Positions 1-38,283 of a stretch of DNA of 38,283 nucleotides are shown one piece after another; positions within the stretch are counted from its first letter, which is position 1; each line of letters begins with the position of its first letter. Under the pieces are notes generated by a model that saw only the letters and a list, made by a program, of their open reading frames with translations, did no database searches and was not told the DNA's origin. This DNA is from an uncultured Cytophagales bacterium (GTDB lineage Bacteria; Bacteroidota; Bacteroidia; Cytophagales; JAAEPT01). Location of the stretch: contig CAYGKP010000002.1 of assembly GCA_964350605.1 (NCBI GenBank), forward strand, positions 1 to 38,283. Reading direction: 5' to 3'. The position numbers were made by a program, and so were the translations under genes.

Positions 1-2
1 AC

Positions 3-959
3 TATACCCATACCAACCCGCTCTATTGCCAAATCCAGCTAATGAGAATGACCAAGCACTGGCATGAGGATACCATCACTTGGAATATGTTCTATGGAAG
101 CGGGGCTGGCCAACTAAATTATCCTGTAGAAATTGATCCAACGATTGTTGCGGATGGTCCAACGACTACAACGGGTGACCAGCACGTCGATGTGACAAGA
201 ATCGTCCGTGATCTGGTTGCCTTGCCAGATAGTATGCGTCATGGATTCCACATCAAGCTCCGGGATAATCCAACTTGGCCAAGCAGGAACGTGTATTGGG
301 AGAAAGACCCCAGGTTGGTAATCAAATACATGGTCTCGGAGCCTGTTTGCGACAAATGGGAAGGAGATTGCGGATACTTGAGCTCTATCACCCGAGATGG
401 TAGCGTGGGAATTGGTACAGTGCCTACTGACACTTTCCATGTGGCAGGAGGCAATGCCAGATTTGAAGAAAGCGTCAAGGTTGAGGATTCTCTTGGGGTA
501 GGCACCCTGTCACCCCAAGAGCGGTTTCATGTCGCATCAGGGGCGAATGCATTGGTGGACGATACCCTCTTTGTTGCTCACAGACTGATTGTTGGTGATT
601 TGACGAACACAGCGTATCCCGAAGCGCTGCTTTCAGTTGATGGGCTTTTGATTGCCAAACAGCTTCGAAGCACCCCCCAGGCTTGGGCTGATTATGTGTT
701 CGGGGAGGAGTATCAATTGATGGAGTTGGATTCGCTTCGTTCGTTTATCGAAGAAAATGGTCATTTGCCTGGGATTCCATCAGAGAAAGAAGTGCTATCA
801 AACGGCATAGAGCATGCGGAGATGGATGCAGCACTTCTAGGGAAAATCGAAGAATTGACCCTTTACATTCTCGAGCAAGAGAATCTCTATCGCAAAGAGA
901 TCAGCGAGATGAGGCAAGAGCTCCAAGAGCTCCGCCAACTGATCGACTCTGACAACTAG
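3..959 (+). CDS. Tail-fibre-like surface protein with C-terminal coiled coil; probably 5'-truncated by the window edge
   Basis: The frame is open from nt 3 with no stop before the first ATG at 42, so the gene likely starts upstream. The N-terminal segment 'WHEDTITWN...HIKLRDN' looks like a beta-sandwich. A tail-fibre-type motif occurs twice (GIGTVPTDTFHVAGG / GVGTLSPQERFHVASG). The C-terminal module 'WADYVFGEEYQLMELDSLRSFIEENGHLPGIPSEKEV...KIEELTLYILEQE' plus a heptad-rich tail matches something I recognise from many uncharacterised Bacteroidota proteins. Confidence 0.7.
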   Translation, partial: YTHTNPLYCQIQLMRMTKHWHEDTITWNMFYGSGAGQLNYPVEIDPTIVADGPTTTTGDQHVDVTRIVRDLVALPDSMRHGFHIKLRDNPTWPSRNVYWEKDPRLVIKYMVSEPVCDKWEGDCGYLSSITRDGSVGIGTVPTDTFHVAGGNARFEESVKVEDSLGVGTLSPQERFHVASGANALVDDTLFVAHRLIVGDLTNTAYPEALLSVDGLLIAKQLRSTPQAWADYVFGEEYQLMELDSLRSFIEENGHLPGIPSEKEVLSNGIEHAEMDAALLGKIEELTLYILEQENLYRKEISEMRQELQELRQLIDSDN

Positions 960-964
960 TCGAG

Positions 965-1708
965 ATGTTTCGGCTCGGAATTTTTCTTGTGTTGGTAGCG
1001 TGCCGGGCAGCAATTGCATCGGCTCAAACCGCCTATTGGATTGCCACTTCTTCTCCTTCGAATTGGAGCAACCCTGCTAACTGGTCAACTGAGAAGGTGC
1101 CCTGCATTGAGGATTCGGTGGTTTTCAACAGTGGCTCTACTCACAGTTGCATTGTCGACTATGCGGTTGGCATTCGCGCGTTAACGATCGAGTCGAGTTA
1201 CACAGGAGTTACGGCTAGCATTCTTGTATCGAATCCTTACAGCTTCTTCGTTGCCGGGACATTCCTACAGGAAGGCGGCAGCTTCATTAGCGCCACGGGA
1301 GGCAGAATCGAGGTTGAGGGTGACTTCGCCTCGATTGGCGGTGACTTTTTCACAGATACTTCACGGTTTGCAGCACCGATCCCGATTCCGGCTTTCTACA
1401 ATTGTACGTCACCGTTTGCTCTATTGAGCCGACAATTAGGGGGCGGCTACCACATCACCCGAGGGGGGTACCTAGCCTTCAAATACGTGGAACGATACAA
1501 TCCCGGAGTGCTTCGCTATGCGATTTATGACAAGCAGTACAATAAGCTTTCGACGGTGCCTTCTCTCACCAAAGAACTCGGCTCGAACTATTACGAGTTG
1601 AATCTGAACGGCCTTGCAGATGAACGAGAGTTCTATGTCTTAGAAGTCCTCAATGAGAAAGGAGACCGTGAGGTGCTCAGATTCCAATTCAGAGTAGAGC
1701 CCAACTAG
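965..1708 (+). CDS. Secreted hypothetical protein (Sec signal peptide)
   Basis: 247-aa ORF starting 5 nt after the previous stop. The N-terminus MFRLGIFLVLVACRAAIASAQ is a typical signal peptide. The 'NWSNPANWS...VP..DSVVF' motif resembles the N-termini of secreted adhesin-like proteins. I recognise no catalytic motif. Confidence 0.7.
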   Translation: MFRLGIFLVLVACRAAIASAQTAYWIATSSPSNWSNPANWSTEKVPCIEDSVVFNSGSTHSCIVDYAVGIRALTIESSYTGVTASILVSNPYSFFVAGTFLQEGGSFISATGGRIEVEGDFASIGGDFFTDTSRFAAPIPIPAFYNCTSPFALLSRQLGGGYHITRGGYLAFKYVERYNPGVLRYAIYDKQYNKLSTVPSLTKELGSNYYELNLNGLADEREFYVLEVLNEKGDREVLRFQFRVEPN

Positions 1709-1710
1709 TG

Positions 1711-2235
1711 ATGAATCAGCGGTTTTTATCACTTACTACGCTGGCCATTGCATTAGTTGCTTTGGGCTTTTCCTTGTACGGGTTTTTGGGTGACAGTAAA
1801 GCAGAACCTGCCTCGACTGTCTATCTAGATAATCAGAGGGTGTTCTCGCAATTCGCGGCAACCAAAGAGGCCCAAAAGGAGCTAAACTCGCTTCAGCTCC
1901 GCCAGCAGTACATCCTGGACTCTTTGGCCGTCCAGATAAAGGCGATGCAGTCAAGCTCGGAGCCAAATGGAAGGGATTTGACCTTCCAGCAGGAATACTA
2001 TCAGAAAGTCTTAATGGACTTTCAGACCGCCTATGCCGAGAAGGACCGGGAGTCTTCGGCTCAAATCTGGGGTCGACTAAACGAGTACATTTATCAGTTT
2101 GGGAGAGATAACGGCTACCAGTACATTTTTGGAGCCAATGGATCGGGTACAATCATGTACGCTGATTCACTTCAAAATGTGACAGACCAAGTGATTGAGT
2201 TTGTCAACCAACGCTATGAGGGCTATGAAGAATAG
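1711..2235 (+). CDS. OmpH/Skp-like periplasmic chaperone (operon-embedded paralog)
   Basis: The ATG at 1711 follows the upstream TAG (1706-1708); the track's GTG at 1708 is an alternative start. There is an N-terminal hydrophobic anchor. The layout is OmpH-like: 'VYLDNQRVF..F..TKEAQKEL' followed by a long Q/E/K-rich helical arm. The C-terminal segment is 'GYQYIFGANGSGTIMYADSLQNVTDQVIEFVNQRY'. Confidence 0.65.
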   Translation: MNQRFLSLTTLAIALVALGFSLYGFLGDSKAEPASTVYLDNQRVFSQFAATKEAQKELNSLQLRQQYILDSLAVQIKAMQSSSEPNGRDLTFQQEYYQKVLMDFQTAYAEKDRESSAQIWGRLNEYIYQFGRDNGYQYIFGANGSGTIMYADSLQNVTDQVIEFVNQRYEGYEE

Positions 2236-2773
2236 AAGCCTTGCGTTAGTTGGACTGCTGCTAAGCGCATTCTTGCTGGGATCTTGCGAACCAGGAAAGA
2301 TTGACTTGCGTGATGCACAAGAGTGGTCCGCTGAAAATGTTGAGGTGCTGGATCGAGAGAGCGAGGTGAGTAACTACCTGATCTCCTCCAAGTTCAAGCC
2401 TTGGTCAGAGGGAAGCGCCGGAGAGATGTTGTCGTTTCGCGATGGTGTTTACCAGTTTGAATTGACCTTCAAAAGGCGCAATGCGTCGGCGAACGAGTTT
2501 CGCTCGGACGACTACTACTTTCTCTTCGACCTACAGCAGGACATCGAGTTGAAGGTGGGCGAGCAGACCTACCCATGCACCATGTACCACATGCAAAGAG
2601 ACTATGGCTTGACTGGCTATAGTACCATTCACGTGGGCTTCGATCTGGGTGGCCCGCAAGAGGGTGACATGCAACTGATCATTACGCCTCGCCCTTTGCA
2701 AATCGGCTCAGTGAAGCTGGTTTACACCAAGGAGGACATGGCCAAAATCCCTGATTTAAAGAGCAATTCATGA
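2225..2773 (+). CDS. Lipoprotein, function unknown
   Basis: The ORF opens at 2195, but the ATG at 2225 gives MKNRSLALVGLLLSAFLLGSC, a signal peptide plus lipobox. It overlaps the upstream stop by 11 nt. Its own stop overlaps the next start in ATGA at 2770-2773. Confidence 0.7.
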   Translation: MKNRSLALVGLLLSAFLLGSCEPGKIDLRDAQEWSAENVEVLDRESEVSNYLISSKFKPWSEGSAGEMLSFRDGVYQFELTFKRRNASANEFRSDDYYFLFDLQQDIELKVGEQTYPCTMYHMQRDYGLTGYSTIHVGFDLGGPQEGDMQLIITPRPLQIGSVKLVYTKEDMAKIPDLKSNS

Positions 2774-5700
2774 AGCTGATACGTCGCAACCTTCGGTTGA
2801 TGGCCGCCTTTTTGGTGGTAGAGCTTCTGGGTGAAATGTTGGCACCTCAGATGGTGATGGCGTTGACCTCCGGGCCGACACAGCCGGAGGTGACCTCGTT
2901 TGAGCCGGTAGGCACCACAGAAATGGTGGACCTGTTTTCGGGAGACTTCACCTACAACGTGCCCTTGTTTGAATTACCTGGTCCGAACGGGGGGTACCCG
3001 TTCAACTTGGCCTATCACGGTGGGGTCACGATGGATCAGGAAGCCAGTTGGGTCGGCTTGGGTTGGTCGCTAAACCCAGGGGCGATCAATCGCCAGATGC
3101 GAGGGTTGCCCGATGACTTTAAGGAAGATACAATCAAAACCAAGTTTTCGATGAAGCCCCAAACGACAGTCGGGGTGAGTGCAGGTGTTGGGGTAGAGGC
3201 ATTCGGAAGTGATTTGTCGGGCTTGTATGCAGGAGGCAGCCTTGACTTACAGATCTACTACAATAACTACAAGGGGATCGGTTATTCGCTGGGCATTACG
3301 CCCAGCCTCGGCTATGGGTTTGGGGACGGCACGCCAGGTGTTGATGATTTTCTGGGTCTTGGGGTGAGTCTGTCTTTTGACTCTCAGGAAGGAGTTGGCG
3401 TTTCGCCAAGACTTTCTTTCAGTGGACAGCAGAAGAATGCGTACCGATCGTATTCAATCGGGTTTGATGTAAACTCACAAGATGGACTAGTTGGCCTTTC
3501 GCTTGGCACCACTGCCTCAAACACTGCGACTAGTAAGGACTCTGATTCACCCAGTTGGGCTAAAGGCTCAGGGTCTTACTCTTCTTCCTACAGCTTTGCT
3601 GCCATTGCCAAGACCCCTACGGTGAAAATGCCGATGGGAGGATGGAGTGCCAAATTGAACTTCGCTTTTGGGTTGGCCAACTTTGGCACATATCCGTACG
3701 GACGTGTAGGAGGTACTTTTTCCATTCAGCGACCCCAAAAGAGTGCTGTGAGCAAGCGTGCTTTCGGCTACCTGTACCTGCAGGACGATACGGATAACAA
3801 AGGCCTTTTGGACTTCGACCGCGAGAAAGACGGGGTAGTCTCGAAGGCGAGCCCGAATCTTGCCGTTCCTGTTTTGACCAACGATGTGTACTCGGTCACA
3901 GGGCAAGGGATGGCAGCGATGTACCGCCCCTATAGATCGGACATAGGCCGCATCAACGACCCGAGAGAAACTTCATTTACTGGCGGCGGTTCTTTGGGCT
4001 TGGAGTTTGGTGTTGGGCTAGGGGGGCATTTTGGCGGAGACCTTCAGATCTTCAGTCATTCGAGCAAGAGCGGGGTTTGGGAGACGGACCTTCACGAGTC
4101 GGATGTGGATTTCCAGGCCTGGAAGCCAGGTAGCCTCTTTGAGCCAGTGTACTTCCAGGCGTATGGTGAGCACAGCACTGATCCACTTAACGAATTGGAT
4201 CATATTGGCGGAACGACTGCCATGCGTCCACGGCTTGATAAATCAGGTTTGGCCTGGAAGGCCGAAAAGAAAATGGAACGTGGCTCGGGGGGAATCATCA
4301 CCCTGGCCCAGGGCCCTAAAGTGGTCAACGAGGAGAGGGCACCCCGATCAAAAGCCATCCAGCACTTCACCAATGAGCAGTTGGGCGGGGCGGAACTCGC
4401 TTTGCCCTTGTTTTCTGTTCCGTACAAGAACGAATCTGGTACCAAGAACTACTTAGACAGGGGCGATTACAAAAAGCACCACATCGGGGGCTACCAAGTG
4501 GTCAATGAGGAAGGGTTGCGCTATGTCTATGGCTTGCCTGCGTACAACAACAAGCAAGTTGAATGTCTTTTTTCGCTAGACCCCGGCACCAACAATCCTG
4601 GACCGATTACCACCAACTTCGGGGAGAAGAATGGCGAACCCAACTATGATGTCAAGCGCACCGATAAGTTCTACCAGCGCACCGAAACGCCCAGGTATGC
4701 ACATGCTTATTTACTAACCTCAATCGTTGGGGCAGATTACGTCGACGCTGATTACGATCCTGCCGAACCAGCAACCTGGGGTCCTTCAGAGGGTGATCAT
4801 GGGTATTGGGTGCGCTTCAACTACCAGCGCATGTCGACCGACTATAAGTGGCGTGCGCCGCTTTACGGCGCCAATTACATCCAAGGATACCGCACCACCC
4901 GAGGAGATGACAAAGGGTCATATGTGTATGGCGAAAAGGAGCTTTGGTACCTCGAATCAGTTGAGACCAGCTCACACATTGCTGTATTTCACACCTCTGC
5001 CCGCGAGGACGCACACGGCGCATCGAAGGAAGTAGCAACCTCAAGCTCTGATATTGACATGAGCAAGCACAGCTTCCGTTTGGACAGCGTTGAGCTCTTT
5101 TCAAAGAGAGCCCGTGAAGCTGATCAAGCTCCCATCAAGGTTGTGCACTTCAAGTACGACTATACACTTTGTAACGGAGTGCAGAACTGGACGGATCAGA
5201 ATGGTATTACCGATGGTACTGGTAAGCTCACGTTGCGCAAGCTTTACTTCACCTACGGTCAGAGCAATCGAGGCAAGCTGAGTCCCTACCAGTTTGGCTA
5301 TGGCAATGAAAACCCAGACTACAGCAGCCACCAATACGATCGCTGGGGAGGGTATCACCGCCTCGATTCCCTGGGGCATGGCAACTGGAATGCCCTGGAT
5401 TTCCCTTACACAGTTCAGTATTCCACTCTAGGGCCCGAAAGCCTCAAAGACAGTTTAGATAAGTACGCGGGTGCCTGGTCTTTGAAACAGATCACCCTGC
5501 CTTCGGGTGGCAAGATTGACGTCGAGTACGAGGCGGACGATTACGCCTTTGTCCAAGACAAGCCGGCCATGCAGATGATGAACGTATGGGTAGACAAATC
5601 CGACGGGAATGGGCCCGGCTCCAGAATCGTCCAGGGGAGACGCCGACTTTACTTCGAGTTGGAAAGTTCGCTATCAGCGGATGCGGGAGATGCTGAGCGA

Positions 5701-8700
5701 CTCAAGGAGGTCAACAAATACCTACGGGGCGTTGATCAGGTGTATTTCAGGGCACTGATGACGTTGAGGGAGGATGGCGACTTCCCAGAGGAGTACATAT
5801 CTGGGTACGCGAAGGTGAACCCCGACCAGACGAAGCGAGGCCTTTGGAGGGCTGGGGGCAGCGGCGTTTACACCCATGGCTACTTTGATGTAGAGCCTAT
5901 GAAAGGGAGTAAGGGGCGCAAGTACCATCCCTTCTCCTCTGGTGCTTGGCAGCATTTGCGCAGCGAACAGCCGTTGTATGCAAACCTAGGTGGTCGTTTG
6001 TACGGCGATGGTCAAGAGGATGAAGGCGAGAAGCTCAACAAGGCCCGCATCAACTCATTGATTGGCGCTATTCCAAACGCCATCAAAATGTTCAAGGACT
6101 TCAACGAGATCGCCAAGAATCGAGACTGGGGTGTGGACATCAAGCCCGAGCAGTCCTGGATTCGACTTTCGTGCCCCGACCAAATCAAGTACGGTGGAGG
6201 CCATCGTGTTCGTTCGATTGTGCTCACAGATGCATGGGATGAGATGACTGGCCAACAGTCTTCAAAGCAAGGTCAGTATTATGACTACACCATGGTCGAG
6301 CGGGGCAATGTGATCAGCAGTGGGGTGGCGACTTACGAGCCAATGGTGGGTGGCGATGAAAATCCTTTCCGACGGGGCAAAGAATACAGTGAGAGTAAGC
6401 TGCTGAAGACGAACAACAACTTGTTCTTCGAGATGCCAGTGAACGAGTCCTACTTTCCGGGTGCCACGGTTGGCTATCGGAAAGTGACTGTCAAGACACT
6501 CACCTCGCATCGGTTGGGGCTTCCACCGGAGGATGCTCAGAATTTGCCTACATCGGTTTCCGGCACAGGCGCCACCGTTCATGAGTTCTACACCGCCAAG
6601 GAGTTCCCGGTCATAGTCCAGGAGACGGCCATGAACGCCAAGCCTGACAAACCGTTCTTTTTCGGGATTCCCTTTGTGGGCTCGGTTAAGATCACAGGAC
6701 TTGCGGCCTCGCAGGGCTACAGCGTCGAGCTGAATGACATGCACGGCAAGCCCAAGCAGGTGAGTCACTACGCGCAGCGAAGCGATGGCACGATCTCCAA
6801 TGCACCGGTGAGCTACAGCAAGTACAACTACTTGTTCGAACAGGAGTTTTTGTCGGGCGATAGTTTGAATGTGCGCTATCGGCTCACCAACAAGGTGATG
6901 ACCCTTACGGGTGAGTATGTCAACGGTCAGGCGCAGAAGGAGGAGCGTCTGATGGGCGTTGACTACGAGTTCTTCTCTGACTTACGAGAGAACAAGGATG
7001 TGTCGACCAATACGCAGATCGGCCTGGGGGTTGATATCATTCCCGCGTTGTTTTTCCCGATTCCTATCCCCAGTGCGTGGCCTACTACGCATTATCAGGC
7101 AACCACGCTGCGCACCGCTGTGACCAATAAGGTCATCCATCGCTCGGGGATCATGACGGGCATGGAGGTGTACGACCGTGGGTCGCTAGTCAGGAGCGAG
7201 TACAAGTTGTTTGACGCCCTGACAGGGCGCCCGGTACTGACCGAGACGACTAACAACTACGACGCGCCGATTTACTCCTATAGCATGCCCGCGCACCTGA
7301 TTTATGATGGCATGGGACCAGCCTACAAGAACATTGGGTTGACTTTCACCGAAGATGTCTCGCCAGTCTCAAACAAGCCGGGCTACTATGCCATAACACC
7401 TGGCGTGGGAGCTACTTGGCAGAACCACCTGGTGCCAGGTGACGAGTTTGTGGTAAGCAAAGGAGGAGCACCGGTAGCCACTGGGCAGAAGAATGTTCGG
7501 GCAATCTATGAGGGGAAAAATGGATCAAACGATCCTGTATTCTTGTTTGAAGACGCCTTGTCATCCGAGGAAGATCTCAACTTCTTTCTCACCCGTTCGG
7601 GCCGCCGAAATCACCTTTCGGTCGATGTGCAGAGTGTAGTAGCGATGGAGGACCCGACTTCTGAAAGAGTAGAAGAATCGTGTACTACTCAAGTTGTTTT
7701 CCCAATTATTGATGGTGAGCGAGCCTATTTGAGCACGCTCCCGTCTGAAATTGCGCGCACGGTCAATGGAATAATGAATGCCTACAGGAATGAGAATATT
7801 GTAGACTGTGGGTGTGTAGACTCAACTGGGATTTGCAGCGGTTGTGATACGATTTACCCTGAAATTCTTTACCGTTTTACGGGACTTTTTCCGCCAGTTG
7901 ATTCTTTACTGCCAACACCACCAACCTATTATTGGTTGGCTAAGCTGAACAGTGAAAGCCACCACCAATACCAAAACGAATTCTATCCTCTGAGTCCTGA
8001 TTATCAGTACATACCCGTGATCTTAAGCTGCGAAGCTCTCGGAGATGATTGTGATGTATTCCCGGATGGTATTTTTTGGGATGATAAGCTGCACAAAGAC
8101 ACAGCTGCTTTCAATGTATCGCTAATGTCTAGCTTTGATTCCGTAATGAGTCGCTGGGTTTATGTCAATCGAGGAGGTGTTCTATTTGGGGGTAACAGTA
8201 TTCCAGAGGACTATGTGGAACGGCGGGCTGGAGGTGGTCCCATTCATCAAGACTTCGCAGTTTTCTTCGATGCAACTGATGGTAGAATTATACCGGTTTG
8301 GGAGATAGACAGCTTGTATGATCCATGGATCCCCAGGGACATGGGTTGTGGCATCAATACATACGATTCTACCTGTTATGCGTCCCTAGGTTATAATCAT
8401 GGACCACAGTCTAATTGGGGAGGGGAGGGAGTTCATTATAGAATGATTAAAACCAACGGCGACACGATTATCGCATTGCATGCGATTTCAGGGATCCCAT
8501 GGCGAACGTATTGGGAAACGGGTCCTTACCTGACATTAGACACAACAGATGTGGTTTCATCGGCGTACCTGGTTGATGACATCCTCTCTATCTCTGCGAC
8601 AACGTTTGATGATGCACATCCGCTGGATTTTGCTTCGCTGGACACGACCCAGCAGGTCAAGGCAGAGTTAGGCGACCGCCCGTTTTATCACTGGTCGACG

Positions 8701-10035
8701 GGGGAGAAGGGCACCTGGCGACCCGACGCGAGCTATACGTACGTGGATGCCCGCAGCCAAACCCCGGGCATGAACCTGAGCGTGGACGGGACGATGGATG
8801 ATGTTCCACTCTTCAACTTTGACGATCAACTGTTTACTCAATGCTACCCCAAGTGGCGACAGGTCAACACGATTACCGAGTACAGCCCCTTCAGCTTCGA
8901 ACTGGAGAACAAGGACATCTTGGATCGGTACTCTGCGGCACTTTACGGCTATGATGGGCAGCTCACCACTGCTGTGGCTGCCAATGCGCGCAACCGCGAG
9001 ATCGGCTACGAGGGCTTCGAGGAGTACACGGTTGGCCAAGCACTCGGTGTCGATAACCTTATGACTGGCAACCTGGATTTCCTGAGCCAGAGCCCTGGGG
9101 CTGTCAATCTGGAATCTTGGCAGAGCTTCGAAGTTCTCTCGGGCAATGACAGCCTGCTGATCCTGCCGATTCCCTACTCCTCAGCCGAAGGAATCGAACA
9201 GATCAAAGTAGCTGGTGCAAAGCTGGGCTCCGGCACCGAGAAGACGATTTGGGGTCAGTATGATGTCAGTTACATCGCCGAGCACCCCACTGATCCCCTC
9301 AAGAGCATTTGGGTACTCTCTGGCTTTGGCCATTCGGGTCTTTGGGCTGGACAAGCTTGGGTTCCTCAGTTAACCCCTGCTGACTTCAGTGTAAACGCTG
9401 GCGGCGGTGTTGGCATTTCAACTGTGGGTGCCCACACCGGGACAAACAGTTTGCGAGTAGCCACGTCAGTAAGCGTGCCTCAAAGCCGACTCTGGCCGCA
9501 AGCCGGTCAGCGTTACGTGGTGAGTGCCTGGATGCGTCCGGAGAGTGCCACTAGCCAGTTTATGGGCTACTCACAAGGAGTCACTGGTTATGTGGGCAAC
9601 GCACCAGCCTCAGTGACTTCAGGTGCGAAGGTGAATGTCTACGCATCGGACGGGGCAGCCCAGACTTGGACATTGATCGGCACGATCTCGCCAACAGGCG
9701 GGGTGGTAGAAGGATGGCAGCGCGTCGAAGGTGAGTTTGACATGCCTGCTGGTTACTCCAGAATCAGATTGGAGTTGGTTAGCCCCCAGATTGACGGGCA
9801 GTTTGCTGCCTCGCTGTGGGATGACATGCGAGTATTGCCTTCCGATGCGTCGATGCGAACCTACGTATACGACACCGAGACCCTCCGACTTTCGGCCACT
9901 CTTGACGACCAGAACTTCGCTACGCTGTACTTCTACAATGAGGCAGGGCAGTTATACCTCACGCAGAAGGAGACTTCCTCGGGGATTCGCACGATCCAGC
10001 AGTCGCGCGTTCACATGAAAGAAACCAACGAATAG
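2770..10035 (+). CDS. Giant (2,421 aa) secreted or anchored protein with SpvB/TcB-like N-terminal signature, Gly-rich beta region, Cys-rich insert, CBM-like beta-sandwich and terminal YD-like repeats
   Basis: Uninterrupted 7.3-kb ORF with a hydrophobic N-terminus. 'FSGDFTYNVPLFELPGPNGGYPFNLAYHGG...WVGLGWSLNPGAINRQMRGLPDDF' parallels the SpvB/TcB N-terminal signature (..LPLP..GRGg..P.L.L.Y.S...GLGW....I.R.T..G.P.Y). 'GTNSLRV...GQRYVVSAWMRPES...GWQRVEGEF...LWDDMRVLP' looks like a CBM4_9-type sandwich. The C-terminal 'YVYDTETLRLSATLDDQNFATLYFYNEAGQLYLTQKE' is YD-repeat-like. Confidence 0.88.
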   Translation: MKLIRRNLRLMAAFLVVELLGEMLAPQMVMALTSGPTQPEVTSFEPVGTTEMVDLFSGDFTYNVPLFELPGPNGGYPFNLAYHGGVTMDQEASWVGLGWSLNPGAINRQMRGLPDDFKEDTIKTKFSMKPQTTVGVSAGVGVEAFGSDLSGLYAGGSLDLQIYYNNYKGIGYSLGITPSLGYGFGDGTPGVDDFLGLGVSLSFDSQEGVGVSPRLSFSGQQKNAYRSYSIGFDVNSQDGLVGLSLGTTASNTATSKDSDSPSWAKGSGSYSSSYSFAAIAKTPTVKMPMGGWSAKLNFAFGLANFGTYPYGRVGGTFSIQRPQKSAVSKRAFGYLYLQDDTDNKGLLDFDREKDGVVSKASPNLAVPVLTNDVYSVTGQGMAAMYRPYRSDIGRINDPRETSFTGGGSLGLEFGVGLGGHFGGDLQIFSHSSKSGVWETDLHESDVDFQAWKPGSLFEPVYFQAYGEHSTDPLNELDHIGGTTAMRPRLDKSGLAWKAEKKMERGSGGIITLAQGPKVVNEERAPRSKAIQHFTNEQLGGAELALPLFSVPYKNESGTKNYLDRGDYKKHHIGGYQVVNEEGLRYVYGLPAYNNKQVECLFSLDPGTNNPGPITTNFGEKNGEPNYDVKRTDKFYQRTETPRYAHAYLLTSIVGADYVDADYDPAEPATWGPSEGDHGYWVRFNYQRMSTDYKWRAPLYGANYIQGYRTTRGDDKGSYVYGEKELWYLESVETSSHIAVFHTSAREDAHGASKEVATSSSDIDMSKHSFRLDSVELFSKRAREADQAPIKVVHFKYDYTLCNGVQNWTDQNGITDGTGKLTLRKLYFTYGQSNRGKLSPYQFGYGNENPDYSSHQYDRWGGYHRLDSLGHGNWNALDFPYTVQYSTLGPESLKDSLDKYAGAWSLKQITLPSGGKIDVEYEADDYAFVQDKPAMQMMNVWVDKSDGNGPGSRIVQGRRRLYFELESSLSADAGDAERLKEVNKYLRGVDQVYFRALMTLREDGDFPEEYISGYAKVNPDQTKRGLWRAGGSGVYTHGYFDVEPMKGSKGRKYHPFSSGAWQHLRSEQPLYANLGGRLYGDGQEDEGEKLNKARINSLIGAIPNAIKMFKDFNEIAKNRDWGVDIKPEQSWIRLSCPDQIKYGGGHRVRSIVLTDAWDEMTGQQSSKQGQYYDYTMVERGNVISSGVATYEPMVGGDENPFRRGKEYSESKLLKTNNNLFFEMPVNESYFPGATVGYRKVTVKTLTSHRLGLPPEDAQNLPTSVSGTGATVHEFYTAKEFPVIVQETAMNAKPDKPFFFGIPFVGSVKITGLAASQGYSVELNDMHGKPKQVSHYAQRSDGTISNAPVSYSKYNYLFEQEFLSGDSLNVRYRLTNKVMTLTGEYVNGQAQKEERLMGVDYEFFSDLRENKDVSTNTQIGLGVDIIPALFFPIPIPSAWPTTHYQATTLRTAVTNKVIHRSGIMTGMEVYDRGSLVRSEYKLFDALTGRPVLTETTNNYDAPIYSYSMPAHLIYDGMGPAYKNIGLTFTEDVSPVSNKPGYYAITPGVGATWQNHLVPGDEFVVSKGGAPVATGQKNVRAIYEGKNGSNDPVFLFEDALSSEEDLNFFLTRSGRRNHLSVDVQSVVAMEDPTSERVEESCTTQVVFPIIDGERAYLSTLPSEIARTVNGIMNAYRNENIVDCGCVDSTGICSGCDTIYPEILYRFTGLFPPVDSLLPTPPTYYWLAKLNSESHHQYQNEFYPLSPDYQYIPVILSCEALGDDCDVFPDGIFWDDKLHKDTAAFNVSLMSSFDSVMSRWVYVNRGGVLFGGNSIPEDYVERRAGGGPIHQDFAVFFDATDGRIIPVWEIDSLYDPWIPRDMGCGINTYDSTCYASLGYNHGPQSNWGGEGVHYRMIKTNGDTIIALHAISGIPWRTYWETGPYLTLDTTDVVSSAYLVDDILSISATTFDDAHPLDFASLDTTQQVKAELGDRPFYHWSTGEKGTWRPDASYTYVDARSQTPGMNLSVDGTMDDVPLFNFDDQLFTQCYPKWRQVNTITEYSPFSFELENKDILDRYSAALYGYDGQLTTAVAANARNREIGYEGFEEYTVGQALGVDNLMTGNLDFLSQSPGAVNLESWQSFEVLSGNDSLLILPIPYSSAEGIEQIKVAGAKLGSGTEKTIWGQYDVSYIAEHPTDPLKSIWVLSGFGHSGLWAGQAWVPQLTPADFSVNAGGGVGISTVGAHTGTNSLRVATSVSVPQSRLWPQAGQRYVVSAWMRPESATSQFMGYSQGVTGYVGNAPASVTSGAKVNVYASDGAAQTWTLIGTISPTGGVVEGWQRVEGEFDMPAGYSRIRLELVSPQIDGQFAASLWDDMRVLPSDASMRTYVYDTETLRLSATLDDQNFATLYFYNEAGQLYLTQKETSSGIRTIQQSRVHMKETNE

Positions 10036-10045
10036 ACCTGGAATC

Positions 10046-10741
10046 GTGAAGCGGCTAGTGATACAACAGGTTCTTTCTTTGGCGCTCTTCGCGGTGCCAG
10101 CGATATCTCACGCTCAGGACCTCCGAGCTGATTTGCAAGCTGCTTCGGATTGGTATAGCCGGACTAGTGGCTTCAGAGTGGACGGGCGAGTAAAAATGCT
10201 GGATGGTTCTGGTGTAGATCAATCTTTTATTCTTGTCCGCTCGGGCAATTCGATTTACACCAAGTTTTTCGGCTCCGAAGTATTGCTCAATGAGCAAGCA
10301 ATGATTTTGGCCGAGCCACTGAACCAAACAGTCGTCTATCAACCACTTAAGCCAGGGGAGTTCGAGAGGCAGCTTCGCAAACGAAAGTTAGAGTTGGTGG
10401 ACACCTCCATGCTGGCTGCTACAAACTATTCGGTTTCGTATTTGGGTGAGAGCAGCGGGCTTAAAACCTATGAACTCACGTATGTCTCTGGCGCGATCTC
10501 CAAGGCTTGGCTTTCGTTTCGCTCCAGCGACTCGTTTCTCACCAAGGTCGAGTACTCGACGGCCCCGGCGGTATCAGGCGGTCGAGCCTCTAAAGTGATC
10601 ATCAGCTACAGTTCGTCTGCTTTGTCAGCCACGGACGCGATGCTGCTCAATCGATCGAGAATCCTTACTGGAAGCGGTGGGGCAGTGGAGTTGGCACCAG
10701 CATACAGTGGTCACCATCTAATTGTTGCCAGCAATGAATAG
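10046..10741 (+). CDS. Small secreted protein between the two giant genes (possible adaptor/chaperone)
   Basis: GTG start 10 nt after the giant gene's stop. The signal peptide is (M)KRLVIQQVLSLALFAVPAISHAQ. The protein is 231 aa with a beta-rich composition. Its stop overlaps the RHS start (ATGAATAG, 10734-10741). Confidence 0.7.
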   Translation: MKRLVIQQVLSLALFAVPAISHAQDLRADLQAASDWYSRTSGFRVDGRVKMLDGSGVDQSFILVRSGNSIYTKFFGSEVLLNEQAMILAEPLNQTVVYQPLKPGEFERQLRKRKLELVDTSMLAATNYSVSYLGESSGLKTYELTYVSGAISKAWLSFRSSDSFLTKVEYSTAPAVSGGRASKVIISYSSSALSATDAMLLNRSRILTGSGGAVELAPAYSGHHLIVASNE

Positions 10742-13700
10742 GGCTCGCGCTATCCTACTGATGTTATCTGCGCTCGGGCTACAGCTCGCAGCGAAAGCAC
10801 AATCCTTGGACTACGGAGTTTCCTACCGACTCAGTAGCTCGCAGATTAGCGGATCATCAATGCTCAAGGCAGTCGAGCCTGTATTGGGTGAGGGCGAACT
10901 CTCTTCGCAAGGATATGATGTGATGGTACAGTTGCGTTATGAACGCACCTATGGCTTGGATATCGAAGCGGTAGCTTGGTGGAAGCAAGTGATTTATGTG
11001 GTGCGCTTTTATGATGAGACTGAGCTCTTGATCCGAGAGGATCAAGACACCCTTAAGCTAGACCACTCTGGCTCAGGCTTTAATTTTTCACCTGTTAATC
11101 TGTACCGTTCGGTTTCACGCCATGCTGAGCTTGAAATCCTTTCGACCAGTTCGCTTGGCAACCCGCCGCCGGATATCAATCTGGAGTTGGTGTTTTCTCC
11201 CCAGTATGAGCGAGCGGGAACGCTCACTGCGCCTGAGTTATTTGTTGACGGATCGGACTCTATCGTGAGTTGGAGTTATGTGATTGGTAGCGAAGGTTTC
11301 GAATTGGAGTGGGTGTTCATTGATTCAGAACACGAGTCTTTGGAAGTCATTAATTCTTCTAATGCGTTTGATTGGATTCGCCCTGTGCGCTTGGTTAGCG
11401 AGGAACAGCACCATTTCTTCAATGAGGCCCTGCCTGCAGGGACGGTGTATTTCCGGGTCAGGGGCCTCCGTGATGAATCGCAACAAGGTGAACGCGGTGT
11501 GTTGCAGGGGCCCTGGTCGAATGTGGCAAGTCTTGTGGTTTCGCCGGGTACGATGCTAACGGGCATCAACTGGCAGTCGGTGGTGAGTTATGCGGAACAT
11601 GGCCGCTCGAAGACATTGGTAACCTATTATGACGGTAGTCTACGCAACCGCCAAAGCGTTACTTCGTTGAGTACCGATTCGTTGACACTGGTTTCCGAGT
11701 CGGTTTATGATTATGAGAGCAGGCCCAGCATCAGCCTGATTCCCACACCCATGCAGGGAAGTCAGCTGTCGTTTCGACAGGGTGTTCATGCCTTTGAAGG
11801 CACAGAACCGGAGAACGAACGCCTTTATGACCGATACGACGGATCTGCACCGCTGAGCACGACCTCTAAAGTGGAATCGTATTATGGTGGGCAGTCTGGC
11901 ATTGAACAACTGAATGCCGATTTGCTGCCCCAATCAGAGGGTTATGCCTATGCCCAGACGGTATTCACCCCTGACGCAACGGGGAGGGTCGAGCGCCAAT
12001 CTATGCCCGGTGCACGCTTGAAGATCAACAGTGATGATGCGCCATTGGACAGCCTTCACTACACGCGCTTCTACTATGGTAAGCCAAGTTCAACCGAACT
12101 GCATCGTCTGTTTGGTTCGAATGTGGGTCTCTCCAAGCACTACACTAAGGAGTATGCGGTCGATCCAGATGGCCAAGTGAGCCTCACCTACAAGGACCAA
12201 GAGGATCGCGTGATTGCAACTGCGTTGACTGGTGAGGCGCCTGACAATCGTTTGCCGCTGGCCAGCTACCAGCCTGAGCTGAGCACCTTCAACTTGGATT
12301 CAGACAATCAGATCAATAACCTCACGGGTGTTTCGCATTCGGAAAGCAAGATTGTTAAAACCACTCCAGGCGATCAGCGCTACTATTTCTACTACGACTT
12401 GGAAGGTGTGATTCCCTCAGGGAATTCGGCGCTTCCTACCCTTTGTCGCACGTGTGGCTACTCGCTTCACATTCACATCGAAGACCCAGATGGTAAGGTT
12501 GTCTACGACACGTTGCGAGTGTTCCCTGCTACCCCCGAAGATCCCAATTGCGGGGTGGATACCGCTTTCACCCGAGAGCATAACTTTGACACTTTGTTCA
12601 CCAAGGTTGGAGAGTACACGGTCTCAAAGACTCTGTACCTGAATGAAGAAGAGATCTTTTCCACCTTCAGAGAGGTCCGTGAAAGTGCTGCAGTTGCACT
12701 TGATTCAGCGGGGCTCGTCGAGTCTTTTCTTGACCAACTCAATCCTTCACTTTGTGATGTTACCTGTGAGCAACACTGTTTGACCAAGGTCTATCGGGAC
12801 AACCCCACTTGGGACCCTCAATCTAGTTTGTGGGATAGCTTAGATCATTCTCAGCAGGTTGATAGCTTACTATTGGTCTGTGTAGAGGACACTTGCTACG
12901 GGGTGTTAGACTCCATCTTTGCCGAGGTAAGCGAGGCAGAATGCGAGGGAATGGAGGGCGCCATGTTGGGTCAACTCTACCCCGATGGGTATTGGAATAG
13001 CGAGGAACTTCATACAGCTGATGGCCATACACCTGTCTATTGGGCCAAATTAGATGGCGCTGTTTTTCTTGATTCTGTGGGCAACGTGCTGAGTCCTTCG
13101 CCACCGGATGCGAGTTTTTACGATTGGGACAAGTTTGTCCCTTCTTGGGCAGAGGAGTTGTTGCCTTATCATCCAGAATATTGCATTCATCAGAAGAGTT
13201 GCCTGCAAGCCGTGCCAGCCAAGGATTTTGCCCGCGAATTGATGCAGGTCAAATCGAAGTCGGCAGCCATTTTCAAGAACTATGATGAGATCAACGCGCT
13301 GCTCAACGCTGATGATTTCTTCAGCAACTCTAGCGCTTTGGGCTGGGGGAAACGTGGGGATATGGTCGACTACATGACCAGCTTCGTCGATGAGGATGAG
13401 TATGACACTGACTACAATGGTGACGGATATGAGGACAGCACCTTCACGATGTGGCGGTTTTTCGAGTTGGACTATCTCTACGAACTCTCTGACCCGGCCT
13501 TGCCACATAACTCCGCGACAGAGTGGGATATGTTCCGCGCGGCGTATTTGGCTTACCGTGAGGAGTTGTTGCAAGAGATTGTTGAGGATGAGGTCGCCTC
13601 AAATTCAGGCTGCGCATTCCAGAGCGGGGAGCATGCCCTCTTTCCCCAGCCTGCTTTTCCTAAGTCAGAGTCAGAGATCGATTCATTGTACCAACTCGAC

Positions 13701-16700
13701 ACAACTGGACAATGCGCCGAGCAGTGTGAGTTGAACGTACAAATCTGGATGCAGGCGCTCTTTGATAACGGTTGTTCGGACGGTGATTCCAGCTATTTCA
13801 CCACAGCTGATTCACTGACCATTGCTTCCAACCTGTTGTCCTTTTGTATGGATAGCTGCGATGCGTCAGGATTCTTGTCAGGAGCCCTTTGGCTTGATGA
13901 TAGTCTCTCAAGTGATTTAAGAATTGATTCAGTGATTACAGTTCTTTCAGGTTACCCTTGTGGCTGGTCTGACATAGGGACTGACCGTGATTTTTTCTGT
14001 TCGGGTCACACCCGGGAGTTAACATTCACAACGTATCAAGTCATTGATGCAATAAACGACATCGCAGCAGCGAGACGAGACTCCTCCGCAATCTATTCTT
14101 ACAGTACCTATTCGGGATTGGACACAGTGTTTTCCAACCATGTCTATGGTAACTGGGACCCATACAGCATTGTATGGAAATCATTCCTAGTGCCTACTAG
14201 CGAGATCCATAACTATGATCCACTGACAACTCTTTGCCCTGGAGTTGACAGTATAAGTCTAGTTGTTTACGATAAAGAAGATGTGACATATCCTTGGTGG
14301 TATACCTGTAGTGCAGATGCAAGTATGAGCGAGTATGAGTATCGATTACTTTTCTACTTTGATTCATTAGAAGCTAAGTATTATGAAATCAATTTTGTTG
14401 GCAGCAACCCCCAATGCCTAGCGGGGAGCAATCACTGCATACAGATAAGGTTTTTTACGCAGGATGCGCTTGGCTGCCATTACATTCCCAGAGATAGTAT
14501 TGTGGGAGTGAGGAATCCCAGAATTGACTTTGGATGTGAAGGTCGTCCTCCATGTCAAAGTGGTGAAGGGTTTCATTTGCACGATAGCAATTGGGACTGG
14601 GATAATCAGAGTGCTTCGTGCATTCTAACGGATGTAGAGCTTTCGAATGGCCAGATTATTACCACATATGTAACCACCACTGGATATGGTTATTGGGGTC
14701 AGCTTGATGTAAAGACAGATCAACTTGAGGTATCATTGGATACTTGTATCTTCAACGAAGAGAATTTTTCGTATCATTTGGATTGGCAAGCAACGCGAGA
14801 CTCCTGCATTTCTCAACAGCGAGAAGACTTGCTGCAAGAAGCTGAGGCTGCCTGGCAGGATACACTTCGAATTTGGAGTTCTGATTACGTTGAAGAGCAT
14901 TTTCGCTCGTGCATGAACGAACCTTTTGATGAGAGCTTCTACTACACAACAGAAGCCGGGGACTACCACTACACCCTCTACTACTACGACCAAGCAGGCA
15001 GTCTGACCCAAACGGTTCCGCCGGAGGGTGTGGATGTTTTGGGTAGTTCGGCTTTCAACACAAAAGGCGAGTACCAATTCTCGGTTGAGCCCAACCATCG
15101 CCTCAAGACGATCTATCGCTACAACAGCCTGGGCCAGTTGACCTACCAGAAAACCCCCGATGGCGGCGAAACGCGCTTCTGGTACGACAAGGCCGGCCAG
15201 CTGCGCCTCTCGCAGAACGCGAAGCAGGCGACTGAGGATCACTTCTCCTACACCAAGTACGACTTGCAAGGCCGCGTGGAGGAGGTTGGTCTGCTTGATG
15301 GCCTAGCCCTCGACTCGACGGCTCTGAGCGCGTATACGCCTGCCGTGTATGCCCTGTTGGACAACTACTCCTTCCCAGAGGAGCCGACTTATGCACTCAG
15401 CGAGCAGACGATTACCCATTACGACGATCCCTTTGGTGGCCTGATCGCGCAGAAGTATTTGCGCAACCGCGTCTCTGCTGTGGAGGTGTTCGACCACACG
15501 AGCACGCTGGTGAGCACGACGGCCTACAGCTACAACCCGCACGGCCATGTGGACCGCGTGGGGGTGAAGGTGGGCGATCTGCCGACGAAGGTGACCGAGT
15601 ATGACTTCGACCTGATCAGCGGGAACGTGAACGAAGTGCGCTATCAGCCGGGCGAGGCGGACCGCTTCTATCACCGCTACGAGTACGACGCGGACAATCG
15701 GATCGAGGCGGTGTATACCTCCAGAGACGGGTACATTTGGGACCGGGAGGCGCGGTATTTCTACTACGCGCACGGGCCGCTGGCAAGGGTCGAGATTGGG
15801 GAGTACAACGTGCAGGCGCTTGATTATGCGTACACGCTGCAGGGCTGGATCAAGGCGGTGAACATGCCGGGTGCATTGAGCGAGGAGACGGATGGGTTCA
15901 GCCGCGATGAGTTCGGGTATGCGCTGGGGTATTATGAGGGGGACTATACCCCGGCGGGCGCGGTGAACATGGGCAGCGCAAGCCAAGCGAATTTGTGGAC
16001 GGGCAACCCGGCGGGGCAGGTGCTGGGCGACGGACTGTTCACCGGGAACATTGCCTTCATGAACACGGACATCCGCCAGTATGACAGCATTCCAGGGGTG
16101 ACCGGGAAGGGCAACAAGCTGATGGCGTATCAGTATGACCAGTTGAACCGGTTGCGGCAGGGTACGTCGTTCAATGACTACACGGGCAGCTGGAGCACGT
16201 TGACGGGCGACCAGGGCGACATGGCGGCCACCTACGACGGGATGGGCAACATCTTGAGCCTGACGCGTGGGAATGGCGACAACTTCAGTTACAACTACAA
16301 CCGCGACGGGTCGAGCGAGCTGGTGAACAACAAGCTGCGGGGTGTGGGTGGACTGCATGGCAGCAACGCGACTAGCAACTACAGCTACGATGAGATTGGG
16401 AACCTGACTGCCGATGCGAGCGACACAATGCAGGTGGAGTGGACCGTATATGGTAAGGTAGCCAAGATCACTACGCCCGGCTCGACCACCGAATTCACCT
16501 ATGACGGCGCGGGCGAACGCGTTTCGAAAACCGTGACCAAACCTTCGGGTACGGTGAAAACCCAGTACGTCCGCGATGCCGCTGGCCAGCTTCTCTCGGT
16601 CTATATCGACGGTGTTCAGGAAGAGGTTCCGCTATACGGTTCGTCGAGACTCGGCGTTTGGAACCCGATGGCCCTGCGCGACACTTCCCATTTCACGGCC

Positions 16701-17930
16701 CAGCAGGGTGAGAAAAGCTATGAGCTCTCCAACCACTTGGGCAATGTGTACGTGACCCTATCGGACAAGAAGGTGGGGGTAGACTCTACGAGTGACGATA
16801 CCGTTGACTATTACTTAGCGGATGTCCTGAGTGTCCAGGATTACTACCCCTACGGCTCGACGGTTGATGGGCGTAACTCCTTTGGTGACTACCGCTTTGG
16901 CTTTAACGGCATGGAAAGGGAGGAGGAAGTGAACTCCGACAAGAGCGGCTATGACTTCGGCGCGCGGCTCTACGACTCGCGGGTTGCGAGGTGGTGGAGT
17001 CCAGATCCGTTGGAGGCGAAGTATCCAGCTTATTCACCCTATGTTTTCGCAGTTGGAAAACCAACAGTGTTTAAGGATTACGATGGAAGAGACATATATT
17101 TTGTCATCAACATAAAGCACTATAGCGAATTCAGTGATAAGGTTATTGAACATGAGTTGAGAATAAATATTTCTAAAATAAGTGACCCTGATGTTACTCT
17201 TAAAAAAGCCGAAGCGGAGTTAATGGGGCTGGGGATGTCTGAAGGCGAAGCACAGCAATTTTTTGACAATTACAGTGTAATACAGGATGTTAGGGATCTT
17301 CATGTAATGAACTCTTCACTGGGAACTTCACAGAATGATGCAAACGACCTCTGGAATATTGTAAACAGTAACTTGTTAGATATTGACGTGAATGTGGCAC
17401 GGGATGTTGCAGGAAATCCGAGAACACCTAGCGCGGCTGCAGGCACTGTAAATTGGTCAAGAAACTACCACACATCTGTTGAATTAAGTGATGGTTCAGG
17501 AACTTACCATTTCGCAGATGCTTTCACGCTAATCCACGAAGTTGGACACCTTCTGGAAGATTATTACAACTCATTAAGTTCTGAGCAGATTCAAGCAAAT
17601 GCTTATCTGGGTACTCTTCACACACTTATATCTCAATACAGAAATGAATGGAGGAAGCTAGTCCCAGATCTTGAGGACGAAGGCAATCCGTACAATGGTG
17701 AGTTTTATGGAAACCAAGAGCAAATCAGAGAATACATTGCCCAACGAATAGCTGGTCTGTTTGCAAGTGAGCAGTACGAATCAGGACTACCTAAGTACTC
17801 AGGATATCAGATACCGTTTTATTACCAGTATAGCGGCTTGCAAGATATCGGTAACCATAATCCCAGATTCTCCAATCACATTACAGATGATGGGACCGAC
17901 TTAAGAAAAGAGTCATGGTTAGAGCGATAG
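10734..17930 (+). CDS. RHS/YD-repeat polymorphic toxin (about 2,398 aa) with Sec signal peptide and C-terminal HExxH toxin tip
   Basis: The ATG at 10734 gives MNRARAILLMLSALGLQLAAKAQ, a signal peptide. 'LVTYYDGSLRNRQSV...VYDYESRP...AQTVFTPDATGRVERQSMPG' resembles the DUF6443-type module that precedes RHS repeats in Bacteroidota (from memory). There are many YD repeats between about 14960 and 16900, including YYYDQAGSLTQ, YRYNSLGQLTYQ, FWYDKAGQLRL, YEYDADNRIEAV, YQYDQLNRLRQG, YSYDEIGNLTA and FTYDGAGERVSK. The core ends with 'YDFGARLYDSRVARWWSPDPLEAKYPAYSPYVF...KDYDGRD'. Confidence 0.93.
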   Translation: MNRARAILLMLSALGLQLAAKAQSLDYGVSYRLSSSQISGSSMLKAVEPVLGEGELSSQGYDVMVQLRYERTYGLDIEAVAWWKQVIYVVRFYDETELLIREDQDTLKLDHSGSGFNFSPVNLYRSVSRHAELEILSTSSLGNPPPDINLELVFSPQYERAGTLTAPELFVDGSDSIVSWSYVIGSEGFELEWVFIDSEHESLEVINSSNAFDWIRPVRLVSEEQHHFFNEALPAGTVYFRVRGLRDESQQGERGVLQGPWSNVASLVVSPGTMLTGINWQSVVSYAEHGRSKTLVTYYDGSLRNRQSVTSLSTDSLTLVSESVYDYESRPSISLIPTPMQGSQLSFRQGVHAFEGTEPENERLYDRYDGSAPLSTTSKVESYYGGQSGIEQLNADLLPQSEGYAYAQTVFTPDATGRVERQSMPGARLKINSDDAPLDSLHYTRFYYGKPSSTELHRLFGSNVGLSKHYTKEYAVDPDGQVSLTYKDQEDRVIATALTGEAPDNRLPLASYQPELSTFNLDSDNQINNLTGVSHSESKIVKTTPGDQRYYFYYDLEGVIPSGNSALPTLCRTCGYSLHIHIEDPDGKVVYDTLRVFPATPEDPNCGVDTAFTREHNFDTLFTKVGEYTVSKTLYLNEEEIFSTFREVRESAAVALDSAGLVESFLDQLNPSLCDVTCEQHCLTKVYRDNPTWDPQSSLWDSLDHSQQVDSLLLVCVEDTCYGVLDSIFAEVSEAECEGMEGAMLGQLYPDGYWNSEELHTADGHTPVYWAKLDGAVFLDSVGNVLSPSPPDASFYDWDKFVPSWAEELLPYHPEYCIHQKSCLQAVPAKDFARELMQVKSKSAAIFKNYDEINALLNADDFFSNSSALGWGKRGDMVDYMTSFVDEDEYDTDYNGDGYEDSTFTMWRFFELDYLYELSDPALPHNSATEWDMFRAAYLAYREELLQEIVEDEVASNSGCAFQSGEHALFPQPAFPKSESEIDSLYQLDTTGQCAEQCELNVQIWMQALFDNGCSDGDSSYFTTADSLTIASNLLSFCMDSCDASGFLSGALWLDDSLSSDLRIDSVITVLSGYPCGWSDIGTDRDFFCSGHTRELTFTTYQVIDAINDIAAARRDSSAIYSYSTYSGLDTVFSNHVYGNWDPYSIVWKSFLVPTSEIHNYDPLTTLCPGVDSISLVVYDKEDVTYPWWYTCSADASMSEYEYRLLFYFDSLEAKYYEINFVGSNPQCLAGSNHCIQIRFFTQDALGCHYIPRDSIVGVRNPRIDFGCEGRPPCQSGEGFHLHDSNWDWDNQSASCILTDVELSNGQIITTYVTTTGYGYWGQLDVKTDQLEVSLDTCIFNEENFSYHLDWQATRDSCISQQREDLLQEAEAAWQDTLRIWSSDYVEEHFRSCMNEPFDESFYYTTEAGDYHYTLYYYDQAGSLTQTVPPEGVDVLGSSAFNTKGEYQFSVEPNHRLKTIYRYNSLGQLTYQKTPDGGETRFWYDKAGQLRLSQNAKQATEDHFSYTKYDLQGRVEEVGLLDGLALDSTALSAYTPAVYALLDNYSFPEEPTYALSEQTITHYDDPFGGLIAQKYLRNRVSAVEVFDHTSTLVSTTAYSYNPHGHVDRVGVKVGDLPTKVTEYDFDLISGNVNEVRYQPGEADRFYHRYEYDADNRIEAVYTSRDGYIWDREARYFYYAHGPLARVEIGEYNVQALDYAYTLQGWIKAVNMPGALSEETDGFSRDEFGYALGYYEGDYTPAGAVNMGSASQANLWTGNPAGQVLGDGLFTGNIAFMNTDIRQYDSIPGVTGKGNKLMAYQYDQLNRLRQGTSFNDYTGSWSTLTGDQGDMAATYDGMGNILSLTRGNGDNFSYNYNRDGSSELVNNKLRGVGGLHGSNATSNYSYDEIGNLTADASDTMQVEWTVYGKVAKITTPGSTTEFTYDGAGERVSKTVTKPSGTVKTQYVRDAAGQLLSVYIDGVQEEVPLYGSSRLGVWNPMALRDTSHFTAQQGEKSYELSNHLGNVYVTLSDKKVGVDSTSDDTVDYYLADVLSVQDYYPYGSTVDGRNSFGDYRFGFNGMEREEEVNSDKSGYDFGARLYDSRVARWWSPDPLEAKYPAYSPYVFAVGKPTVFKDYDGRDIYFVINIKHYSEFSDKVIEHELRINISKISDPDVTLKKAEAELMGLGMSEGEAQQFFDNYSVIQDVRDLHVMNSSLGTSQNDANDLWNIVNSNLLDIDVNVARDVAGNPRTPSAAAGTVNWSRNYHTSVELSDGSGTYHFADAFTLIHEVGHLLEDYYNSLSSEQIQANAYLGTLHTLISQYRNEWRKLVPDLEDEGNPYNGEFYGNQEQIREYIAQRIAGLFASEQYESGLPKYSGYQIPFYYQYSGLQDIGNHNPRFSNHITDDGTDLRKESWLER
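16687..16743 (+). repeat. RHS-core segment (..TSHFTAQQGEKSYELSNHLG..) that is duplicated downstream at 18666-18728
   Basis: Aligned by eye, the 39-nt core at 16703-16741 (gcagggtgagaaaagctatgagctctccaaccacttggg) matches 18689-18727 (gcagggagagaaaagctatgagctttccaatcacttggg) at 36/39 positions. In-frame peptides are 17/21 identical. Confidence 0.85.
17094..17927 (+). other. Variable C-terminal toxin domain of the RHS protein (about 278 aa, putative Zn-metallopeptidase)
   Basis: It begins right after the RHS core terminus (...DYDGRD, ending 17093). HEVGH is encoded at 17535-17549, followed by LLED. GC falls to about 32-33% in sampled lines (17101-17220), against about 60% in the YD-repeat region. 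There are no Cys residues. Confidence 0.6.
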
Positions 17931-18661
17931 TACTCGTAACATTTGTTGGTTTCTTGTTTAGTGGATGTGTCTCACCAAAGATTGAATCATTGACCTATCT
18001 ATCTGGTGACAGTGTATCTACATTAAGGGCTGGCATGCCGGCTATCGTACTATTGAGAACATCAGGTCTAGGTAAAAAGAGAGCCTCGGTCTCTTTTACT
18101 CGTTTGCCCAGAAAGCCTGTAATGGAGCTGTATTCTAGTGATCACGAGGTCTTAGTAGAATCTTCTGAGGGAATGTTGCCGATTATTCACGATGAAGAAG
18201 CAGGAGACACCCTATTCCTCAAGTCATCAAGCGGAAACGAAGTCTACGACTATTACCTGTTTTTCACTCTCCCTCGCGTTCAACAACCTTATCTATCGCT
18301 ATCTGTTGACAGCACCAGATCGTTTAATGGTGAAAAGGGCTTCATTACGAGATCTGATTACCTCAGCTTGAACGGAAAACTATCTTTTGACTACGATAAG
18401 ACGCTACAGGACCAATGCCCGAACATGTACTTCAACTTGAAATCGGTTAAGGTTTCGTTCAAGGATAATTTGAAAGTTGAGTTTGCTGATTTCAGGGTGA
18501 ACGATCTTAATAATACATTTAGCTGTGACGTTTCCTACCTATCTAGCTTCTTGCTTAAAGAGAAAACAAGATTTACGTTCTACGTAGAGTATAAGGTCGT
18601 CCTTGACTGCGGCTATGAATACACTCACACAGAGATGCTGCACGCTACATATTTCCCATAA
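17915..18661 (+). CDS. Lipoprotein, putative cognate immunity protein
   Basis: The start overlaps the RHS stop by 16 nt. MVRAIVLVTFVGFLFSGC is a signal peptide plus lipobox. It shares the toxin tip's low GC and sits in the canonical position immediately 3' of a polymorphic toxin. Confidence 0.65.
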   Translation: MVRAIVLVTFVGFLFSGCVSPKIESLTYLSGDSVSTLRAGMPAIVLLRTSGLGKKRASVSFTRLPRKPVMELYSSDHEVLVESSEGMLPIIHDEEAGDTLFLKSSSGNEVYDYYLFFTLPRVQQPYLSLSVDSTRSFNGEKGFITRSDYLSLNGKLSFDYDKTLQDQCPNMYFNLKSVKVSFKDNLKVEFADFRVNDLNNTFSCDVSYLSSFLLKEKTRFTFYVEYKVVLDCGYEYTHTEMLHATYFP

Positions 18662-18665
18662 TCCT

Positions 18666-18779
18666 ACTATCTCGCATTTTTCTGCCAAGCAGGGAGAGAA
18701 AAGCTATGAGCTTTCCAATCACTTGGGAGTAGGGGAAGATCACGGAGTGCCAGGATCACTTCTACGCTCGCAAAACTGA
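18666..18779 (+). pseudogene. Orphan RHS-core remnant (degraded, internally deleted)
   Basis: It starts right after the immunity gene's stop. The frame reads TISHFSAKQGEKSYELSNHLGVGEDHGVPGSLLRSQN*. A second short patch at 18745-18770 (gagtgccaggatcacttctacgctcg) resembles the 'SVQDYYPYGS' coding DNA at 16829-16859 (gagtgtccaggattactacccctacggctcg), but with indels. There is no start codon and no intact downstream toxin ORF. Confidence 0.65.
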
Positions 18780-18975
18780 TTCAACTGATCTTTCGATCAC
18801 TTCCGCAGCAATCATTCAATGTTTGCGTACGCATCCCCAAAAGATGCGTAGGGAATGGTAGGCCTCACCCCATCTTTCCCCTAGAAAACTGATTCCAGAC
18901 GTAGATTTCCAATCTTTACGAACGCGTCCGTAGTGTTTTAGCCACACTCATCGCCTCTTCATCGTCTCATTGGTC

Positions 18976-18995
18976 TTGTGTACAGATTGTGTACA
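18976..18995. repeat. Tandem TTGTGTACA-GA-TTGTGTACA, each copy containing the palindrome TGTACA
   Basis: Read directly as ggtc-ttgtgtaca-ga-ttgtgtaca-c-gacc. It lies in the noncoding gap about 190 nt upstream of the 19187 ORF. Function is unknown; it could be an operator-like site. Confidence 0.5.
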
Positions 18996-19186
18996 CGACC
19001 GAATCAATGGAGGAAATCGTTTCCAATGAATATTTGGTACATGAATCACTAGACACATGGTATCATTCGGCATCCATGAAATCTCATAGCATTTCATTTG
19101 CTACATTGGTTGTGCAGTGGTCCTGATGGGGTCGCAAATTTTGTTGGGGTGATTGTCTATCTTAATGCATGAGCTGATCGAGAAAG

Positions 19187-19618
19187 ATGGACTACACTAA
19201 GCTTGTTCGATTCGTAATTCTATCGCTTCTATTCTTTTCGTGCACTAAGAATAACGCTTCATACGTAAGAGTTAAGCACTGTGAATTGGAGTCTGGAAAT
19301 GTTCTGGGAGATGGAGCATATTTTGCAAGAATTAGTTATCCATCATCTAGTATAGATACTTTATCACTCCAGTTGTTTTCCGATCGCCTGGACACGATTA
19401 GTATTAGGTGTTATTCTGGAATGAATTTACCGTGTGCCATTGGATTCCAGGGAGTTAATAAAGAGAGGATTGCAGTTTTGATAAACTCAGATGAGGTCAT
19501 ACCATTTATCCTGGATGAAGAGTTTAGGAATATTCGTCTTCACTTTTATCCGGATGCGGGGAGTATCAAGTGTAATGTTGTGGCCTATGATAGGAATTGT
19601 ATTTCCCCGAGATATTAA
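19187..19618 (+). CDS. Small lipoprotein, possible orphan immunity protein
   Basis: MDYTKLVRFVILSLLFFSC is a signal peptide plus lipobox. The protein is 143 aa. It has very low GC like the toxin/immunity island and lies downstream of the RHS-core remnant. Confidence 0.55.
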   Translation: MDYTKLVRFVILSLLFFSCTKNNASYVRVKHCELESGNVLGDGAYFARISYPSSSIDTLSLQLFSDRLDTISIRCYSGMNLPCAIGFQGVNKERIAVLINSDEVIPFILDEEFRNIRLHFYPDAGSIKCNVVAYDRNCISPRY

Positions 19619-19789
19619 CTCTTTAAGATTTTTAATAAGTGCGGCGCATCACAAAGCCGGATAATCGGCCCCAAGTAGCCCCGCCCGACAACTAAACTGA
19701 CCCTTCCTGTCGATAGAACCGCCGAAGTCGGTACCTTCGCGCCGGATTCAACCTGCGCCAGTACACGCGCGCCCTTTCTCGCTCCCTAC

Positions 19790-21598
<1,809 letters not shown>

Positions 21599-21619
21599 TC
21601 TAACTATTTTTGTTGACAT

Positions 21620-21644
21620 GGAAAGCTAAATTAGTTAGCTTTCC
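21620..21644 (+). terminator. 10-bp perfect hairpin (ggaaagctaa-attag-ttagctttcc) between typA and the next ORF
   Basis: The inverted repeat was read directly. It lies 22 nt after the typA stop and ends 3 nt before the ATG at 21648. There is no U-tract, so it could be a terminator or a translation-control or mRNA-stability element. Confidence 0.3.
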
Positions 21645-21647
21645 CGC

Positions 21648-22523
21648 ATGACTAGTTCGCACGCGTTCCAGATTCTCGATGCCCTGTCGGCGGGGGTAGA
21701 CCCGCAGACCGGCGAAGCACTCCCCGAAAACAGCTTGCTGTATCGCCGCGAAGTGATCCGGGCGTTGCAGATGGCCCAGGATGCTTTGTGGCAACTGGGG
21801 AATCGATTCAGTGATCAGGCGTCTCAGGCGACTTCCCAGGAAGTGGTCTTGCCCGAGGAGTCATCGTTGCCAGTCCCAGTCAGTAAAGATGAAGCAGGCG
21901 AGGAAGAAAGTGACGGAAAAAAGAAGGAGGTAGTGCCCGCGGTTATCGAGCGGGGTTTGATGCTGCGTGCCATTGAAGAGGCCGCCGAGCAAAGCGACCG
22001 CCGGTTGTCGCCCGCCGCCTTGGCCCGTTGGTTACTTGGTCGTGGCAACCTGGAGCGAGCCGGGCGAACCTTCGGTGCGCTTCAAAGCCAATACGGCTAC
22101 CCGCAAATCAAGGCAACCACTGATGCATTTTTCTCGAATCACCCCGAATTGGTCGAGCCACGCCTACGGCCCTGGGATGATGAACCTGTGGCACTAGATC
22201 CGCTTTTCAATCGCTTGTCCGAGCGAGCGGTGGTTCAACTGCGAAGCCTGATTGCTGCGCTGCCCCATTCCAAGGCACGTGGTGGTGCAGGCTACATTCA
22301 AGCTGCACGCGAGCGGTACCCGCGTGCGTTTCAGCCCTGGTCGGCGGAAGAAATTCGGCTATTGGAGCGTGCGGTAAGCCACACGAACGACTTGCAATTT
22401 CTCTCCCACTCGTTTGGGCGCACGCAAGCTTCGTTGCTCGAACAGATCAAGCGGATTCGTTACCGACAGCGAATCGGGAGTGCAACCCCGGTTATTCCGA
22501 GAGATCGACACCCAGCTTCTTGA
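21648..22523 (+). CDS. Hypothetical protein (291 aa)
   Basis: Long ORF with backbone-like composition. The C-terminal 'PWSAEEIRLLERAVSHTNDLQFLSHSFGRTQASLLEQIKRI' looks like a Myb/SANT-like helix-turn-helix. I cannot assign a family. Confidence 0.65.
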   Translation: MTSSHAFQILDALSAGVDPQTGEALPENSLLYRREVIRALQMAQDALWQLGNRFSDQASQATSQEVVLPEESSLPVPVSKDEAGEEESDGKKKEVVPAVIERGLMLRAIEEAAEQSDRRLSPAALARWLLGRGNLERAGRTFGALQSQYGYPQIKATTDAFFSNHPELVEPRLRPWDDEPVALDPLFNRLSERAVVQLRSLIAALPHSKARGGAGYIQAARERYPRAFQPWSAEEIRLLERAVSHTNDLQFLSHSFGRTQASLLEQIKRIRYRQRIGSATPVIPRDRHPAS

Positions 22524-23022
22524 GCACCAGGGGCGTGAGGTCACGGCCCGGTGCGGCATAGAGCAAGTTGGTTTCGCCCATGATCACCGACTGGTTCATG
22601 ACTACGGTGTACCCATTTTCCACAGCCACATCATTGATGGCTGTTTGAATTTTCATGCTCACTGGATTGATCAGCTCGGTGCGCCGCTGACGAAGTGATT
22701 GTTGATGCGAGGCTTTCAAGTCTTGGAGCCCTTTATCCAATTGACGCAGTTCGTTTTGACGTTCCAAGTCCTGTTCCGGAGTTAGGGTACCCGCTTTTCT
22801 TGCATCGAGATAGGCTTGGAGCTTCACTTGGGCAGCTTCCTCTTGCGTCTTGAATTCTTTGGATAACACTTGGCCATACGAAGTCAGCTCTGATTCGATG
22901 CTCTTGGATTCGGGGAGTTTGTCGAGAATGAATTCCAGGCTGGTATAGCCCACTTTGTCTTGGGCCTGTGCAGCGATGGGGATCAAAAGAAGGGCAAATA
23001 AGCCGAGGCGTAGCAGGTTCAT
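22492..23022 (-). CDS. OmpH/Skp family periplasmic chaperone
   Basis: The internal ATG at 23022 gives MNLLRLGLFALLLIPIAAQAQ, a signal peptide. 'KVGYTSLEFILDKLPESK' is followed by a long charged helical region, then 'NGYTVVMNQSVIMGETNLLYAAPGRDLTPLVLKKLGV'. The track's 250-aa version adds a Cys/Trp-rich extension that is unlikely to be real. Confidence 0.8.
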   Translation of the reverse strand: MNLLRLGLFALLLIPIAAQAQDKVGYTSLEFILDKLPESKSIESELTSYGQVLSKEFKTQEEAAQVKLQAYLDARKAGTLTPEQDLERQNELRQLDKGLQDLKASHQQSLRQRRTELINPVSMKIQTAINDVAVENGYTVVMNQSVIMGETNLLYAAPGRDLTPLVLKKLGVDLSE

Positions 23023-23143
23023 GGGAATCAAGAAGTGTTGTTTGGTCGGCTGGTTGCAGAAACCGTACCAGCAGTAGAGTGGGTAGCCGAATTGGCAAGA
23101 ATTACCACAAAGGTGCGTCGATTGATGCAGGGGGGCAAATCCG

Positions 23144-23830
23144 TTAGGCGCGCAGCAACCATCGCAGCTCGGAAAGCACCATGGCTGTGGCTCCCCAAAC
23201 TTGGTGTTCCCCTGATTCGTCTTCGAGGGGAAAATATGGGCCATGCAGGGTAAGACCCTTGGGGTAGTCCAGGTGAATCAGTCCCTCGGTTAAGGCGGAC
23301 TCCCTTGTCAACTCGGCCAAGGGGAAATGGACCACCTGGTCGACTTCACGAGGCTCGGGTATGTACCGATGGAGCTTCTGGCTGAGCGCAACAAATGGGT
23401 AGATCCGAAATCCGCTGGCCGATACGTCAACAGGTGTAAGGCGCCCAACAATGGTATAGGCATCGGCAGTCAAGCCAACTTCTTCCCAGGTTTCACGCTG
23501 GGCCGTCGCTTCCAGCGAGCCGTCTTCCGGTTCGGGCTTCCCACCCGGAAAGGCGATTTGCGCGCTGTGCCAGCCCTCGTAGCTGACCCGCTTGACAAGG
23601 GTGATCTGCCAGTCTCCTGCCAAATCGGGACTGAGCAAGCAGAGCACTGCACTTTCGCGAAGGGGCGCGGATGTGCCGGTCTGTTTCGGCTCGTTTGACG
23701 AGCGTCCACCCTTTACGCGAAGCAATTGATGGGCCTTATCTCCTGGCAGTGGGCCAGCCAGGACAGTTGGAAGTTGTTCGAACAGCTCGGTCATGAGCGA
23801 AAGATGGCCCATACACTGATCATGGGGCAA
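23144..23830 (-). CDS. NUDIX hydrolase, CoA-pyrophosphatase-like
   Basis: The NUDIX box is FPGGKPEPEDGSLEATAQRETWEEVGL. The start is uncertain, with alternative Met codons at 23812 and 23794. Confidence 0.85.
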   Translation of the reverse strand: MPHDQCMGHLSLMTELFEQLPTVLAGPLPGDKAHQLLRVKGGRSSNEPKQTGTSAPLRESAVLCLLSPDLAGDWQITLVKRVSYEGWHSAQIAFPGGKPEPEDGSLEATAQRETWEEVGLTADAYTIVGRLTPVDVSASGFRIYPFVALSQKLHRYIPEPREVDQVVHFPLAELTRESALTEGLIHLDYPKGLTLHGPYFPLEDESGEHQVWGATAMVLSELRWLLRA

Positions 23831-23842
23831 ACGGAAAACGAA

Positions 23843-24421
23843 CTAGCTGGGAAATTGGCCCTGGAAGGCGAAGTCTTCGATCGGTTTGCGCTCGCGGGGT
23901 GCCTTGGCTCGGTCTTTCAAGTCCTCGTGCACCTCTTCAAGAGGGGCAGGCTTCCCGATGGCCATCAGGCAAACGGACTGAATCCCTTCAGGCAAACCGA
24001 AAACATCGCGGGCTTTCTCGGCATCGTAGCCAGCCGCTTGGTGGACTTGAAGGCCTTCGGCAAGGGCTTGGTGGATAAGATTCCCGATTCCCAGCCCCAA
24101 ATCGTACTTGGCCGTGTGATTCGGCTTTCCGTTCTTTTCAAAGAACTCGGTGGTTAGTGCGAGCACTAGCATCGCTGCATTTTCGGCCCAAAGCTGATTG
24201 TAAGGAACCAGTAAATCGAGCAGTCGTTTGAAGTCGGCCTCGTCTTGTCGCAGGGCGTAGATCAGCCGCCATGGTTGCTCGTTGAACGCAGAAGGAGCCC
24301 AACGCATAGCTTCCAGTAATCTAGTAAGTACCTCATTATCAATAGATAATGGCTGAAATCCCATCGGGCTATAGCGTTCTTCAACGGCTGGGAGTAGGGA
24401 AGTGGTCTTGGTTGTCGTCAT
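23843..24421 (-). CDS. Nitroreductase-family oxidoreductase
   Basis: 'RYSPMGFQP..I....L..LLEAMRWAPSAFNEQPWRLIY' is a typical nitroreductase N-terminal signature. The length of 192 aa fits. Confidence 0.85.
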   Translation of the reverse strand: MTTTKTTSLLPAVEERYSPMGFQPLSIDNEVLTRLLEAMRWAPSAFNEQPWRLIYALRQDEADFKRLLDLLVPYNQLWAENAAMLVLALTTEFFEKNGKPNHTAKYDLGLGIGNLIHQALAEGLQVHQAAGYDAEKARDVFGLPEGIQSVCLMAIGKPAPLEEVHEDLKDRAKAPRERKPIEDFAFQGQFPS

Positions 24422-24671
24422 GGGGAGTAAGTTAAATGTCTAAACATATGATGTTGTTACGTAGTTCCCATCGCGTTCAACTGAGTTTTTTTCCGGTCGA
24501 GGCCGTGTTTGTACTTTTTCAAGGGGCTATCTGGATGATTCAGTGTATTTATAACGCTTCTAAATTGCCTCAAACTTCTCCTTGAGAGCAAGATAAATAC
24601 ACTGTATATCAAACAATTAGGCCTCGATTTGCTTTCCACCTAAAGAAGATGAATAAGGCCTCCCTGCGTGC

Positions 24672-24701
24672 TTGCTTTCTCAGGGGCCGCTATTAGATTT
24701 G
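24672..24701 (+). promoter_or_regulatory. Candidate Bacteroidota sigma-A promoter for the act operon (-33 TTG / -7 TAGATTTG)
   Basis: TTG at 24672-24674 and TAGATTTG at 24694-24701, which matches TAnnTTTG, are separated by 19 nt. The -7 box ends 19 nt before the actA ATG at 24721. Confidence 0.3.
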
Positions 24702-24720
24702 CAGCGTTTCCTCGGGCCAA

Positions 24721-26067
24721 ATGTCCGATCCTCTAGGAAAGCGAATGGATAACACGACACCCAGCAGACCCGCCTCGACACGTACTCTTCGCGGTTACGT
24801 CTGTCTCTTGATGCTCCTCCTCCTCGGCAGCCCTTCGGCTGTGCAGGCGCAGGACCCCCCCGCAGAACCTGCAGCCGCCCCGGCGACTGAAGAGGCACCC
24901 GCCGCTGGCGGCGATCAAGCCGCGGGCGAGAAACTCTTCAAACAATATTGCTCGTCTTGCCACAAGGTCTACGAGGACTACACAGGTCCTGCGTTGACAG
25001 GCGTTCGAAATCGTCACTCGTTCGAGTGGATTGTCAAATGGGTGCACGGCCCACAGGCGATGATCGATTCGGGCGACCCAGAGGCTGTCGCTCTCTACGA
25101 GAAGTGGAAGACTTCGGGCGTGATGAATGCCTTCCCGACGCTTTCGGAAGGCGACATCGAGAACATCCTCACCTACATCGACAATGCGCCGCAGCCACAG
25201 GAAGCTACAACTGTCACCACTGACGGCGTAGAGACCACAACCGATGCGGGTGCTAGCCAAGGCCTCACGCTGCTGCTTGCGGTTGTTCTGATCGTCCTGT
25301 TGCTGGTACTGCTGGTGCTGGTCTTCATGGCCGCCATTCTATACCGCAGCCTCAAGAAGCGTGACGACCTGGATGATGACGACAAGGAGTACGTCAGTCA
25401 GACGCACAAACTCCTGCCTGTCCTCAAGCACCCGGCTTTCATTGGCATTGTGGGTACGATTGTCCTGGTGGCTGGGTTCCTCTGGCTTTTGAAAGGTGTG
25501 CTTTACGAGATTGGTGTCCAACAGGGCTACCAGCCGACCCAGCCGATTGCCTTCAGTCACGTCATTCACGCGGGTGAGCATGAAATTGAGTGTGTCTACT
25601 GCCACACTTCGGTCTATGAGTCGAAGAATGCCAACGTGCCTTCGGTGAACATTTGCATGAACTGTCACTCGGCGATCAAAACCGAGTCGAAAGAGATTCA
25701 GAAAATCTGGGCCTACGCCGATTGGGATGCGGAAACGCGCACCATGGGGCCGAACGCGAAACCCATTGAATGGGTGCGGATTCACAATCTGCCCGATCTG
25801 GCCTACTTCAACCACTCGCAGCACACCCAAGTGGCGGGCGTCGAGTGCGAGACTTGTCACGGCCAGATCGCTGAGATGGAAGTGGTGTACCAGTACTCGC
25901 CCCTGACAATGGCCTGGTGCATCAACTGTCACCGCGAGACAGAAGTGAACACCAAAGACAACGCCTACTACGACCAGTTGGTCAAGTGGCATGAAGAAAA
26001 CCGCGGCGAAGAGAACCTAACTGTCGAGCAGATCGGCGGTCTGGAATGCTCGCGTTGCCACTACTAA
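24721..26067 (+). CDS. actA: Alternative complex III subunit ActA, multihaem cytochrome c (1 + 5 CxxCH)
   Basis: There are six CxxCH motifs. CSSCH lies in an N-terminal class-I-like cytochrome c domain. After a hydrophobic helix come CVYCH, CMNCH, CETCH, CINCH and CSRCH. The gene sits at the head of an actB-F cluster. Confidence 0.88.
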   Translation: MSDPLGKRMDNTTPSRPASTRTLRGYVCLLMLLLLGSPSAVQAQDPPAEPAAAPATEEAPAAGGDQAAGEKLFKQYCSSCHKVYEDYTGPALTGVRNRHSFEWIVKWVHGPQAMIDSGDPEAVALYEKWKTSGVMNAFPTLSEGDIENILTYIDNAPQPQEATTVTTDGVETTTDAGASQGLTLLLAVVLIVLLLVLLVLVFMAAILYRSLKKRDDLDDDDKEYVSQTHKLLPVLKHPAFIGIVGTIVLVAGFLWLLKGVLYEIGVQQGYQPTQPIAFSHVIHAGEHEIECVYCHTSVYESKNANVPSVNICMNCHSAIKTESKEIQKIWAYADWDAETRTMGPNAKPIEWVRIHNLPDLAYFNHSQHTQVAGVECETCHGQIAEMEVVYQYSPLTMAWCINCHRETEVNTKDNAYYDQLVKWHEENRGEENLTVEQIGGLECSRCHY

Positions 26068-26090
26068 ATCGGAGACTCGTGAGCGATCAG

Positions 26091-29000
26091 ATGGACAGCA
26101 AACGCTACTGGAAAGGCCTCGATGAACTCATGGCTACCCCTGAGTTCGAGACTCAGAAGGACCAGGAATTCCCCTCCTCGGTGCGCGAAGGCATGGCCGA
26201 CGAGGAAAAGTCGGGCACCACTCGCCGTGACTTTCTCAAACTGATGGGTTTCAGCGTGGCAGCGGTTTCGCTGGCCGCCTGTGAGACGCCCGTCAAGAAG
26301 GTCATCCCCTACGTTAACAAGCCTGAGGACATTCAGCCGGGCATCCCCAACTACTACGCCTCGACCGTGGTGCGTGGGGGAGACTACTGCAGCGTATTGG
26401 TCAAAACCCGCGAGGGTCGCCCAATCAAGATCGAGGGAAACCCCAACTCGTCGGTTTCGATGGGGGGAACGAGTGCTCGTGTGCAGGCCTCGGTGCTGGA
26501 CCTGTATGATGGCTCGCGCCTGCAACGCTTCAAGAAGAAGGATGGCGTTGCGTTCATGGATATTGAGCTTGCCGAAGCCGATCAGCAAATCCGCAAAGCA
26601 CTCCAGAAAATCAAATCGGAGGGAGGCCGCGTCGCGCTTGTGACCGGACCGGTGCTCAGCCCAAACTTCCGTCGCTTAATTGCGCAGTTCCAAGCCAACT
26701 TCCCTGTCGATCACGTGGTCTACGAGGCCATGCCACAGAGCGGCTTGATCGAAGCCTACGGCGGCATCCTGCCCGATCACGATTTCGAGAAGGCGAAGGT
26801 AGTTGTGTCGTTCGACGCAGACTTCCTCGGTACATGGGTCAACCCAGTCCAGTTCTCGGCGCAGTACGCGAAGAATCGCAAGATCAAAGAGGGCAAGAAT
26901 GCCGTGAAGACTATGTCGCGCCACTACCAAGTGGAAGCGAACTTGAGCCTCACGGGAGCGAATGCAGATTACCGCTACCCCGTCAAGCCGACAGTGTTGC
27001 CCTACTATGTGATGTCACTCTACAACGCGGTCGCCGCCAAAACGGGTGCCTCGAAAGTGAGCCTGGGCGGCAACAAGTTGGGTGCCAAAGGCCAAGCGCG
27101 TATCGAGAAGATGGCCGCCGAACTGGTCGCCTCGAAAGGCAAAAGCCTGGTGGTCTGCGGTTGGAACGACATGTACGTTCAGGCCTTCGTGAAGGAGACT
27201 AACCGTCTGCTCGGCAACCTTGGCAAGACCGTGAAGCCGCAGGTTGCTGTGGGCACACGCCAAGCCGTCGACAAGAAAATGACCGCCTTCTTCGAGAAAG
27301 CGGTGGCTGGCAAGTACCAAGGCATTGTGCTTGGTGCCGATGTGAACCCAGTTTACACCCATCCGATGGGCGACAAGTTGGCTGCGGCCATGGGCAAAGC
27401 CAGCCTGAGCGTTTCGTTCAGCGATCGAATTGACGAGAGTGCTGATGCCTGTACCTACATCTGTCCCGGACTTCACGGATTGGAATCCTGGGGCGATGCT
27501 GAGCCGAAGACAGGCCACTACAGCCTGATCCAGCCGACCATTCAGCCGATCTTCAAAGGCAACCGTGCGGTTGAGGAGACCCTGCTTGCCTGGACTGGTT
27601 CCAACAAATCGGCCTACGACTTCCTGCGCGATACCTGGCGCACCCGCATTTTCCCGGCCAGTGGCCAAGTTTCGTTCGAAGCCTTTTGGGCCAAGAGCCT
27701 GCACGATGGGGTGTTCGAACCGAAGTTTGTCTTGGGTGCTGCACCGAAGGCCAAAGACCCCGAGCCAATTTCAGACAGCACGAATGTTGTCGTTCCTGCG
27801 CCCGTGATGGCCGTGGCCGACACGATGGGCGTTGCCGATGAGGTGGAAATGCTTGCTGCGTTGCCAACTGCAGTGCCTGAAGCCGAGAAGACCGAGGGTG
27901 ATTTCAGCATCTCGCTCACCAAATCCGCCGCACAAATCTCCACCAACTACGTGCCTTCCGAGGCAAATGAATTGGTGCTTTACGAGAAGGTCGCGATTGG
28001 TGATGGTGCCTACGCCAACAACCCCTGGTTGCAAGAGCTTCCCGATCCGATTTCGAAAGCTACTTGGGATAACTACTTGACTGTCAGCCTTTCCGACGCG
28101 AAGTCGATGGACTTGAAGGACGGACAGATCGTGGAATTGCTCGTGAAGGGCAAGACTAAGATGAAGGTGCCTGTATTGGTTCAGCCTGGTCAAGCACCCG
28201 GTTCGATGGGTCTAGCAGTTGGTTACGGCCGCGAGAAAGCCGGGAACCTGAAGCTCGGCGCAACCTCATACAAACTTTGGGAGATGAACGTCCAGGGCCG
28301 CGTGGCCATTGGCGTGAATGCCTACCCGTTGACCTCGATGATCGGTGGTCAGCGCAGCACGGTGACTCTTGGTTTTGATGTTACGGCCACGCCGGACTTC
28401 ACCAAGTTCGCGCGCACTCAAACGCAACAAACCGTCATGGGCCGCGCCAACATTCAGGAGGCGAAGCTCAGCGAGTACAAGAAAGATGCTGGCGCAGGTC
28501 GCTATCACCCGAAAATCGCCACCTCGAAAGGGAAGGTGAAGCCGGGCGAGGTCGACCTGTGGGCACCACAGACAAAGGACACACACGTCCACTACAACCA
28601 CCACTGGGGCTTGGTCATCGACCTGAACTCGTGCACGGGTTGCGGAACGTGTACCATCAGCTGCCAAGCGGAGAACAACATTCCGGTTGTCGGGAAGGAC
28701 GAGGTACTTCGTTCGCGAGACATGCAGTGGATGCGCATCGACCGTTACTACTCTTCGGGCATCGAGGAGGAAGCCGGCGAGGCGGGTCTCTTGAATAAGA
28801 AAACCGGCAAGCCACTAACGGCTGAGAAGTACGCCGAGAAACAAGGCATCGGCCAGTTCAGCTACCTGTCGGAAATGGAGCAACCTGCGGAGAACCCGAA
28901 GGTGACCTTCCAGCCGATGATGTGCCAGCACTGCAACCACGCACCTTGCGAAACGGTTTGCCCGGTTCTGGCCACAACGCACAGTACCGAGGGTCTCAAC

Positions 29001-29474
29001 CAGATGACCTACAACCGTTGCATCGGTACCCGTTACTGCGCGAACAACTGCCCCTACAAAGTGCGCCGCTTCAACTGGTTCAGCTACCCTGGCAACCAGA
29101 ACGAAGACCGCGAGTTCGGCACCGTCAACTACGCGATGAGCCACCCGCTCACTCGCATGGTGCTCAACCCGGACGTAACGGTCCGTGCCCGTGGGGTGAT
29201 GGAGAAATGCTCGATGTGCGTACAGCGCATTCAGTACGGCAAACTTCAAGCGAAAATCGACGGTCGTCGTCCGAAGGATGGCGAAATCAAGACCGCGTGC
29301 CAGAGCGCCTGCCCAACTTCGGCCATCCTCTTCGGAGACATGAACGACAAGGAGTCGGCCATCAGCAAGGCTCTTGCCGAAGAGCAAGAGAAACGCGCGT
29401 ACCACGTCCTCGAAGAGATCAACGTGGCACCGAACGTGAACTACCTCACCAAGATCCGCAACCTAGACGCATAA
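26091..29474 (+). CDS. actB: Alternative complex III subunit ActB (molybdopterin-like domain fused to 4Fe-4S ferredoxin domain)
   Basis: The ATG at 26091 gives MDSKRYWKGLDEL. The Tat motif is TTRRDFLKLMGFSVAAVSLAAC. C-terminal Fe-S motifs are CTGCGTCTISC, CQHCNHAPCETVCP, CIGTRYCANNCP and CSMCVQR...CQSACP. A GTG at 26079 or the track ATG at 26046 are alternative starts. Confidence 0.92.
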   Translation: MDSKRYWKGLDELMATPEFETQKDQEFPSSVREGMADEEKSGTTRRDFLKLMGFSVAAVSLAACETPVKKVIPYVNKPEDIQPGIPNYYASTVVRGGDYCSVLVKTREGRPIKIEGNPNSSVSMGGTSARVQASVLDLYDGSRLQRFKKKDGVAFMDIELAEADQQIRKALQKIKSEGGRVALVTGPVLSPNFRRLIAQFQANFPVDHVVYEAMPQSGLIEAYGGILPDHDFEKAKVVVSFDADFLGTWVNPVQFSAQYAKNRKIKEGKNAVKTMSRHYQVEANLSLTGANADYRYPVKPTVLPYYVMSLYNAVAAKTGASKVSLGGNKLGAKGQARIEKMAAELVASKGKSLVVCGWNDMYVQAFVKETNRLLGNLGKTVKPQVAVGTRQAVDKKMTAFFEKAVAGKYQGIVLGADVNPVYTHPMGDKLAAAMGKASLSVSFSDRIDESADACTYICPGLHGLESWGDAEPKTGHYSLIQPTIQPIFKGNRAVEETLLAWTGSNKSAYDFLRDTWRTRIFPASGQVSFEAFWAKSLHDGVFEPKFVLGAAPKAKDPEPISDSTNVVVPAPVMAVADTMGVADEVEMLAALPTAVPEAEKTEGDFSISLTKSAAQISTNYVPSEANELVLYEKVAIGDGAYANNPWLQELPDPISKATWDNYLTVSLSDAKSMDLKDGQIVELLVKGKTKMKVPVLVQPGQAPGSMGLAVGYGREKAGNLKLGATSYKLWEMNVQGRVAIGVNAYPLTSMIGGQRSTVTLGFDVTATPDFTKFARTQTQQTVMGRANIQEAKLSEYKKDAGAGRYHPKIATSKGKVKPGEVDLWAPQTKDTHVHYNHHWGLVIDLNSCTGCGTCTISCQAENNIPVVGKDEVLRSRDMQWMRIDRYYSSGIEEEAGEAGLLNKKTGKPLTAEKYAEKQGIGQFSYLSEMEQPAENPKVTFQPMMCQHCNHAPCETVCPVLATTHSTEGLNQMTYNRCIGTRYCANNCPYKVRRFNWFSYPGNQNEDREFGTVNYAMSHPLTRMVLNPDVTVRARGVMEKCSMCVQRIQYGKLQAKIDGRRPKDGEIKTACQSACPTSAILFGDMNDKESAISKALAEEQEKRAYHVLEEINVAPNVNYLTKIRNLDA

Positions 29475-29477
29475 GAC

Positions 29478-30839
29478 ATGGAGGTCGTTTCGACAGTACG
29501 CCCGCCACTGATCACCGGTGGAAAAACGGTTAAGGATGTAACCGATGATGTGGCACGCCATGTGGAGGCGGTGCCTTCGATGCGCTGGCTGCTGGCCTTT
29601 GGTGGCTCGGTGGCTTTGCTGGCCTTCGGTGGTTACTCGGTCTACCGTACCCTGTTCTTCGGGATCGGGGAGTGGGGCCTGAACAAAACAGTCGGTTGGG
29701 CCTGGGACATCACCAACTTCGTGTGGTGGGTCGGTATTGGTCACGCGGGTACGCTGATCTCAGCGGTCTTGCTGCTGTTCCGTCAGAAGTGGCGCATGGG
29801 CATCAACCGCGCGGCAGAGGCGATGACGATCTTCGCGGTCATCTGTGCACTTCTATTCCCTGTTATGCACATGGGCCGTCCTTGGCTCGGTGCCTATTGG
29901 GCACTTCCATTCCCCAACACCTTCGGGGAACTGTGGGTGAACTTTAACTCGCCCCTGCTCTGGGACGTATTTGCGATCTCGACCTATTTTCTGGTCTCGT
30001 TGGTCTTCTGGTACGTGGGGCTGATTCCTGACTTTGCAACCATCCGCGACCGTGCGACCCACAAGCTGGGTCGTGGGTTCTACGGCGCACTCAGCTTCGG
30101 TTGGGACGGCGCAGCTCGCACTTGGCAGCGTTACGAAGCTGTTTCGAAAGTCCTAGCGGGTGTCGCTACGCCGCTGGTACTCTCGGTACACACCATTGTA
30201 TCGTTTGACTTTGCGACCTCGGTGATTCCCGGTTGGCACACCACCATCTTCCCGCCCTACTTTGTTGCTGGTGCGATCTTCTCTGGGTTTGCCATGGTGC
30301 ACACCCTGATGCTGATCACCCGCCACATCTTCAAGCTGAAGGATTACATCACGATGGCGCACATCCAGTCGATGAACAAGGTCATCATGGCCACGGGTTC
30401 GATCGTTGGTATCGCGTACATCACCGAGTTCTTCATCGCCTGGTATTCTGGGGTAGAATACGAACGCTATGCCTTCATCAACCGCATGTCAGGTCCCTAT
30501 TGGTGGGCCTACTGGTCGATGATGACTTGCAACGTGATCAGCCCGCAACTGTTCTGGATCAAGAAGATTCGTTCTTCAATCACTGCGACCTTCATCCTCT
30601 CGATTGTGGTGAACATCGGCATGTGGTTCGAGCGCTTCGTGATCATCGTCACTTCGCTGCACCGCGATTACATCCCCTCCAGCTGGGCCATGTTCTCGCC
30701 AACGGCCATTGACATTGGGGTGTATGTCTTCACCTTCGGGTTGTTCTTTACCCTCTTCTTCCTGTTTGCCAAGTTCTTCCCTGTGGTGAACATGGCGGAG
30801 GTCAAAAGCATCGTGAAATCGTCTTCGGAGAAACGCTAG
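29478..30839 (+). CDS. actC: Alternative complex III subunit ActC (NrfD/PsrC-like quinol-binding membrane subunit)
   Basis: Polytopic membrane protein containing 'WDITNFVWWVGIGHAGTLISA'. It starts 3 nt after actB. Confidence 0.92.
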   Translation: MEVVSTVRPPLITGGKTVKDVTDDVARHVEAVPSMRWLLAFGGSVALLAFGGYSVYRTLFFGIGEWGLNKTVGWAWDITNFVWWVGIGHAGTLISAVLLLFRQKWRMGINRAAEAMTIFAVICALLFPVMHMGRPWLGAYWALPFPNTFGELWVNFNSPLLWDVFAISTYFLVSLVFWYVGLIPDFATIRDRATHKLGRGFYGALSFGWDGAARTWQRYEAVSKVLAGVATPLVLSVHTIVSFDFATSVIPGWHTTIFPPYFVAGAIFSGFAMVHTLMLITRHIFKLKDYITMAHIQSMNKVIMATGSIVGIAYITEFFIAWYSGVEYERYAFINRMSGPYWWAYWSMMTCNVISPQLFWIKKIRSSITATFILSIVVNIGMWFERFVIIVTSLHRDYIPSSWAMFSPTAIDIGVYVFTFGLFFTLFFLFAKFFPVVNMAEVKSIVKSSSEKR

Positions 30840-30840
30840 T

Positions 30841-31371
30841 ATGGAAGCCGGAAAAAACTATCTGCTTGGGGTCTTCGGTGACGAAGAAGTGCTGCTTAGC
30901 GCAGTGAAAGGTGTCCGTGGCAAAGGCGTGAAAATTCATGAGTGCTACTCGCCATTTCCTGTCCATGGGCTGGAAGACGTGTTGGGCTACAAGCGTTCGC
31001 GCTTGCCGATCGTGGCTTTCTTGTTCGCCATGGCAGGCATGTCGATTGCCCTGGCAACTCAGACTTGGATGTACACCATGGACTGGAAGATGATCGTGGG
31101 TGGCAAGCCCTACTTCCCAGTGCCTGACTTTGTGCCCATCACCTTCGAATTCGCAGTTCTGTTGACGGCGTTCGGCATGGTGGGCACCTTCTTCATCATC
31201 TCGGATTTGAAGCCGCACGCGAAGCCTCGGATCTTCGACAAGCGTTCGACCGACGACAAACACATAATGGCCATCGACCTGGACCTCAACGAGACCAGCG
31301 AGGCTGAAATCGAAGCCATCTTGAAAGAGGTTGGTGCCGAAGAGGTAAACAAGAAAGTCTTTGAGAACTAG
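30841..31371 (+). CDS. actD: Alternative complex III subunit ActD
   Basis: 176 aa with 'LLGVFGDEEVLLSAVKGVRGKGVKIHECYSPFPVHGLEDVLG' followed by two TM helices. It lies in the conserved position after actC. Confidence 0.85.
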   Translation: MEAGKNYLLGVFGDEEVLLSAVKGVRGKGVKIHECYSPFPVHGLEDVLGYKRSRLPIVAFLFAMAGMSIALATQTWMYTMDWKMIVGGKPYFPVPDFVPITFEFAVLLTAFGMVGTFFIISDLKPHAKPRIFDKRSTDDKHIMAIDLDLNETSEAEIEAILKEVGAEEVNKKVFEN

Positions 31372-31375
31372 TCGG

Positions 31376-32128
31376 ATGAGCGCACAGATGACAGATCGCA
31401 GGAGAAACCGCCCGGGACTTACCGTCCTTCTGGCTGTGGCAACGATGGGGCTCCTCAGCTCGTGCTACGACTACACGCAGCGCGCCGACGAGGAGTCGAC
31501 GACCAAAAGCACGGGTGTGGAGTACGCGCCCCAGATGTATCACTCGATTCCCTACGAGCCGTTGACCCAAGTCACCGATACGATGGCTGGTTCTTCGTAC
31601 TGGAAAGGGGAGATCGAGACGCCGTTTGGCCGTCGTGGTGAGTTTTACAACACCATTCCGTACAACGAGTACGGGATGAACTTCCGCACGCCGGTTGCGG
31701 GAACGATCCCGACCGGTCGCAAGGGCTTCTACTACGACGATGTGGTGGCTCGCAGCTTGGCGCCGGATGCGTACGGCGCGGCTGATAGCTTGCTGAAAAA
31801 CCCCTTCGAGTTGAAGTACGAGTTGGCCGAGGATTCCTCGAAAGTGATGACCGCCGAAAGCGAAGCGTGGCTCGCGAAGGGCAAACTCTACTACAGCCGC
31901 TACTGCACCCATTGCCACGGCGAAAAAGGTGAGGGCAACGGTCTTGTGGGTGAAAAATTCGGTGGTGTGACCAATTACGCAGCCATTTATGGAAAAGGCG
32001 ATGGGCACATTTACCACGTCATCACGCACGGGAAAAATCGCATGATGGCGCATGCCTCGCAGGTTTCACCCGAGCAGCGTTGGTTGATTGCCAACTACGT
32101 ACAAAAGCTTTCCGCCGACCTCCAATAA
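31376..32128 (+). CDS. actE: Alternative complex III subunit ActE, monohaem lipoprotein cytochrome c
   Basis: There is a lipobox (MGLLSSC) and a single CTHCH with a downstream Met ('GKNRMMAHA'). The ATG at 31376 avoids overlap with actD; the track start at 31361 is an alternative. Confidence 0.85.
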   Translation: MSAQMTDRRRNRPGLTVLLAVATMGLLSSCYDYTQRADEESTTKSTGVEYAPQMYHSIPYEPLTQVTDTMAGSSYWKGEIETPFGRRGEFYNTIPYNEYGMNFRTPVAGTIPTGRKGFYYDDVVARSLAPDAYGAADSLLKNPFELKYELAEDSSKVMTAESEAWLAKGKLYYSRYCTHCHGEKGEGNGLVGEKFGGVTNYAAIYGKGDGHIYHVITHGKNRMMAHASQVSPEQRWLIANYVQKLSADLQ

Positions 32129-32134
32129 GCAACC

Positions 32135-33589
32135 ATGGCAGCAGGGGTACATTTCGAAAACGAACAATACGTCTTTGGCACGAGTGCCAAACGCGGGATT
32201 GTCAAATACTTGATCATTGGTGCGGTGCTGATGGCTGTGGGCATTTTTGGCTTGAGCCAAGGGTGGTTTGCCAAGAAGGACGCCCACCACGGCGAAGGGC
32301 ATGCGGCCGCTACTGAGGCAACCTTGTTGGCGGATGCCGAGCCAGTGCACGAGGCACACGGCGAAGCGCCAGCTGCCACTGAAACCCACACCGATGCGCA
32401 TGCCGCCGAAGCCGCTCATGGTGAGGAGGCTCACGCGGAAGGCCACGGAGAGGGGCACGGTTACCACTGGAGCAAGCGCGTCTTCGCGAACATCTGGCAT
32501 AACAACGTATTCTTCGTCGGCATGGCGCTGATCGCAATCTTCTTTTTCGCGGTCAACTATGTGGCATGGGCAGGTTGGCACGTGGTGCTCAACCGGGTAT
32601 TGCAAGCGATGGGCCACGCCCTGTTGCCGTTTGGCATCATCCTGGTCGCTTCCTACTTCTTGGTCAACCACGACATCTTCCACTGGACGCATGCTTCGCT
32701 ATACGACGAGGCGAGCCCCGACTACGACTACCTGATTGCGGGCAAGGCGTGGTACCTGGGAACACCTGCGGATGGGCACATCTTCTTCATCGCGCGCATG
32801 GTGTCCTACTTCGTGCTGTGGATTGGGATGTTCTACTTACTCAAGAAGCTCTCGTTGAAAGAGGACATCGAAGGTGGCGAGAAGCACTTCCGCAAGATGA
32901 TGCGCTACTCGGCGATCTTCTTGGTGATTTTCGCGGTGACCAGCTCGACTTCGGCTTGGGACTGGATCATGTCGATCGACACCCACTGGTTCTCGACCAT
33001 GTTTGGGTGGTATGTCTTCGCGAGCTGGTTTGTGACGGGCCTGGCGGCACTCACCTTGTTTGTTATCAAGCTGAAAGAGGCGGGCTACCTCAAGCACGTC
33101 AATGCGAATCATCTCCACGATTTGGGCAAGTTCCTGTTCGCCTTCTCGATTTTCTGGACTTACATCTGGTTCTCGCAGTTCATCCTGATTTGGTACGCGA
33201 ACATCCCCGAGGAATCGGTTTGGTTCGTCGAGCGCCTTTTGAACAACGGCGGGGTGTACGCGCCGATCTTTGTCATCAATCTGCTGATCAACTTCGCCTT
33301 CCCATTCTTCTTTATCATGGGTCCGGATTCGAAACGTTCGCAGACCCTATTGAAAGTTGCAGCGGTCGGACTTCTGATCGGTCACTGGCTCGACTTCTAC
33401 CTCATGGTACGCCCAGGTGTCCTGATGGACAACGGCGGTCTTGATCTCGGTTCGCTCTTTTTGGAGCTGGGCATGTTCATCGTCTACGGTTCGATTTTTG
33501 TCGCCGTCACACTCTGGGCACTGGCCAAAGCCCCTCTGTATCAAAAAAATCACCCAATGTTGCCCGAAAGTCTCAACCACCACTACTAG
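32135..33589 (+). CDS. actF: Alternative complex III subunit ActF (second NrfD-like membrane subunit)
   Basis: Polytopic 484-aa membrane protein in the actF position. It has a His/Ala/Glu-rich loop after the first TM helix. Confidence 0.85.
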   Translation: MAAGVHFENEQYVFGTSAKRGIVKYLIIGAVLMAVGIFGLSQGWFAKKDAHHGEGHAAATEATLLADAEPVHEAHGEAPAATETHTDAHAAEAAHGEEAHAEGHGEGHGYHWSKRVFANIWHNNVFFVGMALIAIFFFAVNYVAWAGWHVVLNRVLQAMGHALLPFGIILVASYFLVNHDIFHWTHASLYDEASPDYDYLIAGKAWYLGTPADGHIFFIARMVSYFVLWIGMFYLLKKLSLKEDIEGGEKHFRKMMRYSAIFLVIFAVTSSTSAWDWIMSIDTHWFSTMFGWYVFASWFVTGLAALTLFVIKLKEAGYLKHVNANHLHDLGKFLFAFSIFWTYIWFSQFILIWYANIPEESVWFVERLLNNGGVYAPIFVINLLINFAFPFFFIMGPDSKRSQTLLKVAAVGLLIGHWLDFYLMVRPGVLMDNGGLDLGSLFLELGMFIVYGSIFVAVTLWALAKAPLYQKNHPMLPESLNHHY

Positions 33590-33635
33590 TCGGTGGTTAA
33601 GAATAGCAACTGAACATCAATCGTTTCATTAAGTC

Positions 33636-34745
33636 ATGGTCAACACGCTCGTCATTGTAGCCGTCCTGCTTTTGGGGCTGACCTTTGTTCTCTTGTTCCG
33701 TGTCCAGTCGCTCATGGCTGTGCTTCGCGGAACCGACAAGGACCCCGCCGGCGGCAATGGGCTCAATAAACTGAATGCCTTCTTGTGCTTGGCGTTCATC
33801 GTAGCTGGCACGCTGGCGTTCCTTTACTATACTTACGCACTTGATTACACCTTGCCAGTCGCAAGTGAGCATGGAGTGAAGACCGATAAGTTGTTCAACA
33901 ACACCATGGTCATCATTAGTGTGGCTTGCATCCTGACAAACATCCTGCTGATGTACTTTGCCTGGCGTTACCAGCGTCGCAAAGGGCAGAAGGCCCGCTT
34001 CTTCCCGGAGAACCAACGCCTTGAGACGGCTTGGACCATTGTTCCGGCCATCGTATTGACCTTCCTGGTCGTTTCGGGTTGGAAAGTTTGGACTGGGATT
34101 ACTGATCCAGATCAAGCCTACGACGTGAAGTTGGAGGTCATGGGTAAGCAATTTGCGTGGCAGGTCCGCTACCCGGGTGCCGACCAAGAGCTTGGCGAAC
34201 ATGATTTCCGCCTTATTGGTGGGACAAATGAGTTTGGCTTGGACGTTAACAACGAAGCGTCTTGGGACGACTTCATGCCGCCAGAGATTCACTTGCCTGT
34301 TGGAAAAACCGTCTTGTTCCAGATACGTGCACGTGATGTGTTGCACAGTGTCTACGCACCGCACTTCCGTGTGAAGATGGATGCGGTGCCTGGAATGCCC
34401 ACCAAGTTCTTCTTCAAGCCGACAGTAACGACTGCCGAGATGCGCGAGCAATTGGGCAACGAAGAGTTCAACTACGAGTTGGCATGTGCGGAAATTTGTG
34501 GCCGTGGTCACAACTCCATGCGCCTGATCATTGTTGTGGAAAGCGAAGAGGAGTACAACGAGTGGTATGCGTCGCAGGATGCAGCCAGTTTTGCCAAGAT
34601 CTCCCGCAGCTTAGCCGAAGAGACTTTGGACCCCGAAAAACTCGAACGCTTCCTCAAACGCTATCCGCAGGGCGGCACGACCGAACCTGCAGCAGCACCA
34701 ACCGATACGACGGCATCGCCAGAAGTGGCGCTGCTGGTCAAGTAA
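33636..34745 (+). CDS. coxB: Cytochrome c oxidase subunit II (CuA; no fused haem-c domain)
   Basis: CuA ligand motifs are 'HSVYAPHF' and 'CAEICGRGHNSM'. There are N-terminal TM helices and no CxxCH. Confidence 0.92.
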   Translation: MVNTLVIVAVLLLGLTFVLLFRVQSLMAVLRGTDKDPAGGNGLNKLNAFLCLAFIVAGTLAFLYYTYALDYTLPVASEHGVKTDKLFNNTMVIISVACILTNILLMYFAWRYQRRKGQKARFFPENQRLETAWTIVPAIVLTFLVVSGWKVWTGITDPDQAYDVKLEVMGKQFAWQVRYPGADQELGEHDFRLIGGTNEFGLDVNNEASWDDFMPPEIHLPVGKTVLFQIRARDVLHSVYAPHFRVKMDAVPGMPTKFFFKPTVTTAEMREQLGNEEFNYELACAEICGRGHNSMRLIIVVESEEEYNEWYASQDAASFAKISRSLAEETLDPEKLERFLKRYPQGGTTEPAAAPTDTTASPEVALLVK

Positions 34746-34773
34746 TTAGGCTACCACATAACGCATTCGCCTG

Positions 34774-36636
34774 ATGGCAAACGCAGCCGCAATCGACACC
34801 CACGCTGACGTCCACACCGACGATCACGGGCACGACGAGCACCACTCGCAAAGTTTCGTCGAGAAGTACATCTTCTCGATGGATCACAAGACGATCGCCA
34901 AGCAATTCCTAATCACGGGGATTTTCTGGGCGTTCATCGGTGGCTTGTTCTCAGTCATCTTCCGCCTCCAACTTGGTTTTCCCGAAGCCGATCTGGGCTT
35001 TCTAAAGCCCTTGCTGGGTGATTGGATTACTGCTGACAACAAACTCGACCAAGAGTTTTACCTCGCGTTGGTCACCATGCACGGGACCATCATGGTCTTC
35101 TTCGTGCTTACGGCCGGACTGTCGGGCACCTTCTCGAACTTCCTGATCCCGCTGCAAATCGGTGCGCGCGACATGGCCTCTGGGTTCATGAACATGCTCT
35201 CGTACTGGTTCTTCTTTGCGGCTGGTGTGGTGATGTTCTACTCACTGTTCCTGGAAACAGGGCCTGCCAGTGGGGGATGGGTCATCTATCCACCGCTCAG
35301 TGCCTTACCGGAAGCGGTCAGTGGTTCTGGAGCTGGTATGACCTATTGGCTCATCTCGATGGCCTTGTTCATTGCCTCCACATTGCTTGGGGGGATCAAC
35401 TACATCTCGACGGTCATCAACTTGCGCACGAAGGGCATGTCCTTCTCGCGGATGCCGCTAACTATCTGGGCCTTCTTCATCACGGCGATTCTGGGCTTAC
35501 TCTCCTTTCCCGTGCTGTTCTCGGCTGCGTTGCTGCTGATCTTTGACCGACACTTTGGCACCAGCTTCTACCTCTCTGAAATCTACATCGGTGGGGAAGC
35601 CCTCCCGAACGTGGGGGGTAGCCCGCTGCTCTTCCAGCATTTGTTCTGGTTCCTTGGTCACCCGGAGGTGTACATCATCATCCTGCCTGCGCTGGGGATT
35701 ACCTCAGAGGTCATTGCGACCAACGCACGCAAGCCAATCTTTGGCTACCGCGCCATGATTGGTTCGATGCTCGGCATTGGTTTCCTCTCGTTCATCGTAT
35801 GGGCCCACCACATGTTCGTGACTGGGATGAACCCGTTCCTTGGCTCGGTCTTCATGTTTTTGACTTTGATCATTGCCGTGCCTTCGGCGGTTAAAGCCTT
35901 TAACTATATCACAACCTTGTGGAAGGGCGACATCGTCTTTACTCCGGCGATGCTCTTCTCGATTGGTCTGGTCTCGCTGTTCATCTCGGGTGGTGTGACG
36001 GGGATTGCTCTGGGTAACTCGGCGATTGACATTCAGCTCCACGATACCTACTTCGTTGTAGCTCACTTCCACTTGGTGATGGGTGCTTCGGCGTTCTTCG
36101 GCATGATGGCGGGCATTTACCACTGGTTCCCCAAGATGTTTGGCCGCATGATGGACTCACGCTTGGGCGTGCTTCACTTCTGGCTGACCTTCCTGGGTGT
36201 ATATCTGGTCTTCTTCCCAATGCACTACCTCGGGGTCGCAGGCTTCCCCCGTCGCTACTACTCGTTCACGAACTTTGATACGTTCAACATCCTGGCGGAT
36301 GTGAACACATTCATCTCGATCGCTGCGATCCTGACCTTCTCGGCCCAGATCATCTTTGCCTTTAACTTCTTCTACAGCATCTTTAAAGGTCGCAAGGCCC
36401 CAGAGAACCCTTGGCGTGCAACTACCCTTGAGTGGACCACCCCACGTTTGCCGGGACACGGCAACTGGCCGGGTGCCATCCCTGAGGTACACCGCTGGCC
36501 CTACGACTTCAGTAAGCCAGGTGCGAAGGATGACTTCATCATGCAACACATTCCTTTGGAGGACACCCCTGAGTCGAACCTGCCGCACGAGCAGGAATTG
36601 GTTGAGGCCCGAAAACGGGAGTTGTCTCAAGCCTAA
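34774..36636 (+). CDS. coxA: Cytochrome c oxidase subunit I
   Basis: 'WFFGHPEVYIIILPALG', 'WAHHMFVTG' and 'HDTYFVVAHFHLVM' are haem-copper oxidase signatures. Length is 620 aa. Confidence 0.96.
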   Translation: MANAAAIDTHADVHTDDHGHDEHHSQSFVEKYIFSMDHKTIAKQFLITGIFWAFIGGLFSVIFRLQLGFPEADLGFLKPLLGDWITADNKLDQEFYLALVTMHGTIMVFFVLTAGLSGTFSNFLIPLQIGARDMASGFMNMLSYWFFFAAGVVMFYSLFLETGPASGGWVIYPPLSALPEAVSGSGAGMTYWLISMALFIASTLLGGINYISTVINLRTKGMSFSRMPLTIWAFFITAILGLLSFPVLFSAALLLIFDRHFGTSFYLSEIYIGGEALPNVGGSPLLFQHLFWFLGHPEVYIIILPALGITSEVIATNARKPIFGYRAMIGSMLGIGFLSFIVWAHHMFVTGMNPFLGSVFMFLTLIIAVPSAVKAFNYITTLWKGDIVFTPAMLFSIGLVSLFISGGVTGIALGNSAIDIQLHDTYFVVAHFHLVMGASAFFGMMAGIYHWFPKMFGRMMDSRLGVLHFWLTFLGVYLVFFPMHYLGVAGFPRRYYSFTNFDTFNILADVNTFISIAAILTFSAQIIFAFNFFYSIFKGRKAPENPWRATTLEWTTPRLPGHGNWPGAIPEVHRWPYDFSKPGAKDDFIMQHIPLEDTPESNLPHEQELVEARKRELSQA

Positions 36637-36644
36637 CACACTCA

Positions 36645-36668
36645 CGAACCCCGCTCCAGCGGGGTTCG
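36645..36668 (+). terminator. GC-rich 10-bp hairpin (cgaaccccgc-tcca-gcggggttcg) between coxA and ctaA
   Basis: Perfect inverted repeat read directly. It lies 9 nt after the coxA stop and 7 nt before the ctaA ATG. Only a weak T-run follows (gctgttc), so it could be an attenuator, terminator or mRNA-processing or stability element. Confidence 0.4.
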
Positions 36669-36674
36669 CTGTTC

Positions 36675-37718
36675 ATGAGCAGATTGTCTTTCTATCGTGT
36701 GGGGCGCGCCACCGTCGTCGCTGTCTTCTTGCTGATCGCCGTTGGGGCGATTGTCAGGAGCCTGGGGGCGGGGATGGGATGCCCGGATTGGCCCAAGTGT
36801 TTTGGTGCCTGGTTGCCACCCTCGAGCGAATCCGAGTTGCCATCGGACTACGCCGAGCAGTTTGTCGAGTCTCGCCGCCTGAAGAACGAGCGCATGTATG
36901 GCGTTATGGAGGGTTTAGGTCTATCAACCTTGATGACCGAGGAGGGCTTCGACCAATACAGCGAGACGAAATTCAACTTCACGAAGGCCTGGGTCGAGTA
37001 CGGCAACCGCCTAGTGGGTGTAGTAGTCGGGCTGCTGATTGCGGCCACACTGCTCACCAGCTTCCGTCTTCGAAAGGAAAGTTGGCGGCCCTTTTGGGCG
37101 TCGCTCACGGCGTTCATTTTGGTGGTATTTCAAGGTTGGCTCGGCAGTTTGGTCGTCTCGACCAACCTTTTGCCGGGTATGATTACCGTCCACATGGTCG
37201 TGGCTTTGGTGATTGTTTGTCTGCTGATCTACGCGGTTCAGCCGATTAAGCCGAAGGAACCAGCCCTTACGCTGCCTCTCGGGTTGCGTTGGGTCTTGTT
37301 GCTCGGCATCGCTCTGATGCTGGTTCAGATCATTTTGGGCACTCAGGTCCGCGAGCAGGTGGATCGCTTTGCGGCGCAGTACAACCACCAAGGCCGTGGG
37401 GGATGGGTGGATCAATTGGGCCTGCCGTTTTACATCCACCGCAGCTTTTCGATTCTTGTCTTGCTGGTCAATGGCTGGTTTCTCTATCAACTCCGACCAC
37501 TGGTCAAGGATCACCCGGGCATCGCCAAATGGGCCAAGCTACTTGCTGTTGGCTTGTTGGTGACCATCCTGTTGGGTGTCATTCTCAGCTACTTGGGCCT
37601 TCCGCGCTTTGTGCAGCCACTGCATTTGCTGTTGGCGGCGGTATTACTTGGGGTGCAATGGCAGTTGTGGCTAACTTTGCGGCCCCGGCGGGGGCGTACT
37701 GCTCCCCAAACCCGATGA
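36675..37718 (+). CDS. ctaA: Heme A synthase (COX15/CtaA family)
   Basis: It contains 'GAGMGCPDWPKCFG', conserved His residues within TM helices, and about 8 TM segments. Confidence 0.85.
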   Translation: MSRLSFYRVGRATVVAVFLLIAVGAIVRSLGAGMGCPDWPKCFGAWLPPSSESELPSDYAEQFVESRRLKNERMYGVMEGLGLSTLMTEEGFDQYSETKFNFTKAWVEYGNRLVGVVVGLLIAATLLTSFRLRKESWRPFWASLTAFILVVFQGWLGSLVVSTNLLPGMITVHMVVALVIVCLLIYAVQPIKPKEPALTLPLGLRWVLLLGIALMLVQIILGTQVREQVDRFAAQYNHQGRGGWVDQLGLPFYIHRSFSILVLLVNGWFLYQLRPLVKDHPGIAKWAKLLAVGLLVTILLGVILSYLGLPRFVQPLHLLLAAVLLGVQWQLWLTLRPRRGRTAPQTR

Positions 37719-38283
37719 ACGGTAGCCCAACCACATTGACAACACCGATTTCGCTGCTCCACCGCTTGCGGTGCTATTTCCAACTGGCCAAGCCGCGGTT
37801 GACCAGCTTGGTGCTCTTTTCGGGGGGTATTGCCTATGCGGTCGGCTCGACACAGGCGGTGCGGGCCGGGGAAATGGTGTTGGTCCTCATCGCGGCGGCC
37901 TTGGTGACCGCTTCGGCAAACGCCATCAACCAGATTTTAGAGGTTCGCTGGGATGCGCAAATGCGCCGGACCCAGTCGCGCCCGTTGCCCAGCGGGAAAC
38001 TTCAAGCTGCCGAGGTCATGGTTTATGCCCTCATTTGCGGCTCGGTGGGGGTTTTGATGCTCATTTCGCGCTTTGGATTGCTTTCGGGCTGCTTGGCGCT
38101 CCTCTCCCTTTGGATCTATGCCTTTGCTTACACGCCTGCCAAGCGGGTCGGGGTGTTGGCGGTGTATGTCGGCGCGATTCCGGGTGCGTTGCCGCTTTTG
38201 ATTGGCTATGCAGCGGGAGCAGGACATTTGGCGCCCACTGCTTGGTTGCTGTTCGCCATGCAAATCGCGTGGCAGTTCCCCCA
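37715..38283 (+). CDS. cyoE: Protoheme IX farnesyltransferase (heme O synthase), 3'-truncated by the window edge
   Basis: This ORF is not in the track because there is no stop before the window end. My translation from the ATG at 37715 (ATGA overlap with the ctaA stop) is MNGSPTTLTTPISLLHRLRCYFQLAKPRLTSLVLFSGGIAYAV...ANAINQILEVRWDAQMRRTQSRPLPSGKL.... This carries the UbiA-family motif N.x.E...D..M.RT..RPLP.G. Confidence 0.9.
   Translation, partial: MNGSPTTLTTPISLLHRLRCYFQLAKPRLTSLVLFSGGIAYAVGSTQAVRAGEMVLVLIAAALVTASANAINQILEVRWDAQMRRTQSRPLPSGKLQAAEVMVYALICGSVGVLMLISRFGLLSGCLALLSLWIYAFAYTPAKRVGVLAVYVGAIPGALPLLIGYAAGAGHLAPTAWLLFAMQIAWQFP

Follow-up and report, generated by a model that had tools for sequence, protein, structure and literature searches.

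A Bacteroidota gene module resembling the BC part of Tc toxins and its linkage to a T2SS-like gene cluster

Do the two giant proteins encoded in one operon of an uncultured Cytophagales bacterium belong to a Tc-like toxin, and by what route would such a toxin leave the cell? The original prediction, made from the window alone (the whole stretch of 38,283 nt that was analyzed), described a self-contained, merely Sec-dependent delivery system for an RHS toxin with no known secretion context. The gene layout, the two giant proteins, their small partners, and the genomic surroundings of the module across Bacteroidota are considered here in turn, followed by the readings that they allow.

Gene organization of the operon

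Eight genes on the plus strand occupy positions 3-18661 of the window. The ORF listing and the junction read-out reproduced the predicted layout, including its junctions of +10 to -16 nt and the two products of about 2,400 aa each, termed giant A and giant B below. From g1 to g8 the gaps are, in order, +5, +2, -11, -4, +10, -8, and -16 nt, and the ATGA overlap at 2770 (g4/giant A) and ATGAATAG at 10734 (g6/giant B) were present as claimed. The operon extends past the 5' end of the window, and a promoter and terminator scan of the locus returned counts at background level. The eight genes, and a ninth that follows them, are listed below.

g1, 3-959, plus strand: 5' end cut by the window edge, frame open to the edge
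g2, 965-1708, plus strand: 247-aa secreted protein
g3, 1711-2235, plus strand: putative Skp/OmpH-like chaperone paralogue
g4, 2225-2773, plus strand: 182-aa lipoprotein, lipobox LLGSC
giant A, 2770-10035, plus strand: 2421 aa, putative TcB-like shell protein
g6, 10046-10741, plus strand: LolA3-family (LolA-fold) periplasmic protein with signal peptide
giant B, 10734-17930, plus strand: 2398 aa, or 2402 aa if the start is TTG 10722
g8, 17915-18661, plus strand: 248-aa lipoprotein, candidate cognate immunity protein
g9, 19187-19618, plus strand: 143-aa low-GC lipoprotein

Each product had been expected to carry a signal peptide, lipobox, or anchor, and inspection of the translations by eye agreed: all have a signal peptide, a lipobox (LGSC in g4, FSGC in g8), or an N-terminal hydrophobic helix.

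Giant A, a TcB-like shell protein

The regions distinguished in giant A are as follows.

residues 1-30: signal peptide or anchor
residues 45-117: SpvB/DUF6531-type motif
residues 118-332: Gly/Ser-rich sheet of 12 strands
residues ~540-1650: conserved core
residues ~1650-2360: variable region with a CBM-like end
residues 2365-2421: terminal YD-repeat hairpin (hhalign)

The SpvB/TcB signature that had been attributed to giant A was recovered as a short sub-threshold motif and a TcB-like fold, but not as a full-length SpvB match. At full length, giant A gave nothing above the Pfam or NCBIfam thresholds and no SpvB match even at E<=10, and it matched no PDB sequence either by phmmer or by a 38-sequence profile. 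Its isolated N-terminus (residues 28-135) matched SpvB at E 0.3 and DUF6531 at E 8e-4. Among 17 members of the family, DUF6531 was matched by all and SpvB (PF03534) by 13 (best E 1.7e-3), the SpvB matches being sub-threshold and spanning only profile positions 4-66 of 287. The TcdB_toxin_midN and midC domains, including the TcA-binding beta-propeller, were absent from giant A in the Pfam scan and from its homologues in the precomputed Pfam annotation.

AlphaFold models of parts of giant A reached pLDDT 74.8/pTM 0.75 and pLDDT 77.4/pTM 0.74, the latter for the core. The Foldseek search of the core model against the PDB placed TcB chains at the top, and its six best matches were YenB twice (4igl_A/C, E 2e-7), TcdB1-TccC2 (6l7i_F, E 2e-6), two T6SS Rhs cores, and a teneurin-like protein, with a probability of 1.0 for the YenB and TcdB1-TccC2 matches. 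Since the TM-scores are low (<=0.21), the TcB likeness of giant A is at the level of fold class only. At that level, the models indicate that the core has an RHS-type beta-cocoon fold akin to the solved TcB structures.

Comparison of the giant A and giant B profiles by hhalign returned the terminal YD hairpin as the sole match, so giant A cannot be classed among the RHS-repeat proteins on sequence grounds; its sequence profiles likewise picked up no RHS repeats and no TcB mid domains. An SprA-like translocon was also considered for giant A and rejected, given that no NCBIfam or Pfam match was found and that the fold is of the TcB/Rhs kind. In many loci, giant A is encoded as two split ORFs.

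Giant B, its putative toxin tip, and the following lipoproteins

Residues of giant B are numbered from TTG 10722, and its regions are as follows.

N-terminus: signal peptide
residues ~150-660: conserved N-region including DUF6443
residues ~660-1400: Cys-rich variable region
residues ~1400-2040: RHS/YD shell
residues 2041-2122: RHS-associated core
residues 2123-2402 (nt 17088-17930): orphan tip with HEVGH

The predicted RHS shell with a variable tip was found in this protein. Giant B matched PF05593 (32.2, cut-off 22) and TIGR03696 (41.5, cut-off 32.5), and its RHS profile matched solved Rhs, YenC2, Tse5, SGS1, and teneurin-like structures at E 1e-33 to 2e-10, while the profile of the N-region (residues 150-660) had no PDB match. 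Conservation collapses after the core, dropping from 0.2-0.6 to <=0.10 beyond about residue 2150. These profiles mark giant B as a true scaffold of an RHS toxin, in which RHS/YD repeats and the core are followed by a variable C-terminal domain.

The tip has a GC content of 0.41, no homologue at E<=1e-3, and no Pfam family, and its HEVGH motif is the sole pointer to a toxin class. The gene g8, the first 16 nt of which are shared with giant B, has a similar GC content of 0.42, no homologue in 82 related loci, and no family match; its product is a candidate cognate immunity protein for the tip, a role that is assumed. Further downstream, after a gap of 525 nt, g9 (GC 0.38) is without family matches; it may be an orphan immunity gene and is only doubtfully part of the module.

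Accessory proteins and conservation of the module

The gene set had been expected to recur in other genomes, and the neighborhood census found the pairing of giant A, a LolA-like protein, and an RHS giant to be strongly conserved across Bacteroidota, where the order giant A/LolA3/giant B is present in at least 574 species genomes, often with Skp/OmpH-like and lipoprotein genes upstream. The giant A family comprises at least 3842 clusters. At the level of single loci, the census covered 82 giant-A loci with 10-kb flanks, and in 69 of them an RHS giant follows giant A on the same strand, most exceptions being contig ends. The C. hutchinsonii locus has the identical module gene order, and the module is also found in many non-cellulolytic lineages, including gut Alistipes.

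Among the accessory genes, g1 is represented in the window by the 3' 318 codons for a 416-aa secreted protein, the full-length gene of which lies at 6940-8190 of locus L083. Its product has an N-terminal half that is weakly DNRLRE/CBM96-like (weak NCBIfam and Pfam matches) and a coiled-coil C-terminus. Homologues of g1 were found upstream of giant A in nine loci, including that of C. hutchinsonii, and those of g2 in 26-27 loci (tblastn); elsewhere, larger proteins of 800-2000 aa have the equivalent of g2 as their C-terminal domain. The Skp/OmpH-like chaperone that had been proposed for the operon was borne out by g3, which matched PF03938 above the Pfam gathering threshold (E 4e-15, 56.6 bits, cut-off 32.4). 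An OmpH gene of this type immediately precedes giant A in 44-45 of the 82 loci, and a second, housekeeping OmpH gene is located at 22492-23244 on the minus strand of the window. From its sequence, g3 is a predicted Skp/OmpH-like periplasmic chaperone paralogue dedicated to the module. In 37-38 loci, the OmpH gene is separated from giant A by a lipoprotein gene of the g4 type, and g4 itself has no Pfam or NCBIfam match.

The protein encoded between the two giants, g6, aligned over its full length to the LolA3 family NF053579 (E 1.3e-8, 34.6 bits, below the cut-off of 83). The gene at this position belonged to the LolA3 family in all ten loci tested, with 47-222 bits and five of the ten above the cut-off; the equivalents in Flavobacterium loci scored 218-222 bits. 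LolA3 was defined as Fjoh_0605 and is without known function (PMC11885536), and published work describes it as an orphan LolA paralogue with weak LolB binding and no gliding or T9SS phenotype (PMC11885536, PMC13103446). Like LolA3 (Fjoh_0605), g6 and its positional equivalents align full length to NF053579. In contrast to the published orphan, the protein is here a fixed component between two giants, the copy in the window being below the curated cut-off.

No account of the module turned up in openly searchable papers. The module is a widespread and apparently undescribed gene set of Bacteroidota.

Linkage to a T2SS-like gene cluster

The part of the original prediction that was not upheld is the self-contained system without a known secretion context. 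A T2SS-like cluster, which encodes pseudopilins, T2SSF, an A24-like prepilin peptidase, a T2SSE ATPase, a secretin, and GspL/M-like proteins, lies directly upstream of the operon on the same contig and strand, and its genes form one tightly packed co-directional array with the module, g1 being the first module gene after them. The apparent absence of a secretion system was an edge effect, because the operon runs off the 5' end of the window. What had been said of other systems was reproduced. Pfam and NCBIfam scans found no TcA, no PAAR, VgrG, or Hcp, and no T9SS C-terminal sorting domain within the window. A TcA-type domain was likewise missing from the ~9 kb upstream on the same contig, and no T6SS, eCIS, or T9SS signal was found in that stretch or in the window; PAAR, VgrG, Hcp, and Eag were absent from the window, the upstream contig, and the C. 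hutchinsonii locus, and the sorting domain (TIGR04183/TIGR04131) was found in none of the products. Delivery by a T6SS, T9SS, eCIS, or TcA was therefore rejected.

The linkage recurs in many genomes, in three arrangements and across orders. The secretin loci with full flanks number 47, and in 23 of these a giant A gene is no more than 10 kb from the secretin; T2SS genes lie within 10 kb of giant A in 14 of the 82 giant-A loci, a count from which the 10-kb flank limit conceals T2SS genes beyond the RHS gene, as in C. hutchinsonii. The chance expectation for linkage within 10 kb is roughly estimated at ~1% or less, for 1-2 copies per genome of 4-5 Mb. The T2SS genes were reported as CHU_3191-3202 in C. 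hutchinsonii and Fjoh_0611-0622 in F. johnsoniae (PMC5553014). The secretin and ATPase genes are CHU_3195/3196 and Fjoh_0618/0617. The giant A of C. hutchinsonii, CHU_3209, is seven genes away from the T2SS genes, and in F. johnsoniae, the LolA3 gene Fjoh_0605 (PMC11885536) is beside them (PMC5553014).

The recurrent adjacency therefore suggests what the Bacteroidota T2SS-like machine exports, and from this genomic adjacency we infer that the secretin machine handles a Tc-like BC cocoon. The Sec-type signals or lipoboxes that were read by eye on all products fit T2SS cargo. Two points count against such a coupling: the extracellular protein profile is barely altered in C. hutchinsonii T2SS mutants, and a BC cocoon is large compared with canonical secretin channels.

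Comparison with known systems

The closest parallel is the BC part of Tc toxins (YenB-YenC2, PDB 4IGL; TcdB2-TccC3), which is likewise encoded by two adjacent genes, here with the LolA3 gene between them. Giant A shares with TcB the SpvB-type N-terminal motif and a TcB-like shell fold, and giant B shares with TcC the RHS repeats, the RHS-associated core, and the hypervariable C-terminal tip, its RHS segment of ~720 aa being TcC-sized. The differences are also considerable. Giant A does not pass the Pfam models for SpvB and for TcdB mid-N/mid-C. It exceeds TcB in length by ~950 aa, its C-terminal part comprising a variable CBM-like region and the YD hairpin at the end, and giant B has ~1,400 additional N-terminal residues, including DUF6443, compared with TcC. 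Both giants have Sec signal peptides, unlike canonical TcB and TcC; no TcA was found with the module, and the module is tied to a T2SS-like cluster instead of a lysis cassette.

The gene set and order upstream match those of the putative Bacteroidetes T2SS (Wang et al., 2017, PMC5553014), with minor pseudopilins, F, G, O, E, D, and L/M-like genes in common. No more than a few genes separate the cluster from the module, or from its LolA3 gene, in either published T2SS genome. A secretin-like complex of F. johnsoniae has been reported (Kaplan et al., 2021, PMC8455137), and the roles proposed so far are that cellulose-related outer-membrane proteins are the affected cargo or that the machine serves membrane extensions (PMC5553014, PMC8455137). 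These two papers do not mention the adjacent giant genes, so the link to RHS/TcB-like proteins is new here and is genomic only.

With T6SS Rhs effectors, the module has in common the RHS cocoon, the core domain, the polymorphic tip followed by a (candidate) immunity gene, the DUF6531-type motif at the start of the shell, and small dedicated chaperone-like partners. In contrast to these effectors, no PAAR, VgrG, Hcp, or Eag gene was found with the module, which carries Sec signal peptides and has a shell that is apparently divided over two proteins.

Proposed model and alternative readings

On balance, the locus is probably a Bacteroidota-wide polymorphic-toxin module that resembles the Tc BC part, with a Sec-exported cocoon handled by the T2SS-like secretin machine. 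All parts would cross the inner membrane via Sec, and the Skp-like and LolA3 proteins would hold the two beta-rich chains of 2,400 aa in the periplasm. There, A and B would form a cocoon around an autoproteolytically released tip, the shell of giant B perhaps being complemented by the terminal YD hairpin of giant A, and the lipoprotein g8 would shield the producer's own periplasm. The secretin and pseudopilus machine would then carry the complex to or through the outer membrane, after which giant A, through its variable CBM-like C-terminal region, and giant B, through its N-region, would engage the target cell. The original prediction had cast giant A as a translocator or co-shell; the amphipathic N-terminal sheet makes a translocator conceivable, and the co-shell is the better supported of the two.

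It is possible, and is put forward tentatively, that the Bacteroidota "T2SS" is not a general exoprotein pathway but the dedicated export and delivery engine of the Tc-like RHS toxin. The TcB-like giant would then take the place of TcA as the surface or target-binding partner, and the extracellular density on the F. johnsoniae secretin-like complex could correspond to giant A. LolA3 and the Skp paralogue would be the periplasmic chaperones of giant A, and the pseudopilus would power the release of the encapsulated toxin toward a contacted cell.

Somewhat unlikely is a self-contained Sec/BAM route along the lines of the original prediction, in which the N-terminal sheet of giant A would be placed in the outer membrane with the aid of Skp, giant A would serve as translocator or anchor for the RHS protein, and the T2SS genes would be a separate matter. 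This route is favored by the dedicated OmpH/Skp paralogue conserved beside giant A, and by residues 118-332, which were modeled as 12 long antiparallel strands with 30% Gly+Ser and one hydrophobic face (mean Kyte-Doolittle +1.36 vs -1.24). The top Foldseek match of the N-terminal model was TcdB2-TccC3, and all later matches were outer-membrane barrels, such as Pla, FadL, LptD, and BrkA. However, the barrel matches are weak (E>=0.014, TM<=0.4). Moreover, residues 118-332 directly follow the motif that matches the first 66 positions of the SpvB domain and are about as long as the remainder of its 287 positions, so they may be simply a TcB-type N-terminal shell. That no T2SS gene was seen within 10 kb in most giant-A-centred loci also fits this route, yet the 10-kb flanks miss genes past the RHS gene, and the T2SS linkage recurs across orders.

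Release of the BC toxin without a dedicated channel, by outer-membrane vesicles or tubes or by lysis, is unlikely; the T2SS linkage would then reflect shared regulation or a common location in outer-membrane extensions, and not passage through the secretin. Two points speak for such a release: lysis-type systems set canonical Tc toxins free, and the cocoon may be too big for a secretin. Against it stand the Sec signal or lipobox on every component, the T2SS genes arrayed with the module at this locus, and the Pfam and family scans, which found no holin, endolysin, or spanin genes at the locus.

Very unlikely is a non-toxin apparatus for surface adhesion or polymer binding with a structural RHS shell, which would suit the cellulose-utilization phenotype of C. 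hutchinsonii T2SS mutants and their weaker adhesion to cellulose (PMC5553014), the CBM_4_9 domain (PF02018) of some giant A homologues, the weak CBM96/DNRLRE-like match of g1, and a tip outside known toxin families, but which conflicts with the signature of a polymorphic toxin/immunity cassette (core, hypervariable low-GC tip, equally variable lipoprotein gene) and with the frequency of the module in non-cellulolytic lineages.

Implications

If the reading of the locus as a Tc-like toxin module handled by the T2SS-like machine is true, it would provide a cargo and a purpose for this machine of Bacteroidota, a function for the orphan paralogue LolA3, and an annotation for a family of giant "hypothetical" proteins with more than 3,800 members. 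Both F. johnsoniae and C. hutchinsonii are genetically tractable and would allow a direct test of the proposal. Were the T2SS-like machine indeed the dedicated engine of the toxin, it would represent a new secretin-based, contact-dependent toxin delivery system. More broadly, the Tc-like module would mean that two-protein RHS cocoons of the Tc type exist without TcA, travel via Sec, and occur commonly in Bacteroidota of soil, water, and the gut. They could then be a rich source both of toxins, interbacterial or anti-eukaryotic, and of scaffolds for encapsulation.

Operon layout and genomic context

The ORF listing placed eight forward-strand genes at the positions originally predicted. Their junctions, read directly, are +5, +2, −11, −4, +10, −8, and −16 nt in gene order from g1 to g8, and the predicted ATGA at 2770 and ATGAATAG at 10734 are both present.

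Genes of the operon
3–959, +, g1, frame open to base 3
965–1708, +, g2
1711–2235, +, g3, Skp/OmpH-like
2225–2773, +, g4, lipoprotein
2770–10035, +, giant A, TcB-like, 2421 aa
10046–10741, +, g6, LolA3-like
10734–17930, +, giant B, RHS, 2398 aa from ATG 10734 (2402 aa from the alternative start TTG 10722)
17915–18661, +, g8, lipoprotein

As anticipated, reading the translations by eye shows an N-terminal signal peptide or hydrophobic helix, or in g4 and g8 a lipobox, in every product. The operon is cut by the window edge, since the open frame of g1 has no start codon inside the window. The remaining window genes are TypA/BipA (19790–21598), a housekeeping Skp, a nitroreductase, alternative complex III, and cytochrome oxidase, and no T6SS, eCIS, or T9SS genes were found among them. 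The alternative complex III operon (24721–37718, +) encodes a multihaem cytochrome c, an Fe-S subunit, an NrfD-like protein, ActD, and a cytochrome c, then COX2, COX1, and CtaA; with TypA/BipA it forms an ordinary respiratory/housekeeping context. The second OmpH/Skp gene (22492–23244, −; 250 aa; PF03938 E 1.4e-27, stronger than g3) sits among housekeeping genes, so that g3 is an extra, dedicated Skp paralogue.

Predicted fold of giant A

Pfam and NCBIfam scans of giant A yielded nothing above threshold, and sequence comparison with the PDB gave no match, even with a 38-sequence profile. The SpvB signature originally ascribed to it stands as a motif in residues 28–135 and falls as a full domain, covering only SpvB positions 4–66 of 287. 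Scanned alone, this region matched DUF6531 in 17/17 family members (best E 6.6e-7) and SpvB in 13/17 (best E 1.7e-3), the window's own sequence reaching E 0.3.

Two AlphaFold models were built, each from 39-sequence alignments. The model of residues 1–1200 (pLDDT 74.8, pTM 0.75) runs from an N-terminal helix through 12 long antiparallel strands (residues 118–332) into a beta-rich body; its top PDB match is TcdB2-TccC3 (E 4e-5, prob 0.3), and all others are outer-membrane barrels (E≥0.014). Clearer matches came from the model of residues 540–1660 (pLDDT 77.4, pTM 0.74), for which the six highest-ranking PDB matches are two to YenB (E 2e-7 and 5e-7, prob 1.0), one to TcdB1-TccC2 (prob 1.0, E 2e-6), two to T6SS Rhs cores (E 5e-6 and 1.4e-5), and one to a teneurin-like protein (E 1e-3), with unrelated folds below these. 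Because TM-scores are low (≤0.21), the likeness to TcB/Rhs is one of fold class, with no superposable match. Giant A is thus predicted to have a TcB/RHS-type shell fold, yet it lies outside the sequence definitions of TcB.

In profile-profile comparison of the giants, only the last ~60 residues of giant A aligned, with the YD repeats of giant B, indicating that giant A ends in a YD hairpin. CBM_4_9 is present in the variable C-terminal third of some homologues. In many Cytophagales (loci L003–L019, L030, L033, L039, L040, and L045; e.g., L004 9992–14830 and 14817–17624), two consecutive ORFs of about 1,620 and 850–1,250 aa together encode giant A, and since they part where the conserved core ends, the variable C-terminal part may form a separable module.

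Giant B, its tip, and candidate immunity genes

Giant B proved to be a bona fide RHS scaffold, as predicted, with RHS repeat and RHS-associated core models exceeding curated cut-offs and a weak DUF6443 match at residues 290–437. A profile of residues 1400–2125 (25 loci) matches solved Rhs, YenC2, Tse5, SGS1, and teneurin-like structures (E 1e-33 to 2e-10). Conservation over 25 orthologues is 0.2–0.6 across shell and core and ≤0.1 beyond about residue 2150, and the GC content of the C-terminal tip (0.41) and g8 (0.42) is below that of the rest of the operon (0.50–0.53). Neither the tip nor g8 has a counterpart in 82 related loci, and both a homologue search and a Pfam scan of the tip were without match; an HEVGH motif is the sole hint of a metallopeptidase. 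The conservation drop, low GC, and orphan tip and g8 are the pattern of a polymorphic toxin/immunity cassette, and the tip is probably toxic. A 143-aa lipoprotein-like ORF without family match, g9 (19187–19618, +), lies 525 nt past g8 and has the lowest GC of the region (0.38); an earlier tip exchange may have left it behind as an orphan immunity gene.

Distribution and conservation of the module

Of the 90%-identity clusters, at least 3,842 are related to giant A, every named one "hypothetical", and species-representative genomes from Cytophagales, Flavobacteriales, Chitinophagales, Sphingobacteriales, Bacteroidales, and Saprospiraceae contain at least 574 loci. The RHS giant follows on the same strand in 69/82 loci, the remainder mostly stopping at contig edges; tblastn detected the Skp-like gene in 44 of the 82 and the lipoprotein gene in 37. 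The C. hutchinsonii locus is ordered in the same way (484 aa, 362 aa, 182 aa, OmpH, 203 aa, giant A, 226 aa, RHS, 154 aa). Downstream of its RHS and immunity genes, a stretch of about 1.3 kb that lacks any long ORF (L001 25900–27188) contains a short element repeated at least three times (translated reading "...VVCGTQTTIF...LTIVTKL"). The position of the g1-like gene is not fixed, since in two loci a g1-like sequence with the coiled-coil C-terminal domain sits between the giants rather than upstream (L006 ~18206 and L008 ~19888, +).

The gene between the giants, ~230 aa long, diverges faster than tblastn can follow; in 10/10 loci examined, NCBIfam LolA3_fam matched it end to end (cut-off 83 bits; 218–222 bits in Flavobacterium loci and 34.6 bits for g6). 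The public call on L083, a contig carrying the exact giant A sequence, starts 150 nt further downstream than window position 10046 (17427–17972, 181 aa); the longer g6 (GTG 10046) is more likely, as it adds a signal peptide of the usual kind and aligns with the LolA3 profile from its first position. The name LolA3 derives from Fjoh_0605, which has no gliding or T9SS phenotype (PMC11885536), and a P. gingivalis protein so named shows weak LolB binding only (PMC13103446).

Linkage to a T2SS-like cluster

Exact-sequence look-up located giant A on L083, a 37.9-kb metagenome contig on which window base 1 is position 7232. Upstream of g1, on the same strand and overlapping or near-abutting, lie T2SS-like genes.

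Genes upstream of g1 on L083, 5' to 3'
minor pseudopilin (N_methyl)
T2SSF
major pseudopilin
172-aa membrane protein (weak Peptidase_A24 match)
T2SSE ATPase
640-aa secretin
399-aa protein
181-aa protein (weak T2SSM match)
fn3 lipoprotein
167-aa protein

The same gene set and order form the putative type II secretion system of C. hutchinsonii (CHU_3191–3202) and F. johnsoniae (Fjoh_0611–0622) (PMC5553014). This adjoining cluster speaks against the original prediction of a self-contained system.

T2SS-like genes occur in the 10-kb flanks of 14/82 giant A loci, in either orientation and in many cases at the end of the flank. Conversely, 26–29 of 80 secretin-centred loci have a giant A homologue within 10 kb, 18 co-directional and 8 opposite (23/47 loci where at least 9 kb is available on both sides), and 11 further loci have RHS repeats nearby; we estimate the chance expectation at about 1% or less, with one to two family copies per 4–5 Mb genome. 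In C. hutchinsonii the module, with CHU_3209 as giant A, lies directly upstream of CHU_3202–3191, an arrangement that the 10-kb flank concealed. In F. johnsoniae, Fjoh_0605 (LolA3) is six genes away from the first T2SS gene, Fjoh_0611, which fits the divergent arrangement of Flavobacterium loci L071 and L122. Three different arrangements over several orders suggest functional coupling rather than inherited synteny. Some genomes have two secretin loci of this type (L131 and L163 in Kordia zhangzhouensis; L134 and L155 in an Alistipes MAG); in the Alistipes MAG a giant A homologue lies near both, so the T2SS-like system and the module can duplicate together.

Proposed mechanism and alternatives

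Given the anatomy, fold-level and family assignments, conservation, and linkage of the module, we propose that all parts are exported by Sec and would be held in the periplasm by the Skp paralogue and LolA3, and that the giants may form a two-protein cocoon enclosing the cleaved tip. Single-chain T6SS Rhs shells have roughly 1,100–1,200 aa; the RHS segment of giant B is TcC-sized (~720 aa) and the giant A core adds ~1,100 aa, a size argument for two proteins. Lipoprotein g8 would provide self-protection in the periplasm, the T2SS-like secretin would offer passage to the surface or exterior, and the variable regions may engage the target. Two points count against coupling of module and T2SS: a cocoon is large relative to a secretin channel, and in C. 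hutchinsonii T2SS mutants the extracellular protein profile barely changes and the phenotype relates to cellulose (PMC5553014).

The originally proposed self-contained outer-membrane system is unlikely: the dedicated Skp paralogue and the amphipathic sheet of giant A (residues 118–332, 30% Gly+Ser) speak for it, but the barrel matches of the model are poor and the sheet is as long as the remainder of the SpvB domain. Vesicle- or lysis-mediated release, with only co-localisation to the secretin, seems improbable. A non-toxic adhesion apparatus is very unlikely. Returning to secretin-coupled passage, the F. johnsoniae secretin-like complex carries an extracellular density absent from the Legionella T2SS (Kaplan et al., PMC8455137), which, speculatively, could be giant A.

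The module may work like the Tc BC subcomplex and Rhs effectors. It falls outside the Tc family as defined, with no SpvB or TcdB mid domain above threshold and no TcA in the window or in about 9 kb upstream of it; T6SS or T9SS cargo was also rejected, as markers of neither system were found there. Full-text searches of literature available without subscription turned up no description of the module, DUF6443, or the genes concerned in C. hutchinsonii and F. johnsoniae. The parts, namely the RHS cocoon, T2SS-like machine, LolA fold, and Skp fold, are already known. The fixed place between the two giants gives LolA3 a context, and what is new is the combination of parts, together with the cargo that it implies for the T2SS-like system of Bacteroidota.

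Follow-up and report, generated by a model that had tools for sequence, protein, structure and literature searches.

Which role is played by a protein of 2,421 residues that is encoded in one operon with an RHS toxin? The question is raised by the window analysed here, the whole stretch of 38,283 nucleotides from an uncultured Cytophagales bacterium (GCA_964350605.1, CAYGKP010000002.1:1-38283), in which all features described below lie on the plus strand. Translation of the window placed the giant open reading frame (ORF) at 2770..10035, where the first-pass annotation had put it, with an ATG start that shares 4 nt with the stop codon of the upstream ORF 2195..2773. Its product begins with a signal peptide (aa 1-31, 2770..2862) composed of a basic N-region, a hydrophobic stretch predicted as a helix at aa 2-24 and a VMA-L site. 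Judged from the sequence, cleavage likely occurs after VMA31, giving a mature N-terminus, LTSGPxQPEV, that is nearly invariant.

Homologues of the giant protein were found in more than 3,842 clusters at 90% identity, and its N-terminal module in 6,514 clusters at 50% identity. This module occupied protein positions ~30-490 in all 150 of the best-scoring representatives listed. At least 574 stretches matched in a collection with one genome per species, and 79 of the 80 listed carried a Bacteroidota label. The protein belongs to a large, undescribed family of Bacteroidota without a Pfam family of its own or a solved structure, on which we found no literature and, for CHU_3209 and its relatives, neither an experimental localisation to the outer membrane nor other experimental data.

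Synteny was followed in 82 related loci, of which a single one lacked a Bacteroidota label, and the counts given here refer to the loci that could be judged. The ORF at 2195..2773 encodes a small putative lipoprotein with a lipobox-like LLGSC motif and no Pfam or PDB match; a small lipoprotein gene lay immediately upstream of the giant gene in 63 of 75 loci. It is preceded by the gene of a 175-aa Skp/OmpH-like periplasmic chaperone paralogue (1708..2235), whose co-occurrence had been pointed out earlier and is real, as shown by a Pfam OmpH match (E = 4.2e-15). At least 44 of 75 related loci had a Skp-like gene upstream; its detection in only 59% of loci counts against the reading favoured below. 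Further upstream, the accessory ORF 965..1708 (247 aa, with a signal-peptide-like N-terminal start) has a counterpart in 40 of 73 loci, likewise upstream of the operon. The product of a second accessory ORF, 42..959 (305 aa), had no Pfam match; its last ~100 residues are 46-48% identical to upstream genes of the related loci L001 and L003, and are kept in two tandem upstream paralogues of related operons.

Downstream of the giant gene, ORF 10046..10741 encodes a LolA-like periplasmic protein of the LolA3 family (231 aa). A LolA3-family gene held this position in 63 of 71 loci; the product of 10046..10741 scored 34.6 bits with NCBIfam LolA3_fam, under the cut-off, and the syntenic gene exceeded the cut-off in six of eight other loci. 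The next gene (10722..17930) was assigned by domain matches and synteny to a 2,402-aa RHS polymorphic toxin, made up of DUF6443, RHS repeats, an Rhs-associated core (aa 2041-2122) and a variable C-terminal domain. An RHS gene was located downstream, on the same strand, in all 69 loci that could be judged, and the RHS partners across loci are polymorphic toxins that lack DUF6531. Sec signal peptides were present on both the RHS protein and LolA3, and the type IX C-terminal sorting domain (TIGR04183 / Por_Secre_tail) was absent from the giant protein and its RHS partner in NCBIfam and Pfam searches. From its position after the toxin gene, ORF 17915..18661 (248 aa) is the putative cognate immunity gene; its product had no Pfam match and no homologue in the 82 related loci.

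The head domain of the giant protein (aa 40-117, 2887..3120) contains the best-conserved stretch of the chain (aa 52-116), and its internal coevolution couplings point to a folded unit. Matches to DUF6531 (PF20148) were weak but recurrent: the query head reached 17.8-20.6 bits (E = 4e-3 to 5.9e-4) against a gathering score of 24.1, and matches were obtained in 16 of 21 (E <= 0.01) and 22 of 27 (E <= 1) relatives, the best at 2.4e-6. With SpvB (PF03534), the query motif gave E = 0.24, and 23 of 27 relatives matched (best 1.4e-5), covering only profile positions ~4-66 of 287. Comparison with the Tc-like shell start of SGS1 gave E = 0.08. DUF6531 is the plug of Rhs cocoons, and in Tse5 it caps the cocoon and anchors the N-terminal peptide (PMC10684867). 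At the sequence level the head is similar to the plug at the N-terminus, or to the first strands, of RHS/Tc cocoons. The head had been described before as SpvB-like and TcB-like. This stands for the first ~60 positions, which are common to SpvB and DUF6531, but Pfam searches detected neither a full SpvB domain, nor TcdB mid domains, an FG-GAP-type beta-propeller or an RHS shell anywhere in the giant protein. An identity as SpvB or TcB was rejected on the SpvB score (11 bits, cut-off 22) and on the lack of these domains.

The segment that follows, aa 116-336 (3115..3777), is predicted to be a closed 10-stranded transmembrane beta-barrel by AlphaFold, Foldseek, residue pattern and coevolution. 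Its predicted strands are A (116-145), B (152-165), C (169-184), D (191-204), E (208-221), F (224-235), G (239-253), H (264-275), I (289-302) and J (306-336). The nine strand peptides listed by the first-pass annotation were all found in the translation, at aa 128-331 (nt 3150-3760), a region with 16% Gly and 15% Ser compared to 10% and 8% in the whole protein. In the AlphaFold model the barrel strands are 12-18 residues long with pLDDT values of 80-96, and what DSSP counts as 14 strands is most likely the 10-stranded barrel together with one additional hairpin. Among the top 50 PDB matches retrieved by Foldseek, nearly all were outer-membrane barrels (probability <=0.95), with CymA, BrkA, OmpW, NanC, KdgM, the designed TMB10 barrel, FapF and intimin as outer-membrane neighbours, all of them below significance (best E = 0.006; target-normalised TM-score <=0.46). 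Structures of TcB, TcC, RHS proteins and teneurins were absent from the Foldseek neighbours of aa 1-1200. The earlier statement that this region is not a TcB propeller is in line with the absence of any propeller or RHS-shell neighbour and with the barrel-like strands of the predicted structure.

The alternation of residues along the strands is strict, is no product of chance and was kept position by position in 97 relatives. One strand face consists of 85% AVLIFMWY (L 24, V 18, I 12, F 11, A 9 and Y 7%) with charge nearly absent, and the other of 77% Gly, Ser, Asn or Thr (32, 24, 14 and 7%, respectively) with very few charges. In the same relatives, aromatic residues cluster at both rims with a spacing of 6-8 residues around an aliphatic centre. 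The top coevolution ladder pairs aa 136-145 antiparallel to aa 306-315 (z = 9.5), and the same register runs on to aa 117-126 with aa 325-334. This ladder between strands A and J, which was seen again with more sequences and with neighbouring hairpins also coupled, indicates that the 10-strand meander is closed, although AlphaFold and coevolution analysis draw on overlapping information and are incompletely independent. Collectively, the model, the Foldseek neighbours, the residue pattern, the aromatic girdles and the closure by coevolution agree with the membrane-beta-barrel reading proposed earlier, and aa ~116-336 very probably form a closed 10-stranded transmembrane beta-barrel.

Beyond the barrel, the chain continues with a conserved insert (aa 337-397, 3778..3960) of low AlphaFold confidence, which contains a small hairpin (aa 368-377 with 381-390), and with a long amphipathic hairpin (aa 398-436, 3961..4077) predicted from AlphaFold, residue pattern and coevolution. 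The conserved core (aa 437-1640, 4078..7689) was delimited by conservation, AlphaFold and Foldseek; pLDDT was mostly 70-93 at aa 530-1200 (means of 10-residue blocks), and a Foldseek search with aa 1-1200 gave no PDB structural neighbour for the core. Comparison of relatives revealed a lineage-variable Cys-rich region (aa 1641-1934, 7690..8571), near which about half of the relatives have the gene split. Pfam and homologue comparison defined the conserved C-terminal module (aa 1935-2421, 8572..10032), which bears its own signal peptide in the split versions (38 loci). The module is therefore not a covalent passenger there, and a picture of one barrel with one passenger is not general.

Near the C-terminus, a CBM4_9-like sandwich had been proposed, and the HMM scan supported it by way of the relatives. 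The query stretch aa 2280-2338 (9607-9783) matched CBM_4_9 (PF02018) with 15 bits (E = 0.03; gathering score 25.9), and 11 of 21 aligned homologues matched as well, the best at 3.5e-11. The YD-like tail (aa 2350-2421, 9817-10032), also claimed earlier, fared less well. It is part of the conserved terminal module and a YxYDxxGxL consensus can be discerned by eye, but the HMMs for YD repeats (PF05593, TIGR01643) did not match the query tail, an RHS_repeat match (1.5e-5) was obtained in the tail of only 1 of 21 relatives, and an HMM of the tail matched the RHS repeats of the partner weakly (i-E >= 0.15 throughout). The likeness is one of pattern, and its statistical support is weak.

The giant gene is locked in an operon with those for the Skp-like protein, the lipoprotein, LolA3, the RHS toxin and the immunity protein, from which we infer an outer-membrane role. 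The ORF, its family, the synteny, the signal peptides and the residue patterns are observed and the barrel is predicted; the location in the outer membrane, the partnership with the RHS protein and every functional role are inferred. In the reading that we favour, and to which we give a somewhat better than even chance, the giant protein forms the outer-membrane part of an apparatus that depends on Sec and serves to hold, export or display the RHS toxin. It would be exported by Sec with removal of aa 1-31, kept unfolded in its barrel segment by the Skp paralogue in the periplasm, and inserted by BAM with aa 116-336 as integral anchor in the outer membrane. The barrel exterior would then present an aliphatic belt between two aromatic girdles and the interior a lining of Gly, Ser and Asn, with the head and all of the downstream chain leaving the barrel on one shared face. 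The cargo of LolA3 may be the lipoprotein of the operon or some other hydrophobic element, contact with the RHS cocoon would most likely be made by the plug-like head and the YD-like tail, and the CBM-like domain may bind a glycan. Such an apparatus would be self-contained and without an ATPase, relying on Sec, periplasmic chaperones and BAM in the logic of type V secretion. A 10-stranded barrel is too narrow to conduct a folded polypeptide or even a hairpin and would more probably serve as an anchor than as a channel. This counts against the reading, which then offers no evident path for the RHS protein across the outer membrane.

The orientation of the barrel bears on this reading. Outer-membrane proteins usually have their tight, conserved turns in the periplasm and their variable loops, rich in Lys and Arg, on the outside. 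In the giant protein, the head and the chain behind the barrel exit at the face with the tight conserved turns N165..G169, D204..G208 and N235..G239, and the variable loops and the Lys/Arg-rich G-H hairpin occupy the opposite face. By that rule, both the head and the giant domain would face the periplasm, which argues against export or display. The pattern is what would be expected of a docking platform facing the periplasm, in which the outer-membrane barrel anchors a head, core and C-terminal module that bind and store the Sec-exported RHS cocoon, its release depending on outer-membrane vesicles, lysis or another exporter. The separate signal peptides of the split C-terminal modules and the operon products, all with Sec signals only and without a type IX C-terminal domain, fit this arrangement too. 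We nevertheless rate it as unlikely: surface-exposed proteins are the more typical carriers of CBM-like domains and of a Cys-rich region that evolves fast, storage in the periplasm gives the toxin no evident path to its target, and Flavobacterium johnsoniae proteins encoded beside LolA3 are reportedly found in culture fluid.

The residue pattern of the strands bears also on whether aa 116-336 could be a water-soluble 10-stranded barrel with the hydrophobic face inside, as in fatty-acid-binding proteins or GFP, the giant protein being a soluble periplasmic or secreted accessory of the RHS protein. By a rough volume estimate, the ~47 hydrophobic side chains would just fill a 10-strand barrel of such height, and GFP-like barrels are among the weak Foldseek matches. 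The exposed face, however, would be the one dominated by Gly, Ser and Asn with few charges, atypical of a soluble surface; the rim aromatics with an aliphatic centre are a membrane-barrel signature, the high-probability Foldseek matches are all outer-membrane barrels, and a dedicated Skp paralogue is encoded alongside, so that we hold little by a soluble barrel. Still less probable, in our view, is that the giant protein is released along with the RHS cocoon and acts as a beta-barrel analogue of TcA, inserting its amphipathic barrel into the membrane of the target cell, with the plug-like head coupling cocoon and channel. A head resembling the Tc/RHS shell start, a length of ~2,400 aa with a receptor-binding-like CBM domain, as in TcA, and the obligatory linkage to an RHS cocoon protein would suit such a translocator. 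Insertion would nevertheless require Lys/Arg-rich loops of 7-16 residues to pass through the target membrane, a monomeric barrel of 10 strands is narrow, the operon offers no visible exit path from the producer cell, and its Skp, lipoprotein and LolA genes indicate assembly in the producer's own envelope.

Among known systems, type Ve secretion (intimin, invasin) shares with the giant protein a Sec signal and, at the N-terminus, an outer-membrane barrel that precedes a very large C-terminal region. As in type V systems, the operon lacks an ATPase or inner-membrane component and dependence on a Skp-type chaperone is plausible; the beta-domains of BrkA and intimin were among the best Foldseek neighbours. 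Nonetheless, Pfam matches to autotransporter, intimin or Omp85 families were lacking, the wall has ~10 strands instead of 12, no passenger of Ig-like repeats is present, half of the relatives encode the distal module as a separate protein with its own signal peptide, and the operon also encodes a LolA-like protein and an obligatory RHS partner. Identity as an inverse autotransporter was discarded on the missing Pfam match, the strand number and the separate distal module of split loci. In CdiB/CdiA pairs, an outer-membrane barrel protein is likewise linked genetically with an immunity gene and a polymorphic toxin that is giant and depends on Sec, but the toxin here is an RHS cocoon and not a beta-helical filament, and the barrel protein is itself giant. 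A TpsB/Omp85 identity was dismissed as Pfam and NCBIfam gave no match to POTRA domains or the 16-strand Omp85 barrel.

Tc toxins resemble the system in the first ~60 SpvB positions and the SGS1-like shell start of the head, and in the pairing of a giant protein with an RHS cocoon protein bearing an Rhs-associated core and a variable toxin; the CBM-like decoration recalls that of SGS1 (PMC9935623). They differ in that the giant protein lacks the full SpvB, TcdB mid, propeller and shell domains, that Sec signals are present on all components here, in contrast to the cytoplasmic assembly of Tc toxins, and that a beta-barrel replaces the alpha-helical TcA channel. With the T6SS Rhs effectors Tse5, RhsA and Rhs1 the head has in common the weak but recurrent DUF6531 matches; here, however, what follows the plug-like domain is a membrane barrel and not a YD shell, the RHS shell resides on a separate protein without DUF6531, and a PAAR or VgrG context is absent. 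LolA3 of F. johnsoniae is Fjoh_0605, and in related Flavobacterium loci the gene between the giant and RHS genes is a LolA3-family equivalog (<=222 bits). In a 2025 study, lolA3 deletion in F. johnsoniae produced no gliding or type IX secretion phenotype, which counts against the favoured reading; the available part of that study describes neither a function nor a phenotype of LolA3, makes no mention of this operon context and does not list antagonism among its phenotypes (PMC11885536).

A bolder proposal, which we regard as possible but doubtful, is that the giant barrel protein, the lipoprotein, LolA3 and the Skp paralogue constitute an unrecognised Sec-dependent outer-membrane system for RHS secretion or delivery in Bacteroidota, in which the Rhs-plug-like domain, fused to a transmembrane barrel, would couple the partner cocoon in trans to the outer membrane. 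If true, it would represent a new type of secretion system and a beta-barrel counterpart of the TcA-TcB junction.

By ORF calling and translation, the giant gene (2770..10035, forward strand) encodes a protein of 2,421 aa, and its ATG and the preceding ORF's stop codon overlap by 4 nt, which suggests that both genes are translationally coupled. No significant Pfam or NCBIfam match was obtained with the whole protein or with five segments of it, and PDB searches with the whole protein and with the family profile did not retrieve any sequence match. Among 5.8 billion proteins searched, more than 3,842 were relatives; none of the matches listed carried a functional name, and the named sources were Bacteroidota (Cytophaga hutchinsonii CHU_3209, Fulvivirgaceae, Flavobacteriales and Cytophagaceae). 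Scanning one genome per species yielded at least 574 stretches matching the family. Among the 80 of them listed, 79 were labelled Bacteroidota, with Cytophagales, Flavobacteriales, Chitinophagales, Sphingobacteriales, Saprospiraceae and some Bacteroidales represented, and the remaining one was a metagenome-assembled genome labelled Hydrocarboniphaga. The family comprises two size classes (~1,600 aa and 2,150-2,450 aa); residues 1-1640 form a conserved core, 1641-1934 are variable and 1935-2421 are conserved again. Clustering at 50% left 6,514 representatives of the N-terminal module (aa 30-480), which is located at protein positions ~30-490 in each of the 150 best-scoring ones. The predicted mature N-terminus, ALTSGPxQPEV (aa 31-42, window positions 2860-2895), is nearly invariant family-wide, which suggests that it may have a recognition or anchoring role and be comparable with the N-terminal peptide held by the Rhs plug in Tse5.

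Structure prediction, structural comparison, residue pattern and coevolution indicate that the Gly-rich region of the giant protein (aa 116-336) is very probably a transmembrane beta-barrel, as the first-pass annotation had proposed on the basis of nine strand peptides, all of which were found at aa 128-331 in a stretch with 16% Gly and 15% Ser. AlphaFold modelling of aa 1-1200 from 45 sequences (pLDDT 71, pTM 0.70) predicted long antiparallel strands within 118-436, and in a model focused on aa 30-480 most of these strands reached pLDDT 80-96, while the head and residues 350-395 dropped below 50. When both models were compared with the PDB by Foldseek, nearly all of the top 50 neighbours were outer-membrane barrels (FimD usher, LptD, FadL, CymA, BrkA, intimin, OmpG, OmpW, NanC, KdgM, FapF and a designed 10-strand barrel), with probabilities up to 0.95; no match of either model was significant (E ≥ 0.006, target TM-score ≤ 0.46). 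The viral structure library BFVD gave the same picture, and the 437-1200 part of the core had no structural neighbour in PDB or BFVD when the aa 1-1200 model was searched. Across 97 relatives, residues alternate strictly in strands 2-8, 10, 13 and 14, with one face 85% hydrophobic (L24 V18 I12 F11 A9 Y7) and nearly devoid of charge, and the opposite face 77% Gly/Ser/Asn/Thr, interspersed with conserved charges at a few positions (E143, D175, D204, K299, D412 and H420). Aromatic residues gather 6-8 residues apart at both ends of the hydrophobic stretches, around an aliphatic middle, forming one rim with Y163/Y164, Y172, Y234 and F316/Y317 and another with F180, F228, F298 and F308. Two aromatic rims around an aliphatic centre are the classical signature of a membrane barrel.

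Mean-field direct-coupling analysis of 197 and then 288 N-terminal sequences revealed a dominant antiparallel ladder between 136-145 and 306-315 (i+j = 451, z = 9.5), to which 8 of the top 70 couplings belong and whose register carries on in 117-126 with 325-334. The segments that DSSP assigned as strands 1+2 and 11+12 thus make up two long, kinked strands (A and J) paired with each other, and this pairing closes a predicted 10-strand meander at aa 116-336; hairpins A-B, C-D, D-E, G-H and I-J were also supported. A 14-strand barrel was rejected, since 116-145 coevolves directly with 306-336. An extra hairpin, 398-415/419-436, was detected (z = 5.2), with scattered couplings to the wall strands. 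Couplings expected if this hairpin lay in the lumen, or if the plug-like head sat on the barrel mouth, were enriched by only 0.4-1.7 fold. The barrel is more likely to serve as an anchor than as a conduit.

The head (aa 40-117) is the most conserved stretch of the giant protein. Scanned alone against Pfam, the query motif matched DUF6531 with E = 5.9e-4 and SpvB with E = 0.24, and among 27 diverse relatives the head matched DUF6531 in 22 (best 2.4e-6) and SpvB in 23 (best 1.4e-5). The earlier description of a TcB-like motif was thus right in spirit, the head resembling DUF6531 and the start of SpvB, but the giant protein is not a TcB, since the SpvB matches cover only profile positions 4-66 of 287. 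In the PDB, the motif profile gave a single weak match, to residues 387-446 of mosquito SGS1 (E = 0.08). In this protein beta-propeller 1 spans residues 1-344 and beta-propeller 2 spans 705-1216 (PMC9935623); as the match lies directly past the former and ahead of the latter, we infer that it falls near the start of the Tc-like Rhs/YD shell. The RHS partners lack the motif, which makes the head compatible with a plug acting in trans on them.

At the other end of the protein, an HMM scan supports the proposed CBM4_9-like region mainly through relatives: CBM_4_9 matched the query weakly at aa 2280-2338 (E = 0.03) but was also hit by 11 of the 21 aligned relatives, with a best value of 3.5e-11. 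The last 72 residues constitute a conserved module that, in 76 significant matches, occurs only at the extreme C-terminus of the giant family or of its split C-terminal gene. Its consensus, YVYDxxxxRLxAxLDxNNxATxYxYDxxGxLxLxKKET, reads as two putative YD repeats, as had been suggested, and one relative's tail reached Pfam RHS_repeat (1.5e-5), but the tail matched the repeats of the RHS partner itself only weakly. About half of the relatives have a split giant gene, the C-terminal module of the short class being encoded by a separate downstream gene (for instance at 14754-17633 in locus L003 and 14842-17370 in locus L008). In most of the 38 split loci this second gene begins with its own Sec-type signal peptide, and in most it finishes with the same YD-like tail.

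The operon consists of an OmpH/Skp-like gene (1708-2235; Pfam OmpH, E = 4e-15), which confirms the co-encoded Skp-like chaperone noted previously, a putative lipoprotein gene (2195-2773), the giant gene, a LolA3-like gene (10046-10741) and the gene of a 2,402-aa RHS protein (10722-17930) with DUF6443, RHS repeats, an Rhs-associated core and a variable C-terminus. Sec signal peptides were found on the RHS protein and LolA3, and the gene order is shared with C. hutchinsonii and a metagenome-assembled genome. Synteny was counted in 82 related loci, with the loci that could be judged for each gene as denominators. A co-directional RHS gene lies no more than 6 kb downstream in every case (69/69). 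LolA3 directly follows the giant gene in 63 of 71 loci and the lipoprotein gene directly precedes it in 63 of 75, with OmpH upstream in at least 44 of 75. The window also carries a second, longer OmpH/Skp gene (249 aa; 22492-23241, reverse strand; Pfam OmpH, E = 1.4e-27) about 20 kb from the operon copy, so that the latter is an additional and probably dedicated paralogue.

Members of the LolA3 family were found between the giant and RHS genes in the window and in loci L008, L024, L038, L048, L061, L068 and L078, and in 6 of the 8 loci tested the syntenic LolA-like gene scored above the cut-off of the NCBIfam LolA3 model. Neither LolA3 nor the lipoprotein retrieved a match from the PDB. In work by Kharade and McBride from 2015, Flavobacterium johnsoniae proteins encoded beside LolA3 were reportedly detected in culture fluid. 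LolA3 is Fjoh_0605 of that species, and the accessible part of its 2025 publication (PMC11885536) assigns it neither a function nor a deletion phenotype and does not mention its giant/RHS operon context.

Conservation of the RHS partners ends at the Rhs core. In the partner from Fulvivirga (L008 18156-25661) a PT-HINT pretoxin domain (E = 4.7e-22) replaces the C-terminal region present in the window, and the RHS partners are therefore polymorphic toxins. Right after the RHS gene, GC falls to 0.45 (profile at 18001-20000). The ORFs located there, 17915-18661 (248 aa) and 19187-19618 (143 aa), had no significant Pfam match and no homologue in the 82 related loci, as searched by phmmer plus an ORF-seeded HMM for the former and by phmmer alone for the latter; this is as expected of a putative swappable immunity or orphan cassette. 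Upstream, ORF 42-959 had no family match; its conserved C-terminal ~100 residues (LPGIPS...coiled-coil-like) recur in two tandem paralogues of related operons (L001 5662-8233; L003 5655-8256). Housekeeping genes flank the operon (24721-37718 and 19790-21598), namely bipA, alternative complex III genes (multihaem cytochrome c, Fe-S subunit, NrfD-like and ActD) and cytochrome c oxidase genes (COX2, COX1 and CtaA), and the operon is therefore chromosomal, on no obvious mobile element.

Taken together, the giant protein is best supported as an outer-membrane, barrel-anchored, obligate partner of a Sec-dependent RHS toxin. A Tc-like translocator is a rival reading that would agree with the resemblance of the head to the start of SpvB. 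TcB, RHS and teneurin structures were absent from the Foldseek PDB matches of both models, and a TcB propeller or RHS shell was rejected for residues 120-340 on account of this lack of neighbours and of the inside-out residue pattern. A soluble barrel, another reading of the same predicted strands, has to be set against the two aromatic rims. A periplasm-facing platform is a rival that concerns the orientation of the barrel. One face bears the head and the downstream chain, together with the 337-397 insert, the conserved H-I loop and tight, conserved turns (N165..G169, D204..G208 and N235..G239); the other bears variable loops and the Lys/Arg-rich G-H hairpin. In outer-membrane proteins, tight conserved turns are usually periplasmic and variable loops external. 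By this rule, the face with the head and the downstream chain would be periplasmic, and so would the giant domain, provided that no segment passes through the lumen; a surface-exposed position is favoured instead by the CBM-like domain and by the variable, Cys-rich region.

The barrel-anchored partner and its operon resemble type V secretion in their logic, which would rely on Sec, on chaperones of the periplasm and on BAM, and no ATPase is encoded in the operon. Known barrel-anchored giant proteins and RHS toxin systems are similar in kind, but the system belongs to none of the defining families tested, and our literature search retrieved no account of either the family or the operon; the TANFOR toxin proved unrelated. 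It is less likely than not, but a realistic prospect, that the operon represents a new secretion system.

The known ways out of Gram-negative cells for RHS toxins are type VI secretion and Tc complexes, and for the many Bacteroidota RHS proteins with a Sec signal we know of no established route across the outer membrane. With thousands of clusters and an RHS gene in every judged locus, the giant family is a concrete candidate for their export, and the orphan LolA3 gains a genomic context and a testable role. Orthologues of the giant protein occur in genetically tractable species (among them C. hutchinsonii CHU_3209 and Flavobacterium species), so these hypotheses are directly testable. Its members would represent a new kind of giant outer-membrane protein, in which neither the barrel nor the core has a sequence match in the PDB.

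Follow-up and report, generated by a model that had tools for sequence, protein, structure and literature searches.

C-terminal tips bearing a HExxH motif form an established class of toxin domains on RHS proteins (PMC3482391), and antibacterial activity has been demonstrated for one such tip with an M91 domain, Salmonella Dublin SED_RS06335 (PMC13556075). The described RHS zincin tips (Tox-MPTase1-5 and Tox-HopH1/Peptidase_M91; PMC3482391, PMC13556075) lie directly past the Rhs-associated core, span about 200-280 aa with a single HExxH, are foreign in composition and have a gene immediately downstream. In the Photorhabdus Rhs1 cocoon toxins, YD/RHS repeats and a C-terminal plug (the Rhs-associated core) with two Asp motifs precede a variable, encapsulated C-terminal toxin, and DPxGL is the canonical autoproteolytic cleavage motif at the core end (PMC8636562). 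Outside the RHS family, the VgrG2b C-terminal domain and the Tpe1-Tpi1 pair provide a model in which a HExxH effector acts in the periplasm and is countered by an immunity protein that is located in the periplasm or is a lipoprotein (Wood et al. 2019, PMC6899460).

A locus with this general layout occurs in an uncultured Cytophagales bacterium (GCA_964350605.1, contig CAYGKP010000002.1, positions 1 to 38,283; this 38,283-nt stretch is the window analysed here, and the genes and motifs given with coordinates below are on the forward strand). The region at its centre is, in the reading we consider rather probable, an exchangeable toxin domain that belongs to a Bacteroidota RHS toxin exported through Sec and acts as a zinc endopeptidase on a target in the cell envelope. 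Its parts are supported to different degrees, and three other explanations are weighed below where the relevant evidence arises.

The carrier gene extends from 10734 to 17930 with the gene caller's ATG start and encodes 2398 aa; the mechanically delimited frame begins slightly earlier, at a TTG (10722..17930). Judged by eye, its N-terminus, MNRARAILLMLSALGLQLAAKAQ, looks like a Sec signal peptide. Pfam RHS_repeat matches the protein with an E value of 1.3e-7 (32.2 bits against a cut-off of 22), DUF6443 scores 34.1 bits on an N-terminal fragment, and the RHS core as query retrieved 76 related RHS loci. The Rhs-associated core domain, the aspartyl-protease plug, occupies 16842..17087 (NCBIfam Rhs_assc_core, TIGR03696; aa 2041-2122, 41.5 bits against a cut-off of 32.5) and ends in DYDGR, a Bacteroidota variant of DPxGL. 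The first-pass annotation had placed the end of the core at DYDGRD with the tip directly after it. This placement holds, as the core end reads ...RLYDSRVARWWSPDPLEAKYPAYSPYVFAVGKPTVFKDYDGRD with DYDGRD at 17076-17093 (DYDGR, 17076-17090) and the TIGR03696 match stops 2 residues short of the tip start at aa 2125. Core ends of related Bacteroidota loci read IDLDGLE or DPDGRD, and DYDGR fits their D[LP]DG[LR] variants. By analogy with the canonical DPxGL motif (PMC8636562), the predicted cut is DYDGR|D, and the released tip would probably start one residue earlier than 17094, at 17091.

The resemblance to Photorhabdus Rhs1 covers the repeats, the plug, the two Asp motifs before the tip and the variable C-terminal domain. 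Several details differ. The motif is DPxGL there and DYDGR here, the Asp motifs are separated by 17 residues there and by 19 here (by count), and the PAAR/VgrG-linked N-terminal modules of Photorhabdus are replaced by a signal peptide and DUF6443. A conserved gene for a 2421-aa partner protein also lies upstream of the RHS gene at the present locus. On account of an N-terminal motif, this protein was considered as a TcB/SpvB-type partner; Pfam gave only a weak DUF6531 match (E 0.003), and the assignment is not claimed. No T6SS or T9SS genes were found within the window, and the RHS protein has no NCBIfam match to a T9SS C-terminal sorting domain.

The tip itself covers 17094..17927, exactly 278 codons, and is the variable C-terminal domain of the RHS polymorphic toxin. 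Its earlier description as compositionally foreign is borne out by a drop in GC from 0.59 to 0.405 and in GC3 from 0.78 to 0.37 between core and tip, with the switch at about 17030-17050, roughly 50 nt 5' of the tip boundary. A candidate immunity gene follows, an intact 248-aa frame at 17915..18661 that overlaps the end of the tip by 16 nt and begins with a lipoprotein-like N-terminus, MVRAIVLVTFVGFLFSGC, with a lipobox recognised by eye. This frame is itself an orphan, with no known Imm family and no homologue found.

Both genes belong to a 2.6-kb low-GC island (17040..19640) with a GC content of about 0.39-0.45, compared with 0.59 in the RHS core and typA. The island also holds a second small lipoprotein-like ORF of 143 aa (...LLFFSC..., 19187..19618) and, just past the immunity gene, a 56-nt remnant of RHS core sequence (18672..18727). 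The relic is 86% identical to the core segment SHFTAQQGEKSYELSNHLG at 16686..16741, which is thereby repeated 3' of the cassette. Because the island contains this piece of core, the tip and the downstream lipoprotein gene look like a replacement cassette that arrived as one unit. The relic is read as the scar of an earlier tip displaced by the present cassette, and the 143-aa ORF may be an immunity gene orphaned when the earlier cassette was displaced. Among the related loci, unrelated tips are carried on homologous RHS cores. When reads and contigs of four runs were mapped, there were no variants or alternative joints from which selection or a switch of tips could be seen.

The same signs of rearrangement could be taken to indicate a decaying or inert cassette, in which the tip is a remnant or a C-terminal extension of the RHS protein with a non-toxic role. 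Such a history would account for 460 nt of non-coding sequence as well as for the core relic and the orphan lipoprotein ORF, and there are no homologues that could show purifying selection. Nevertheless, the tip frame is continuous with that of the core, and an open frame of 278 codons at 40% GC would arise by chance with a probability of about 4e-9. The ORF downstream of it has remained intact, its overlap with the tip is of the kind typical of toxin-immunity pairs, and the sequence of the region is identical in four samples from one study. Decay is therefore a very improbable explanation, and a functional, exchangeable toxin domain remains the preferred one.

Relatives of this domain were sought extensively. 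With the whole tip and two fragments, Pfam returned no peptidase or other family at E<=10, and NCBIfam returned no peptidase family at E<=1. The Tox-MPTase1-5 and Tox-HopH1 (Peptidase_M91) models are included in Pfam-A, and none of them matched the tip at E<=10, which sets it apart from the RHS zincin tips it otherwise resembles. PADLOC, like Pfam and NCBIfam, found nothing relevant in the tip, the immunity ORF or the third ORF. An exhaustive phmmer search of 1.84 billion representative proteins recovered only the tip itself. Nothing came of a word-index search for homologues with cut-offs of E<=1e-3 and E<=10, of scanning genome and metagenome contigs with tblastn confirmation, or of phmmer against all ORFs of the 76 related RHS loci. 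Against PDB sequences, the whole tip and a 112-aa core fragment produced noise at most, the sole match being PTPN9 (E 1.1). Accordingly, no homologue was found in the protein or contig searches that would show whether the H, E and H residues, or any third ligand, are conserved. Across the databases searched the tip is a true sequence orphan, in agreement with the first-pass annotation, which could assign it to no family.

Functional assignment begins with the HEVGH at 17535-17549, which is followed by LLEDYY and is, as first reported, the sole HExxH in the tip. It forms part of the extended zincin signature TLIHEVGHLL (tip aa 145-154, 17526..17555), a match to the PROSITE PS00142 pattern. A bare HExxH arises in 2.4% of tip shuffles and the extended signature in 0.12%; in background ORFs of the related loci, the latter occurs once in 289,454 residues. 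The HExxH of the tip thus sits in a zincin-like sequence context. This motif is the sole basis on which a zinc peptidase becomes plausible. The putative metallopeptidase of the earlier description is accordingly retained as an RHS toxin tip with a zincin-like motif context, whereas a match to a curated zincin profile is lacking.

Structural models contributed little. Single-sequence AlphaFold2 models of the whole tip and of aa 76-278 reached pLDDT values of 37 and 36 and are unusable; Foldseek searches of the PDB with both (best E 2.1-2.6, no zincins) are uninformative because models of this quality are too poor to speak either way. In both models, at this low confidence, HEVGH falls within a helix. 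DSSP of the fragment model (pLDDT only 36-37) places strands at 44-64 and the HEVGH helix at 66-84, so that three short strands would precede this helix and further helices would follow it. A strand-and-helix layout of the same kind has been described for minimal zincins (PMC3482391).

Given this picture, the tip might be a genuine toxin of another kind, its HExxH coincidental or serving some other metal-dependent or non-enzymatic activity, such as that of a nuclease, a lipid or glycan hydrolase or a pore-former. The lack of any zincin profile match at E<=10 and of fold evidence for a zincin agrees with such a toxin, as does the 2.4% expectation for a bare motif in such sequences. A trigger-factor-like protein (L080/L096) carries the same 10-residue extended motif by chance, and activities yet to be described must be common among these toxins, as most related tips fall outside known families. 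On the other hand, chance alone seldom yields the complete extended signature, and the low-confidence models would put it in a helix after strands, as expected of a zincin. HExxH tips are, moreover, about fivefold enriched among related RHS proteins (5/44, with about 1 expected), and three of the five show weak matches to M91 or M43, so that tips with weak M91 or M43 similarity are part of this Bacteroidota RHS background. These observations, together with the established class of HExxH tips on RHS proteins to which the first-pass annotation had appealed (PMC3482391), make a non-peptidase toxin unlikely in our view, and the zinc-peptidase reading is carried forward.

The third zinc ligand is less clearly defined than the motif. 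By sequence reading, the tip lacks the HExxHxxGxxH/D of metzincins, the His six residues past the motif of the Wss1/SprT type and the GTxDxxYG of aspzincins, and these three solutions were set aside. The remaining candidate is a 'glutamate' helix at tip aa 205-219 (YGNQEQIREYIAQRI, 17706..17750), in which E209-x3-E213 is covered by a helix (208-224) of the low-confidence AlphaFold2 model. The segment matches a relaxed Y-G-x(5,6)-E-aromatic-hydrophobic-A-[EQ] pattern found in 2e-5 of shuffles, although the pattern was relaxed post hoc and unbiased HMM tests did not detect the segment. Assignment of E209 or E213 as third ligand is speculative, and both residues are candidates only.

This segment belongs to a broader comparison with anthrax lethal factor. 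HEVGHLLEDY aligns with the HEFGHAVDDY of lethal factor (8/16 identical, BLASTP E 0.006 as a single comparison), and the tip has the HExGHxxDDY-type active-site helix that characterizes lethal-factor-like proteins (MEROPS M34/Tox-ALF-metallopeptidase; HExGHxx[DE]DY). A motif-based scan found families with HExGHxLEDY, including a lethal-factor-like domain, and HEVGHLLEDY also resembles two metagenomic zincin-like families. The tip and a MuF-fused domain (L081/L098) have ADAFT..HE.GH..EDY in common, with ADAFT ahead of the active-site helix in both; among PDB entries, lethal factor is the best match to the MuF-fused domain (E 0.019). The tip and the lethal-factor-like domains may also have in common a Tyr-Gly with a Glu-bearing helix after it. 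On these grounds the tip could be a highly diverged lethal-factor-like zincin in which Y205 would be the catalytic tyrosine and E213 the third ligand.

Membership in this group, however attractive by eye, failed the unbiased HMM tests. When the 10 motif residues were masked, neither the lethal-factor-like nor the group A profiles ranked the flanks above shuffles (p values of 0.8, 0.29 C-terminal to the motif and 0.058 N-terminal to it), and an HMM of the Tyr/Glu segment did not match the tip. The tip does not fit the strict Tyr-x6-E-F-F-A-E consensus built from lethal factor and the two groups A and B, and the relaxed pattern that does match has one extra residue between Tyr and Glu; several other consensus positions also differ, and the distance from HExxH to Tyr is 53 residues instead of 35-38. 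Lethal factor was not listed for the tip in the phmmer search of PDB sequences. The hhalign value of 94.5% against group A (score 50-53) is discounted, since proteins that carry the motif by chance already reach scores of 33-39. The hhalign score lies only about 6-15 units above that of chance motif matches. Similarity at the motif is circular as well, since the comparators were found through that motif. A lethal-factor relationship is for these reasons quite improbable, and the tip is better treated as a putative zinc peptidase of unassigned family.

In the mechanism proposed for this putative peptidase, the RHS shell would enclose the tip and the aspartyl protease of the core would cut at DYDGR|D. 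Once delivered to a competing cell, the tip would act as a zinc-dependent endopeptidase, with H148 and H152 as predicted zinc ligands, E149 as general base, and E209 or E213 on the later helix as possible third ligand. The lipoprotein immunity protein would block the toxin by binding it in the envelope or periplasm. This model follows, by analogy, VgrG2b and Tpe1-Tpi1, which likewise combine a HExxH antibacterial domain with an envelope immunity protein. The carrier in the VgrG2b system is, however, a T6SS VgrG spike, in contrast to the Sec-signal RHS protein found here, and VgrG2b has no sequence relationship to the tip. The place of action is also deduced differently: as the cognate immunity protein appears to be a lipoprotein, judged only from its N-terminus, the envelope or periplasm is the most likely target compartment, and the tip probably acts there.

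A more far-reaching proposal is that this tip, together with the lipoprotein encoded next to it, is the founding pair of a new family of zincin-like toxins and their immunity proteins, without a sequence relative among about 15 billion predicted proteins and directed at an envelope target in Bacteroidota, with the Sec-exported DUF6443-RHS carrier working with the conserved 2421-aa partner and not with a T6SS. We put this forward tentatively and regard it as somewhat doubtful. If the tip is a zinc peptidase, an unclassified and apparently lineage-restricted family would be added to the metallopeptidase toxins of bacterial competition. That its immunity partner is a putative lipoprotein suggests a target in the envelope, and such targets are still poorly defined for peptidase effectors.

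The related RHS proteins place the orphan status of the tip in context. Two of their HExxH tips (L008 and L023) gave a weak Peptidase_M91 match in the same Pfam search that left the present tip unmatched. Only about 10/44 of the related Bacteroidota RHS tips match any Pfam family (E<=1e-3). The 'unrecognised family' of the first-pass annotation is true of this tip but unremarkable against that background, and one more unclassified HExxH tip on an RHS protein is expected and hardly surprising by itself. Current domain libraries miss much of the tip diversity of Bacteroidota RHS proteins: in this sample, about 80% of the related tips are without a recognised domain.

The RHS gene lies on the forward strand and is publicly called as P0001, a protein of 2398 aa starting at an ATG at 10734; a mechanical call gives 10722..17930 with a TTG start. 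The protein begins with what reads as a Sec-type signal peptide and with DUF6443. Further on it matches Pfam RHS_repeat (E 1.3e-7) and, at aa 2041-2122, the NCBIfam Rhs-associated core model (41.5 bits against a cut-off of 32.5). Its conserved part terminates in ...RLYDSRVARWWSPDPLEAKYPAYSPYVFAVGKPTVFKDYDGRD. The first-pass annotation had set the end of the core at DYDGRD, and this motif is located at 17076-17093. The tip that follows comprises 278 codons (17094-17927) and contains, as described there, one HExxH motif, HEVGH at 17535-17549, followed by LLEDYY; the observation thus holds in each of its elements. Judging by where characterised Rhs proteins are cut, at DPxGL (PMC8636562), the released tip probably starts one residue earlier, at the final D (DYDGR/D).

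The tip had also been called compositionally foreign, which the figures bear out: GC and GC3 are 0.405 and 0.37, against 0.59 and 0.78 in the core. The switch falls at ~17030-17050 and low GC continues to ~19640, whereas typA, from 19790, is host-like in composition. The RHS gene itself is a mosaic, with GC3 of 0.53 in the N-terminal 1475 codons (10734-15158) and 0.78 in the repeat/core part (15159-17039), which resembles typA; the upstream 2421-aa gene has a GC3 of 0.60. All further elements of the locus sit inside the low-GC island on the forward strand, together with the tip. A candidate immunity ORF of 248 aa (17915-18661) shares the last 16 nt of the tip, and its N-terminus, MVRAIVLVTFVGFLFSGC, reads by eye as a lipoprotein signal. 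Directly 3' of it lies a 56-nt relic of the RHS core (18672-18727), 86% identical to 16686-16741; that core segment encodes SHF.A.QGEKSYELSNHLG, and the relic's frame is then broken. After ~460 nt with no convincing ORF comes a third, lipoprotein-like orphan ORF (19187-19618, 143 aa). The tip, candidate immunity gene and relic are arranged as RHS tip replacement usually leaves them: a cassette carrying a fresh core end with its tip and immunity gene would have recombined into the conserved RHS core, so that the earlier core end survives as a stub downstream, perhaps along with the earlier immunity gene. The relic and third ORF look like remnants of such a displaced cassette.

Searches for relatives support the earlier statement that the tip cannot be assigned to a family. 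It has no relevant match in Pfam, NCBIfam, PADLOC or PDB sequences, including Pfam at E<=10 with the whole tip and fragments, and a word-indexed search of 5.8 billion clusters returned nothing at E<=10. Exhaustive phmmer against 1.84 billion representatives found only the protein itself. Neither 185,579 species genomes nor JGI metagenomes, scanned with tblastn confirmation, yielded any match; the immunity ORF is likewise without any relative. All sightings of the locus come from one biofilm-metagenome study, where four runs carry it in identical form. With <=44% identity, 76 Bacteroidota proteins (Chitinophagaceae, Saprospiraceae and others) are related to the RHS core, and no ORF at their loci is similar to the tip, immunity ORF or third ORF. 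An unplaceable tip is the rule among these proteins, since only ~10 of 44 related tips match any Pfam family at E<=1e-3; those families include deaminase, CdiA_C, lipases, Tlde1/YkuD, M43 and M91. A fragment query covering tip aa 41-61 (AELMGLGMSEGEAQQFFDNYS, 17214-17276) gave a weak, sub-threshold match to the UBA-like Pfam family Ubiq-assoc (E 0.014). Chance resemblance of a three-helix motif is the probable cause; a true match would point to a eukaryotic target.

Shuffling the tip produces a bare HExxH in 2.4% of cases. The ten-residue TLIHEVGHLL fits the extended zincin signature (PROSITE PS00142), found in 0.12% of shuffles and once among the 289,454 residues in ORFs >=150 aa of the related loci. 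HExxH appears in 5 of 44 complete tips of related Bacteroidota RHS proteins, where ~1 is expected, and Pfam matches three of the five to Peptidase_M91 or M43 below threshold. Such tips thus form a real class, and a common one, within this RHS clade, so the prior is raised.

A motif-led scan of metagenome contigs with HE[LIVMF]GHx[LF]EDY returned 20 loci in several families. Group A (L082, L083, L089, L094) comprises secreted proteins with ATxIHELGHALEDY[YF]NxL and, later, YSLKSPGEHFCESLSAY; they are lipoprotein-like, share an invariant IIPMNFYATxIHELGHALEDY, match no Pfam family and are probably an undescribed gluzincin family. Group B (L081, L098) consists of Phage_Mu_F fusions (E 1.5e-15; for example the MuF head-protein fusion at L081:1528-3231). 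Its C-terminal HExxH domain is unrecognised by Pfam and has anthrax lethal factor as best PDB match (E 0.019), in an alignment that spans HEFGHAVDDY and YGRTNEAEFFAEAF, with both the HExGH and YG..E.FAE motifs aligned. It has the look of a phage-packaged, lethal-factor-like toxin. Two further HExxH families and clear chance cases were also recovered. One of the latter, a trigger-factor-like protein (L080:615-644, L096:4428-4457), contains EEIEHELGHLLEDY, so proteins other than peptidases can acquire the tip's ten-residue motif.

With group B the tip has ADAFT..HE.GH..EDY in common; 22 of its residues out of 78 match group A, and 8 of 16 match the active-site helix of lethal factor. For group A, hhalign returned 94.5%. 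Because these comparators had been picked through the motif itself, control tests were run. Chance motif carriers already reach hhalign scores of 33-39; group A scores 50-53 and group B 44. With the motif masked, flank HMMs place the tip no higher than its shuffles: p is 0.8 for group A and, for group B plus lethal factor, 0.29 after and 0.058 before the motif. The tip is missed by an HMM of the Tyr/Glu segment and also fails the strict Tyr/Glu consensus. A relaxed pattern, loosened post hoc, matches YGNQEQIREYIAQRI (aa 205-219) and occurs in 2e-5 of shuffles. Given these failures and the post hoc pattern, the lethal-factor-like reading is a lead rather than a finding, and E209-x3-E213 on the predicted helix 208-224 is only a candidate for the missing third ligand.

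AlphaFold2 without an alignment reached pLDDT 37.1 for the whole tip and 35.7 for aa 76-278, and Foldseek of both low-pLDDT models against PDB gave only noise (E>2). The fragment model (pLDDT 35.7) shows a helix, three short strands, the HEVGH helix and then another three or four helices, in line with the layout described for minimal zincins (PMC3482391), a resemblance of limited weight.

The gene encodes an RHS polymorphic toxin whose foreign, exchanged tip bears a zincin-type signature and adjoins a lipoprotein gene. Of the proposed metallopeptidase toxin tip, the genuine toxin tip and the signature stand, whereas only motif and context argue for catalysis; we regard a zincin as the moderately probable reading. 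The tip belongs with the already known HExxH tips of RHS polymorphic toxins and is notable mainly as a complete sequence orphan. Following established Rhs/TcC biology (PMC8636562), the RHS shell would enclose the tip and the core aspartyl protease would free it. Judging from the motif, H148 and H152 would bind zinc and E149 would act as general base in peptide-bond hydrolysis. The lipoprotein-like character of the immunity protein, together with the precedent of VgrG2b/Tpe1 (PMC6899460), suggests that the tip would act in a competitor's periplasm or envelope and be neutralised when the immunity protein binds it.

Elsewhere the window is unremarkable chromosomal DNA encoding OmpH-like proteins, alternative complex III and cytochrome oxidase; T6SS and T9SS genes are absent. 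Upstream of the RHS gene, a 2421-aa protein (2770-10035, forward strand) has no Pfam domain beyond a weak DUF6531 match near its N-terminus (E 0.003). In at least 17 related loci from Bacteroidota (L006, L009, L014, L021 and others), the gene immediately preceding RHS encodes a homologue of this protein's C-terminal 600 aa (E 1e-43 to 3e-9), which suggests a conserved two-gene module. This conserved, uncharacterised partner may take part in delivery. Between the two genes, a 181-aa ORF (10196-10741, forward strand) runs into the RHS start; Pfam finds nothing in it, and of the related loci only L013 has a relative, a weak one (E 4e-9).
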